A stretch of DNA of 51,041 nt, from contig JBAXRR010000001.1 in assembly GCA_037131125.1 (NCBI GenBank), positions 73,345 to 124,385 on the forward strand, read 5' to 3'. Shown here piece after piece: positions 1-51,041 of the stretch; position 1 is the first letter of the stretch; each line of letters starts with the position of its first letter. Both the position numbers and the translations under genes were made by a program. This DNA comes from a bacterium (GTDB lineage: Bacteria > Patescibacteriota > Dojkabacteria > GCA-016699595 > JBAXKR01). The notes beneath the pieces are model-generated. The model saw only the letters and a list, made by a program, of their open reading frames with translations, did no database searches and had not been told where the DNA came from.

Positions 1-3000
1 ATCATTTGCCCAACCTGTAGATTTGGTTACAGTACTTCCAGATGCATTTACTTTCATTATAGTATTTGCTGCATTAACTGTTGGTGGAGTTGTATCTTGA
101 ACATAATGTATAGACATTGAGTTTACCTGAGGGGTTGTTATTTGTGTACCTGATGCTAAATTTGCTGTTACTTGTATATATTTTTGAGCAGCTGCGTTAA
201 TTATGTAGTTAGGTGAAGATCCACTATTAGCAGTATATGCTCCCCAAGATATTCCATCTGGAGAAGATTTCATGTCATAAGTAATAGTGTTTCCATTTGC
301 GGAATCTGTAGTAACAAAATTAGGAACCATACCCCAAGATGCATTTGAAGTTAAATTAATTATTGGGGATTCCCAGGTACCTGAAGTTGCATATTTTTGT
401 TGATTTGTTGATGCTTGAGAATGTATTCCTAGTCCTTGGTTATATATATCGCTTACTTGATTAACGTTAAGTGCTTGATTAAATACTCTAAAATCTGAAA
501 TTATTCCATCTGAAGGATATACTGCTCCCCAATTAGAAGACTGCCCTACCTTTAAAGTCTCTATTGTAATATTCCCACCAGTAGTTGTCCCTTTCTGAAC
601 GTTGTTGATATAGCACTTTCTAGCATTTGCAGTTGCATCCCATGTTACAACAATGTTGTACCATTGACCAACTGTGGTCACTGTATCTGAAGCACCCCAC
701 CAGCCATAACACCTAAGAGTAGATCCCAATGAAAATACACTTAAGTCATTGCTTCCCTCTCCAGAATTATGAGTTGTTAAATATCCTGCAGTTATTCCCC
801 AGCCTTTGTCATCTGTATCTATGTATAGTCTTTTTAACCAAAAGCTTACACTTCCTTGGGAAGCTGAAATATTATTTGTAGGAGAATATGTTAGCGTACC
901 TCCTTGTCCACCTGCTCTTGTACTTGTGCTGTTATTAGCAGTTCCGCTCCAAGAGTATCCAGTTCCAAGTGATCCATCAATATATGTTGTAGCATATGTT
1001 CTATTTCCACTCCTATACCCACCTACGACGTCTCTTTCTAGTTGAAAACCATCGATATATATAGTTTTGCCAGATTTTACCTGGACACCAAAATTGTCAG
1101 ATTGATTAATTCCTACTAGTGAACCATTAAGTCTCCACCATCCTCCACCCATATCGGTATATGTAGTAGATATCGTTGTGTTGTTATAGTAAAGCTCAGC
1201 AATTGTATTGTTTACTATTCCTCCAACATTCCCAGTTGTTCCATCATAAACATATCCAGAAAAAGTATGAGTTAATGTACTAGCAGGATTAGTACTTGTT
1301 GTATATTCATCACCAAGCGTTCCACCATTTATTAACTTAACGCTATTACTTCCAAACTTTATATATGGTGCTGTTGTATTTTGTGAAGATGTTAATGAAG
1401 TAAAATTAGAATACGTTGCATCTGCTTGACTAGTTCCATCTTGTTTAGAGCCAAAATATACTGTTGTTGGAACAGTTGTAAATGAAAGTGGAACTACCAT
1501 ATCCATTGCACCTACTACTGCAGACACTTGTGCAGGAGTTAATGTTCCGCTATATATTGATAATGCTTGTATTTTTCCATTCAATCCACCACCCATTGAT
1601 CCGTTATTGTTATATCCTCCTAAATAGAATTCTTTAGTAGATGTTCCAGAAAATGTAGGTACTGTTCCAGTTTCTTGCATTCCATTTCTGTATGCGACCG
1701 TTCCTGCAATTGCTAAATTACCAGCGTTAAGTTGTGGATTTAATCCTAATACACCTGGAGTTCCCATAGCATACCATACAGTCGTACCACTCCTATTTGG
1801 ACTTAAACCTATTGAGGATTCCGTCCCAAGACTTCCACCTGCAATGTATGAATTTATTCCCGTTGTATAGTTAAACCTTGCAATCATAGTTTGACCAGTC
1901 GCAGGGATAATCCCTGTTTTAAGGTATTGAGTTGATCCATCAAATGTCCAGCCGTTATTTACATCCCATGTTGGAGCAATACCAAGAGAAGCATCATTTG
2001 TTCCAGGATTCACTTTATTTACATATGAATTAGCAAGAGATGAAGCTCCTTTTGGTTGATATGCTACAAGTGCACCTGTTGAGCTGCCTGCTGTCCACCA
2101 GTTAGCAACTTGAGTCATATCTATCTTCGTTACTCCATCTACTTTGAAAAGTATCTGAGTAGATGAATATGATATTTCTAGATTGTACGTAGTTCCCGCA
2201 ACAATTGCTCCTGTTGCATCCCATGATTTTATTCTTTCTCCAGTTCCATCATTAACTACAAATGTTACTTGATTTGCATAACTCCAATATGCTCGAATGT
2301 AATTATTTGCATCACCATAGAGATCAATAATATATGGAGTACTTACCCCATACTTAAGCATATCTGCTGCATTATGTCTTGGTGTATATTTAAATTTAAC
2401 AACTCCTGATGTTGCTGAAAGATTTGATACTGGTTGAGTTAAAGTATCTGCACCATCTACTCTAACTCCAGAAGTTTCAGTTGAGTTAGCAAGAGAAGAT
2501 GGAGTTAATGAAAGTGTCACAGAGTTAAGTGCATAAAGTGAAACATCATCTATATCAAATGTTCCAGAATTAGTAAAATTCTCAAATGAAATTCTTCCAG
2601 ATGTTCCTTGCGCTCTTAAAGAGGATGAGTAGTGACTCCATGCATTTGTATTCACCATTGAATCCCATAAACCATCAATTTTACTTCCGTAATATGTATG
2701 TGCAAATCCACTCGCGTTATATCCATTTGTAACTCTTGAACTTGATACTCTCTTTGTCCAAAAATCTAATGCATAGTAATTCCCAGCTGTAACTGTAGGT
2801 GCTTGAGCAAACCCTGCAAGAGAACCTGAGCCTGGTAATGTTGTACTCATTGCATATGTTCCAGTTCTACCAGCTGTTGTTGAAGTATTTCCTGCTGCAT
2901 ATCCACTATTTGACCATCCAGTTGGAATATATGGACTACCAGAACCAAATTCAAAACTTGGATTATCTAGCAAATTAGGAAGTACTTCAATTTGATCAAC

Positions 3001-6000
3001 ATATGTTATACCACTACTTGCAGTATTTGAAATAGTAACTTTAAATGATGTTGAATCAGCAGTTGATCCATTTCTAGATATTGTTGGAAGTTGGAATGCA
3101 AATGAATCTGTCCAAGGATGAGAAATATCTATTACTCTTGTTAATACAATCTCATCAAAGAAGCCAGTAAGTCCACTTGTATTTTGATTTAAATTAAGTC
3201 TAACTGCTACTAAACCTGTATTAGTTGTTGTGAAAGTAAATGAATATTGTGTCCAAGATGCAGCAGCTTTTGATCCTGAAGTACCAATTTGAGTACCTCC
3301 AACACTATCAGCATTTACATATACTTGTGTTCCAGTACCAGTTCCATTTTTTGTGTAGAAAGATAGCCTGTATGTTGCATTAGGAACAAGCTGAGGAGTT
3401 TGTAATGCATAACCAAAATTTGCAGCACCATTTTGAACTTGAAGTGCATTTCCACTTTGACCTCCAGCTACTGAACTTAATGATGCACTAAGTCCTCCAG
3501 ACCATGATGATGTATCCGTATTGAAAGTACCATTTGTTAATTGATTTGCACTTTGATCTGGCGCAGTAATTGAAGTTATTAATGCATCGCCATTCGTTGC
3601 ATCAAGAATTTGTACTTTGGGAATTGAAGTAGAATCGTAATGAACTACAGGTCGAACCACATATGAGGAAGATGTTGTTTGACCTGTTACCTTTTGAATA
3701 ATACCCTGATTAGCAGAACTACTTGTCCATTTATATCCTCCTGAATATATTTTTTCATTAGTTGCTAGCGCTGAAACACTAACATCCTTTTGTCCATACG
3801 AAGTTACATTATTCATAGCAGCAGATACTGCCGCTACTTGTTGTGCAGTTAAAGTTGTATTGTAAATGACAAATGCACCAATTGATCCTGTCCAGTTATT
3901 AACAGAGAAACCACCAACACCTCTTACTGCACCTATGTATCCTTCAGTTCCAACTGTTCCTCCTGGAGTTATTGCAGATCCTTCTGCTGCTCCATTAAGA
4001 TAGAACTGAGTTCCTGCAGCAGCTATTACTCCACTAGATAAAGCTGGACTTGCAGTATATCCACCTGATCCCGCTGCAAATAAATGTTGATTCCCTCCTG
4101 TTTGATGTGTTGGAGAAAGAATGTATTGATCTGTTCCAGAGGTATAGTACCCAAATGCTTGTCTATATGATGAACCTTGTGATCCACTTACAAATTGATA
4201 TATTACAGTGTAGTTTGAAGCTAAAGTTAATCCATTCTTTAAGTATTGACTAGTTCCATTAAATGTCCAACCGGTATTACTTGCCCATGCTGGTGCTACT
4301 CCAGCTGTAAGGTCATATGTTCCAGGATTAGCAAGATTAACATATGAATTTGCTTGTGACGATACTCCTTGTGCCTGATAAGCTGCTAATACATTTGCAG
4401 TTGCAACTCCACCTTGCAGATACCATGTATTTTTATCCCAGCCATCATTTGTATATGTTCCATCTGTCATGAATCCATTCTTTCCATTGGTACCACCAAG
4501 TTTATTGCTTGTATATGGATGACTCCAAGCTTCTCCCGTTGTTCCTAATGTTCCTGTTGAACCATTTGTTGGAAGTGCAAATACAACATCCCATGATCCT
4601 GTAATTGCGGTTGGATCTTTACCTGTTCCCGAGTTATATATTTGTGTTAATTCATTCCCGTTACCAACATCTGTACCGTATGTTCCATCAAAGAGGACTC
4701 TTCTGTATATTGTTAATCCTTGAATTAAAGCATCATTTCCATTCCCACCCCTATCATTTAAAAGAATAGTTGATGTAGCACTAGGTGTAAATGAGTTGGC
4801 TGCAAATGTATTTGCGTTGTTCACTGTGAACCTTACATAATTTGTTCCGTCAATCTTATTGTTACTGTCCCAGGAAACAGCAACTAAATATGTATTTCCT
4901 GCTACCCACGAAGTGGTAGAAGGTCCTGAAATGTAATTAACTGCTCCATCGTAAAATTGTATTGAATTACCGCTGGTTTTTTGGAATAAATATCTATTTC
5001 CATTTCCGTAAACAAATGTGTGGGTATTATTATCATTTCCGTTCCATTCTGGAGTTATCCAAAAAAGAATAGTTCCAACAGTGGCATCAAAATTCTGATA
5101 AAAGTTTCCACTTATTTGAGATCCCGTTGAAACAGAAAGTGAATCACTAGTAGCATTAGTTCCCAATTTCCCTTGTAAAAGCACACTCGAAGCAAATGGC
5201 CCTGATGGGGATGTTCTTTTTCCAACATTAGGAGTAAATGTAGAAGAACCAGATGCATATGTCATGTAGTTAGTTGACCAATTAGTGTTGTAAGTAGAAT
5301 GTTCAAAAGATGGATTGGTAATCAAGTTTGTTGTTCCTTCTTCAACTAATACTCCACTGTGTGATGCATATGACTGATTAGATATCTTCCCAGAATCTGC
5401 TGAGCTTGAATCTACTCCTACAATTCCACCAACGTATTTAGCTCCTGAGATCGTTCCGTGATTTCCATTTCCAGATGCATCTATTGCTTTACCTGCATTT
5501 CTTGGATCATCTCCATTTTCATCAAGATGATAAAGAACTAAGGTGTTTGAATCTGAGATGAAACTGCTTGTAGTTGGGGTGAAAGTGTTTGTATATCTTA
5601 CATTGTTACTTACTCTTACTTCATCTATTATTCCAGCTAATGGATCAGTTCCAACAAATCCAATTGTTGAAGCGGTATTGTATGTAGTAGCAGATGAGCA
5701 AGCTTTTGTAATTATTAATTGTCCATTTAAATATACTTTATATGTTGAACCGTCAAAGGTCATAGCAATGTGGTTCCATGTATTTAGTGAAGCTCCATTT
5801 CCTGTTACGTCACCTGCACAACTATTTGTTCTTAATACAATTGTTCCAGGGTTATATATTCCAAGCACTGTTGTAGGAGAATTTAATAATCTTGCCCATG
5901 CACCATATGCACTCCCATATTTTTTAGGGAAATACCAAAGCTCATAAGTACTATTTGCAGGTGTATTGTTTCCACCTAATGTAAGTGAGTCATTCATTTC

Positions 6001-6765
6001 ATCAAAACTTAATCCACTCTTTGTAAAATATCTAATTGCTCCAGTTTCAGTTGTTGGTGTTTGGCCTGTCTCACATGTAGAAGAACCATTAAATGAACAA
6101 GTCATTGTTGCTGTTGGTCCACCTTGGATTGAATATCCGTTAGATCCTTGAGCGGAAGCACTATTGTTTCCATAGTAAAGAGCATAGTTTGTTGAATCCG
6201 AAGATCCTGTTGTTAGGTTTGCTTGAATTGGAAATGTAAAATTTGTTACTTTTGAATCATTACATCCTGTTGAACCTAACTCTCTTGAGATGGTAATAGG
6301 GAGAACTGTATTTGTCTGATAGACAATTCGTATGTCATTACAATTAGCTAGAACAGATTCCAAAGATGAAGTATCTACTGATATGGTCATTGAACTATTA
6401 GCATTGAGAGTTGCAGATGAATTATTCTTAATAGTAAGAGGCTTCTTATAGTTCCAGTTAAGTGAATACCAATTAGCATCTTTAGCAAGAGTAATATTTG
6501 AAGCTGTTGCTGTTGTATTAACTGTAGTTCCTAGAGTGAAATTAGAATCTCCACCTTGAGCTATTGTGAAGTTTGTTTCATTGAGAGCCATAAGTTTTGG
6601 AAGTATTCCAGCTCCTCCAATTAATATTCCAAGACCTAATACGGAAACAGTAAAGACATTAAGTTGCCACTTAATTAATGTGATTTTCTTAGTAAAGAAG
6701 AAAATAAATATCGAATTTAATATTCTCCTAGATCTTACTTTAATTTTAGTAACTACATCATGCAT
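1..6765 (-). CDS. Giant LamG/concanavalin-like plus CBM-like cell-surface protein, 5' part only (at least 2,255 aa; C-terminus lies beyond the left edge)
   Basis: Absent from the ORF track because it has no stop inside the window. Minus-strand codons occupy plus positions 3k+1..3k+3. I saw no TTA/CTA/TCA (reverse-complement stops) in that frame from 6765 down to 1. The ATG is plus-strand CAT at 6763-6765, giving MHDVVTKIKVRSRR..., followed by a signal-anchor helix NVFTVSVLGLGILIGGAGIL. Next comes a DUF2341-like N-domain (WNYKKPLTIKNN...NYALYYGNN). Several LamG jelly rolls follow (WNHIAMTFDGSTYKVYLNGQL...GIIDEVRVSNNVRY), as do CBM4/9-like modules opening with NLITNPSFE, NLLDNPSFEFG and NQLTNGTFN. 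An alternative start is the Met at 6591. Confidence 0.85.
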   Translation of the reverse strand, partial: MHDVVTKIKVRSRRILNSIFIFFFTKKITLIKWQLNVFTVSVLGLGILIGGAGILPKLMALNETNFTIAQGGDSNFTLGTTVNTTATASNITLAKDANWYSLNWNYKKPLTIKNNSSATLNANSSMTISVDTSSLESVLANCNDIRIVYQTNTVLPITISRELGSTGCNDSKVTNFTFPIQANLTTGSSDSTNYALYYGNNSASAQGSNGYSIQGGPTATMTCSFNGSSTCETGQTPTTETGAIRYFTKSGLSFDEMNDSLTLGGNNTPANSTYELWYFPKKYGSAYGAWARLLNSPTTVLGIYNPGTIVLRTNSCAGDVTGNGASLNTWNHIAMTFDGSTYKVYLNGQLIITKACSSATTYNTASTIGFVGTDPLAGIIDEVRVSNNVRYTNTFTPTTSSFISDSNTLVLYHLDENGDDPRNAGKAIDASGNGNHGTISGAKYVGGIVGVDSSSADSGKISNQSYASHSGVLVEEGTTNLITNPSFEHSTYNTNWSTNYMTYASGSSTFTPNVGKRTSPSGPFASSVLLQGKLGTNATSDSLSVSTGSQISGNFYQNFDATVGTILFWITPEWNGNDNNTHTFVYGNGNRYLFQKTSGNSIQFYDGAVNYISGPSTTSWVAGNTYLVAVSWDSNNKIDGTNYVRFTVNNANTFAANSFTPSATSTILLNDRGGNGNDALIQGLTIYRRVLFDGTYGTDVGNGNELTQIYNSGTGKDPTAITGSWDVVFALPTNGSTGTLGTTGEAWSHPYTSNKLGGTNGKNGFMTDGTYTNDGWDKNTWYLQGGVATANVLAAYQAQGVSSQANSYVNLANPGTYDLTAGVAPAWASNTGWTFNGTSQYLKNGLTLASNYTVIYQFVSGSQGSSYRQAFGYYTSGTDQYILSPTHQTGGNQHLFAAGSGGYTASPALSSGVIAAAGTQFYLNGAAEGSAITPGGTVGTEGYIGAVRGVGGFSVNNWTGSIGAFVIYNTTLTAQQVAAVSAAMNNVTSYGQKDVSVSALATNEKIYSGGYKWTSSSANQGIIQKVTGQTTSSSYVVRPVVHYDSTSIPKVQILDATNGDALITSITAPDQSANQLTNGTFNTDTSSWSGGLSASLSSVAGGQSGNALQVQNGAANFGYALQTPQLVPNATYRLSFYTKNGTGTGTQVYVNADSVGGTQIGTSGSKAAASWTQYSFTFTTTNTGLVAVRLNLNQNTSGLTGFFDEIVLTRVIDISHPWTDSFAFQLPTISRNGSTADSTSFKVTISNTASSGITYVDQIEVLPNLLDNPSFEFGSGSPYIPTGWSNSGYAAGNTSTTAGRTGTYAMSTTLPGSGSLAGFAQAPTVTAGNYYALDFWTKRVSSSRVTNGYNASGFAHTYYGSKIDGLWDSMVNTNAWSHYSSSLRAQGTSGRISFENFTNSGTFDIDDVSLYALNSVTLSLTPSSLANSTETSGVRVDGADTLTQPVSNLSATSGVVKFKYTPRHNAADMLKYGVSTPYIIDLYGDANNYIRAYWSYANQVTFVVNDGTGERIKSWDATGAIVAGTTYNLEISYSSTQILFKVDGVTKIDMTQVANWWTAGSSTGALVAYQPKGASSLANSYVNKVNPGTNDASLGIAPTWDVNNGWTFDGSTQYLKTGIIPATGQTMIARFNYTTGINSYIAGGSLGTESSIGLSPNRSGTTVWYAMGTPGVLGLNPQLNAGNLAIAGTVAYRNGMQETGTVPTFSGTSTKEFYLGGYNNNGSMGGGLNGKIQALSIYSGTLTPAQVSAVVGAMDMVVPLSFTTVPTTVYFGSKQDGTSQADATYSNFTSLTSSQNTTAPYIKFGSNSVKLINGGTLGDEYTTSTNPASTLTHTFSGYVYDGTTGNVGGIVNNTIAELYYNNTTISTTYTDMGGGWWRLNGSLVGINQSDNFGVQVKSGKTIYIDGFQLERDVVGGYRSGNRTYATTYIDGSLGTGYSWSGTANNSTSTRAGGQGGTLTYSPTNNISASQGSVSFWLKRLYIDTDDKGWGITAGYLTTHNSGEGSNDLSVFSLGSTLRCYGWWGASDTVTTVGQWYNIVVTWDATANARKCYINNVQKGTTTGGNITIETLKVGQSSNWGAVYPSDGIISDFRVFNQALNVNQVSDIYNQGLGIHSQASTNQQKYATSGTWESPIINLTSNASWGMVPNFVTTDSANGNTITYDMKSSPDGISWGAYTANSGSSPNYIINAAAQKYIQVTANLASGTQITTPQVNSMSIHYVQDTTPPTVNAANTIMKVNASGSTVTKSTGWAND

Positions 6766-6812
6766 ATTCGCGTGTTTGTACTAATCGTAAATAGATACAA
6801 ATATACGAATAT

Positions 6813-6841
6813 AATATATAGAAAATATAAAGTAATGACAA
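6813..6841 (-). promoter_or_regulatory. Candidate sigma70-type promoter for the LamG giant gene
   Basis: On the minus strand: TTGTCA (6841..6836), 17-nt spacer, TATATT (6818..6813). It lies in the 105-nt gap between the permease stop (6871) and the ATG at 6765, implying a leader of roughly 40 nt. Pattern match only. Confidence 0.35.
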
Positions 6842-6870
6842 ACAATAAGTAGATATGAAAATTTTGTAGA

Positions 6871-8820
6871 CTACTCGTATCTTAGAGCGTGTAGAGCAGA
6901 AATCTTTTGTGCTCTTCTTGCAGGATACATTCCTGTTAGAACTCCAACAATTAAAGATAGAATTGTTATGAACAACACCAACTCTATTGGAATATATGTT
7001 AAGTCTAGCATTGTATTTGTTTTTACAATTCCAACAAGTCCTAATGCTATAGATACGAATTTACCAAGAGCATATCCAAGTCCAGTTCCAAGAAGTCCTC
7101 CGAGTATTCCCATACTTAAAGATTCTACTAAGAACAAATCTCTTACATCGTCTTTATTCATTCCAATTGCTTTAAGAAGTCCTATTTCTCTGGTTCTTTC
7201 AAGAAGTGAGATAGTTAATGTATTGAACATACCAAGAGATGCAATTAAGAGTGCAAGCATACCTATTGCAAGAAGTATGTATCTTACTGTTGAGAAAGTA
7301 CTATTAATCTGTTTAACAATATCTACAACTGACGTAGTTACATATCCATAACTTTCTACTGTTTCTCTAACTGTAGATAAAGTATCTGGAGTTGAAGCGT
7401 TTACTTTAAGGTTTGTATAGTATGTTACTCCAAGCTTTTTCATATCTATTAGAGGAACATAGATTATTGCTTCTGTATCATCTGAAGTAACTCCTTTAAT
7501 TACAAAGTTAGAAAATTCTGTTTCTATTTTGTTGGTTGCATCTTTTATTTGCTCTTTACTTATTATGAAACTAACATTAATACTCTTTCCCACTGCACTA
7601 TCTTCTGTTAAGTTCACTAGTCTTAATAAAGCTCTACTTACAACGACTTCCTTTAGAGTATCTGCAGGAATTGTAACTTTCTTTGTATCTTGTGCTGAAA
7701 CAGCATTTGGATCGTCTATATTAATTAAATCTACTGGAGTTTGTACTACACTATCTGATGCTCCTAAAACGCTTTTAGTTTGAGTTGGAAGTTCTCCAAC
7801 AACACTTTCCATAGTAATGTACCCAGGTGTACTAGTTTGTTTTTTATCTGTTCCTAATATTGGTGTATATGTTGCTTTACAATTCTTTTGTACTTTACAA
7901 ATAGGTGCTTTCCAAAGTAATAAACTTGAACTTATCCAATCGTTAGACTTTACAGTTGAGCTACCATTCTTTAAGTCATATGGTGCACCCATTACTTTCT
8001 TACCTCTTTGAAGGTCTTCCACTCTATTTGTATATCCAAGTACTTTTGAATTTGTATCTGGAGATTCATATACAGGTATCCAAACATTAGGCATTAATGC
8101 AAAATCGACTTCCCATAGTTGGTTACCTTTTGTTTGGTCTTCTACAACTGAAGTACTTGCACCTTTAACTGTTTCAGTTAGATTAATTTCATCATTAGTA
8201 TAGAATGCACCTTTAACAAGTTTTAAGTTTGTATTGTCTAAATATGTTTTTTGAACTGCATATGCTGGTACATCGGATACTGCACCTGTTCCTTGGACTT
8301 TTGTAGCAACTGAAATAACTGGCATAACCTTCTCAAGTCCTTTTTGTTCAGATACTTTTGTAATAAAGGTGTCATCAAGCATGAACTTTCCTCCCCTTCT
8401 TGGGAATACTTCGAATTGTCTAAGTTCATTAGATACTGCAAATTGAGAAATTATTAAATTCTGAATACCATAACCTGTTGAAACTAAGAATACAATTGTT
8501 CCAATACCAATAGCCATACCACCAATAGTAACTGCAGTTCTTACCTTTTTTGAGAATATATTCTTAAGTGCAATATCTACAATTTCCATTTTTGGTATAT
8601 TATCTTCTCTTTGAATGTTTCTAAGAATATTTTTGTCAAAGAAGCTAGTTATCTTCTTCTTAAACATTGTATCTTCTGTTCCAAAGAGTTTGGCAATAGG
8701 GGTAAGTATTTTTTCTATTAAGTTTATTACAAGGAGAAATATGATTAAGAAAAGAAGAACAAAAAGATTAATAAAGAAAACAAATGGAGATTTTATGATA
8801 TTTGTAATAGATCTTTGCAT
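6871..8820 (-). CDS. MacB/FtsX-family ABC transporter permease with an enlarged extracytoplasmic domain
   Basis: 649-aa ORF. The MacB-type N-terminal helix region is ALKNIFSKKVRTAVTIGGMAIGIGTIVFLVSTG. A long hydrophilic loop follows. The C-terminal FtsX module reads LERTREIGLLKAIGMNKDDVRDLFLVESL...MYPARRAQKISALHALRYE. An extra N-terminal hydrophobic helix (FVFFINLFVLLFLIIFLLVINLI) precedes the canonical part. Confidence 0.9.
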   Translation of the reverse strand: MQRSITNIIKSPFVFFINLFVLLFLIIFLLVINLIEKILTPIAKLFGTEDTMFKKKITSFFDKNILRNIQREDNIPKMEIVDIALKNIFSKKVRTAVTIGGMAIGIGTIVFLVSTGYGIQNLIISQFAVSNELRQFEVFPRRGGKFMLDDTFITKVSEQKGLEKVMPVISVATKVQGTGAVSDVPAYAVQKTYLDNTNLKLVKGAFYTNDEINLTETVKGASTSVVEDQTKGNQLWEVDFALMPNVWIPVYESPDTNSKVLGYTNRVEDLQRGKKVMGAPYDLKNGSSTVKSNDWISSSLLLWKAPICKVQKNCKATYTPILGTDKKQTSTPGYITMESVVGELPTQTKSVLGASDSVVQTPVDLINIDDPNAVSAQDTKKVTIPADTLKEVVVSRALLRLVNLTEDSAVGKSINVSFIISKEQIKDATNKIETEFSNFVIKGVTSDDTEAIIYVPLIDMKKLGVTYYTNLKVNASTPDTLSTVRETVESYGYVTTSVVDIVKQINSTFSTVRYILLAIGMLALLIASLGMFNTLTISLLERTREIGLLKAIGMNKDDVRDLFLVESLSMGILGGLLGTGLGYALGKFVSIALGLVGIVKTNTMLDLTYIPIELVLFITILSLIVGVLTGMYPARRAQKISALHALRYE

Positions 8821-8836
8821 GTATATTTATTAATAC

Positions 8837-9514
8837 TTATTGTGTAATGCTTCCATCTAATATATGTATTTGGTTATCTGCATACTTTAGATATTCCAAG
8901 TTGTGAGTCACCATGATAATCGTCTTCCCTCTTTTCTTTTCTAAATCCATAAGTGTCATAAATTCAAGTGCAGATGTATGATCAAGATTTCCAGTAGGCT
9001 CGTCAGCGATAATAATTGCTGGGTCATTCATAAGTGCTCTTGCAAAAGCAATCTTTTGTTGTTGTCCTGAAGAAAGATCAATTGGACTACTCTTTGCTCT
9101 ATCTAACATACCAACAGTATCTATTAATTCTCTAGCTCTTTTTAATGCTTCATCTTTCATACGTCCACACATCATTGCTGGTAGACAAACATTTTCTTCA
9201 ATATCTAGGGATCTTACCCAGTTTGGTTGTTGGTAGATCATACCTATATTTCTCTTTCTGTAGAAATTCATTTCTTCATCGGAAATATCGTAGATATTAT
9301 TTCCCTCTATGAAGACTTCTCCACTATCTGGTTTTTCCAAACCTAACATAACATGGAGCAATGTGGATTTACCGCAACCTGAAGGACCAACTATGATTAC
9401 AAATTGACCTTTAATAACTTCTAAATTTACATTTTTAAGAACGTTAATCTTATCTTTTTTTAGCATGAATGACTTATTTACATTCTCAACTTTAATGATT
9501 GTTTTTGAATTCAT
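8837..9514 (-). CDS. ABC transporter ATP-binding protein (MacB/LolD-like)
   Basis: 225 aa. Walker A GPSGCGKST, signature LSSGQQQKIAFARAL, Walker B IIIADEPTGNLD, H-loop MVTHN. It ends 16 nt upstream of the permease start, so the two form an operon. Confidence 0.95.
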   Translation of the reverse strand: MNSKTIIKVENVNKSFMLKKDKINVLKNVNLEVIKGQFVIIVGPSGCGKSTLLHVMLGLEKPDSGEVFIEGNNIYDISDEEMNFYRKRNIGMIYQQPNWVRSLDIEENVCLPAMMCGRMKDEALKRARELIDTVGMLDRAKSSPIDLSSGQQQKIAFARALMNDPAIIIADEPTGNLDHTSALEFMTLMDLEKKRGKTIIMVTHNLEYLKYADNQIHILDGSITQ

Positions 9515-9711
9515 ATAGTTAAATCTAAAAAAAGATATTAAACATAAATTTGATTAATAACATCATTACTGATTTTAAGAATGATTGCAATACTTTTTTA
9601 TACTATTCCATTAATCATCTGAAACAATTTACTATCTTGCAAATTACTAGGTTTCAATAATTAAAAATGTAGGGTTAGATAAATATAAATGTAACAAGTA
9701 TATGAAATATA

Positions 9712-10344
9712 CTATCCATCTATTTGTCCTTCACTTGTAATGACCTCTAAAAAGAAAAATTTTCCATCTTTCATAGATATTTTAGTAATTGATCCTGTTG
9801 GTGTTTCAGGTGTTTGTAGTTTTCTCCATCCAATATTTAGATCTACTCCCATAATGTTAGCTAGGAACATTTTAATTACACCAGAGTGAGTTACAACTAT
9901 AATGTCTTTTGTATCGGATTCGAAGGCTAGTTTCTTAATAGCTTCTATACTTCTATCTAGAAATCTTTGACCACTTTCTCCATTTGGAGGACTAAACATT
10001 AAGCTACTTTTTACCCATTCCTGGTAATCCACAGGAAAGTTACTTTTAAACTGCTCCTCTGACATTCCATCTACATCTCCAAAGAACATTTCAGATAAAT
10101 TAGGGATTGGAATAAGTGGTAATTCTAGTTTAGTTGAGATGAGTCCAGCAGATTGGAATGCTCTTTGAACTGGAGATGTGTATATACACCTTGCATCTAG
10201 ATCCATATCTCGAAGTAATGAACCTGCTTCCATTGCTTCAAGTCTTCCATCTCGATTAAGTTTATATAGAGATCTAGCTCCAATCCAAAGCTTCTCTTTG
10301 TTAGCATCTGTTTGACCGTGACGAACAAGATAAATAGTTTTCAT
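9712..10344 (-). CDS. Histidine phosphatase family protein (phosphoglycerate mutase-like)
   Basis: 210 aa. N-terminal RHG motif (LVRHGQTDAN) and a second catalytic His context (VVTHSGVIK). Confidence 0.85.
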   Translation of the reverse strand: MKTIYLVRHGQTDANKEKLWIGARSLYKLNRDGRLEAMEAGSLLRDMDLDARCIYTSPVQRAFQSAGLISTKLELPLIPIPNLSEMFFGDVDGMSEEQFKSNFPVDYQEWVKSSLMFSPPNGESGQRFLDRSIEAIKKLAFESDTKDIIVVTHSGVIKMFLANIMGVDLNIGWRKLQTPETPTGSITKISMKDGKFFFLEVITSEGQIDG

Positions 10345-10402
10345 AAATGTTTCAAAATTAATGTATATTAAAACCTCACATTTCTAATATACTTTGAATT
10401 AT

Positions 10403-13400
10403 TTATGGAGTAAATGAATTTGTAGTATTTTTATCCACTCTTACAAAATATGCTTTTTGAGGATCAATATAAAAGTCAGCACCATAATCAATAGTTTTTC
10501 CTGAAGTATCTTTATCTGTTATTGCATTAGTGTATCTTCCACTATCCCACTTCGTAACTATCTTAGTTCCTAGGTTATTGTTATTCATAGACTTAATTAA
10601 ATTAAATGCCGTGTATCCAAGAACATTATCTGAAGTGTTGCCTGTTAGTTTGCTATCTACTGTAGATTTTCCTTCTGGAGTATTGTATATAAATTTTGAA
10701 GGATTAAAATTCCACTCTCCACTTTGAGCTTTTATGAATCCTGGGTTAATACCAATTAAGTTCCAACCGTTGTTAATTACAACTTGAGAAGGTGTCTCTG
10801 AAGGAGTTCCATTAAATTCAAAATTAATTCCTTTTTGTACTTTTATAAAATATCCTTTGCCTGGTTCTATCTTAAAGTCTTGATCTGAAAACACTTCCTC
10901 ACCTCTTATCTTGTATGTTTGCCACCTACCGTCTGTGTATGTTGAAATGTCAGTTGCATAACCACCTTGTTTCGCAAAGTCAGATAAAAGAGTTGATGCA
11001 GTATATTTATCGCCAGGATTTAGAACTGGATTAAAAGTTTGCCAACCTTGTTGCAGGTTATAGTAAGCCTGTTTTGAATCAAATATTTGTTGAAAGCTAT
11101 AGTTTGCTAGATCAATCTTTTTTTTCTCTGGATTTTGAAAAATTACTTTTAGATTTTTAGCCAAAGAGTAGTCCAGAGTTATGCCGGATTCACTGAAATC
11201 AATTATTTGTCCATTAATAGGGTTAAATAATTTTACACTTCCACTTTGTTGTTCAAAAATTGGAGATGTTTGAGGTATCAACGTAACTTTCAAGTTCTCT
11301 GAATCTGGGCAAGTACTTATTGATACATTTTTATCTTCAGAAGTTGATGCGTAACAAGGTGACAACTTAAGATTTCCTTCAAGATCACTTGTAATAATAT
11401 TAGGCTCATTAGTTAATTTTATCAGTTTATCACTGTTATTTCCTGAATTCGAAGTTTGAGTTCCCTTTACTACTGGTGCATTCATAGCCTCAATTACCAT
11501 TTGTGCTGCACGGTTAGTATCCTTATCAATTAAACTCAGAAATTCGTGAATTGAACCTACTGGGTCAGTGGCCATTCTACCTATTTGAAAACTTGCCTCT
11601 TTAGCCCCATAATTCTTAACCAGAAAATCTTGAATTGTCTGTAAGTTTCTTACTTGTGTTGGGTATCCTAGTGGTTCATTTAATCCTCTCCATGCAGTTC
11701 TATTTACTCCGTCAACACCAATTACCTCTGTTAAAGCTTCAGTTACATTTCGTGCAGCCTCTTTTTCAAGTGGATTAGTTATATACCTGTAATTACTCAC
11801 TTGAATTCCTTTATGACAGGCCTCATGGCAAAGTATATCAATAATTCCTTGTTCGATAGTTGCGGAAGTCCCATTTGTAAAAGCTTCTACTCTTCCCATT
11901 ACAACTGCTACTGGCCTATTGGCTGATGCCCATCCTCCTACAGCGCTATCAGCTTCAAATAGTAAAGGATTGTTGATTGTAGCCTGGAGAAAATCATTTG
12001 AGACACCTATTGGTTTAAATAATTGATCATTCATAAATTTTTGTGATACGATATCACTAGAAACGAATACAGGTTTAATTGCATTAGGATTTGTGGAAGG
12101 GTGAGTAATCCATGAAAGTGAACCATAGTAATCATTGGCAAGTGTAGCTTGCCCAGTCCTTGGATTAACTAAGCTTATTCTAATTCCTAAGCTATTAATC
12201 TCTCCTCCTGCTTTTAATACATCTTGTTGTGATTTTATTGCAGATCTCACCTGGTTTGTTACATTTGTATAATTTAAACTGCTCTGTTGTCTTCCAACCA
12301 AACGTTCAAATATTTCATTCTCAAGTCTTAAATCACTGTTAGTAATTCCTCTTGGTCTGATAATTACCATTCCTCCTGGACCAGATTGGTATGTGCCAGC
12401 CCCTGGCAAGTTAACGGTTTTCCAATTTGGATTTGTTGCTAGTGCTGTTGCTCCTTCAAGATCAGTTGATGAATTTAATATATCCTTATATGCAGTCTTT
12501 GTTTCATTCCACCATTCTTGTATCTGAGTAGTCTTAACTTTACTTAAATTTTCCAATAATGTCTTTGCTTCAGTATCACTATTGGCAAGTCCTAATTCTA
12601 CAATACTTCTTGAATTCATAAAGGTCTTCGCGCTGTTTAATTCTTCTGCTGTAAGATCTCCAGCATTTTTCCCATAAACTCTAGCAATTTCTTCTAAAAG
12701 TGCACTGGTACTTTTACTTTCAGTTGCTGAAATTGATGCTTTATTTAGTAGCGTTTTTGTTACTTCTGTAATTCCCTTTCCTGCCTCGTAGGCAGTTGTC
12801 GCAATGTCAATTACATCAAATGCACTTCCGAGGACTGCAGTTGTTCCTAATAAATTAAGACTTAATTCAGTTTGGTCTAAATTACTTTTTAATTGAAGTT
12901 CTTGTGAAAGGTCTACAGTTTCACCGTTTGGAAGTTTGGTACCGTTTCTTGCTAAGTAATAGTTTTCTACTCCATTATCTACTGAAGTACAAGAGGATCC
13001 ACCACACTCACTATTAGCAGAACAAACTTTTCCGTAGTTTGTAAGATCTAATCCGAAACTGGTTGAAGGAGCACACCTTTTAACACCAGAAAGTGCTGGT
13101 CCATTTTCTCCAACAGTAACAACTTTAACTGGTTCTGTCTTACAATTTGGATTTACTGAAGCAGCAAACCCAGAATTTGAAAATGCTGATCCAAGATCGG
13201 ACTTTGTTGGACTAGTAATGCAATCTGCGTATGAGTAAATGGAAAGCGCATAGTCAGTATTGGAACTTCCAGCACCCTGTTTGTCCATAAAGTCTTTAAA
13301 TAGTAATTTGTAAGAAAGTTCTTTTATATCTGGGGAGTTTGCTCTGATAAATGCTTCTAATTTATTTGGATCTAATCCTAAATTTGCAGCTGCATCTTTT

Positions 13401-16400
13401 ATTTTGCTTAAAACTGATTCTTTTTCAGAATCGGATAATTGAGAAATGGTGCCAATTGAGTCACTATATTGTGAAAGCAATTTTGTAAATTTATCTGAAT
13501 TTTCATAGTATTTTGAATCACTCTTTACTTTTGAACAATCAAAGGAAGAAGATAAGAAACCTCTTGCTTTTTGATTCTCACAATTATCCTTAAGTTCTTG
13601 ATCAGTTTTTGAAGCAAATTGCACTGATAATAAATTTAGAGTTCCTGCCTCAAGATATTTATCGTTAATTGTTCCAGAAGATGTATCTTCAACAATCTTT
13701 GAAGATGTTTCGTTACAACTTAACCCTGTCTGCTTTTTAAAACTAGTACAATAGTTCTGATATGCTGCTTGTTCAGCAGTATCATTTGTAAGTAACTTTG
13801 CAAGATTTCCTACTCCTAATGTTGTAGATGCTAACACGTCGGTAAGACATAGTTTTCCACCACCAGTTCCAACTGCAGATAGAGATCCACTTTTACTAGT
13901 CTGATTTTGAGCACAATCCTTGTTAAGATCTTGAAGAATAGTTTTGCAATATGCTTGGTCAGCATTGTTCAATGATTCTCCTGAGGCACATTTAAAAGCA
14001 TTGCCTTCTTTAGAGTGTTTATCCAATACGGCTTTAATTTCAGCTTGAGATCCTGCGTAGTTGGATGTAAACAAATCACTTGAACCCTCTCCATTCAATT
14101 TTCTTGCTCCTAAATAACTCCCTAAAGATTCAAAACCTGAATGATCAAATGTATCTACTTCACATTCTCCCTGACTTCCAGAATATGAACCTGATTTTAT
14201 TCTTTTTTCACAATCAGTTTTTACCGCAGTAGTTAATATTTTTTCAATTTCTTTTCCATTAGCGGATGTATTTACACCATATGCCTGCTCTAATACATCT
14301 GGAATTCCATTGTCGTTACAATCTTGAGGATTTTTAGCTTCAGGACAAGATTTTGCATAATTAGTAAACCTTCCAGATGTATATCCCCCTATTAATTTAT
14401 TCCAATCCCCTTTGCCACTATCTAGCGCAGCTTGGATATCGTCTTTGAGAGCAGTCTGTATTGTCTTTTGACACTTGTATTCATCATTTCCTCCTTTCGA
14501 AGTGGCTAATGCACAAACAAGTCCACCTTCACATTGTGATGAAGATGAGCAACCGCTATTAAGTTTTTGAAACACGTAAGATATTTTCCCGTCACAATTC
14601 TTATCTTCTGTAGGAGTATCTGTTGCACCTGGATGAACTGATGGATCACTATCGTTACAATCTACATCACTTGTATATCCATCTCCATCTTTATCTGAGA
14701 GAGCTGAGGTTCTAAATGTAAGATTACCTTCTCTATCGAGTCCAGTAACACATTTTTGATTCGCAAGAGATCCTGTAAGTCCTGCACTATCTAGATCTGA
14801 ACAATTTACATTTCCTGCAAGTTTAGATTCAGGAACTTTTGCTCCTATTTGAGTTGAACAAGAGACTTCAGTTGCACTTGAATTAGGCATGAAGCATTGG
14901 TAGCATTTTCCACCCTTTGAAAATCTATATCCCCCTCCAATAGTTATATCCGATCCACATGCGTATGATCCTGAAGATGTCATACTTGCACAAGCCTTGT
15001 CAGATATCTTCTCAGCATTTCCTGTATGTATACATTGGTAACAAGATCCTCCATTGTCGTATTGTTTTCCAAGGTCTGATAAAGAACAATTTCCTGTAGA
15101 AGAGGGATTAGAAGAAGCAAGGTCTTTTGAAGTATCTAGTTCAGTTTTGGATACTTTTGCAATAGATGCAGTAACTTTCTTAGCTCCTGCTTGTGCATCT
15201 TTTTGATCTTTAGGTGTTGGTGAATACGAAGTATTTGAACAACTTGGATCGTATTCACTTCTTTCTACTACTGAACAATCTGGTTTAACATCATACTTTT
15301 TTCTCATGTTTGCTCCAGCTACACAGTCTCCTTGTTTAGTTGTAGCTTCACATACTTTTGCATAACCAGTTGTACTTACAGGGCATTTAGAATTATCTGT
15401 AATTGTTTCAACAGATGCACTACAATCTGTCTTCTTGTGGCTCACCTTATATTTCCCCGTATATATTCCATTAGTAATTTCACATCCCATATTTACATCT
15501 TCAGTTACACAAGTATTTGTTCCGACACAAGCACCTGCTGCACATCTTTGAGAAGTACCATCACAAAACTGGAAGTTATTCCATTTTCCATTTTGACAAT
15601 TTTGAACAGTCTTTCCATCACATCTTGTTTGACCTGCCGAACAATCTGGAATTGGGGTTTCTCCAACACAACCATTTGGTGTACATGTTCCTCCTCTTCC
15701 ACAACGAGACCCTGCTACTCCACATGAATATGTAGAAGGTGCGGCAGTAGCTGGAGATGCAGTTGATGTCGCTGGAGCTGGTGCAGGATTTGTATCTACA
15801 CATTTTCCACCATCACATTTCCTTGTAGTTCCATCACATACTTCTCCATTTATCCATTTACCTCCTGAACAATTCTGCACAGTCTTACCATTACATTGAC
15901 TTCCTGAAGTACACTCTGGTGCTTGTGTTGTTGCGGCTGAACTTGCCTTTGATGTTGGTGCATTAAAATTGGCACAATTTGCTATACATTGACCTTGTGC
16001 GTTACATACTGACTTCCCATCTGATCCACATGATTCTGCGTATACCTTTTCAATTAAACCTGAACCTAATGTTTTTTGTAATGAATTTGCAAGTTGACTA
16101 AAAACAGGTTCTGAATTTGTACTATTAGAATTATCTTTTGCATAAACTGCAATTGGGAATGTTAATTGAAATATTGTAAGTAAGATTACAAAAATTGAAG
16201 CATACTTATTTATCTTCGTACTATTATCTTTAATTCTTTTCCAAATATTCTTCCAAGTTAAAATTCCATACGTAAGAATAACTAGTATAAGTATTGGAAA
16301 GAATGTAGTTTTGAATATTCTAATTTCTGGATAAGAAGAAAGATCATCAAAAGATTTAACAATGTTTGTTGTTATTGCTTCTGCATTTACACTTGCAACA

Positions 16401-17278
16401 ATACTTTCTATATTTGTAGCAATTGGATTAAGAGTAGATGTTATGGAATCTCCTAGACTAACTACTGCATTCTTATCCTCTACTTCATTCTTAAGGGATA
16501 TATCTATGACTGGGTCTGTTGCAGTATTTGTTTGTTGGTATGTTAGTTTTCCTCTATTACCTGAGTCTACTTCAAAATGTAATATTGTTCTATCTGAAGC
16601 TGAAAACACTTTCGAGTCTTCATCTCTTGAATTAGACAGATCTAGTGTATATGTCCCATTGTATGTAGTTACTGTAGATAACTGACTAGAATATTTTCCA
16701 TCATTTTCTAATGTCAGATAAACGAGAGCACCCATTTGGGGATTAATCTCATCTGCTCTCATTACCCTTCCATATATTGGAGATGGAGTTACATTATTAT
16801 CTGGAGTAATTAATGTTGTTATGTTGTCTGAACCTAACTGGTTAGTAACATCATAAATAAAGTTTCCACTTTCAATTCTAAAGTTATATTTAGTTTCAGG
16901 TTTAAGTCCAGATATATCTACACTATGTGTAAAAAGCCTTTCTCTATTAAAGTCCTGGTACCAATTCACTTGTAGATCGTCCCTTGAGTCATAGAATTTT
17001 TTAGATGTTATTCTTGAAAGTATTGGAACAAAATTAGAATTTTCAAGAACATATACAGCACCTGTTGTAGTTAAATTTTTTGTTGTCCAACTTAGTGTAA
17101 AAGACTGATCTGTAAGGTTAGTTAATCTAACATTTTCAGGATTAATAGAGGGTTCTGTTAGAAACCTTACTAAGAATATTACTAAAGCAATTAAAGGAAT
17201 TAAAAATAACGAAATGATTATTATCTTCTGAAATCGCTTATTGGTAAGTATTTGCTTAATCCTACTTAATATGGACAT
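10403..17278 (-). CDS. Giant (2,291 aa) three-pass membrane-anchored, Cys-rich envelope protein with a candidate HExxH metallopeptidase motif
   Basis: Uninterrupted ORF. N-terminal anchor IIIISLFLIPLIALVIFLV. FN3-like segment NVRLTNLTDQSFTLSWTT...LKPETKYNFRIESG. CarboxypepD_reg-like segment IYGRVMRADE...GALVYL...YNGTYTLDL. Two further hydrophobic helices end in AVYA/KD. A long Cys-rich region follows. DKDGDGYTSDVDCNDSDPSVHPGATD is a MopE-like metal-binding motif. HEACH is present. Two related C-terminal beta-type domains end in GKGYFIKVQKG and QKAYFVRVDKN. Confidence 0.9.
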   Translation of the reverse strand: MSILSRIKQILTNKRFQKIIIISLFLIPLIALVIFLVRFLTEPSINPENVRLTNLTDQSFTLSWTTKNLTTTGAVYVLENSNFVPILSRITSKKFYDSRDDLQVNWYQDFNRERLFTHSVDISGLKPETKYNFRIESGNFIYDVTNQLGSDNITTLITPDNNVTPSPIYGRVMRADEINPQMGALVYLTLENDGKYSSQLSTVTTYNGTYTLDLSNSRDEDSKVFSASDRTILHFEVDSGNRGKLTYQQTNTATDPVIDISLKNEVEDKNAVVSLGDSITSTLNPIATNIESIVASVNAEAITTNIVKSFDDLSSYPEIRIFKTTFFPILILVILTYGILTWKNIWKRIKDNSTKINKYASIFVILLTIFQLTFPIAVYAKDNSNSTNSEPVFSQLANSLQKTLGSGLIEKVYAESCGSDGKSVCNAQGQCIANCANFNAPTSKASSAATTQAPECTSGSQCNGKTVQNCSGGKWINGEVCDGTTRKCDGGKCVDTNPAPAPATSTASPATAAPSTYSCGVAGSRCGRGGTCTPNGCVGETPIPDCSAGQTRCDGKTVQNCQNGKWNNFQFCDGTSQRCAAGACVGTNTCVTEDVNMGCEITNGIYTGKYKVSHKKTDCSASVETITDNSKCPVSTTGYAKVCEATTKQGDCVAGANMRKKYDVKPDCSVVERSEYDPSCSNTSYSPTPKDQKDAQAGAKKVTASIAKVSKTELDTSKDLASSNPSSTGNCSLSDLGKQYDNGGSCYQCIHTGNAEKISDKACASMTSSGSYACGSDITIGGGYRFSKGGKCYQCFMPNSSATEVSCSTQIGAKVPESKLAGNVNCSDLDSAGLTGSLANQKCVTGLDREGNLTFRTSALSDKDGDGYTSDVDCNDSDPSVHPGATDTPTEDKNCDGKISYVFQKLNSGCSSSSQCEGGLVCALATSKGGNDEYKCQKTIQTALKDDIQAALDSGKGDWNKLIGGYTSGRFTNYAKSCPEAKNPQDCNDNGIPDVLEQAYGVNTSANGKEIEKILTTAVKTDCEKRIKSGSYSGSQGECEVDTFDHSGFESLGSYLGARKLNGEGSSDLFTSNYAGSQAEIKAVLDKHSKEGNAFKCASGESLNNADQAYCKTILQDLNKDCAQNQTSKSGSLSAVGTGGGKLCLTDVLASTTLGVGNLAKLLTNDTAEQAAYQNYCTSFKKQTGLSCNETSSKIVEDTSSGTINDKYLEAGTLNLLSVQFASKTDQELKDNCENQKARGFLSSSFDCSKVKSDSKYYENSDKFTKLLSQYSDSIGTISQLSDSEKESVLSKIKDAAANLGLDPNKLEAFIRANSPDIKELSYKLLFKDFMDKQGAGSSNTDYALSIYSYADCITSPTKSDLGSAFSNSGFAASVNPNCKTEPVKVVTVGENGPALSGVKRCAPSTSFGLDLTNYGKVCSANSECGGSSCTSVDNGVENYYLARNGTKLPNGETVDLSQELQLKSNLDQTELSLNLLGTTAVLGSAFDVIDIATTAYEAGKGITEVTKTLLNKASISATESKSTSALLEEIARVYGKNAGDLTAEELNSAKTFMNSRSIVELGLANSDTEAKTLLENLSKVKTTQIQEWWNETKTAYKDILNSSTDLEGATALATNPNWKTVNLPGAGTYQSGPGGMVIIRPRGITNSDLRLENEIFERLVGRQQSSLNYTNVTNQVRSAIKSQQDVLKAGGEINSLGIRISLVNPRTGQATLANDYYGSLSWITHPSTNPNAIKPVFVSSDIVSQKFMNDQLFKPIGVSNDFLQATINNPLLFEADSAVGGWASANRPVAVVMGRVEAFTNGTSATIEQGIIDILCHEACHKGIQVSNYRYITNPLEKEAARNVTEALTEVIGVDGVNRTAWRGLNEPLGYPTQVRNLQTIQDFLVKNYGAKEASFQIGRMATDPVGSIHEFLSLIDKDTNRAAQMVIEAMNAPVVKGTQTSNSGNNSDKLIKLTNEPNIITSDLEGNLKLSPCYASTSEDKNVSISTCPDSENLKVTLIPQTSPIFEQQSGSVKLFNPINGQIIDFSESGITLDYSLAKNLKVIFQNPEKKKIDLANYSFQQIFDSKQAYYNLQQGWQTFNPVLNPGDKYTASTLLSDFAKQGGYATDISTYTDGRWQTYKIRGEEVFSDQDFKIEPGKGYFIKVQKGINFEFNGTPSETPSQVVINNGWNLIGINPGFIKAQSGEWNFNPSKFIYNTPEGKSTVDSKLTGNTSDNVLGYTAFNLIKSMNNNNLGTKIVTKWDSGRYTNAITDKDTSGKTIDYGADFYIDPQKAYFVRVDKNTTNSFTP
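15524..15920 (-). repeat. Tandem pair of about 40-aa Cys-rich modules inside the 2,291-aa gene (protein-level repeat, diverged at DNA level)
   Basis: Copy 1 (about 15795..15920): PECTSGSQCNGKTVQNCSGGKWINGEVCDGTTRKCDGGKCV. Copy 2 (about 15524..15652): PDCSAGQTRCDGKTVQNCQNGKWNNFQFCDGTSQRCAAGACV. A Pro/Ala/Thr/Ser linker separates them. Confidence 0.7.
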
Positions 17279-17358
17279 ACCTTAATATATACTTCATAAA
17301 TATACAGACAAAAGTATATATATTTTTAAGTAACATGAACAGGAAGATTTAAGATGCT

Positions 17359-17883
17359 CTAATCTAAAGGTGTAGACCTATCTCTTTTCATTTCAATAAG
17401 TGGAATTTTCTTTCCAGTTTTTAATTCATGAAATTTATTTTCTTTGTTATTTGTAATTTCAAACCCATTTTTTTTGTAAAATTCAATTGCTTTGGTATTG
17501 TACATTGCACATTCAACATAAATATCTTCGTTATGAAAGTATTCAAATACTTTTTCCATCAGTTTTTTACCTATTCCTTGTCTTTGGTACTTTGTAAGTA
17601 TATATATTGCTCCAACTTCGTTCTTATTATTCTCAACTCTTGGCCAAGCATAGCCAACTATTTTGTCATCTACTTTTGCAATGAAGCATTTGGAAGTGTT
17701 TAGCTCAAAGTATTTACTTTGTTTCTGGATTGTCTCAGCGTTAATACTCCTATGTATTTCAATATCTTCTTTGGTAATGTCAAATTGTTCGTTTACATAT
17801 GTATCTAACCAAGCGTCCTTCCCAACTGTAAGAATATCAATAATGTTTTCTTTTTTTGCTTCGGATATTTGGACATCAAACAT
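17359..17883 (-). CDS. GNAT family N-acetyltransferase
   Basis: 174 aa. Acetyl-CoA binding motif YQRQGIGKKLMEKV and C-terminal NTKAIEFYKKNGFE, typical of GNAT. It starts 4 nt after the alaS stop. Confidence 0.85.
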   Translation of the reverse strand: MFDVQISEAKKENIIDILTVGKDAWLDTYVNEQFDITKEDIEIHRSINAETIQKQSKYFELNTSKCFIAKVDDKIVGYAWPRVENNKNEVGAIYILTKYQRQGIGKKLMEKVFEYFHNEDIYVECAMYNTKAIEFYKKNGFEITNNKENKFHELKTGKKIPLIEMKRDRSTPLD

Positions 17884-17887
17884 ACTT

Positions 17888-19876
17888 CTACTTCACTAAA
17901 GTAGCTTTTATTCTCCTTATTCCAGAACTTGAACTTTCTTCTTTAAGAATTTTGAACTTCCCAAACTTTGAAATATCTGAAGTATTCTTAACATGAGGTC
18001 CTCCACAAAATTCTCTTGAATAGATTCTTCCTTCAATGTCTTTTATTTCATAAACTGAAACTGTTTCTCCATACTTTCCCCCAAATTCCATTTCAGCTCC
18101 TATTTTTTCTGCTTCAGATTTTGCCATTTCTCTTCTATCTACAATAAGTCCTTTCTCTATCCATTCATTAACTCTTTCTTCTATCTTAGTTAATTGTTCT
18201 GGTGTAAGTTTTTCTCCATAATTAAAATCTATTCTTAATCTTTCAGCTGTTATATTGCTTCCTTTCTGATGAATCTCAGCACTCACAATCTCTTGTAGAG
18301 CTTTAAGAAGCAGGTGATGGGTAGTATGGAGGGCTGTAGTAATTTCAGATGTATCTGCTAAGCCACCTTTGAATTTCTTTTCTGCTCCACTTCTAGATAA
18401 ATCTTGGTGAGATTTCTTTATTGCACCTAATCCATCTGTAATATTCTTTTCATCTTCTGGTTTTAATTCATACTTTCCAAGTTTAAGTTCCTCTATACTC
18501 ATCTCAACTGGAAGACCAAAGCTTTCGTATAGTCTAAATATATCTTCAGCAGTTACTTTTTTGTCTTCTTTTAGCTTAAGGTTAGTAATTCTTTCTAATT
18601 CCTTAAGTCCGTTATCTAGAGTTTTTCTGAACTTGTTTTCTTCTTTATCTAGTTCACTTAGAATTACGTCTCTCTTTTCAATTAATTGTGGCTCATCTTC
18701 TTTATATGCTTCAATAATCTTAAGAGCTAATTCTTGTGTAAAGTTTCTATCTATATTTAATGTCTTAGCAAATCTAATGGCTCTTCTTAGGAATCTTCTT
18801 AAGACATATCCATGTTCTTTATTAGAAGGTATTACTCCATCTCCCATAAGAAGAATAGAAGCTCTTAAGTGATCTGCAACTATTCTCATAGCTCTTAACA
18901 TTTCTTTCTTGTCTGGGTTGGATCTTATCTCTTTGTATTTAAGTCCACTTAACTCTTCTAGAGTTTGTATTATTGGAGTAAATAGCTCTATTTCAAACAT
19001 ATCTACTATATTCTTATCTTGCATATTTAGTTGGCAAAGCATAACTCTTTCAAGTCCTCCTCCAAAGTCTACATTCTTTTGAGATAGTTCTTTCCATTTT
19101 AGATTCTCATCTAACTTGTACTGCATAAACACACTGTTTCCAACTTCAAGAAATCTTCCGTTATCTGAATTAATATGTACGCCATCTTCTGGATAATCTT
19201 CAGAATCTTTACCTAGATCAAAAAACATTTCACTATCTGGTCCTCCAAGTTCTCCTGGAGCATATCCTCTTTTCCACCAGTTCTTTTTCTCAGGGTATGT
19301 AAATATTTTAACTTGTTTAAAAAGTCCTGTTTCATTTATTGTAGGTCTTTTAAGATTGCCTTCACTATCGAAGTTTAATTTAATATCTTCTTTTGCATTT
19401 CCAACTTCTGCTTCAATTCCATATCTTTTAAAGGCTTCTTTCCAATATGCAATAGATTCTTCATCTCTTGGTGCTGCATCGTTACCTTCAAATACTGAAA
19501 CAAATAATCTTAATGGATCTAGCTTGAATACTGTTACATATAAATCTAGAACCCAATTAATTTGTTCTTTCTTAAAGTAATCTCCAAGACTCCAGTTTCC
19601 CATCATGTTGAAAACTGTAGTGTGTCTTTTGTCTCCAATTTCTTCAAAATCTTCTATATCTGTTCGGATACTTCTTTGCACATTAGTAATTCTTTTACCC
19701 ATTGGATGTGGTTCCCCACTTAAGTATGGCACAAGTGGAAACATTCCGGAATTAACGAAAAGAAGAGATGGATCGTTTTGAGCAACAAGCCCCACTCCTT
19801 CAATTGCTTTATGATCCCTATTACTAGATTGGTAGTAGTCTAAAAAAGATTTCTTTACATCGTTAAATTTTGACAT
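17888..19876 (-). CDS. alaS: Alanine--tRNA ligase, short form (662 aa, no C-Ala domain)
   Basis: The N-terminus FLDYYQSSNRDHKAIEGVGLVAQNDPSLLFVNSGMFPLVPY matches class II AlaRS. Further matches are FEMMGNWS-like FNMMGNWSLGDYFK, GGGLERV, editing-domain HTTHHLL (HxxxH), CGGPHV (CxxxH) and GIRRIKA. Confidence 0.93.
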   Translation of the reverse strand: MSKFNDVKKSFLDYYQSSNRDHKAIEGVGLVAQNDPSLLFVNSGMFPLVPYLSGEPHPMGKRITNVQRSIRTDIEDFEEIGDKRHTTVFNMMGNWSLGDYFKKEQINWVLDLYVTVFKLDPLRLFVSVFEGNDAAPRDEESIAYWKEAFKRYGIEAEVGNAKEDIKLNFDSEGNLKRPTINETGLFKQVKIFTYPEKKNWWKRGYAPGELGGPDSEMFFDLGKDSEDYPEDGVHINSDNGRFLEVGNSVFMQYKLDENLKWKELSQKNVDFGGGLERVMLCQLNMQDKNIVDMFEIELFTPIIQTLEELSGLKYKEIRSNPDKKEMLRAMRIVADHLRASILLMGDGVIPSNKEHGYVLRRFLRRAIRFAKTLNIDRNFTQELALKIIEAYKEDEPQLIEKRDVILSELDKEENKFRKTLDNGLKELERITNLKLKEDKKVTAEDIFRLYESFGLPVEMSIEELKLGKYELKPEDEKNITDGLGAIKKSHQDLSRSGAEKKFKGGLADTSEITTALHTTHHLLLKALQEIVSAEIHQKGSNITAERLRIDFNYGEKLTPEQLTKIEERVNEWIEKGLIVDRREMAKSEAEKIGAEMEFGGKYGETVSVYEIKDIEGRIYSREFCGGPHVKNTSDISKFGKFKILKEESSSSGIRRIKATLVK

Positions 19877-19901
19877 AGTTATATTCTAAATATTAAGTAA
19901 C

Positions 19902-21764
19902 TTACATTTTATCTATTGTCTCTATTCCAAGAAGATTTAATCCATTCTTAAGTACTGTAGCAGTTGCTGCAGTTAACTTAAGTCTAAATGTAGTCTCATC
20001 TGAATTGTCTCCTAATACTTTATTAGCACCATAGAACTTATTAAAGCTATTTGTAAGCTCAAATAGAAAATGTGCAATTTTATGAGGAGTAAATTCTTTT
20101 GCTGCCTTCATTGCAAGATTTGGATAATCTTCCAGTAAACTCATTACTTCTTTCTCATCTTCGTTTGGTTTGTAAGTTTGTTTATCTGAAGATAAAAATA
20201 CAATACCTTTTTCTTTTGCATCTTTTAATATACTTCCAGCTCTTACATATCCATACATTACATATGGACCAGAAAAACCAGTAAGACTTAATACTTTTTC
20301 AGGATCGTAGTTCACATCTCTGTGAAATTCATAAGATAATATGAAGAACTTGAGTGCACCTATTCCTACTGCTTTAGATATTGTATCTATCTCTTCATTT
20401 GAATATTCTTTTCCTTCTGTTATTTTCTTCTTTGCACTTTCAGTAATCTCATCTATTAAGTCCATTACCTTAATAGTTTTTCCAGATCTTGAAGATGTTT
20501 TCTTATTTCCAAGTAACATCCATCCAAATCCCATATGTTTTAACTTACCTTCAAATTTGGTATCTATTAGTTCAAGTGCTTTTATTACAGCTTTGAAATA
20601 GTCATTTTGTTCTACGGAGGTAAGAATAATAGACTTTTTAAGATCTGGATATTCTTGGAACTTCTTGAAAGCTAAACCTAAATCTTTGGCAGAGTATGAT
20701 GGAATATTTTTTCCTGTTATGAATACCCATCTTTTAAGACCATATTTTTCACCCGGGAATATTATTGCTCCTTGGTCTTTAATGAATATAGGGTTCTTAC
20801 AGTCTGGATTCTGATCTGAATATTTAGATACAAGATTATACCCTTCATTGAATATTTCACTTTCTGGATATTGTCTATCGAATTGAACACCAAGAAGTTT
20901 AAATACTTCTGACTGGTGATCTATACTTAACTTTCTAGTTAGTTTATATAGCTTGGCAATTCCCTGATTGAGTTTTTCGCTATCTGGATTGTTATATAGC
21001 TCATATACATCCTGGTTAATTAAGTCTATTACAGGAGTTGCCTTTGTTTCAGGATCTTTATCTAATGAACTTCCTTTTGCATATACTTCGTTAATATAGT
21101 TAGCTACAAAATGAATTCCTTTTTCTGAGACTTTATTTTCTAAGTCCTTTTCTATTTCAAGGTATTTAGACTCATTAAATTCAGAATATAATTTCATGTA
21201 GTCTTTCTCATCTTTATTGTATTCTGTTATAAGGCCGAATAGACACTTAGCTACATGTTTTCCAATATCTCCAAAGTAATTTGCTTTAATTACATCATAG
21301 CCATAGTTTTCCATGAGTTTAACTATGGACGACCCTATAACTCCACTTTTCATGTGTCCTATTTGTAGTGCTTTGTGGGTATTAGGTTGACCATATTCCA
21401 CCATTACTTTTCCTTTACTTTCCTTTGACTTTCCATACTTTTCTCCTTCGGAAAGAATGAGGTCAATAACTGAAGAAGAATCTTTGATATTAATATAGAA
21501 ATTTAAAAATCCTGGTCCTGCAATTTCTATCTTCTTTATGAATCCAAGATTCTTGTCTTCAAGATATTTTTTTAACTCTTCTGCAAATTCTCTAGGGTTT
21601 TTACCAATTTGTTTAGATACTTGAAGAGAAATATTTGTAGTAAGATCTCCAAATTCTTTATCTTTTGGCTTAGATAATTCTACTGATTGTTCTTTAATAT
21701 TGAGTGTTAATAGGTAGTTTGTGATTTGTTTTTTAAGTTCTTCTTGGTAATTTTGATTATTCAT
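19902..21764 (-). CDS. argS: Arginine--tRNA ligase
   Basis: 620 aa. Contains an N-terminal Arg_tRNA_synt_N-like region and the HIGH-type motif NTHKALQIGHMKS. An anticodon-binding DALR-like C-terminus ends ...LGIETIDKM, matching the characteristic terminal Met. Confidence 0.95.
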   Translation of the reverse strand: MNNQNYQEELKKQITNYLLTLNIKEQSVELSKPKDKEFGDLTTNISLQVSKQIGKNPREFAEELKKYLEDKNLGFIKKIEIAGPGFLNFYINIKDSSSVIDLILSEGEKYGKSKESKGKVMVEYGQPNTHKALQIGHMKSGVIGSSIVKLMENYGYDVIKANYFGDIGKHVAKCLFGLITEYNKDEKDYMKLYSEFNESKYLEIEKDLENKVSEKGIHFVANYINEVYAKGSSLDKDPETKATPVIDLINQDVYELYNNPDSEKLNQGIAKLYKLTRKLSIDHQSEVFKLLGVQFDRQYPESEIFNEGYNLVSKYSDQNPDCKNPIFIKDQGAIIFPGEKYGLKRWVFITGKNIPSYSAKDLGLAFKKFQEYPDLKKSIILTSVEQNDYFKAVIKALELIDTKFEGKLKHMGFGWMLLGNKKTSSRSGKTIKVMDLIDEITESAKKKITEGKEYSNEEIDTISKAVGIGALKFFILSYEFHRDVNYDPEKVLSLTGFSGPYVMYGYVRAGSILKDAKEKGIVFLSSDKQTYKPNEDEKEVMSLLEDYPNLAMKAAKEFTPHKIAHFLFELTNSFNKFYGANKVLGDNSDETTFRLKLTAATATVLKNGLNLLGIETIDKM

Positions 21765-22146
21765 ATATGTATTTCTTTGAATTTTGAATTAAATATTCTA
21801 CACTTTCAAAGAAACCTTCCCGGATAACCTTTTCGATCTCTTCTGCAATATCTTGCTTGTACATATGTACAGTTCTATTTCTTGATTCTAAATATTCGAA
21901 CCACTTTTCTACGCTATCAATAAGGCTGAGCTTTCCAGCTTCTCTTATTATCGTCCTTGTTCCATTCACATCTATCCCTTGGTCAAAAAGAATACTATTC
22001 ATAAGTTTCCAACTAAGTTCGAAAGTATACTCAAATCTTTGTGTAAGAGATTCCCTGTAAGGAATAGTATGCTCAAATTTCAAAGCCTCTTTTACTGTTT
22101 CATTTGCTCTTTTTAAGTCCTCATATAGTTCAAATGTTTTTGCCAT
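21757..22146 (-). CDS. HEPN-domain protein, HI0074-like nucleotidyltransferase substrate-binding family (putative type VII TA toxin)
   Basis: 129 aa. Rx4H HEPN motif in LESRNRTVHMY. It sits immediately downstream of an MNT gene. Its last 8 nt overlap the argS start (ATGAATAA). Confidence 0.8.
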   Translation of the reverse strand: MAKTFELYEDLKRANETVKEALKFEHTIPYRESLTQRFEYTFELSWKLMNSILFDQGIDVNGTRTIIREAGKLSLIDSVEKWFEYLESRNRTVHMYKQDIAEEIEKVIREGFFESVEYLIQNSKKYIYE

Positions 22147-22155
22147 TTATTCTAA

Positions 22156-22446
22156 TTAATATTTAATAGGAATAATTTTAGTTTTAGCTATATTTCTAAA
22201 ACGATCAGTTACTTGATTAAAGTCTACAATATCTACCGTATATGGGAAATTAGAATTTTCAAATTCCTCCTCTATATATGACTGTTTCAATAGGTCTAAT
22301 TTTTTACCTTCTATACCTATATCGTAATCACTATATTTCTTATAATTTCCTATTGCTCTAGAACCAAAAATGAATACAGAATTCTCACTGTTATTTAGGT
22401 ATTTTCTGATAACTGTTTTAATAAATTCCAAATCTTTATTATCCAT
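22156..22446 (-). CDS. Minimal nucleotidyltransferase (MNT, HI0073-like; putative cognate antitoxin)
   Basis: 96 aa. GS...DxD signature in FIFGSRAIGNYKKYSDYDIGI. It is 9 nt upstream of the HEPN gene. Confidence 0.85.
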   Translation of the reverse strand: MDNKDLEFIKTVIRKYLNNSENSVFIFGSRAIGNYKKYSDYDIGIEGKKLDLLKQSYIEEEFENSNFPYTVDIVDFNQVTDRFRNIAKTKIIPIKY

Positions 22447-22452
22447 GTTGAA

Positions 22453-22481
22453 ATATTAGCATTTTGAATGGGAATATCCAA
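22453..22481 (-). promoter_or_regulatory. Candidate extended -10 promoter placed for a leaderless MNT-HEPN-argS transcript
   Basis: On the minus strand: TTGGAT (22481..22476), 17-nt spacer ending in TGc, TAATAT (22458..22453), then only 6 nt (ttcaac) before the ATG at 22446. Confidence 0.4.
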
Positions 22482-22515
22482 TAAGATAGGGGTTATGACC
22501 TATATTTTACTCTAT

Positions 22516-22902
22516 CTAAGTAGAAGATAGACTATCGAAAGGTACATAAACTATACGTCCTGCAGAAGAAACAAATATTAACTTAAGCGAGGTTCTAATT
22601 GTTTCTCCTTCATCTTGGTGATCACAAAATAGAGGGTATATTTCATTCTGATCTGGACCGTTCATAATTGCACTAGCTATATCTTTGGGTAAAATATGTC
22701 TGTCAAAAGAGTGAATATATACTGCCTTTTCTATTAAATCTATTGTATAACTGGGGATTGGCTTTGAAGTTTGAGTTGGCTTATGATGTCCTATTTGGAA
22801 GCTTTTTTGTCTAAAAGTCTCTACTACACCTTCAATTTGATCTGGGACTATGCTATCTGATGGTGCTGAATGTGTAGATTCTCCAGTGGTAGCTGTTTCC
22901 AT
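22516..22902 (-). CDS. Hypothetical protein (128 aa)
   Basis: The ORF fills the gap between pyrG and the MNT gene, on the same strand as its neighbours. I recognised no motif. Confidence 0.55.
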   Translation of the reverse strand: METATTGESTHSAPSDSIVPDQIEGVVETFRQKSFQIGHHKPTQTSKPIPSYTIDLIEKAVYIHSFDRHILPKDIASAIMNGPDQNEIYPLFCDHQDEGETIRTSLKLIFVSSAGRIVYVPFDSLSST

Positions 22903-22963
22903 ATTGGTAAAGATAAGAAGTAAATTACTTCTGTCGCCAATACATTATCGCTAGCTCACCTAG

Positions 22964-22992
22964 ATATTATCACCTTCTCTTTATTTCACCAA
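22964..22992 (-). promoter_or_regulatory. Candidate promoter upstream of the 128-aa gene
   Basis: On the minus strand: TTGGTG (22992..22987), 17-nt spacer ending in TGa, TAATAT (22969..22964). The predicted leader of about 55 nt contains a perfect 7-bp hairpin, AGAAGTA-aat-TACTTCT, at 22916..22932. Confidence 0.35.
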
Positions 22993-22995
22993 CAG

Positions 22996-24687
22996 TTATT
23001 TCTTAAGAGTTTTAATAAACTCAAGGAAAACTGGATGTGGGTTTAGTGGTGTAGATTTATACTCTGGATGAGCTTGAGTTGCAAAGAAAAATGGATGTAC
23101 TTTCTTTGGAAGCTCTATCATTTCGACAAAGAAATTATCTGGAGAAGTTCCACTAAATACAAATCCAGATTTTTCAAATTGTTCTCTATATTCGTTATTG
23201 AATTCAAATCTATGTCTATGTCTCTCATTTACAAGAATAGTTTTGTCTGTATTCTTCTTTAGAATGTATTCAGGATATTTGGAGTAGATGTCAAAAGCCA
23301 ATGTTCCGGGTTTAATTACACAGTCATATCCTCCAAGTCTCATGGTTACACCTTTTGATTTAATTCTGACATAATTCTCTTTTTCTGGAATTAAGTGAAT
23401 AATTGGATTTTTAGTTTTGGGATCATTTTCCTCGGTATTGGCATCCTTTAAATTAAGCACATCTCTTCCCCATTCAACGGCAGCAAGTTGCATACCATAG
23501 CAAAGTCCAAGGTATGGAATATTATTCTTTCTTGCGTACTCTATGGCTTTAATTTTACCCTCCGCACCTCTACTTCCCCATCCAATTGGAACTATTATTC
23601 CACTTACACCGTTTAGAGCTTTATCCATGTTCTTCTCATCACTTTCACTATTTATATACTTCAAAGAAATCTTTTTTCCAAGTCTCCAAGATGCATGATT
23701 AATAGATTCAAGTAGTGCTGCATATGAATCTGCAAGGAAGTATTCTCCAGTTGCAAAGTATTTACCAACAATTGCAAGAACTGGCTCACCATTTGGCTTT
23801 TCGACCTTTACACTTTCAATATTTCTTCCAAGTTCCTCCCAATCTTTTAGATCAAGTTTAGATTTAGATTTTAATCTTGTTCGATACCTGTTGTTTAGTT
23901 TTGTAATTATTTTTTGTGAAAATTGTTGCTTGTCTAATACTCCAGGAAGTTCATATATCGAATTTAAGTTTGGATTCTCAATAACGTCTCCTGAATCTAG
24001 ATTACAGTATAGGGATAACTTCTCTCTTCTTCTTTCATCAAAGTGAACTTCAGATCTAACTACAACAAAATCTGGTTGAATACCCATTGTATTCAAAGTC
24101 TTTACAGATAATTGAATAGGTTTTGCTTTAGGTTCTCCAAGATGAGCTGGAAATGGTGCATATGCCACATGTACATGAATAACTTTTTCTTTCTTTTGGT
24201 ACTTCATTCTACGAGACGCTTCATAGTAGAAAACATTTTGGTACTCTCCAGCTGTTCCTCCAAGTTCAACTAGAACAAAGTCTGCATTTGTTTTCTTTTG
24301 AGCTTTATATATTCTTCTAATGACTTCTTCACAAACTTCTTCCGTTGGATCTACTGTTTTTCCTTTGTATCCAAATGCTCTCTCTTTTTCAATAATAGAT
24401 TTATATATCTGTCCAAATGTTATGAAATTTTCAATTGCCATCTCTTGATTAAGAAATCTTTCATATGTACCAAGATCCATGTCTGATTCTGTTCCGTCTT
24501 GTGTTAGGAATGGATCTCCATGTTCAATTGGATTAATTGTTCCTGAATCTACATTCAGATAGTTTTCACACTTAACTGCAGTTACAGTATATCCTTGTTT
24601 CTTTAAAAGTACTCCAATTGCTGCAGAAGTAACTCCCTTCCCTATTCCTGAAATAACACCACCAGAAACAAATATGTAATTAGCCAT
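22996..24687 (-). CDS. pyrG: CTP synthase
   Basis: 563 aa. The N-terminus MANYIFVSGGVISGIGKGVTSAAIG is diagnostic. The C-terminal glutamine amidotransferase domain has GLCYGMQ and HRHRFEFN. Confidence 0.97.
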   Translation of the reverse strand: MANYIFVSGGVISGIGKGVTSAAIGVLLKKQGYTVTAVKCENYLNVDSGTINPIEHGDPFLTQDGTESDMDLGTYERFLNQEMAIENFITFGQIYKSIIEKERAFGYKGKTVDPTEEVCEEVIRRIYKAQKKTNADFVLVELGGTAGEYQNVFYYEASRRMKYQKKEKVIHVHVAYAPFPAHLGEPKAKPIQLSVKTLNTMGIQPDFVVVRSEVHFDERRREKLSLYCNLDSGDVIENPNLNSIYELPGVLDKQQFSQKIITKLNNRYRTRLKSKSKLDLKDWEELGRNIESVKVEKPNGEPVLAIVGKYFATGEYFLADSYAALLESINHASWRLGKKISLKYINSESDEKNMDKALNGVSGIIVPIGWGSRGAEGKIKAIEYARKNNIPYLGLCYGMQLAAVEWGRDVLNLKDANTEENDPKTKNPIIHLIPEKENYVRIKSKGVTMRLGGYDCVIKPGTLAFDIYSKYPEYILKKNTDKTILVNERHRHRFEFNNEYREQFEKSGFVFSGTSPDNFFVEMIELPKKVHPFFFATQAHPEYKSTPLNPHPVFLEFIKTLKK

Positions 24688-25888
24688 TGAAAGTTCTTAA
24701 AAATTTAAATAATCTCTCTAAACCTGTTTTTAATTTATTTGGATCATTTGCAATGCTCATTACAAAACTTAACCTACCACCACTGTGGTAATCATAGAAA
24801 AAACCTGGATGAATAAACACTTTTTCACTTTCTGTTAAACGAACAACAAACTCTTCTTCTATTTCCTCTAAACTTTTCTGGTTGGTAATATACTCCTTTT
24901 TGGTAGAAAGTATAAGGTGAATTCCGGCAGTTGGTAGAATATATTCAATAATATTGTCTTTATTTAGCTCTTGAAGTGTTTTATCTACAATTTCTCTACT
25001 CTTAATGAGCATTTCTTTTATATCTTCAACCGTACTAAAATCCTCGAAAAGATTTGGAAGTATATTTTGAGTTATAGAGTTTGCGCTTAAGAACATATCG
25101 TTATTGATCTCTAATTCTTCAACTATTTCATCTTTCTTTTCCTTGTTTCCATAGATTTCAATCCAAGCAAGCTTAAGATCAGGAAGGGAAAATAGCTTAG
25201 AAATACCATTTAATTTAAACATAACTAAGGTTGGATAGAGATTAAAAACAGATAAGTCCCAGCTAATGTCTTTTTCGTAAGTGAATTCATTAAATACTTC
25301 GTCTACTATTAAAATGATGTTACTTTGTGATGCGATCTGGCATATCTTTTTAAACATTTCTTTAGATATGACTGAGCCTGTTGGGTTATTAGGAGAGATT
25401 AATACCAGGAATTTTGTTTTGCATGTAATATTATCTTGAATCGAATTTAAATCTATTTCCCAATTCTTACTTTCTTCTTGTCTGTAGTACTTTGCTTCCA
25501 AATTTGAATATTTAGTTAACTGTTCAAACAGAGGGTAACCGGGATTAGGAAGCAGTACCTCAAGTTTTTCTTTTGTGTCATTAGATTTTGAAAGAGTTTG
25601 GAATATGAGGTTATAGCTTTCTGAAGTGGATGCTGTTATGAATATTTCATCTGGATTAAGCTTTCCATTTATATTCTTTTTGTTTGTATACTTTGAAATG
25701 GTTTCTCTCGCTTTTAGAATTCCTTTTGAATCTGGTTCGTAGAATCTACTATCTATATATTTCTTAATATAGCTATTTAATTTATCACTTGGATAAGAAT
25801 ATATTTTGGAGAGGTCGGTAGATATGAGGTCGATAAAATCTTCTGATTTAGAAAATTTTTGTCTAGTTTCGTATATATCGTTTAACAT
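24680..25888 (-). CDS. Class I/II pyridoxal-phosphate-dependent aminotransferase
   Basis: Motifs ISPNNPTGSV and the PLP-lysine context NGISKLFSLPDLKLAW. The ORF track starts at a TTG (25900). I prefer the ATG at 25888 (MLNDIYE...) because the candidate -10 box at 25903-25908 would put the transcription start downstream of the TTG. The 3' end overlaps the pyrG start by 8 nt. Confidence 0.85.
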   Translation of the reverse strand: MLNDIYETRQKFSKSEDFIDLISTDLSKIYSYPSDKLNSYIKKYIDSRFYEPDSKGILKARETISKYTNKKNINGKLNPDEIFITASTSESYNLIFQTLSKSNDTKEKLEVLLPNPGYPLFEQLTKYSNLEAKYYRQEESKNWEIDLNSIQDNITCKTKFLVLISPNNPTGSVISKEMFKKICQIASQSNIILIVDEVFNEFTYEKDISWDLSVFNLYPTLVMFKLNGISKLFSLPDLKLAWIEIYGNKEKKDEIVEELEINNDMFLSANSITQNILPNLFEDFSTVEDIKEMLIKSREIVDKTLQELNKDNIIEYILPTAGIHLILSTKKEYITNQKSLEEIEEEFVVRLTESEKVFIHPGFFYDYHSGGRLSFVMSIANDPNKLKTGLERLFKFLRTFNG

Positions 25889-25902
25889 ATTTTTAAGCAA
25901 TC

Positions 25903-25931
25903 TTTATACATAGAAAATCCCATCCTTGCAA
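25903..25931 (-). promoter_or_regulatory. Candidate promoter for the aminotransferase-pyrG operon
   Basis: On the minus strand: TTGCAA (25931..25926), 17-nt spacer, TATAAA (25908..25903). It overlaps the 3' arm of the upstream terminator hairpin and implies a leader of only about 8 nt to the ATG at 25888. Confidence 0.4.
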
Positions 25932-25954
25932 ATATATCTACTTACAAAGATGGG
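25912..25954 (-). terminator. Rho-independent terminator after the 1,061-aa gene
   Basis: Minus-strand RNA: CCCAUCUUUG...CAAGGAUGGG forms a 10-bp stem with one G-U, extendable by 3-4 weaker pairs. It is followed by AUUUUCU and begins 21 nt after the stop at 25976. Confidence 0.55.
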
Positions 25955-25975
25955 AAGGTTCGCGTACCGACTCAG

Positions 25976-28900
25976 TTAAACCCCTGCACTTCCATTATCT
26001 TGTTTTGTCGTAACATCATTTTGCTTGAATCTTCCTGCTAGTCCCCAAGTATTATTTGGCTCACTTAAATCACTATCTTTTTTCACTTCTGTACTACTTT
26101 GGGGGAGGTTAGCATATTTATTTGGGTTTGGAAAGCTCGAATTTGTATTAGTTGAATTACCTGATCCAGTAGGTGTATTCGTGACTGGAATACTTGTTAC
26201 AACATTATGTTTTCTAACTTCATTTACTGGAGTAACGGGAGCACTTGCTGGCATTGTCTTATTCACATCAAACTCCTTTTTTGTGTTGTATGAAAATGCT
26301 GGTTCATACTTGGTTTCAACCTTAGGTGAAGTATATGGAGTATTATTTGTCCCACTTGCTACAGCATTTGTTGGCGTAACTTTTGTAGGAGATGGTACTG
26401 GTGGTTTTGGAGAGTCATCACCCCCACTATCTTTTTTCTTCCATACTCTAAATATTATGAGAGGAATTACAAAGATTAGAAGTCCTGCGACACAAAGAAC
26501 TAGTAATAGTATTCCAAGTGCTTTTGAAATACTTCTTCCAAATACTGTAATTGTATTTGGATCTTGACTTACAGAAGATGCACTAGATGTAACACTAGAT
26601 GAAGTGTCTGAAGATATTACGAATTCCCATGTTTCTACTGCTTTCACTCCTGTATTGTCATAGTATTCTACATTTACTTTATGACTTCCAAGTGCAAGAT
26701 CTTTATCTAGAGTACAAGTAATATCTGGACTTGCATATTTACATAAAGTAGTTACTACTCTTTCATCTAATGTAATAGCAAGTTTTGTTTCATCTAATGT
26801 CTTTCCAGCTGGAAGAGCTAATTTTACAGTTATGTTTGGTCTTACTACTGTAATACTTTCTCCTGTTGCTGGAGTATGCGACACAACACTCACTGTACCT
26901 ATTGTATCTGCGTTTTGAATAACTATCTTATCAGAAAGTTTTTCTACAACATCATTTTTGTTATCTGTTACTACTAGTTTGATATAGTACTCACCGGACT
27001 TGTACTTAGTTGAGTCAAAGCTGAATGATTTATCTGTTGCTTTAAGGTCAGCAAGTTTTGTCCAAGTTGAACCATCTGAAGAAATATTTAAAGTCATAGA
27101 CTTTATTCCATTACTATCTGTTGCTGCCCATTTAAATACATAGGTTCCAGTTATGGTGTTTCCTGTTGGAAAAGCATCGAATGTAATTACAGATGGAGTG
27201 TTATCACTTGGAGAGAATGTTACTGAGAACATTTGAGGTGCACTTAATGCTCCTTTTGAGTCCTTTGCGGTTATTGAAACATCATATTTTCCTGATGTGG
27301 TTGTACTTCCAGATAGTGTTGAACCATTTAATGTTAACCAATCTGGTTTTTTATTCACAACAATACTCACTGCATCAGAATCTTGATCTGCTGTTTTAAC
27401 AGTATAGCTGAATACTTCTCCAACTTTTATATTTGTATTAGTCGGGTTTGAAATAATTGTTGGACTATGATTTGCATTCGAATTATTTTGAACTGTAATA
27501 GTACCAGAACTCCCAACTTTGAATGGGTCATTAAGTGTGTTTCTTACAAATACTCTTACACAGTATTCACCATCTGCAGTATTTCTTGTGTCCCAATCGG
27601 TATTCACGCTAGTAGCATTTATTAAAGTTTCATCAACAATCTTAGATTTATATGTTGTACAGTATTTATCCCAAAGCTCTATCTTATACCTTGTTAAATC
27701 ACAGCCATCTGCAATCTTCCAACTAATTGTAGTTGCTCCTTTTACAGTGTCCGAAGCTTTTGGAGTATATACGGTTGCAGAAAGGTTTGTACTAGCTCCG
27801 GATAATGCTTCATTTACTTTTACATTAATAGTTTTTGATGTCCTGTGAGAAGCACTACCAATATTGTATGCATTTAATACTACTGGAATTGTTGTTCCAA
27901 TGTCGCTCTCTTGAATATCTAATTTAACTGAATTCTTGTAGGTATAGTTAACAAATCCTGTTGTTCCGCTTATAGCGGATGGTGAGTCTACTTCAGTCAT
28001 TACTTTTTGAACATAGCTTTCAAGATTTTCAGACATTCTTGGATTATTTGAAGTTGTCCCTCCTGAACTCACTTCAAATGCTGTAACATCTCCATCTTTA
28101 TCATTTGCTGAAACATCAAATGAAACTGTTTTAGCACTTACATTATTATGACATTGCCTATCGTAGTTTAATGAGATTTCTGAATCAGTTACGATTACAG
28201 GATTAGCGTCTCCTGCACTAAAACATGCACTATCAGTCATGTAGTTATGCCATTTAGATTTTGCTCCACTTGGTGCTGCTGCTTCACAATTACCGGGAGT
28301 AGTAGAAAAAATAGGGTTTCTCATGATTGCATCCACAGCTATATCTGCTACAGATGATGGAGCCGTTTTTGAAGAAATAGCTAAAGTGAATGATAGAAGT
28401 CTAAATGATGACTGATCTTTTGGTATACCAAGAAACTTGATTGAATATGATTTCTCATTATCTGAAGATGTTAATGCTCTAGTAGAACTTAAATTAATTT
28501 TTCCTGAAACTGAATCAAGAGTGAAATTAAGAAAATTAGGTTTTTCAAGTATAACCAGCTTACTTATATTTCCTGTGTATATTGAGTTTGCCAAACATGC
28601 TTGAGGTGGTATATCTGCTGTACCTGATGTGCAGGTGTTTGATGAACAGTAGGATTTATCAACATCTTGTGGAAGGCAACGAATAATTGGGTAACCAGGA
28701 AGATTATAGTCGGAACCATCTGTTTTAAGTAGTTTTATAAACGTTGAAGAGTCTATACTATCTGCCTTATTTATATTATTAAGCTCCCCCACAGGTCTAG
28801 TTGCAACATACATTCCTGTTGTAATTCCAAGAATCATAAGTACCGTGAATACTGATTGTAGGGGTTTCTTAAATGCAAAGGATTCTAGGAAAAGAACTGC

Positions 28901-29161
28901 TTTTCTTAAACTTGGATCGTTTTTTTTATTGTTACTATTTTTTGTAGAATTATCTACTTCTTGCTCAGAAACTGGCAGTTTTTGTGATTTCATGTCCTCG
29001 TTAGATGAATTAATAATAGGTTTCTTGATTACTTGGTAGGAGTTAGATGGTAAATACACACTTCCATATTGTTTTTTTCTTCTTCTAAGTTCTTCGAGTA
29101 CTTCCTCTGCTGTAATTACTCTTAGTTTGTCTTTGTCGTCTTTCTTGTTTGTATTGTCCAT
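25976..29161 (-). CDS. Large (1,061 aa) doubly anchored surface protein with Ig/cadherin-like (He_PIG/CADG-type) and Big-like domains and a Pro-rich cytoplasmic tail
   Basis: N-proximal TM VFTVLMILGITTGMYVA. A dystroglycan-type cadherin-like module reads HSPTIISNPTNTNIKVGEVFSYTVKTADQDSDAVSIVVNKKPDWLTLNGSTLSG...YDVSITAKDSKG. Two related beta-sandwich domains end in DGEYCVRVFVRN and SGEYYIKLVVTDN. C-proximal TM ALGILLLVLCVAGLLIFVIPLIIF is followed by a PKPPVPSPTKVTP-rich tail. Confidence 0.85.
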   Translation of the reverse strand: MDNTNKKDDKDKLRVITAEEVLEELRRRKKQYGSVYLPSNSYQVIKKPIINSSNEDMKSQKLPVSEQEVDNSTKNSNNKKNDPSLRKAVLFLESFAFKKPLQSVFTVLMILGITTGMYVATRPVGELNNINKADSIDSSTFIKLLKTDGSDYNLPGYPIIRCLPQDVDKSYCSSNTCTSGTADIPPQACLANSIYTGNISKLVILEKPNFLNFTLDSVSGKINLSSTRALTSSDNEKSYSIKFLGIPKDQSSFRLLSFTLAISSKTAPSSVADIAVDAIMRNPIFSTTPGNCEAAAPSGAKSKWHNYMTDSACFSAGDANPVIVTDSEISLNYDRQCHNNVSAKTVSFDVSANDKDGDVTAFEVSSGGTTSNNPRMSENLESYVQKVMTEVDSPSAISGTTGFVNYTYKNSVKLDIQESDIGTTIPVVLNAYNIGSASHRTSKTINVKVNEALSGASTNLSATVYTPKASDTVKGATTISWKIADGCDLTRYKIELWDKYCTTYKSKIVDETLINATSVNTDWDTRNTADGEYCVRVFVRNTLNDPFKVGSSGTITVQNNSNANHSPTIISNPTNTNIKVGEVFSYTVKTADQDSDAVSIVVNKKPDWLTLNGSTLSGSTTTSGKYDVSITAKDSKGALSAPQMFSVTFSPSDNTPSVITFDAFPTGNTITGTYVFKWAATDSNGIKSMTLNISSDGSTWTKLADLKATDKSFSFDSTKYKSGEYYIKLVVTDNKNDVVEKLSDKIVIQNADTIGTVSVVSHTPATGESITVVRPNITVKLALPAGKTLDETKLAITLDERVVTTLCKYASPDITCTLDKDLALGSHKVNVEYYDNTGVKAVETWEFVISSDTSSSVTSSASSVSQDPNTITVFGRSISKALGILLLVLCVAGLLIFVIPLIIFRVWKKKDSGGDDSPKPPVPSPTKVTPTNAVASGTNNTPYTSPKVETKYEPAFSYNTKKEFDVNKTMPASAPVTPVNEVRKHNVVTSIPVTNTPTGSGNSTNTNSSFPNPNKYANLPQSSTEVKKDSDLSEPNNTWGLAGRFKQNDVTTKQDNGSAGV

Positions 29162-29176
29162 GTGTATATAATTAAA

Positions 29177-30571
29177 TTATTTGGTACTTGTAGCTGAAGA
29201 ACTTAGATTAGATACAGGTGAATTTTTGTTAGCTATTATTGCGTCTACTTTCGTTGCTATTCCAGATAGTATTGATCCAGCAGACCCAGTTGAAAGTGGT
29301 GAACTTCCAGAAGATGAGTCTATATCTGTTTTGAATATAGCTGAAACAGATTCTTTGTCATACATTTTCCAAGTTTTTGCTGTTGGCATCATCTTAGAAA
29401 ATGCATCTGTAAATGGAACTGCTGAAAGGTTAGTGACCATATCGCTTCTAGGATAAAACTCACCTGTTACTCTTTCTGCTTTTTCAGTATCGTTTAATAG
29501 TTTTAAAGTCTCAGGTGTTGTTAAGAACTTTAAGAAATCCCATGATTCTTGTTTGTATGAAGAAATACTAGAAACAGAATATCCCCAGAAGTCTGCATAA
29601 TCTACTCTTCCTGTTCCACTAAAATTTGCAAGTTGAGGTACAGGTGCTATGTCAAAATCTAACGTAGGATTTGCTTTCTTTATACTGTCTGCTCTCCAAA
29701 GAGGAGCAAACATCATCGCAAGTCTTCCTTCTGCAAACATAGTTATATCTCTAGGTAATGTCTTATTCCATCCTTTATCTACTGTTGCAAAATCTGTATA
29801 AAACTTAAGAGCTGAAGATGCTGCTGCATCAGTTCCGAATGTTGTCAAACCAGTGGTTGGATCTGTCATAGTTGCTCCATTTTGAAGCATTAACATAGAA
29901 AGTATTTCATAAGAAAAATCTACATTATTCATTGTTCCCATTCCTACTCCACCTACTAATATATTTCCATTAGAGTCAAACCTTGTAAGTTTCTTTGCCT
30001 GATCTTTAAACTGATCCCAGTTCTCTGCTGGAAGTGTATATCCTTTATCTGTTAATAGTTTTTTGTTGTAGTACACTCCAAGTCCATCTATTCCTATTGG
30101 GAGTGCATATGAATTGTTTTTATATGTAAATGAATCTGAAACTGCTGGGAAAAAAGTATTAGTATATTGAGAGGAAGTAAAGGTAGTCGTTGGAACTGGA
30201 GTCATATATTTACTAAAATCTTCAGTCCAAGAGTTATGAATCATGAAGATATCTGGAACTTGTTGAGAATTACCTTCAGCTAGACGACTTTTTAAGGTGC
30301 TTTTGTAGTTTGAACTTATCTGTTCCCTGTTAGAATAACTGACTGTAATGTTGGGTTTAACTTTCTTGTAAGCATCTATTGCACTCTTCATTATTCCCTC
30401 ATTTTCCCAAAGCCCCCATATTCTAAGAGTTGCACTAGTATCTGTAGATGGTATTGCACTCGACTGATTTCTAATGGCGTTAATAACAACGACGCCAACG
30501 CCTACAACTCCCAGTATTCCGATAACTATCACTGAGATCAATATTATTTTCTTTATTTTCTCTGTATCCAT
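29177..30571 (-). CDS. ABC transporter extracellular solute-binding protein (family 1, sugar-type), orphan
   Basis: N-terminal anchor ILISVIVIGILGVVGVGVVVI, then LRIWGLWENEGIMKSAIDAYKKVKPNITVSY, typical of SBP_bac_1. The track start at 30577 is a TTG; the ATG at 30571 (MDTEKIKK...) is more likely. No permease or ATPase gene is adjacent. Confidence 0.85.
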   Translation of the reverse strand: MDTEKIKKIILISVIVIGILGVVGVGVVVINAIRNQSSAIPSTDTSATLRIWGLWENEGIMKSAIDAYKKVKPNITVSYSNREQISSNYKSTLKSRLAEGNSQQVPDIFMIHNSWTEDFSKYMTPVPTTTFTSSQYTNTFFPAVSDSFTYKNNSYALPIGIDGLGVYYNKKLLTDKGYTLPAENWDQFKDQAKKLTRFDSNGNILVGGVGMGTMNNVDFSYEILSMLMLQNGATMTDPTTGLTTFGTDAAASSALKFYTDFATVDKGWNKTLPRDITMFAEGRLAMMFAPLWRADSIKKANPTLDFDIAPVPQLANFSGTGRVDYADFWGYSVSSISSYKQESWDFLKFLTTPETLKLLNDTEKAERVTGEFYPRSDMVTNLSAVPFTDAFSKMMPTAKTWKMYDKESVSAIFKTDIDSSSGSSPLSTGSAGSILSGIATKVDAIIANKNSPVSNLSSSATSTK

Positions 30572-30598
30572 GGGCAATATCTAATTTGTATAAATCTA

Positions 30599-30868
30599 TC
30601 ACTTTACAAAAATCATGGCAAACAAATTGTACCTGTATGCTATGTAAAGCACGACTAGAGCTAAAACAAAAAAGATTGCAGTTTTGATAATGTCTCTCTT
30701 TATATATTTTGTATTTAATACTTCATTTGAATCCACTTTCTTAGGAGCATCTTTATTTATCTCTTCTTTCTTAACTTCCACTGCTTTCTTGTTCTCTAAC
30801 TCTGCTTCTTTGGCACTTTCTTCATAAAGAAGTTTTATCTTTTTTATGTTCTTCGAGTTTCTGATCAT
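30599..30868 (-). CDS. Small Lys/Glu-rich protein with a C-terminal transmembrane helix
   Basis: The track ORF begins at a TTG (30925). The first ATG (30868) gives MIRNSKNIKKIKLLYEE...TAIFFVLALVVLYIAY. It is first in the SBP operon. No homology recognised. Confidence 0.5.
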   Translation of the reverse strand: MIRNSKNIKKIKLLYEESAKEAELENKKAVEVKKEEINKDAPKKVDSNEVLNTKYIKRDIIKTAIFFVLALVVLYIAYRYNLFAMIFVK

Positions 30869-30975
30869 ATTTATTGGGTTAATATTTGTTAGGGGTATTG
30901 TATTTATACTGAAAGTATTTTGCAAAAAATTATTGGGGAGTATAAGATTGAGAAGATAAATATTTTAATAATATT

Positions 30976-32358
30976 ATGAAGTTCCTTTTTAATTCGAAAT
31001 CTGAAAAACAAAAAGAAAATATTACAGAGAATAAAGGATTTGAGAGTAAGTTTACTAATACTAATAGTGTAACTACACCAGTTGTTAGTCAAAATACAGA
31101 TGTAAAGACAAGTGCTCAGGTTACTCCTACTCTAGATGCTAATGGAAAGGTTGTTAAAACAAGTAAAGTATTAGAATTTCTAAAGAAGCATAAAGGTTTA
31201 ATAATTATGGTTCTTTTTATCCCTATTAGTATAGTCTTAGTTATTCTAGCTCTTTACTATGTTGTACTTGGTAGTGCTAGTAAATCTAATCTCCCAGGAA
31301 TGGATACATCTTTTGCGTTAGTAGAATCTAAAGTGAAAGAATTCAATCCTAAAGATTTTTACTATACTGTCCCCCTTTCTGAAGTTACAGTGAGAGATAA
31401 ACAAAATCCATTTAATGGTGAACTATTAACATCTGAACAATATAAGGCACTATCGGTATATAGACCTATCGCTGTTAGTACAGATAATCAGCAAGATGCA
31501 AAACCACAAAGTGGAGTAAGTGAAGCAGATATTGTATATGAACTTCCAGTTGAAGGAGGAATAAGTAGATACTTAGCTTTTTACTGGTCATCTTTCCCAA
31601 AGAGTATGGGACCTGTAAGAAGTTTTAGACCATACTTTGGAGATATTGTTCAAGAATATGATGCACTTCTTTACCATATTGGGCAGTCAGAAATATCTGA
31701 TGCAGCTTTGCAAACTAATCCTGAGCTTACAGTTTATGACAGCTCTATATATTTTAGTCAGAATAATATTAAGAGAACTAGCTGTGGATATGTAAGAGAC
31801 GCTGAAAGAATTAAGAATCAGGTTGCTATTGAACATACTGCATATATATCTGTAGACAACTTAAGATCATGTGTTAGTGAGTCAGATTACAAAGGACTCT
31901 CTACAATAACTGCACTTAAATATAAGCCAGATATGGACTACTCATTAAGATCTAATAATTCAAGTGCAACAATTTACTTTGGGTCAGGTGGTGGAAGTAC
32001 TGGGAATAGATCTGAATGGGTATATAACAGAACTGAGAATAACTATAGAAAAGTAATAGATGGGAAAGATGATATAGACAGAAATAATTCTCAATCTATC
32101 AAAGTTAAGAATTTAATTATTGAAATAGCTCCAATTAAATCTGACTATAATTCAGCAGGAAGATTATCTATTAATATAGTTGGACAAGGAAAAGCTATAT
32201 TCATGTTAGATGGTAAAGTAGTAGAAGGTATCTGGCAAAAAGATAGTAAAACAGCAAGAACTAAATACTATAAATCTGATGGATCTGAATTAGAATTAAA
32301 TAGAGGTAAGATTTGGGTAAGCATAATTGGTAATGATTCTAAATACCAAGTACAATAA
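30976..32358 (+). CDS. DUF3048 (YerB-like) domain protein, membrane anchored
   Basis: 460 aa. TM LIIMVLFIPISIVLVILALYYVV. The core PIAVSTDNQQDAKPQSGVSEADIVYELPVEGGISRYLAFYWS matches the conserved DUF3048 N-domain signature as I remember it (AVxIDN...ARPQSGL..ADIVYE...EGGITR). Confidence 0.8.
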   Translation: MKFLFNSKSEKQKENITENKGFESKFTNTNSVTTPVVSQNTDVKTSAQVTPTLDANGKVVKTSKVLEFLKKHKGLIIMVLFIPISIVLVILALYYVVLGSASKSNLPGMDTSFALVESKVKEFNPKDFYYTVPLSEVTVRDKQNPFNGELLTSEQYKALSVYRPIAVSTDNQQDAKPQSGVSEADIVYELPVEGGISRYLAFYWSSFPKSMGPVRSFRPYFGDIVQEYDALLYHIGQSEISDAALQTNPELTVYDSSIYFSQNNIKRTSCGYVRDAERIKNQVAIEHTAYISVDNLRSCVSESDYKGLSTITALKYKPDMDYSLRSNNSSATIYFGSGGGSTGNRSEWVYNRTENNYRKVIDGKDDIDRNNSQSIKVKNLIIEIAPIKSDYNSAGRLSINIVGQGKAIFMLDGKVVEGIWQKDSKTARTKYYKSDGSELELNRGKIWVSIIGNDSKYQVQ

Positions 32359-32381
32359 CTTTTTTATGTAAGTAAATATCA

Positions 32382-33575
32382 ATGGCAACATTAGGTGATA
32401 CAACAAGAAATACAAGAAGGTTTGTAATAGGCTTTGGTGCCTTTGTAATTCTTGCAGTAATTATTAATACATGTGCAGGAATTCTAAGTTGTAATAGTTT
32501 AGGTGGAAGACTTTTTGGTTGTACTCCCCCAGGGTTAGTTCCAGTTTCAAAAGAAGATAGACTATTCGGAGATTTACCATTAATTAACATTCCTTCTTTG
32601 ACTTTAGCACCAACTGCTACACCTGTCTTTAGTTTGGAAACACAAACAGGGAAACTTCCTACAGATCTTCCACTTTTTAGTTACGTGTATAAATATAAGG
32701 AGCCAAGGCAAACATTAACATCAAGAGATGAAGCAATTTCACAAGCAAGTTCACTTGGTTTTACATCAGATCCAGTTGAACTAAATTCAACTGAACTTAA
32801 GTGGTTATCCCCAGGGAATAAATCTTTAACATTAGATAAGATATCTAAATCCGTGCTATTGGAATCTGATTTTACAAAGAATAATGATGCTAAGACTGTT
32901 AAACCATTTACGAGTTACCAATCTACTTATGAATCTACTGCTTTGTCATATGGACTAAGTACAGGAGCATTTAATACGAACTTTAATAGTGCAAAAACTA
33001 CTTCAAATTATCTTATATATGATGATAACTACCAACTAAAGAAATCTAAATCTCCAGATACGACTGAGGTCGTACTTGTCAATTTCTACAAGAAATTTCA
33101 GCTAGATCCAAATACTGTTGTAACAACCACAAATTCTAATCAAGTAGATCCAGAAAAGCTTACAGAAGTATTAGGGATAAATCCAAAGATAGCAGATACT
33201 AGAATTATTATGGGAACAAATACCAGCACTATATATTATATGTCCAGCAAGAACTGGTATGTTGAACCTGCATCGAGAGGAGTATATAGCACGATAAGTG
33301 TAAGTGGAGCTTGGGATACTGTACAGTCAGGAAAAGGAAGTCTAGTCTACATTAAAAAGTTAGATAATGACTATATTGATCCTGAATACTCACCATTAGA
33401 TGTTGCAAACTTTTATGTAATAGACATCTCTATGAAGTTCTATGAATCTCTAAATTTTCAAAACTACTTGATTCCTATATATGTTTTCACAGGTAATGCA
33501 AGACTTAAGGATGGTTCAAATGCAGAGTTCGTAATATATACCCCAGCAGTTATTATGAAAGATACTTCTAAGTAA
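32382..33575 (+). CDS. Hypothetical N-terminally anchored extracytoplasmic protein (397 aa)
   Basis: ORF 23 nt after the DUF3048 gene. N-terminal helix FVIGFGAFVILAVIINTCAGIL. The remainder is Ser/Thr/Asn-rich and looks beta-type. No motif recognised. Confidence 0.7.
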   Translation: MATLGDTTRNTRRFVIGFGAFVILAVIINTCAGILSCNSLGGRLFGCTPPGLVPVSKEDRLFGDLPLINIPSLTLAPTATPVFSLETQTGKLPTDLPLFSYVYKYKEPRQTLTSRDEAISQASSLGFTSDPVELNSTELKWLSPGNKSLTLDKISKSVLLESDFTKNNDAKTVKPFTSYQSTYESTALSYGLSTGAFNTNFNSAKTTSNYLIYDDNYQLKKSKSPDTTEVVLVNFYKKFQLDPNTVVTTTNSNQVDPEKLTEVLGINPKIADTRIIMGTNTSTIYYMSSKNWYVEPASRGVYSTISVSGAWDTVQSGKGSLVYIKKLDNDYIDPEYSPLDVANFYVIDISMKFYESLNFQNYLIPIYVFTGNARLKDGSNAEFVIYTPAVIMKDTSK

Positions 33576-33596
33576 GAGATATACATACTACCCTAG

Positions 33597-34592
33597 CTAA
33601 TATCCATATATTATTCTAGATGGACTTACTATTGGAAGTAACACTTCGTTTAATGAAGATTTATCACTTAGGATTACAAATGGTATTAAATAGTTATCCT
33701 TAGAGGGAAGATAAACATATTCAATATTTGTTAATAGTAAAGTCTTATCTGTCGGATAGTTAGGAAGATATATTCCATTTGTATTAATAAAGCTTTCATT
33801 AAGAACATCAGTACTTAAGTTTAAGTAATCTAGATAAGAATTAGTACTTGTAATATTGTAGTTAGAAATACTTGAAGCATTTACACTTATACTTAACAAA
33901 TCATTAGCCTTATTAAAGCTCATAGATATTATTCCAGTTCCACTATTGAATATATATGAAAAATCTTTTACTTTTGGAAATAGAGATAATGTCTGTATCT
34001 CACCATTAGTTTTATCTGAAACAATATATTCCCCTGCTCCAGTTTTGTTGTAGCTTTCTTTAGTTGTAAAATTAGATGAATCTAGCGTTACTCCAAATGT
34101 TTTAAGATATTCTAATCCCTTCTTAGAGTTGTTATCTGGTGTTCCAAATCCAAATACATCGGATTGTTTTACAACATTAAAGTTAATTTGTATTCCATTA
34201 CTATCTATTAATAACTTTGTGTTGTTGTCTATAGAGTAGTCTATTACTTCTTTTGAAGTATCTAGTTTGTATTTATCTACCAATACTTTCTTAAGATTAA
34301 TAGTATCTTTAAGTTCATATTTATACATAGGTAAACTAGATGTACCAATTAATGAGTTATTAGTAATAGAGCTAGATAAAGTATATTTAAAAGGCTGAGA
34401 ATTAAACTTGGTAAGGAATACTGTATCCAAGTATTTGTTAGTTTTTACAACTTGAGTAACATCTGTTCCTGAAGAGAATATAAAGAATAAGGTGACGATA
34501 ACTCCAAAGATAATTACTAATCCAATTGCAGATAATATTAAAATTACTTTTCTATCTATTGTTTGTTTCTTTTTATTTGGTACAACTTCCAT
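33597..34592 (-). CDS. Hypothetical N-terminally anchored extracytoplasmic protein (331 aa)
   Basis: The ATG at 34592 overlaps the last 20 nt of the 1,927-aa gene, so the two are co-transcribed. TM VILILSAIGLVIIFGVIVTLFFIF. No motif recognised. Confidence 0.7.
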   Translation of the reverse strand: MEVVPNKKKQTIDRKVILILSAIGLVIIFGVIVTLFFIFSSGTDVTQVVKTNKYLDTVFLTKFNSQPFKYTLSSSITNNSLIGTSSLPMYKYELKDTINLKKVLVDKYKLDTSKEVIDYSIDNNTKLLIDSNGIQINFNVVKQSDVFGFGTPDNNSKKGLEYLKTFGVTLDSSNFTTKESYNKTGAGEYIVSDKTNGEIQTLSLFPKVKDFSYIFNSGTGIISMSFNKANDLLSISVNASSISNYNITSTNSYLDYLNLSTDVLNESFINTNGIYLPNYPTDKTLLLTNIEYVYLPSKDNYLIPFVILSDKSSLNEVLLPIVSPSRIIYGY

Positions 34593-37500
34593 TTCTTAGT
34601 GTCCACTCAGATAAAATATTCGTACAATTATATGCACTTCCTAACCCTGATTCAGAATATGAGCTACAAGATATGTGACAACAAGGTTCTCTTGGAACAT
34701 AGTTTGCAGGTCCTAATGCTTTTGGATCCAGACTCTTAATTGCGAAATGTAAATGGTTACCAGTAGAGTTTCCTGTACTTCCCACTTGTCCTATTTGATC
34801 ACCCTTCTTTACTAATTTTCCTTCTATTACATAGTCTTTAATATTTGTAAGCATGTGACCATATGTAGTTATATAGTCTACTCCATTAACAGTACTTTGT
34901 ATTTGAACATATGAGCCAAATCCATATTTAACACCACTTCTTCCTTCAATTTGTACAAGGCTTACTTTTCCATCTGCCCATGCAAATACTGGTGTACCAG
35001 CTGGAGCTGCAATATCTATTGCTCTTTCTCCTTGGTGACTGAATGCACCATTTGAACATTGGGTAACAACAACGCCTGCAGCTTTTGGATCTACTGGGTT
35101 GCCACCTAAGTCTGGACGATATAGGCCTGCTAAACTAGAAGACCTAATTAATTGCCCATCTTTATTTACACACACGTTTTGATTAATTGCTTCTGTTATA
35201 GGAACCTTTGTACCATCTTCCATTCTTGTCGCAGATGAATTTCCATTAATTAAATTACATATTCCATTTCCTCCTGCCACTTCGTTAAGATTTTTGTTTA
35301 AAAATACTCTATAAGTAAGTTTATCATTGGTGAATTTAGTGGAATCTTTTTCTGCGTGGTACTTTATTGTTTGTCCTTCCTGTCTAAAAGTGTCTGTAAT
35401 ATTATCAAAAGTAATACGGCTTACGTCACCAGTACTAGAAAGTGTATCTGTGAAATCTACAATGATGTTCCCTGTGAGATTAGCAGAATTACCTTTAGTT
35501 ATTGTTACTGTATACACTAAAGCATTTGCAGATTTGTCGTAAGAGTTGAAGGCCTTTGTGACACCAGCAATTTTTGATGCTGCTACAAATACTCCTGGAG
35601 AAAATATGGATGGAATTGCAACTAATCCAACTCCCACAATTGTTGAGGCAAATGTTAAAGACATTGATATGGACATTATTGCTTCAACTTTATCTAAAAA
35701 TCTTTCTGATCTTATAAATCTTAGTAGTCCAAGTCCTGCTCCAAGGAATTTGACAATATCTCCAAAAGACTTTGATGCCCCATCAAGTAATTTTCCTAAG
35801 TAACCTCCAACAGTCCCTCCAACAATTGTTCCAGCTGTCGCACCTGCAATGAATCCAACAATAGGTCCTGCTGCGATTGATACTACAACTCCTACTACTC
35901 CACCAACTACTGCTCCAACTAATCCAGATACGACCATAACACCTGGGGTGAACCCAAATAATAATCCTCCAAGAAGAGATCCTAAAACTGAACCTACTGC
36001 TGCAGCTGGAGCAACACCTGAGAATGATACATTTGCTGCAGTAGTGCCGGAAATTAGTCCGGTTGAAGCTAGACTTCCGACTAGGTTATCTCCTAATGCA
36101 GTTAATGTTCCTGTTAATGCACGTATACCTATAGGAAAACCTGCAATGTCTATTCCTCTCATCACTGCATCTAGTGGATTGTTAAATAGCGATCCAACTG
36201 CTTGGAATAAGTTATTACCTTTTTGCATCTCACTTATAACCTGATCAACAGTTTCCCAGATTCTATATGTTCCGTATCCTAGACCGAGGGTTTCAAATAT
36301 TGGAAACTTAACAAGTTTTGCTATAGCTCTTCCAACTGAAGAAGCTTCAATTTTTGAAGCTACTGTTTTTGCAACAGATTCTACTGCAGTGGTAACTTTT
36401 TCTATTAATCTTCTTCCGTACCACTGTGCCAAAGTATTTCCACCAATTACTGCAAATGTAAGTACTGGATTTCCTCCGGTAAGAAAGAATGTTGCTAATC
36501 CAGCAATAAATGAACTTTTTCCTACACTAAATATACTTTGTAATAACTTTGGATTAACTAATTTCGCAAGTCTACTTATTTTTCCTGCATTTCCTAGTGC
36601 TACATAAGTCGAAAACTTCCCTTTCATTATGACATTCAGCTCTCTTATTAGTCTTCCTGCACTACCCTTTAATCCAACCCAAGAATCGAATTTATCAAAT
36701 ATACTTTTGTATGCTCGCCAAAATCTACTTGTTTCAAAAATTGATCTTGATTGCGGTAATCCGTCTAATGTTGTTAATCTAAATTCTGCGGAAGTTCGAA
36801 CTGAACCAATTGAGAATTTTAAATCGGATTCTCCTGCACCTATATACATTCCAGGTGCGGGCTTGTAGTAAAGAATTTTCGTAGGATCTGCTACATCAAA
36901 TACTGGTACTACTTCTAATCCAGATAAATGATTCATCTGCTTGAAAAAGTCGTAACTTCTCCCTGCAGACAACTGTATGTAAGATTTGTATCCAGTTATT
37001 TCAATTGCTTGTCCAAATCCAGGTCTAAATGCAAATTTCTCAAGCCCCCATGAACTAGTAAGCCCTGAGGAAATAGAAGGTGGTAAATAGATTCTTTTGT
37101 CTAACAGTGTCTTAAATGATTGTGTAAGTTCAATTCCAGGGACAGTAACAAGCTTATTTAATCCTTCAACTCCAAGGAAACCTTTTAAGATTCTTTCTAA
37201 TCTATTTCCTTCTAGTAGTTCATTAACAAATGCTTCTCCACCAAATATTGTACTTCCAATTATTCCACCTACAGGTCCGGCAATTAAACCTCCAATTGCA
37301 CCACCAATTAATCCTGATTGTAAGGATCTAATACCTGCTCCTCCAAATGCTCCTCCTACTTTTGCCAATCCTTTAATTCTACTTAACCTTATTGCCATTG
37401 ATCCATCGGTTACTGTAGATAATTTTGAGAAAATAGAAGCGTAAGCTTTTGCAACTGCTGGGATCTTTTTGGCAACATCTAGTGCTCTACCAAGTATTTT

Positions 37501-40356
37501 CTTGGCCATAGTGTAAGCAAATCTTACGGTCAGAGATAAACCTAGATCGAGAATATTCTTCTTCTTTCGCCTATTCTCATATGCTAATGTTTTGTCCCAA
37601 CCGGTAAATTTTCCTACACGAGAACCGCCAACCTTATCTAATGCTTTATTTACAAGATTTCTAATACCATATGTTATTAAATTGACTTCCATTCTCTGTC
37701 CCCCTCCCATGTCGACTTTTTTTCTAAGTCCAATTGACCTTGTAAAGAGGTTGATAAGCCTACCTCTAACTCCAACCATTCTTCCTCCAGGAGTTCCATC
37801 GTTAACTTTTGGAAGTAGAATACCTTTTTCCCAAATTAATTTTCGGAGGACTTCAGGATTATTTATTATTTCTCCAATTGTATTTGCATTTTCATGTAAT
37901 TCGAAAAGTCGTTGAATGTCGTTTCCTGCAGTTCTACCTATAAGGTTTGAAATGATATCGAAAAGCATTTTCTGCTTACCATCCTCTCTTTTTTTGTCTA
38001 AGTACGGAATTAAATTTCCAGTGAAAAGTGAGGTAATCAATTGATTATCATACTCACTTAGCATTGCATCATTTGTTCTTAGGTTTACGAGTTCACCACC
38101 TTGTTCTGCATACTTCTTCTTAATATATTTGCTTGAGTCCTCTGCTTCTTCTATTTGTAACCCTACCCTCTGAAATGCTTCTGTTAATTTTTCGTTTGTT
38201 GGAAGTTCAACTAATCTTACGGTTCTCCTGATTAATTCAACGCCTTCATGAGCTTTTTCCAGTCTTGAAAGAGGTGCTTTTGTTGAATCAGGTACAGTAG
38301 AAGTATATTGTCCTTCTCTTACAACTTTTCTTCCATATGGGAGTTTTGCAAGTGTAACCTCTGTTACTTCAAACTTTGCATTATCCTTATTTGCTTCTCT
38401 ATCTTTATCGTCTAATACCTTAACCTCTATAAAACTTTCTGGAGTTGCCATGTCTGCTCTACACTCAAGAACGCCTGCAACAGTTTCCGAAGTCTGATTT
38501 GCCAAAGTGTCAATAATAGTGTCTTGCTCAGCAGGTGACATCCCTCTTCTTTCTAAGTCAGTAAAAAAGTCATTACTGTGAGTTCGTACAATTGTTTTTA
38601 CTTGAGCTGCTACTGTTGCCCCAATTACAGAGCTTGGGTCCTTACCTCTTGAGGTTAAATATTTAATCAAACCTGATCTTGCATCTAATAAAGAAGTGTC
38701 TGTATTGCTAGCTACAGTATCAAAATAAGTTGCTGCATCTTCTGCAACTGTTTTGACAACCTCTCTCGAAATAAGCTCAGCAAAAGTTATTTCAATATTT
38801 GGATTTTGTGGATCCTTCAACTTCTGTTTTGCAAGTTTCCAACCGATTGAAGCACTACTTAATATTTCATTTGATACTTCCTGGGATAACCTATATCCAA
38901 TTTCATGAGCATAAAGCTTTTTTCTTAACCTTCCTTCGATTCTGTCTTTTAAAACTGGATTAGCAATAATTTTTTCTGTGTCTGTGAAACCAATTGCGTC
39001 TGCTGCACCTTCATCTTTAACTATTTCACTAAAGTAAGGAATTAATGGAGAATCCTGTGTTCCTTCTAAAGCACTTTTCTCCATAACCATTACACTAGCG
39101 CCTCTTGTATTTTCCCAGTAATCTTCATATGCTCTTTTTCTTGCAGCTTTGGCTACAATTGGTACAAGTGGGTCACTATTGTTTAATTGAGATTTTTCAA
39201 AGGCTTTTGTTAGTGATGCGTAATTCCCTTTTCTAATTAACTCAGAGAATTCATAAAAGTACGCTCGAAATTCTGTTGAATATCTAGGGTCTTTTTCTAC
39301 TTGATCATAAATTGTTCGCCAGCTTGTGCCAGTAGTTCCTTTTACTGCTTCTTTTGCAACAAATTCAATTGCTTTCTTCCCAAGTTTATTTTCTACTAAA
39401 TTCTCTTTAACAACAGAATCATCTATTTCTTTTTGAAGTGAGGCAATTCCAGTTAATGGGAGATTCTCAGGTTGTACATGAAAACTATCTTCGAAATTCC
39501 TAATAATATCTACAAGCTGTTTATTTGAAAGCTCAGTTTTCCCAGTGACAAATCTCTGATTAGTTAGTAATCTATTATCTACACTAGTTCTTGCAACTAG
39601 CATTTCCATCAATTGTCTTTTTAGAGTAACATTATTGGTTTTGTTGACTGCAATGGAGATTTCTTCTATTGAGGAAGAAGGTTTTAACTTTCCAAGCTTT
39701 ATAGATTCATCTCTATTGAACTTATCTATTATTGCTTGTCTTTTAAGCTCTGCAGTTTCTAATTGCTTTTTGGCAATATCTATTAATGCTGCATATGAAT
39801 CAACTTTCTTTTTAACAATATCTTTTAATTCCTTTGAAGGAGTTATTCCAGAAACAAGTCCTTTGGTATTCTTCACCTCAATTCCAGATAGTACTGTTCT
39901 GATGTCTTTAACAGATTTTTCAAAATTGGGAATTGCAGGATATACTTTACTTGTAATTTCAGCTTTTGCCGTACCAAGTTTTGCTAAATAATCAGAAATA
40001 GGAACACCATCTAGTAAATTTCCTGGATATTGGGAACTTAGAAATTTTTCTGCTCCATCTAGAACCGAGTTAATTAAAAACATTTTTGATCGAATGTCAG
40101 TTCCTGCATCAAGTCTCAAGAATTCAGACGCACTTTTAGGATCTTGAAATGCTTCTTTTAATGCATTATAAGTATTTGTGTTAATTACATTTGCATTTTT
40201 CAGATGTTCGATCATCTGAGGTGTATAAAAAACTCTTGAAGAATTTGCAAAATCCTTGAGTCGAAGATTAATATCGCTAGAACTGATACCATAATTAAGA
40301 GATGCTTTGACAAACTGTTTTGTGATATAATCTTTCAAGAATTCTTTTTGGACCAT
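34573..40356 (-). CDS. Giant (1,927 aa) membrane protein: about 980-aa soluble helical N-domain, Gly/Ala-rich multi-TM region, C-terminal M23 (LytM-type) peptidase domain
   Basis: No signal peptide (MVQKEFLKDYITKQ...). The hydrophobic Gly-rich segments include GAFGGAGIRSLQSGLIGGAIGGLIAGPVGGIIGSTIFGG and LGGLLFGFTPGVMVVSGLVGAVVGGVVGVVVSIAAGPIVGFIAGATAGTIVGG. M23 signatures are AIDIAAPAGTPVFAWADGKV, TTYGHM and GSTGNSTGNHLHFAIKS (about 34700..35060). Confidence 0.9.
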   Translation of the reverse strand: MVQKEFLKDYITKQFVKASLNYGISSSDINLRLKDFANSSRVFYTPQMIEHLKNANVINTNTYNALKEAFQDPKSASEFLRLDAGTDIRSKMFLINSVLDGAEKFLSSQYPGNLLDGVPISDYLAKLGTAKAEITSKVYPAIPNFEKSVKDIRTVLSGIEVKNTKGLVSGITPSKELKDIVKKKVDSYAALIDIAKKQLETAELKRQAIIDKFNRDESIKLGKLKPSSSIEEISIAVNKTNNVTLKRQLMEMLVARTSVDNRLLTNQRFVTGKTELSNKQLVDIIRNFEDSFHVQPENLPLTGIASLQKEIDDSVVKENLVENKLGKKAIEFVAKEAVKGTTGTSWRTIYDQVEKDPRYSTEFRAYFYEFSELIRKGNYASLTKAFEKSQLNNSDPLVPIVAKAARKRAYEDYWENTRGASVMVMEKSALEGTQDSPLIPYFSEIVKDEGAADAIGFTDTEKIIANPVLKDRIEGRLRKKLYAHEIGYRLSQEVSNEILSSASIGWKLAKQKLKDPQNPNIEITFAELISREVVKTVAEDAATYFDTVASNTDTSLLDARSGLIKYLTSRGKDPSSVIGATVAAQVKTIVRTHSNDFFTDLERRGMSPAEQDTIIDTLANQTSETVAGVLECRADMATPESFIEVKVLDDKDREANKDNAKFEVTEVTLAKLPYGRKVVREGQYTSTVPDSTKAPLSRLEKAHEGVELIRRTVRLVELPTNEKLTEAFQRVGLQIEEAEDSSKYIKKKYAEQGGELVNLRTNDAMLSEYDNQLITSLFTGNLIPYLDKKREDGKQKMLFDIISNLIGRTAGNDIQRLFELHENANTIGEIINNPEVLRKLIWEKGILLPKVNDGTPGGRMVGVRGRLINLFTRSIGLRKKVDMGGGQRMEVNLITYGIRNLVNKALDKVGGSRVGKFTGWDKTLAYENRRKKKNILDLGLSLTVRFAYTMAKKILGRALDVAKKIPAVAKAYASIFSKLSTVTDGSMAIRLSRIKGLAKVGGAFGGAGIRSLQSGLIGGAIGGLIAGPVGGIIGSTIFGGEAFVNELLEGNRLERILKGFLGVEGLNKLVTVPGIELTQSFKTLLDKRIYLPPSISSGLTSSWGLEKFAFRPGFGQAIEITGYKSYIQLSAGRSYDFFKQMNHLSGLEVVPVFDVADPTKILYYKPAPGMYIGAGESDLKFSIGSVRTSAEFRLTTLDGLPQSRSIFETSRFWRAYKSIFDKFDSWVGLKGSAGRLIRELNVIMKGKFSTYVALGNAGKISRLAKLVNPKLLQSIFSVGKSSFIAGLATFFLTGGNPVLTFAVIGGNTLAQWYGRRLIEKVTTAVESVAKTVASKIEASSVGRAIAKLVKFPIFETLGLGYGTYRIWETVDQVISEMQKGNNLFQAVGSLFNNPLDAVMRGIDIAGFPIGIRALTGTLTALGDNLVGSLASTGLISGTTAANVSFSGVAPAAAVGSVLGSLLGGLLFGFTPGVMVVSGLVGAVVGGVVGVVVSIAAGPIVGFIAGATAGTIVGGTVGGYLGKLLDGASKSFGDIVKFLGAGLGLLRFIRSERFLDKVEAIMSISMSLTFASTIVGVGLVAIPSIFSPGVFVAASKIAGVTKAFNSYDKSANALVYTVTITKGNSANLTGNIIVDFTDTLSSTGDVSRITFDNITDTFRQEGQTIKYHAEKDSTKFTNDKLTYRVFLNKNLNEVAGGNGICNLINGNSSATRMEDGTKVPITEAINQNVCVNKDGQLIRSSSLAGLYRPDLGGNPVDPKAAGVVVTQCSNGAFSHQGERAIDIAAPAGTPVFAWADGKVSLVQIEGRSGVKYGFGSYVQIQSTVNGVDYITTYGHMLTNIKDYVIEGKLVKKGDQIGQVGSTGNSTGNHLHFAIKSLDPKALGPANYVPREPCCHISCSSYSESGLGSAYNCTNILSEWTLRNGSCTK

Positions 40357-40362
40357 GGAGTT

Positions 40363-40391
40363 ATTATATAGAATTTTTTATATTAAGTTAA
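40363..40391 (-). promoter_or_regulatory. Candidate promoter giving a leaderless mRNA for the 1,927-aa gene
   Basis: On the minus strand: TTAACT (40391..40386), 17-nt spacer, consensus TATAAT (40368..40363), then 6 nt (aactcc) before the ATG at 40356. The whole divergent intergenic region is 41 nt. A plus-strand TATATT (40379..40384) lies 13 nt before the ATG at 40398. Confidence 0.4.
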
Positions 40392-40397
40392 ATTAAT

Positions 40398-43300
40398 ATG
40401 TCAGAAATAATAGCACCTAGAGAGCATAGTATACCGGGGAATTCTGAAGCTGTTTCGGAGAACCCAGTATTAAAGACATTTAGACTTAATAGAGAAACAA
40501 AACCTGAGGAGGCAAAAGCTCCAGAGATTGTTCAAGAGGATTCAATAAATGAAAATTATGTAGCAAGTACGGAAACTGATTACCACGCAAAACTTGCGCA
40601 AAGTCATGAGTTACAATTATACTACGAAGCAATCCAATCTGAAGATCCTAACTTACAAGTTAGGCCTGATCAAATTCAACATATTTTTAAATTTTTCTAT
40701 GATCAACTACTCTTTTCCGGAAATGCAGAAGTTAAGAAGCTTGCAGCCTGTGATTTAGAGATTTTTATTTCCTCCTGTAGGTTAGAATTAATTAAATCCT
40801 TGCAAAAGGATGCAAAGGGAGAGTACTCATTTACGGAGCTAGTCAAGACAAAAGGTGGGCAGGATAAGCTTATGAAGCTTATGTTGACTCAAGGATTAAT
40901 TGCAGAAATCTATAATAATAAAAAATGGGGGCCGGAGAGAGTTGTTTTTACTGGACAGAATAAAAAAACGAATGTTTCATGGGCAAGTATTTATGGTGAT
41001 TATAAGAAACAATACGATTTCAGTAACGATGCTCCTTCTAAAAGTACTAGAAGATTCAGGGATATAGTTGAAAATCCAAATAAAAGTGATATTACCCTTT
41101 CTGAAAAGCTAGCCTTTTTGTACATGTTAAGGTCTCAGAGTTCTGAATTTATAGCAGAAAGTGTATTACATTCGACAGAAAATATACGTTTTACAGGCAA
41201 TGTTCAGGAAAAGCTGAGAGGTCCAATTAAGCTTATGGATCTTCAGATAACCGATATTGAAAGAATTGCATTTCAAAGTTTTTTAACTAAACCTATTGAA
41301 AATGTTGCATTACATTCTAAAACACCCGCAGAAAGAGCAGCTTCAGAAGTTATCGAAGTTTATACTGTTGATAATGGGAAAGTTGAATGTAAAGGTGATA
41401 AGACTGATCAAGTTCTAGGTAATGCTGAAAATTATTTTACTGAGGGAAGTATGCAGGATTTTGCAAAAGCCTCTGAGTATCTTGTATATCATGCAGAAAA
41501 TGGACATGTTTCGGAAAGTGAAGTGACCTCCTTTAAATGGAAGATTATCGACAGAAAAACTTTTATGGCTTGGATGAATCTTTATACAAACACAAGGAAA
41601 GATGATTACCAAATATTGCCTTTTTCTGTTGTATTATCTGGAACTTATATAGATAGTGAAGGAAATATTTTAAGTGAGTTAGCTCCTAGAAGTAATGAAA
41701 ATCGAACTGATAGGAATGAAAATCACCTTTATGAGATTGCCTATACACGAATGAAGTACGATTGTCCTGAAGCTTTGACTTACTACGAAAGGCCGTTGGA
41801 TACGCCGGATGGCTATAACAAGAGACATTATAGAGTTCAGGAAAGTTATACAAAAGATCAAGAGGGTGGAGATAGAGAAGGTGTAAGAGCTCTTGCAGCT
41901 GCAATGCTTAAACAGCATATGAGGCTTGTTTTTGGCTCTATCGCAAGTGATTATGATTTTAGTAAAAGCAATAGTCCGGAAATGACTTTTGTTAAAAGAT
42001 CATTAGGAATAAGAATTGCGGAAAAAATGGTTACTGTTGGCGATGTCAAGGTTCGTGAGGCTCCGGCTGCATTCGACCAAATTTCTAAATTACCTACAGG
42101 CTTTAGCGATAAAATACGTGTAAATATGCATTTGGGAGCATACCTCTTTGGTTTATTTTCCAAAAAGGGGGAAGATCCGATGCTTCTAAACTACATTCCA
42201 TATAGAGACTCCCCAATATTTGTAAGAAAAGTTAGAGATGCTGTGAAGGATATAAATAAACCTGTTATGACTTTAGATGGAACAAAAGTAATTTCAAAAG
42301 ATTCTGACGATTTGAAATTAGGTGGTACCGATTTGAAAAATATTCTTGAGGATGCTCATCAGAGGTATCCTGGTGTTACTCCTAAACTTACGGCACTTGA
42401 ACCCGGTTTAAAAAAGATGATGAACGGGTTTATTCTATTTGGAAAGTACTATGACAATGGTGGGGAATTTCAAAATAACGCTTCTTCTGAAAAATCTAAT
42501 AAATTATATATGGATATGCTTTTGAGGGAGTACACAACTGATTTATCAGTACTCTTAGGGTATCCAAATATTAAGGATCGTTACAGTAAACCACTTGAAA
42601 GTATCCCATTCAGAAAAGATATTTGGGAAGGGTTTATAGGCACGTTGTTAACATTGTATGTAGGAAATCAAAAAGGTTTTATTAATACCCTTTGGGCCCC
42701 AGTAATTAAATATGGACATAGTGTATTGGAGAACACTGCTTCAGACGTTTATCAAGCAAAAGATCCTAAAAAGGAAAGCTACCTTGAGCTTCTAACTAAG
42801 GTTGCTAAAGAAATTAACGATAACTCGGGATTAAAAATGTATCTAGAGGTTATCAATGATTTACCTTTGGATCTTTTTAAGAATCTTATAAAGGAATCAG
42901 GAACAGATAATAGTCTTTTGATTGCAGGAGTTTTTAGATTACTAAAGGCAAGATTTGAACAACCCAACTTTAAAGTAAAAGTAGATTCTACGAAAGGTAA
43001 TGGTCGTAGGGAAGTAGTAATGAGTGGTTTAGATTATTGGGGTACAGTAAATAATTCTGATTTCCCGGATGTTGGAGTCCTTGAGGGAACATTAGCAGTT
43101 TTGAAAAATAGTGGAATAAGATTTAATTTAGAACCTATTATTGGTGAAGGGGGAAGAGTTAGGAAGTTGAGGTTGGCCATACAACCTCTTTATGAGCAGG
43201 ATATGAAGAGTGCTGATGGAATAAATTATACTAGTGATGAGAGTTTGGATGAAATAAGAAGAAGAATAAGTACTGTTTCGGATTCTATGGGTACAAATGT

Positions 43301-43874
43301 TGCTGTAGATATATCTCAGGCTATGAAACTAGTACATTTATTGTTTACAACTGATTTAAATATTGGTCAATCTCAGGATATTTTAAAGGGTCAATGGACT
43401 AATTTCATTATGGGAGGAGAAATTGCTGGTAAACCTTACTCCCCTACTTTTGATTTTTCTTCAGTAAATTACATGAATGCAAGCAAGAATACAGATGCAT
43501 TCTTACAACATAAGAAAATGAGTTTTGCAGATAGGTTTAGATTTCTTACCACAAATCAGAAAGAAATTTCAGAGAGATGGGAAATTTTTTGTACTACAAC
43601 ATCTATGCAATTAGGTACTTTACCTTATGTAGAAACACAAAACTCATTTTTTACAATAGATGGAATTTTCCCATCAGTTGCCTCTACTCAAATGTCAGTT
43701 TTTCCTATAGATATATTATCTGTTGCATTAAGTAACCCAGATTACTTTATGTCTAAAGTTACAGACATTACTGGGTCTCCTCAAGTTAGATTTGACACAA
43801 TTCCTGACTACATACTTAGTACTATTGTTAAAGACAAAGGAGGAAGTTCTTTTGAATTTAATGGAGATAGATAG
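40398..43874 (+). CDS. Hypothetical large soluble protein (1,158 aa)
   Basis: Uninterrupted ORF with an ATG start. I saw no signal peptide, no TM segment and no Walker A or other catalytic motif. First gene of the plus-strand operon. Confidence 0.85.
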   Translation: MSEIIAPREHSIPGNSEAVSENPVLKTFRLNRETKPEEAKAPEIVQEDSINENYVASTETDYHAKLAQSHELQLYYEAIQSEDPNLQVRPDQIQHIFKFFYDQLLFSGNAEVKKLAACDLEIFISSCRLELIKSLQKDAKGEYSFTELVKTKGGQDKLMKLMLTQGLIAEIYNNKKWGPERVVFTGQNKKTNVSWASIYGDYKKQYDFSNDAPSKSTRRFRDIVENPNKSDITLSEKLAFLYMLRSQSSEFIAESVLHSTENIRFTGNVQEKLRGPIKLMDLQITDIERIAFQSFLTKPIENVALHSKTPAERAASEVIEVYTVDNGKVECKGDKTDQVLGNAENYFTEGSMQDFAKASEYLVYHAENGHVSESEVTSFKWKIIDRKTFMAWMNLYTNTRKDDYQILPFSVVLSGTYIDSEGNILSELAPRSNENRTDRNENHLYEIAYTRMKYDCPEALTYYERPLDTPDGYNKRHYRVQESYTKDQEGGDREGVRALAAAMLKQHMRLVFGSIASDYDFSKSNSPEMTFVKRSLGIRIAEKMVTVGDVKVREAPAAFDQISKLPTGFSDKIRVNMHLGAYLFGLFSKKGEDPMLLNYIPYRDSPIFVRKVRDAVKDINKPVMTLDGTKVISKDSDDLKLGGTDLKNILEDAHQRYPGVTPKLTALEPGLKKMMNGFILFGKYYDNGGEFQNNASSEKSNKLYMDMLLREYTTDLSVLLGYPNIKDRYSKPLESIPFRKDIWEGFIGTLLTLYVGNQKGFINTLWAPVIKYGHSVLENTASDVYQAKDPKKESYLELLTKVAKEINDNSGLKMYLEVINDLPLDLFKNLIKESGTDNSLLIAGVFRLLKARFEQPNFKVKVDSTKGNGRREVVMSGLDYWGTVNNSDFPDVGVLEGTLAVLKNSGIRFNLEPIIGEGGRVRKLRLAIQPLYEQDMKSADGINYTSDESLDEIRRRISTVSDSMGTNVAVDISQAMKLVHLLFTTDLNIGQSQDILKGQWTNFIMGGEIAGKPYSPTFDFSSVNYMNASKNTDAFLQHKKMSFADRFRFLTTNQKEISERWEIFCTTTSMQLGTLPYVETQNSFFTIDGIFPSVASTQMSVFPIDILSVALSNPDYFMSKVTDITGSPQVRFDTIPDYILSTIVKDKGGSSFEFNGDR

Positions 43875-43934
43875 AATTTTAAAGCAGGTGAGGTACAGGC
43901 TGAATTTACGAGATTATGGGAATCTATCTGGAAA

Positions 43935-45218
43935 GTGGCAAATTTAAATACTCAGCTAGGACCCAATGGAGTCAAATTTTCTGGAATGGATAAATTACTA
44001 AGTGAATTCCCAAGTTTGTTCTATAAAATTCAAAGATATGAAGCTTCTATAAATACTGAAAATGTGAATACACCTGGGAAAAGAAATGAAATTCTTGGGG
44101 TCAAAGTTCCAAGTGTAATGATGAATCCTTTTGTGCAAGTATTTGAATTGCAGAAAGGTGGAAATGCTTCTCTTGGCTCGGCATTTATAGAAGAGCCTGG
44201 AAATACATTTGCACAAATGTTTTCAATGGGAGCAGAGGGAACAATTTATAGACAAATAAAAAAACAATCTAGAGAAGACTACAGTGCGAAACATGTCTCT
44301 CAGTTAAGACTTATCTCTAGCATTATTATGGAATTAGATAAAGTTGCAGGAATACAAGCAGCTATGGCTGGAAGTACTGGCACTGCTGAAGCATTTAACG
44401 AGTTTCTTCAATTTAGATTTGGTTTCGGAGATATATGGGATTTTACTAGAGCAATTATACTTGAATCAGGGTTTAAAATTAACGATGCCTTGGAGTATAT
44501 TAGGGTTATGAAAAGCTTTTATTATAAAAATGAAGAAGGAATAGCAAAAACATATGAAGGAGCAATTGGAAGAGGTGTAACTTCAGCTATTAATCAACCT
44601 ATTGTAGAAAAGGTATATAATGCTATTCTTAAGAAGCCTGTAGCATTTCTTTCTACAGCACTGGTTCCTTTCTTGGGAAGTGAAATACAAAGACCATTTA
44701 AAAATATTCCTTTAATTGGAGGTGCAGTGTCAATTGTAGCAGTTACTGCTTTACAAGGAGGAGCTTATGTATTAGCTCCCGGGCTTTCCTTTGCCGCTCC
44801 ATCTGTAGCTACTGCTCTTATTCCTGCTGTTATAGTAGGATATGTTGTTTCAGGGGTAATTGGTCATGTCAATAGAGATATATGTATGGAATACATGATA
44901 GAAGGTGAGCATTTAAAACTATTTAAATGGGCATGGATGAAAGCTGTTAAACTAGTTGCACCTGCATTTGTTCAAAAATTGGATAAAAATAGAGAGGATA
45001 AGGAAATGATGGAAGCGCTTCAGCTTACAAAGAAGGAAAAATACATTAATTTAAATTTACTTTTCCATCCTACTTTCATAAAAGAGGTTTGGGGGCGTCT
45101 TGGTGTTAGTGAAGCAGATCTAGAGTTCATGAAGGAAATAAGAGAGAATCCAGGAGTTTTACCTGCAGCTTACGAGTATAGAGAGAACGAGGGACCACAA
45201 GAACCTAAAGAGCATTAA
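43935..45218 (+). CDS. Hypothetical membrane protein (427 aa from GTG; alternative ATG at 43986)
   Basis: Same reading frame as the preceding gene, 20 sense codons after its TAG. Central Gly/Ala-rich hydrophobic block: LSTALVPFLG...IPLIGGAVSIVAVTALQGGAYVLAPGLSFAAPSVATALIPAVIVGYVVSGVIG. The start codon is uncertain. Confidence 0.7.
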   Translation: MANLNTQLGPNGVKFSGMDKLLSEFPSLFYKIQRYEASINTENVNTPGKRNEILGVKVPSVMMNPFVQVFELQKGGNASLGSAFIEEPGNTFAQMFSMGAEGTIYRQIKKQSREDYSAKHVSQLRLISSIIMELDKVAGIQAAMAGSTGTAEAFNEFLQFRFGFGDIWDFTRAIILESGFKINDALEYIRVMKSFYYKNEEGIAKTYEGAIGRGVTSAINQPIVEKVYNAILKKPVAFLSTALVPFLGSEIQRPFKNIPLIGGAVSIVAVTALQGGAYVLAPGLSFAAPSVATALIPAVIVGYVVSGVIGHVNRDICMEYMIEGEHLKLFKWAWMKAVKLVAPAFVQKLDKNREDKEMMEALQLTKKEKYINLNLLFHPTFIKEVWGRLGVSEADLEFMKEIRENPGVLPAAYEYRENEGPQEPKEH

Positions 45219-45238
45219 TAATTAATAATTAGTTAGAT

Positions 45239-48061
45239 ATGGAAACACCATCTACAATAGATTTAGCAAAAACAACTCTTATTGTTAAGGCTGTTACTGT
45301 TGAAAATGTCTCAGATCCTGCACATTTCTTAAGATATGGCAGAAGGAAATTGAAATCTGATACACAAAATATTGTTGCAACACAGCAAACAAATCCTTTG
45401 GATATTTTAGCAAGTGTTGGTGTTAAGTCCGAACATGGTGGGCATCATAATTCGGCAGAGCATCTCCATAGTATTATGGACGAAATATTTAGACTAGAGG
45501 GAAGAAGAACAGCAGATTATGGAGGTGAAATGGCAAAGTTAAGAGGATTAGCAAAAGAAAGTGAATTTCATAACAACGTGACTGAGCTGCTTAAACAGTG
45601 TTCCAAAGTCACGGGTAAAGACTATTTAAGCAAAGAAAATATTGAAGTATTAGTTAGATTTATTGAATTATCTAAAGAACCTACTAATATTGTTACTGAA
45701 AATTACATAGATGCTAAAGGAAATCGTCTATCAAGGCGTAATCTTCGTGTGTTTACTATTACAGCCTTAGCAGCTTCAGCTCTCAGGACTCCAAATAATG
45801 TGGACAAAGCGAAAGCAAATGAAGCAAGTAACCTTCTTGCACTTTTTTCTAAACCTATGGCTTCAAGAGAAAATTTCTATCCTAAATCACTATTGAATAT
45901 ATTACTGGATATGTCAAAACAGTCTTCTACGGGAATTGTGTCTAAAGAAGAAGTTGAAAAAGCAAAGAAACTTTCTGGATTGTATTCAGACCTACTTGAA
46001 TCAAGCGAAGAAGAATCCGAACATACTAAACCACTTAGAAATGTTTATGAGGCTGCCAGAAAGGTTGTTGAAGGTGTTCAAAAAATTGAAATTGGGAGAA
46101 GGCTTGCCGAACAAGAAATTGTGCTAAAAAACTTTATTGAAAGAATTGGCAAATTCAAAGATAGTTATGACGCAGTTGTAAAGGTTGCTGAACATATCAA
46201 AAACGAAATGGATTCTACAAAAAAGATATTTTCAGGAATTGACGTATACATTCTTGCACAAGACCCTTCTGCAGGAAGATCATTAGTACAATTTGTTGAA
46301 AGTGAATTGGGAAAAGATATTTCTGTGAGAGAAAAAGTAACTTCAATTAGTGGTAAGTTAAATTTACTTAAAGCTGAAGCAAGTGCATATGCTCTTGGAA
46401 AGAGGGAAACTTTACAATTAAAGAAATTGTTTGAAGATGCCGAGCAGCAAGTTCTTTTATTAGTTGAAAATAATGATCGATTAAAGGCAACAAATTCACA
46501 GATTGCAATTGCTAGGATGTTTAGTGTAAATAGGGCAATTTTAGATTTGCCAAAAGTAAGTATTACCAATCCAGGTGCTCGTGAAAAAATTTTTGAATAC
46601 TTTCGAACATTAACATTGAAGAACGAAAAGGGTTATCGTTTTTATAAACCCGAGTTTTCTTCTGTTGATTTTACATTGGATAGCTCCTCGAATTATTTTG
46701 CTGACTTAAATGCAAAAATGGCTCTTTCCAATAGTGGAAGACCATCTACTGATCCGGAAATAAATTATGTTAGAGAAATATTGTCTCTATACGAAGAAAT
46801 GGCATTGGATGTGAAAAGTTTTAATCAAAAGGAAGTTGAAATAAAAGCAATCGAAGAAAGATTTGACTCGGAAGTTGAGATAGAAGCTAAAAGGTTAGCT
46901 GAAGAATCTCCTTTGGTTTCACAAAATCCTGCTTTGCATAATGAAGCTATTGGGGATGCACCAAAATATGGTTTAAGAAGTGATAGAGAAAACTTTAACA
47001 CTATAACTTCAGCAAGATTTAAATTCGCGAGCACATTAATACATGCAGCGGGATTGCTCAGTGCAGATGTTGTTTTGGGTTTATCATTAGGTGCTTTACC
47101 AATTCAAGGAGTTTTGCCAAATGTTTTGGCTTCTATTGGCTTAGCAGCAATACCATATGCGGGTTTTGCTGTACTTAGCCGTATTGCAGCAAATAAAGAA
47201 ATCTCAGAAGATAGTCCTGCTATGAGATCATTTAAAGAGAAGTATCCAGATCGAGTTACAGGAAGCATAACCATTTTAAATAAACCAATTGAAATTCCTA
47301 GACCTGCTTTAAATCTTGCTGTTGCCAGTGCAACTATTTTATTTCTTGGCTTTATGATTAGTACTAGAGTTTCAGAAGTAAGAGCAAAGTGGACTGTTTG
47401 TGTATCAACTATAACACCTGACGGAAGTATGACAACTGATCCGTTTAAGGCAATTTCGCAAAGATTTAGGATGTTAAACGTAAATGAGCAGGAAACTTAT
47501 GAAACTACTGCTATCAGAATTACAAAATTAGTCAACAGCACTGCGTTCTTAAATTCTCCTAATGTGGATCCTGATAAAAATATTTTTACTGAACTTGGAC
47601 CGGATCAAATTGCTGATCTCTACAGTTTGTATGGAATGGGTATTACGAATGCAGATATAAAATATACTCAAAACGGAAATGATCTTGAGCAAGTCTTTGC
47701 AAGAGTATTCGCTGCTACAGCAATAAATTTACCACTGAATAATCCTGAGGTTTCAAGCTTATCAAGAGATCAAAAAGAGATTGAAACTGCAAAAACAATT
47801 GCAGAACACATAAAGAATTTGACACCAAGTCAAAGAGCAATAGCTCATCAAGTTATCTTTGAAGCATTTTCAAGCAAGGCTAAACCTTGGTTGGATGGGA
47901 TATCAGATAAATCTCGCCCAACTGCATTAAAAAACTATACTGATGCAACAAATGCTGCAATAGATCAACTTCTTAATGATCCAAATCTTGAAACTAAGAT
48001 TTTGGATGAGCTTAATGCAATAAGGGTTGAAGGAATTAGGCCTCGATGCAATCCAAAATAA
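45239..48061 (+). CDS. Hypothetical large membrane protein (940 aa): about 620-aa soluble coiled-coil-like N-domain, TM hairpin(s), C-terminal domain
   Basis: ATG start 20 nt after the previous stop. Hydrophobic segments are STLIHAAGLLSADVVLGLSLGALPIQGVLPNVLASIGLAAIPYAGFAVL and LNLAVASATILFLGFMISTRV. No catalytic motif recognised. Confidence 0.85.
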   Translation: METPSTIDLAKTTLIVKAVTVENVSDPAHFLRYGRRKLKSDTQNIVATQQTNPLDILASVGVKSEHGGHHNSAEHLHSIMDEIFRLEGRRTADYGGEMAKLRGLAKESEFHNNVTELLKQCSKVTGKDYLSKENIEVLVRFIELSKEPTNIVTENYIDAKGNRLSRRNLRVFTITALAASALRTPNNVDKAKANEASNLLALFSKPMASRENFYPKSLLNILLDMSKQSSTGIVSKEEVEKAKKLSGLYSDLLESSEEESEHTKPLRNVYEAARKVVEGVQKIEIGRRLAEQEIVLKNFIERIGKFKDSYDAVVKVAEHIKNEMDSTKKIFSGIDVYILAQDPSAGRSLVQFVESELGKDISVREKVTSISGKLNLLKAEASAYALGKRETLQLKKLFEDAEQQVLLLVENNDRLKATNSQIAIARMFSVNRAILDLPKVSITNPGAREKIFEYFRTLTLKNEKGYRFYKPEFSSVDFTLDSSSNYFADLNAKMALSNSGRPSTDPEINYVREILSLYEEMALDVKSFNQKEVEIKAIEERFDSEVEIEAKRLAEESPLVSQNPALHNEAIGDAPKYGLRSDRENFNTITSARFKFASTLIHAAGLLSADVVLGLSLGALPIQGVLPNVLASIGLAAIPYAGFAVLSRIAANKEISEDSPAMRSFKEKYPDRVTGSITILNKPIEIPRPALNLAVASATILFLGFMISTRVSEVRAKWTVCVSTITPDGSMTTDPFKAISQRFRMLNVNEQETYETTAIRITKLVNSTAFLNSPNVDPDKNIFTELGPDQIADLYSLYGMGITNADIKYTQNGNDLEQVFARVFAATAINLPLNNPEVSSLSRDQKEIETAKTIAEHIKNLTPSQRAIAHQVIFEAFSSKAKPWLDGISDKSRPTALKNYTDATNAAIDQLLNDPNLETKILDELNAIRVEGIRPRCNPK

Positions 48062-48117
48062 CTTGCCATTATTCATAAAATGGTGCAGAATAAAGTATAG
48101 ATGTTAATTTATTTTCA

Positions 48118-49626
48118 TTGAGAAAAACCACACTTGTATTGTTTATTGCCGTTTTTTTCTTATTTGGTTTATCTACCCTTTCAACTGTTCGAGCTCAAGA
48201 AAATCTTGGATCAAATTTGTTTCAAATGTATGGAGCAAGTGGAGGTTGTACTAACGAAGCAATTCCTGCTGGTTCTTCAGTCACAGCTGTTTCCCCTATT
48301 GTTACAGAAGACAATCCCTCTAATAAAGGAATCTTTGGTGTAAGTGCATCAGGTTTGTCAAATATTATATTAGGTTGTTCATATGCAACTACAGGTACTA
48401 CGGGAGCAACTTCTAGTAGTAATTACTATGGTGGAGGAATATTAGGTTCTGTTGGTGGTTTTGCTGGATCATTTTATGCTAATCCACCAGCAAGTCTTGC
48501 ATATCAGATATCTAATACAATAACTAACATCTCCCCTGTACAAAGTGCAAACGCACAAGTTAATCTTGGTTCTTCACTTACAGGTTACGGTATCTTGCAA
48601 ATGATAGCCTCTGCTCATAGCACTGTTGTAAGTATTGTTTATGTTTTCTATATTTTTATATTTGCAGTTATTGCTTTTGCAATAATGTTTAGAGCAAAAC
48701 TTGGGGGACAACAATATGTAACAATAGTTAATGCAATTCCAAGAATAATAGTTTCATTAATATTAGTTGTTTTTAGTTATTCAATTGCAGGATTAATAAT
48801 AGATGTATCTAATATTGGGTTAAATGTTGTTTATAATATTTTTGTAAATAGTGTAGATATTAACGTTGGAACTGTTAAAGCCCCAATTATGAAAAAAGCT
48901 AGTGATGCATTTAAAACAGATCCTACTTTCTTAAGTCAACTGGGACCATTTAGTAATAAGATGAGTGTATTTCAAATATTTGGTTTTTCACAAGCAACTG
49001 TTTTCGACAGCCAAAATGGTGTAGGTGTAAATTTTGTCCCAATTAACTTTGGAGCAGGAGATGCAAATAGAATTGTAGATTCAATAACCAATACTATTAT
49101 GACGGTTGCTAGTGTTTCAGTTAATGGGGCAACAGGTGCAAATGCATTTCTTGTATTGCTTCTTGCTGTAGCGGCAATTACTTCGATGTTTAAACTGTTT
49201 TTTGCATTATTGAAAGATTTTATTACGTTAATCTTCTATCCGATTCTTGCGCCAATACAGTTTGCTCTCGTAGCAATTCCTGGACAGGAAAAAAGTGCCT
49301 TCAATTGGTTTAAGACAATGTTAGGTTCCTCTTTAAGTTTTGTGGCAGTTTATGCGGTGTTTGTTCTTATAGTGTACTTGGGACATGGATTCTTAAGTAC
49401 AAGTGCAAATCAATGGGTACCACCTTTATTGGGTTTTAGCTCAACCCCATCTATTTCTTTTATATCTTCACTTGCAGCATATGGTCTATTTATTATTTCC
49501 CCTGGAGTTCCAGATATGGTAAAAGGAATGTTAAATATTGATGCTTCAGTTAATAAATTTGGATCACAAATTGCAGAAACAACTAGAAAGGCTGCAAGTA
49601 CAGTTACATTTGGTCTTATTAAATGA
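48118..49626 (+). CDS. Polytopic membrane protein with cleavable-looking signal peptide (VirB6/TrbL-like topology; assignment tentative)
   Basis: TTG is the first possible start after an in-frame TAA at 48091, and the product begins directly with a signal peptide (MRKTTLVLFIAVFFLFGLSTLSTVRAQE). A Gly/Ser-rich ectodomain of about 130 aa is followed by about six TM helices, with a large loop between TM2 and TM3. Confidence 0.8.
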   Translation: MRKTTLVLFIAVFFLFGLSTLSTVRAQENLGSNLFQMYGASGGCTNEAIPAGSSVTAVSPIVTEDNPSNKGIFGVSASGLSNIILGCSYATTGTTGATSSSNYYGGGILGSVGGFAGSFYANPPASLAYQISNTITNISPVQSANAQVNLGSSLTGYGILQMIASAHSTVVSIVYVFYIFIFAVIAFAIMFRAKLGGQQYVTIVNAIPRIIVSLILVVFSYSIAGLIIDVSNIGLNVVYNIFVNSVDINVGTVKAPIMKKASDAFKTDPTFLSQLGPFSNKMSVFQIFGFSQATVFDSQNGVGVNFVPINFGAGDANRIVDSITNTIMTVASVSVNGATGANAFLVLLLAVAAITSMFKLFFALLKDFITLIFYPILAPIQFALVAIPGQEKSAFNWFKTMLGSSLSFVAVYAVFVLIVYLGHGFLSTSANQWVPPLLGFSSTPSISFISSLAAYGLFIISPGVPDMVKGMLNIDASVNKFGSQIAETTRKAASTVTFGLIK

Positions 49627-50852
49627 AAAAGTATATATTTTTTGTAACAACATTTTTCCTTATAGTGTTATTCTTTCCAATAACAGTTAAAGCTGTTGAT
49701 GCACCGCTGGAATGTCCAAGAGTTGGATATGATTATAGTAATCCTAAATCCGACTATACCAAGTTTGGAGATTATACTTGTTGTAAAACTCCTGAAGCAA
49801 TTTGTAAGGATCATATAGCTGACTATAAAAAGCTTCCTATAACTGCTGGAATGACGGATGATGATATTGTTGGATATTGTGTCAGTACTCCTTTAAAGCT
49901 TGATATCTCTTCAACTATTACAAGTGTAAAAGATAACTCGTTTTTGGGTGGATTAGGAGGTTCTTGTGTCTATAATGATAATACTAATCACTTTACTTAC
50001 CGTGATGATATAAAAGCAACAACGCCTGGTGGTGTAATACCATCAACAGCTAATGCAGTTTTAATTTGCGGGAAAGATGGAATGAAAGTTGGATGCGGAA
50101 AATATATTGACGTAAATGGAGCTAATGGTATCAGAGATTCACTTATTGATAGGACTTTAGCAATTCAAACCTTGCGATGTATAGCACTTTATGATACTGA
50201 CAGTGTTCTTAGTGTAAATAATAACCATACTCCTTACTCAAAAGAATTTGCTCCATCAGGGGTAGCACTTCAAGCTTTAGATATGTGTTGCCCAGAGAAC
50301 GACAGTGGGGATACTCTCGTACTAGAGTCTAAGGTTGGACAAGGCTCGGCACCATGTCAACATTTTTATCAAAACACTGCTGTGAAAAGAACATATACCT
50401 CTACTGAATTTGTTTCTTCCTTTAAGCCGTCTGAAATATGTAAGGCTGACTCAAAAGTAAACGGAGCTCCTGATGACTCAAATATAAATAAAGCATGTTG
50501 TATATGTTTGACTGGCAGTGAAAGTTGTCCTGATCCAAAAGATGGTGACCCGAAAAGTACTAATGTTTGGACAGGTATTGGATGTATTTCTACAACTACT
50601 TCAGGTTTTGCTGTAAGTTTACTTAGAATATTGTTTGGAATTATCACATTTGTATTACTTATTAGAATTGTTCAAGCAGGTTACCTATATCAATTTGGAG
50701 AGCCAGATAAGATTAAAGAAGCATGGCAGATAATTGGATCTGTAATTATGGGAGCAGTTGTATTTACTGCAGGTATTCTTATACTTAGATTTATTGGTTT
50801 TGATGTCTTAGGTCTTGGTGACTTCTTAGGAGCACTTCCTACTTTGAAATAG
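49623..50852 (+). CDS. Cys-rich secreted protein with a C-terminal T4SS-pilin-like (TrbC/VirB2-type) two-helix membrane module
   Basis: The ATG overlaps the upstream TGA (ATGA). Signal peptide MKKYIFFVTTFFLIVLFFPITVKAVDA. The ectodomain of about 300 aa is very Cys-rich. The C-terminus is LLRILFGIITFVLLIRIVQAGYLYQFGEPDKIKEAWQIIGSVIMGAVVFTAGILILRFIG. It resembles the helix / GG-x-x-Y-x-x-S-G-G-D-x-x-K / helix pattern of CPR-type T4SS pilins as I remember it. Confidence 0.8.
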   Translation: MKKYIFFVTTFFLIVLFFPITVKAVDAPLECPRVGYDYSNPKSDYTKFGDYTCCKTPEAICKDHIADYKKLPITAGMTDDDIVGYCVSTPLKLDISSTITSVKDNSFLGGLGGSCVYNDNTNHFTYRDDIKATTPGGVIPSTANAVLICGKDGMKVGCGKYIDVNGANGIRDSLIDRTLAIQTLRCIALYDTDSVLSVNNNHTPYSKEFAPSGVALQALDMCCPENDSGDTLVLESKVGQGSAPCQHFYQNTAVKRTYTSTEFVSSFKPSEICKADSKVNGAPDDSNINKACCICLTGSESCPDPKDGDPKSTNVWTGIGCISTTTSGFAVSLLRILFGIITFVLLIRIVQAGYLYQFGEPDKIKEAWQIIGSVIMGAVVFTAGILILRFIGFDVLGLGDFLGALPTLK

Positions 50853-50863
50853 TTTAAAGTAGG
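50838..50863 (+). terminator. Weak A/T-rich hairpin spanning the operon stop codon, possible (bidirectional) terminator
   Basis: CCTACTTTgAAA-tag-TTTAAAGTAGG: 8 bp plus 3 bp with one bulge, and the loop is the TAG stop at 50850-50852. It is followed by TAGTTGTTTATTTATT. It lies between two convergent genes. Confidence 0.35.
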
Positions 50864-50870
50864 TAGTTGT

Positions 50871-51041
50871 TTATTTATTCAGTTTCCTTTTTCATTAATG
50901 TAACACCAAGTTTCTCTTCTATTTGTTTTCTGTAGATTTCAAGATTCTTACCAAGGAATAACATCTTTGTTTTAGATTCCTGGTTATCATTCGTATTCAT
51001 TGGTTGTATATCTACTCTTCCAAATACACAGTTAATAAGAT
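50871..51041 (-). CDS. 3' end of an unidentified gene entering from the right edge
   Basis: The minus-strand frame is open from the window edge to TAA (plus TTA 50871-50873). Translation: ...LINCVFGRVDIQPMNTNDNQESKTKMLFLGKNLEIYRKQIEEKLGVTLMKKETE*. It is too short to identify and is not in the ORF track because it is edge-truncated. Confidence 0.35.

Follow-up and report, generated by a model that had tools for sequence, protein, structure and literature searches.

The gene cluster analysed here lies on the chromosome of an uncultivated ultrasmall bacterium of the Patescibacteria/CPR, where it is conserved and surrounded by housekeeping genes. It is best read as the membrane and cell-wall module of a Patescibacterial (MPF-FATA-derived) type IV secretion system (T4SS)-like apparatus, at a stable chromosomal locus of a deep-branching CPR lineage. 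With a probability of about 0.6, the cluster represents a rearranged module of the known Patescibacterial T4SS that has become detached from VirB4; since the gene for its motor ATPase most likely lies at another site in the genome, we are probably not dealing with a novel type of machine.

An ORF check of the window (the whole 51-kb stretch of DNA analysed) recovered all seven ORFs at the coordinates and lengths claimed by the initial annotation (Table 1), as well as its divergent arms, 41 bp apart, and both of its overlaps, namely 20 nt between the start of the 331-aa gene and the end of the 1,927-aa gene, and an ATGA that couples the 409-aa gene translationally to the 502-aa gene. Hydrophobic segments of the cluster proteins also match the earlier description. 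The promoters of both arms presumably lie within the gap between them or overlap it; the minus strand carries one sigma-70-like match (TTAACT-17-TATAAT, 10/12) that ends 7 nt upstream of the start codon of the 1,927-aa gene, and the number of such matches is at chance level. No Shine-Dalgarno sequence was found upstream of the start of either the 1,927-aa or the 1,158-aa gene.

Table 1. Features of the cluster, in window coordinates.
Feature	Position	Strand	Basis
331-aa ORF	33597-34592	-	ORF check
1,927-aa ORF, M23 giant	34573-40356	-	ORF check
Intergenic gap, 41 bp, AT-rich	40357-40397		Sequence between divergent start codons
1,158-aa ORF	40398-43874	+	ORF check; N-terminal part of 1,606-aa gene
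427-aa ORF	43935-45218	+	ORF check; C-terminal part of 1,606-aa gene
940-aa ORF	45239-48061	+	ORF check
502-aa ORF, VirB6-like	48118-49626	+	ORF check
409-aa ORF, long pilin	49623-50852	+	ORF check

Three large proteins of no recognised kind had been counted at first. Searches of Pfam, PHROGs, NCBIfam and the PDB agree in placing the large partners in no described family, but they are really the products of two genes. The 1,158-aa and 427-aa ORFs share one frame and are separated only by a TAG at 43872-43874. A sibling contig (L001) reads TAT there, so that a single 1,606-aa gene is called, and this base at 43874 is the sole difference between the window and that contig over 11,419 bp; protein cluster P0022 (5 members) has Tyr1159 at the site. 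TAG is an ordinary stop in the source genome, ending 8 of 24 genes. From the shared frame, the TAT of the sibling and the Tyr of the protein cluster it therefore follows, by sequence comparison, that the two ORFs are one 1,606-aa gene with a nonsense polymorphism in the window, and the seven ORFs are six genes.

Colinearity with the family-level relative L059 extends over the entire cluster and the left flank, with order, orientation, the divergent arrangement and a short AT-rich gap (~71 bp) all kept. Because order and orientation are preserved in another genome, the ORFs are not due to chance. The colinear block starts at a 1,061-aa flank gene; its CobW end is present on the overlapping contig L057 only, and CobW is found beyond the right end on sibling or related contigs (L003, L011 and L057). 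Identity to L059 is 33-58% for the flank genes, 52% for the VirB6-like protein, 29% for the M23 giant and ~21% for the 1,606-aa protein, and in the slot of the 940-aa protein similarity is undetectable. Judged by this comparison, the seven ORFs (six genes) have been inherited as a unit. The initial annotation had named homology of the large proteins to phage structural or housekeeping families, loss of synteny, or failure of its VirB6-like and pilin-like assignments, as grounds for giving up its envelope apparatus; synteny is conserved, both assignments hold and the large partners match no described family. In other lineages, M23 membrane proteins, ~340-aa anchored partners and tail-anchored giants recur beside the VirB6-like family.

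The polytopic 502-aa protein combines a helical membrane core with an ectodomain of ~110 aa and begins with a signal-peptide-like segment. An AF2 model built from a 21-sequence MSA reached a pLDDT of 66 overall and of 80-92 in the TM core, and the top seven Foldseek matches to it in the PDB were all chains of R388 T4SS stalk/IMC entries, the matches being modest (E 0.02-1.1, probability <=0.99, TM-score on target 0.37-0.50). The tool shows entry titles; from chain lettering and lengths, we take these chains to be TrwI/VirB6. Matches named TrbL/VirB6 were also obtained in BFVD, a viral structure library, and Pfam TrbL was not reached, one of the 21 family members matching at E 0.013 and the 502-aa protein itself not at all. 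Taken with the gene context of distant homologues, which lie in clusters with a pilin array, PrgI, a TraC-like protein and VirB4, the predicted fold shows the 502-aa protein to belong to a divergent VirB6-like family, as had been proposed.

In the 409-aa protein a signal peptide is followed by a Cys-rich ectodomain of ~290 aa, and the C-terminus (~aa 320-395) is a two-helix hairpin of the VirB2/T4SS_pilin type. The signal-peptide-like N-termini of this and the 502-aa protein, and its 18 Cys in the whole protein, are as originally described, and the pilin-like C-terminus is borne out by profile comparisons. The direct PF18895 match is weak and below cutoff (E 0.085). Alignment of the 409-aa family with a PF18895 pilin array by hhalign gave a probability of 91% (E 1e-6, 70 columns), a pilin HMM matched the 409-aa protein at E 1.6e-4, and the ELA406 homologue matches PF18895 at E 7e-4. 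A further homologue (L058; 249 aa, 14 Cys; BLASTP 9e-10, phmmer 2e-12), which sits between VirB4 and a VirB6-like gene, passes Pfam T4SS_pilin (PF18895) with 34.6 bits against a cutoff of 26.6. These comparisons show a predicted VirB2-type pilin hairpin carried behind the Cys-rich ectodomain. Separately, a VKOR gene adjoins homologous VirB6-like/long-pilin pairs in L011 and L060.

The M23 peptidase domain reported in the 1,927-aa protein is confirmed by Pfam (Peptidase_M23, aa 1777-1875, E 4e-21; 75.5 bits, cutoff 28.7), with M23 matches also in NCBIfam and the PDB. Its helical N-terminal region of ~1,000 aa has no signal peptide and is probably cytoplasmic; a Gly-rich multi-pass membrane region (~aa 1000-1600) follows, and the C-terminal part with the M23 domain, in which 8 Cys are conserved in the ortholog, would lie outside the membrane. 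Against its L059 ortholog (1,791 aa) the giant shows 29% identity across 1,659 aa (E 2.5e-90). H1774-x6-D1781, YGH1834 and H1868-L-H1870 are invariant in the alignment; Glu occupies the position of the canonical HxxxD His, and the first motif is non-canonical (Hx6D). The giant is probably the cell-wall-remodelling component, in the role of VirB1. The 331-aa protein has one N-terminal anchor (TM ~aa 16-38) and a strand-rich, Cys-free ectodomain, with no match in Pfam, NCBIfam or the PDB; its L059 ortholog (304 aa, 24% identical, E 1e-10) also directly follows the M23 giant. Elsewhere, a 1,500-aa giant whose C-terminus carries an M23 domain (E 4.6e-14) adjoins a VirB6-like gene and a 350-aa anchored protein on a contig that ends in PrgI (L039), and a VirB6-like gene is accompanied by an 860-aa protein with a sub-threshold M23 match (E 2.5e-5) and a 347-aa anchored protein (L055). 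The N-anchored proteins of ~346-350 aa that follow M23-bearing membrane proteins beside VirB6-like genes (L039, L044/L055) have no detected sequence similarity to the 331-aa protein, the likeness being architectural only. The 331-aa protein may act with the M23 giant, as partner or regulator, or may be an analogue in the position of VirB8.

The N-terminal 1,158 codons of the 1,606-aa gene specify a soluble part lacking a signal peptide and any match in Pfam, PHROGs, NCBIfam, PADLOC or the PDB, and the 427-aa part bears a C-proximal membrane hairpin (~aa 1434-1490 in full-length numbering) and a ~115-aa tail. With its L057/L059 ortholog (1,667 aa) the 1,606-aa protein aligns colinearly across 1,337 aa, at 21-23% identity (E 1e-14). 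The 940-aa protein is all-helical, with a soluble N-terminal ~590 aa, two to three TM (~aa 600-710) and a C-terminal ~230 aa; it matched no family or PDB entry, an exhaustive phmmer search against 1.84 billion representatives returned itself alone, and its single-sequence AF2 model (pLDDT 37) was unusable. An 841-849-aa protein with a TM at ~aa 615 fills the same slot in L057/L059 and L011, with no similarity to the 940-aa protein by BLASTP or hhalign. Giants with a C-proximal TM adjoin VirB6-like genes in L057, L008, L009, L058 (two copies), L041, L038 and L022, and share no sequence similarity across lineages. Conserved adjacency and this recurring architecture are the basis on which the 1,606-aa, 940-aa and 331-aa proteins are tentatively assigned to the apparatus. 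The apparatus may be correctly read and the 1,606-aa and 940-aa giants (with their analogues) nonetheless be translocated substrates, effectors or host-interaction factors, whose hydrophobic hairpins would insert into the host cell membrane; we consider this unlikely, if worth weighing. It would explain the extreme divergence of the giants, which by the L059 identities given above far exceeds that of their neighbours, and which is also seen in ELA406, where the giants are unrelated to any others despite housekeeping proteins that are 83-87% identical. Also consistent with it are the C-proximal hairpins, the lack of signal peptides, a nonsense allele of the 1,606-aa gene segregating in the population, and the published statement that, in other bacteria, T4SS substrates commonly include transmembrane effectors (PMC12981334). 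However, the giants contain no secretion signal or known effector domain, their tightly spaced position between promoter and VirB6-like gene would equally fit structural subunits, and Patescibacterial envelope proteins in general also evolve fast.

The lack of a Walker A ATPase, relaxase and integrase, remarked on from the start, is confirmed: a Walker A motif is absent from all cluster proteins, and no ORF of the 51-kb window encodes a homologue of VirB4, a TraC-like protein or PrgI, or a relaxase, integrase or phage family. The missing ATPase had been taken as a sign of a new system or of an autonomous T4SS-derived surface or contact organelle, a self-contained envelope structure working without a VirB4-type ATPase. 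Such an organelle appears improbable. It is true that in the sub-clade nearest the window (35-76% identity) the VirB6-like/long-pilin pair never occurs with VirB4, PrgI or a TraC-like protein in the DNA seen (the window, L057/L059, L011, L015/16, L022, L060), and that in L015/L016 the pair stands alone amid housekeeping genes. However, the contexts seen are short, reaching no more than 10 kb to either side of the gene except in the window, and both families have more distant members that are contiguous with VirB4. Among the ~34 distinct loci over which the VirB6-like family was compared, clusters of a VirB6-like gene with pilins, PrgI, a TraC-like protein and VirB4 are found in L007, L040, L047, L050 and L054, and partial ones in L012, L034 and L051; in L033, L042 and L045 the DNA seen shows just a pilin array immediately upstream of the VirB6-like gene and contains no PrgI, TraC-like protein or VirB4. 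In L058, PrgI, a TraC-like protein, VirB4, a Cys-rich long pilin, a pilin and the VirB6-like gene form one run, after which come two divergent giants whose TMs are C-proximal.

VirB4 is described as a universal signature component of every studied T4SS, and was found in 2,417 of 3,035 Patescibacterial assemblies (~80%), often distant from other T4SS genes (PMC12102498). The same study reports that Patescibacterial T4SSs comprise VirB4, VirB3, VirB6, VirB1-like hydrolases (some M23) and VirB2 pilin arrays without a relaxase, that their genes are dispersed in some classes, that VirB3 is frequently distant from virB4, and that VirB6 is "scarce" by HMM in Microgenomatia. Another report describes a Southlakia T4SS locus that encodes hydrolases and hypothetical proteins of ~1,000-1,100 aa, among them an extended VirB6-like protein (PMC10633639). 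The locus in the window is read as physically detached, in this lineage, from the energising module of VirB3(PrgI), TrsD(TraC-like) and VirB4. With the ~80% frequency as a prior, a VirB4 gene most likely lies in another part of the same genome. Adjacency to VirB4 in distant relatives, the dispersal of T4SS genes and the commonness of VirB4 therefore point to a variant of the described Patescibacterial T4SS.

As a module of such a T4SS, the cluster could work as follows. The VirB6-like protein would form the membrane platform, on which the co-translated long pilin, extracted from the membrane, would be displayed, either as a pilus subunit or as a disulfide-stabilised adhesin or tip-like element. 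The M23 giant and its 331-aa anchored partner would open peptidoglycan locally, the 1,606-aa and 940-aa proteins, with their large cytoplasmic parts and C-proximal hairpins, would be lineage-specific, fast-evolving accessory subunits or substrates, and energy would come from a VirB4 encoded elsewhere. The machine may serve epibiotic interaction with a host cell rather than conjugation, as proposed for other Patescibacteria.

A generic envelope or cell-wall maintenance locus with no T4SS link, in which the M23 giant is a housekeeping peptidoglycan endopeptidase and the VirB6- and pilin-like resemblances reflect common helical membrane-protein shapes, has little probability. The chromosomal position amid housekeeping genes would suit it, hydrophobic hairpins can yield spurious profile matches, and the window proteins themselves fall below the Pfam TrbL and T4SS_pilin cutoffs; however, the intermediate (L058) homologue passes PF18895, the top seven PDB fold matches are exclusively chains taken as VirB6, and at many loci VirB4 clusters contain homologues of both proteins. 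That the locus is a prophage or a phage-tail-like remnant, its M23 giant acting as tape-measure or ejection protein, is effectively refuted, for although the M23 domain matches tape-measure/endolysin families in PHROG and, in the PDB, internal proteins of phages, the phage matches of the 1,927-aa protein, those to PHROGs included, are confined to that domain, capsid, terminase, tail and integrase genes are absent, tblastn with the 502-aa protein returned nothing from 50,697 phage records, plasmids or IMG/VR, and the cluster and left flank remain syntenic in a distant relative, with CobW beyond the right end.

The divergent gene cluster of the window (33597-50863) is a variant of a known system with some interesting uncharacterised components, and is not categorically new. 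[quoted passage not shown] Epibiotic growth requires the Patescibacterial T4SS in the single species where this was tested, and the function of the system is described as completely unknown (PMC11665869). The initial annotation had proposed either a T4SS-derived apparatus or a new one without an ATPase; the T4SS-like parts hold up, whereas a new secretion system is not defined by the present evidence, since VirB4 is missing from the window but adjoins the same families elsewhere. Handles beginning with L denote loci or contigs from sibling samples or relatives, L001 and L003 being siblings of the window.

ORF calling placed seven ORFs exactly where the initial annotation had listed them, and a hydrophobicity scan of the cluster proteins reproduced its topology sketch. 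In the left arm, the start of the 331-aa gene overlaps the 3' end of the 1,927-aa gene by 20 nt; the right arm begins 41 bp away, with ORFs of 1,158, 427, 940, 502, and 409 aa in that order, the last two joined via an ATGA overlap. The 1,158-aa and 427-aa ORFs are in frame, with a TAG codon as their sole separator. In sibling contig L001 the same codon is TAT within a single 1,606-aa gene, the G→T substitution at 43874 being the only difference in 11,419 bp, and the five members of the corresponding protein cluster (P0022) have Tyr at this position. Thus the right arm comprises four genes (1,606, 940, 502, and 409 aa), the first with a nonsense allele in the window, and of the "three unknown proteins" counted earlier, which indeed match no known family, two are pieces of one gene. 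Recoding or read-through of TAG was rejected, as TAG is a normal stop here (8 of 24 genes) and TAT stands in its place in the sibling contig. In another sample (SRR7053532), a Logan contig begins two bases past the TAG site, which fits an assembly-graph break at a real polymorphism, and the findings suggest that TAG and TAT alleles both segregate in the population. A recognisable Shine-Dalgarno sequence is absent upstream of essentially all window genes, where the upstream regions are AT-rich. The sole promoter-like match in the 41-bp gap would make the mRNA of the 1,927-aa giant leaderless.

Coordinates of features in the window and in related loci, with amino acid identity to L059, a contig of the relative CAYSFE01
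Feature	Sequence	Coordinates	Strand	Length	Identity to L059
Giant ORF, continuing beyond the left window edge	window	1-6780	minus	>2,260 aa	
Giant ORF	window	10403-17278	minus	2,291 aa	
AlaRS	window	17888-19876	minus	662 aa	
HepT-like (NTase_sub_bind) and MNT-like (Polbeta/NTP_transf_2) toxin-antitoxin pair	window	21757-22446	minus		
Flank block	window	25976-33575			
Flank block	L059	16320-22325			
Flank block	L008	16196-20597			
Cys-rich flank protein	window			1,061 aa	42%
Solute-binding protein	window				58%
Flank protein	window			108 aa	33%
DUF3048	window				49%
N-anchored flank protein	window			397 aa	46%
331-aa protein	window	33597-34592	minus	331 aa	24%
M23 giant	window	34573-40356	minus	1,927 aa	29-31%
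Giant with nonsense allele	window			1,606 aa	21-23%
TAG codon	window	43872-43874			
940-aa slot	window			940 aa	undetectable (841-849 aa there, TM similarly placed)
VirB6-like protein	window			502 aa	52%
Long pilin	window			409 aa	35%, C-terminal half only
Shared end of assembly	window	50853-51041		189 bp	
CobW	L003				58% (L003 vs L011)
Inverted pair and neighbours, ELA406	L022	2713-12560			
Tandem pilin ORFs	L045	2-4100			
'Rosetta' locus	L058	3043-20793			
VKOR	L011	4624-5094			
VKOR	L060	275-727			

The 502-aa protein is VirB6-like as judged from its predicted fold and, as the stronger evidence, from gene context. Its sequence family is a small one, comprising 21 clusters out of 5.8 billion, all of them devoid of Pfam domains; Pfam TrbL/VirB6 (PF04610) leaves the protein itself unmatched and hits 1 of the 21 family members (E 0.013), below the gathering threshold. 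A profile search against PDB sequences found nothing relevant, and a single-sequence search for related loci in GTDB representatives found none. In an AF2 model made from the family alignment the helical membrane core is confident, and a Foldseek search of the PDB with this model returned, as its top seven, chains of R388 T4SS stalk/IMC entries (probability up to 0.99, E 0.02-1.1, TM-score on target 0.37-0.50) that are presumably TrwI/VirB6, going by chain lettering and chain lengths. A viral structure library also gave TrbL/VirB6-named proteins. The TrwI/VirB6 - TrwJ/VirB5 stalk of R388 (PDB 7O3V, 8RT9, 8RTD) gives the model its best structural match, and no other match is consistent; sequence identity is 11-12% and the TM-score only about 0.4-0.5. 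Relative to R388 VirB6, the 502-aa protein carries an additional N-terminal ectodomain as well as a long loop on the outside. That the VirB6-like gene is tightly coupled to one for a secreted partner would echo the VirB6-VirB5 pairing of R388, but the partner here appears to have a VirB2-type hairpin and not the VirB5 fold.

The gene context comes from about 34 distinct loci with family members. A full cluster of VirB6-like, pilin, PrgI, TraC-like, and VirB4 genes is present in L007, L040, L047, L050, and L054 (pilins absent in L054). The order in all of these except L007 is VirB6-like gene, large minus-strand ORF, pilins (again not in L054), PrgI, TraC-like, and VirB4; L007, from Ca. Shapirobacteria, has five to six pilin genes in an array, together with a 711-aa ORF, upstream of its VirB6-like gene. 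Partial clusters occur in L012, L034, and L051, where contig ends fall before VirB4, and L033, L042, and L045 show the pilin array only, directly upstream of the VirB6-like gene. Distant homologues of the 502-aa protein have both PrgI and TraC-like genes next to them in L007, L012, L034, L040, L047, L050, L051, L054, and L058, and PrgI only, at a contig end, in L039. Members of the family hold the VirB6 position in VirB4 clusters. A survey found VirB6 homologues 'scarce or absent' in two large Patescibacterial classes (PMC12102498); the 502-aa family looks like a divergent VirB6 largely missed by profile searches, and may fill the reported gap in well-represented classes, from which VirB6 HMMs recover few homologues or none. 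In L045, about nine tandem PF18895-type pilin ORFs are followed by a 1,099-aa protein (49 Cys) and then the VirB6-like gene, an extreme example of the pilin arrays reported for Patescibacteria.

From sequence comparisons, the 409-aa protein is best described as a 'long pilin' with a predicted VirB2-type C-terminal hairpin. Members of its family were seen in the window, L011 (372 aa), L015 (473 aa), ELA406 (261 aa), L057 (406 aa), and L058 (249 aa), with the C-terminal 90 residues and many Cys conserved. Alignment of the C-terminal region to an array of PF18895 pilins by hhalign gave a probability of 91% (E 1e-6), and a pilin HMM run over the window found the 409-aa protein (E 1.6e-4) and no other pilin, short ones included. 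Against the gathering threshold of Pfam T4SS_pilin (PF18895, 26.6 bits), the 409-aa protein (13.4 bits, E 0.085) and the ELA406 homologue (20 bits) fall below, and the L058 homologue passes (34.6 bits). The latter matches the 409-aa protein with E 9e-10 (BLASTP) and 2e-12 (phmmer), so that PF18895 membership of the 409-aa protein is by transitive homology only. The L058 long pilin is located between VirB4 and the VirB6-like gene. In the window, the gene of the long, Cys-rich protein with its pilin domain is coupled to that of the VirB6-like protein. L058 (JALYQM010000004.1) can be regarded as a 'Rosetta' locus with its T4SS genes in one run: PrgI-like (819 aa), TraC-like, VirB4, the Cys-rich long pilin, a pilin (144 aa), and VirB6-like (502 aa), after which come two divergent giants with C-proximal TMs. 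In L011 and L060, genes for VKOR (disulfide-bond formation) directly adjoin the pair of Cys-rich pilin-like and VirB6-like genes, as would fit a disulfide-bonded ectodomain in proteins of the 409-aa type.

A VirB4-family ATPase, the signature of all T4SSs, was not found in the window, where no ORF matches the L007 VirB4 at E<1e-4 and none matches the PrgI (VirB3/PrgI) or TraC-like (TrsD/TraC-like) protein of L007. A motif scan agreed with the earlier observation that no cluster protein has a Walker A motif, the only P-loop proteins of the window being an ABC transporter ATPase and CTP synthase. These absences could be read as an ATPase-free machine. However, the VirB4/TrsD/PrgI module missing here is contiguous with the VirB6-like and long-pilin families elsewhere, above all in L058, T4SS genes are dispersed in some CPR classes, and 2,417 of 3,035 assemblies carry VirB4, usually as a single copy (PMC12102498); from this combination a split locus, rather than an ATPase-free machine, would be the most economical reading. 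The Rickettsiales Rvh T4SS, whose genes are scattered over several genomic islands as an exception to clustering (PMC12102498), provides a precedent for a functional T4SS with VirB6/VirB2-type genes far from virB4, although it is diderm, has no homology to the window beyond the family level, and lacks an M23 giant or tail-anchored giants.

The left-arm giant does contain the M23 domain first ascribed to it, with a match to Pfam Peptidase_M23 (PF01551) at aa 1777-1875 (E 4e-21; 75.5 bits vs a threshold of 28.7). In an alignment to solved M23 enzymes, Glu occupies the position of the canonical first zinc-ligand His of HxxxD, and HLH and YGH motifs are present. Conservation of S-H-x6-D (His seven residues before Asp), YGH, HLH, and eight C-terminal-region Cys, all invariant with the L059 ortholog, makes it plausible that the domain would be active, extracytoplasmic, and disulfide-stabilised, its first motif being lengthened. 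The domain is a candidate for the VirB1 role of dedicated peptidoglycan hydrolase and lacks homology to VirB1/SLT/CHAP. M23 domains recur beside VirB6-like genes in L039, L055, and L059: L039 has a 1,500-aa polytopic protein with a C-terminal M23 (E 4.6e-14), a 350-aa N-anchored protein, and a VirB6-like gene before the contig ends in PrgI, and in L044, L053, and L055 the order is VirB6-like gene, membrane protein of 840-860 aa with a sub-threshold M23 (E 2.5e-5), and 346-aa N-anchored protein. The anchored proteins of about 340 aa have a common architecture, with sequence similarity undetectable among them by hhalign. A polytopic M23 giant with an anchored partner is in this way a recurring companion. 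PDB sequence and profile searches with the N-terminal part of the giant and with the 331-aa protein gave nothing.

Other giants, without a signal peptide and with one or two TMs within about 60-170 residues of the C-terminus, adjoin VirB6-like genes: 1,606 aa in the window, 1,668 aa in L057, 1,604-1,686 aa in L008/L009, 1,397 and 1,451 aa (divergent) in L058, 1,494 aa in L041, and 2,189 aa in L038. The ELA406 1,954-aa protein is similar, except that about 420 residues separate its TM from the C-terminus. Among giants of different lineages sequence similarity was undetectable, even by hhalign, and they had no match in Pfam, PHROGs, NCBIfam, PADLOC, or PDB sequences; PDB profile searches, like those of PDB sequences, also gave nothing for the 1,606-aa, 940-aa, and 409-aa proteins. 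When the queries were the 1,606-aa protein and aa 1-1750 of the M23 giant, word-indexed homology searches recovered nothing beyond self hits, a consequence of limited sensitivity, since orthologs of 21-29% identity were found later via L057/L059 synteny. For the 940-aa protein an exhaustive phmmer search found only itself, hhalign and BLASTP comparisons with the same-slot protein of relatives were negative, and a single-sequence AF2 model (pLDDT 37) was set aside. It is from conserved adjacency only that the 1,606-aa, 940-aa, and 331-aa proteins are read as apparatus parts. The giants with C-proximal hairpins and no signal peptide (1,606 and 940 aa, with analogues of unrelated sequence beside VirB6-like genes in at least six lineages) would, in a further and rather improbable proposal, be an unrecognised class of T4SS partners, either translocated, membrane-inserting effectors that rewire the host envelope or the cytoplasmic platform of a VirB4-independent contact organelle made with the VirB6-like protein, long pilin, and M23 giant. 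Fast divergence and hydrophobic hairpins leave some room for the effector version, and these very fast-evolving tail-anchored proteins are flagged as candidate accessory subunits or substrates. A phage tail, tape-measure, or ejection apparatus, or a mobile element, was rejected: PHROG matches are limited to the lytic domain (aa about 1743-1890 of the M23 giant), the window lacks phage genes, and searches of phage, plasmid, and IMG/VR sequences found no relatives of the 502-aa protein.

In the GTDB representative CAYSFE01, L059 and the window are colinear over a block that starts with the 1,061-aa flank gene, includes the divergent pair and a short AT-rich gap, and finishes with the gene of the 409-aa pilin-like protein, with CobW just past this block on the overlapping contig L057. 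The cluster is thus a vertically inherited unit, and the identities in the table show that its large proteins, which are mainly cytoplasmic, diverge far more quickly than the proteins next to them. CobW was compared between the window sibling L003 and L011, which appears to be of the same lineage as L057/L059. In ELA406 (L022, JBAXKR010000006.1), the pilin/VirB6-like pair next to CobW lies in inverted orientation, has an identity of only 35-41%, and is flanked by proteins of 498 aa and 1,954 aa unrelated to anything else seen, other giants included; such a pair with such neighbours in the closest genome suggests cassette replacement at a hypervariable locus. The flank block next to the cluster, made up of the genes of the 1,061-aa, solute-binding, 108-aa, DUF3048, and 397-aa proteins, is conserved at the L059 cluster and partly beside the VirB6-like cluster in L008/L009. 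The 397-aa protein faintly resembles the L039 anchored protein that follows the M23 giant (E about 6e-4 in a tiny database), and might belong to the system.

In the pCF10 Prg/Pcf system of Enterococcus (MPF-FATA), PrgH is VirB6-like, PrgK is a hydrolase, PrgI is VirB3, and PrgJ is VirB4. The window follows the same monoderm envelope logic, with a membrane-anchored multi-domain putative cell-wall hydrolase and a polytopic VirB6-like protein, whose family is accompanied by PrgI and VirB4 homologues in distant relatives. It differs from pCF10 in the absence of a relaxase, coupling protein, and VirB4, and of any sequence-level match to PrgH or PrgK. It also has a pilin-type protein, whereas MPF-FATA systems are without pilins (PMC12102498). 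The T4SS of Southlakia epibionticum ML1 (SEML1_0006-0019) is likewise chromosomal, monoderm, and without a relaxase (PMC10633639; PMC12102498), and its locus also holds large hypothetical proteins of about 1,000-1,100 aa (PMC10633639). Patescibacterial T4SSs and the window share PF18895/VirB2-type pilins, which are unusual in monoderm T4SSs, a divergent VirB6-like protein, and known or, in the window, putative peptidoglycan hydrolases, M23 having been reported in some VirB1-like proteins (PMC12102498). In contrast to those systems, the window has no VirB4, TrsD, or PrgI in the locus or within 51 kb, one long pilin with a 290-aa Cys-rich ectodomain where those have arrays of pilins about 105-185 aa in length, a 1,927-aa polytopic giant as its putative hydrolase, two more giants (1,606 and 940 aa) that match no known family, and an arrangement in two divergent operons.

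The DNA around the cluster is ordinary chromosomal sequence from an organism of low GC content (about 0.33), with genes for ArgRS, a short AlaRS, CTP synthase, an aminotransferase, ABC/FtsX, the solute-binding protein, DUF3048, and a HepT/MNT pair, with no relaxase, integrase, or phage genes in the window and no tRNA genes in the 51 kb. The closest species representative is 'MAG: bacterium isolate ELA406' (ArgRS 83% and CobW 87% identical), the remaining relatives are all Patescibacteria/CPR MAGs (ArgRS about 40%), and the source lineage is a deep-branching CPR group. AlaRS has catalytic and SAD domains and is much below typical bacterial length, in line with CPR genome reduction. The HepT/MNT pair sits between ArgRS and a 128-aa orphan, the latter upstream of CTP synthase. 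Proteins of at least 900 aa occupy more than half of the window; with its 66 Cys, N-terminal TM, and fn3/purple-acid-phosphatase-N-like domains, the 2,291-aa giant is a probable surface protein. An assembly break recurs 189 bp past the 409-aa gene, within the 3' end of the convergent CobW gene, where the window, L001, and L002 all stop and L003-L005 continue; strain heterogeneity is a possible cause.
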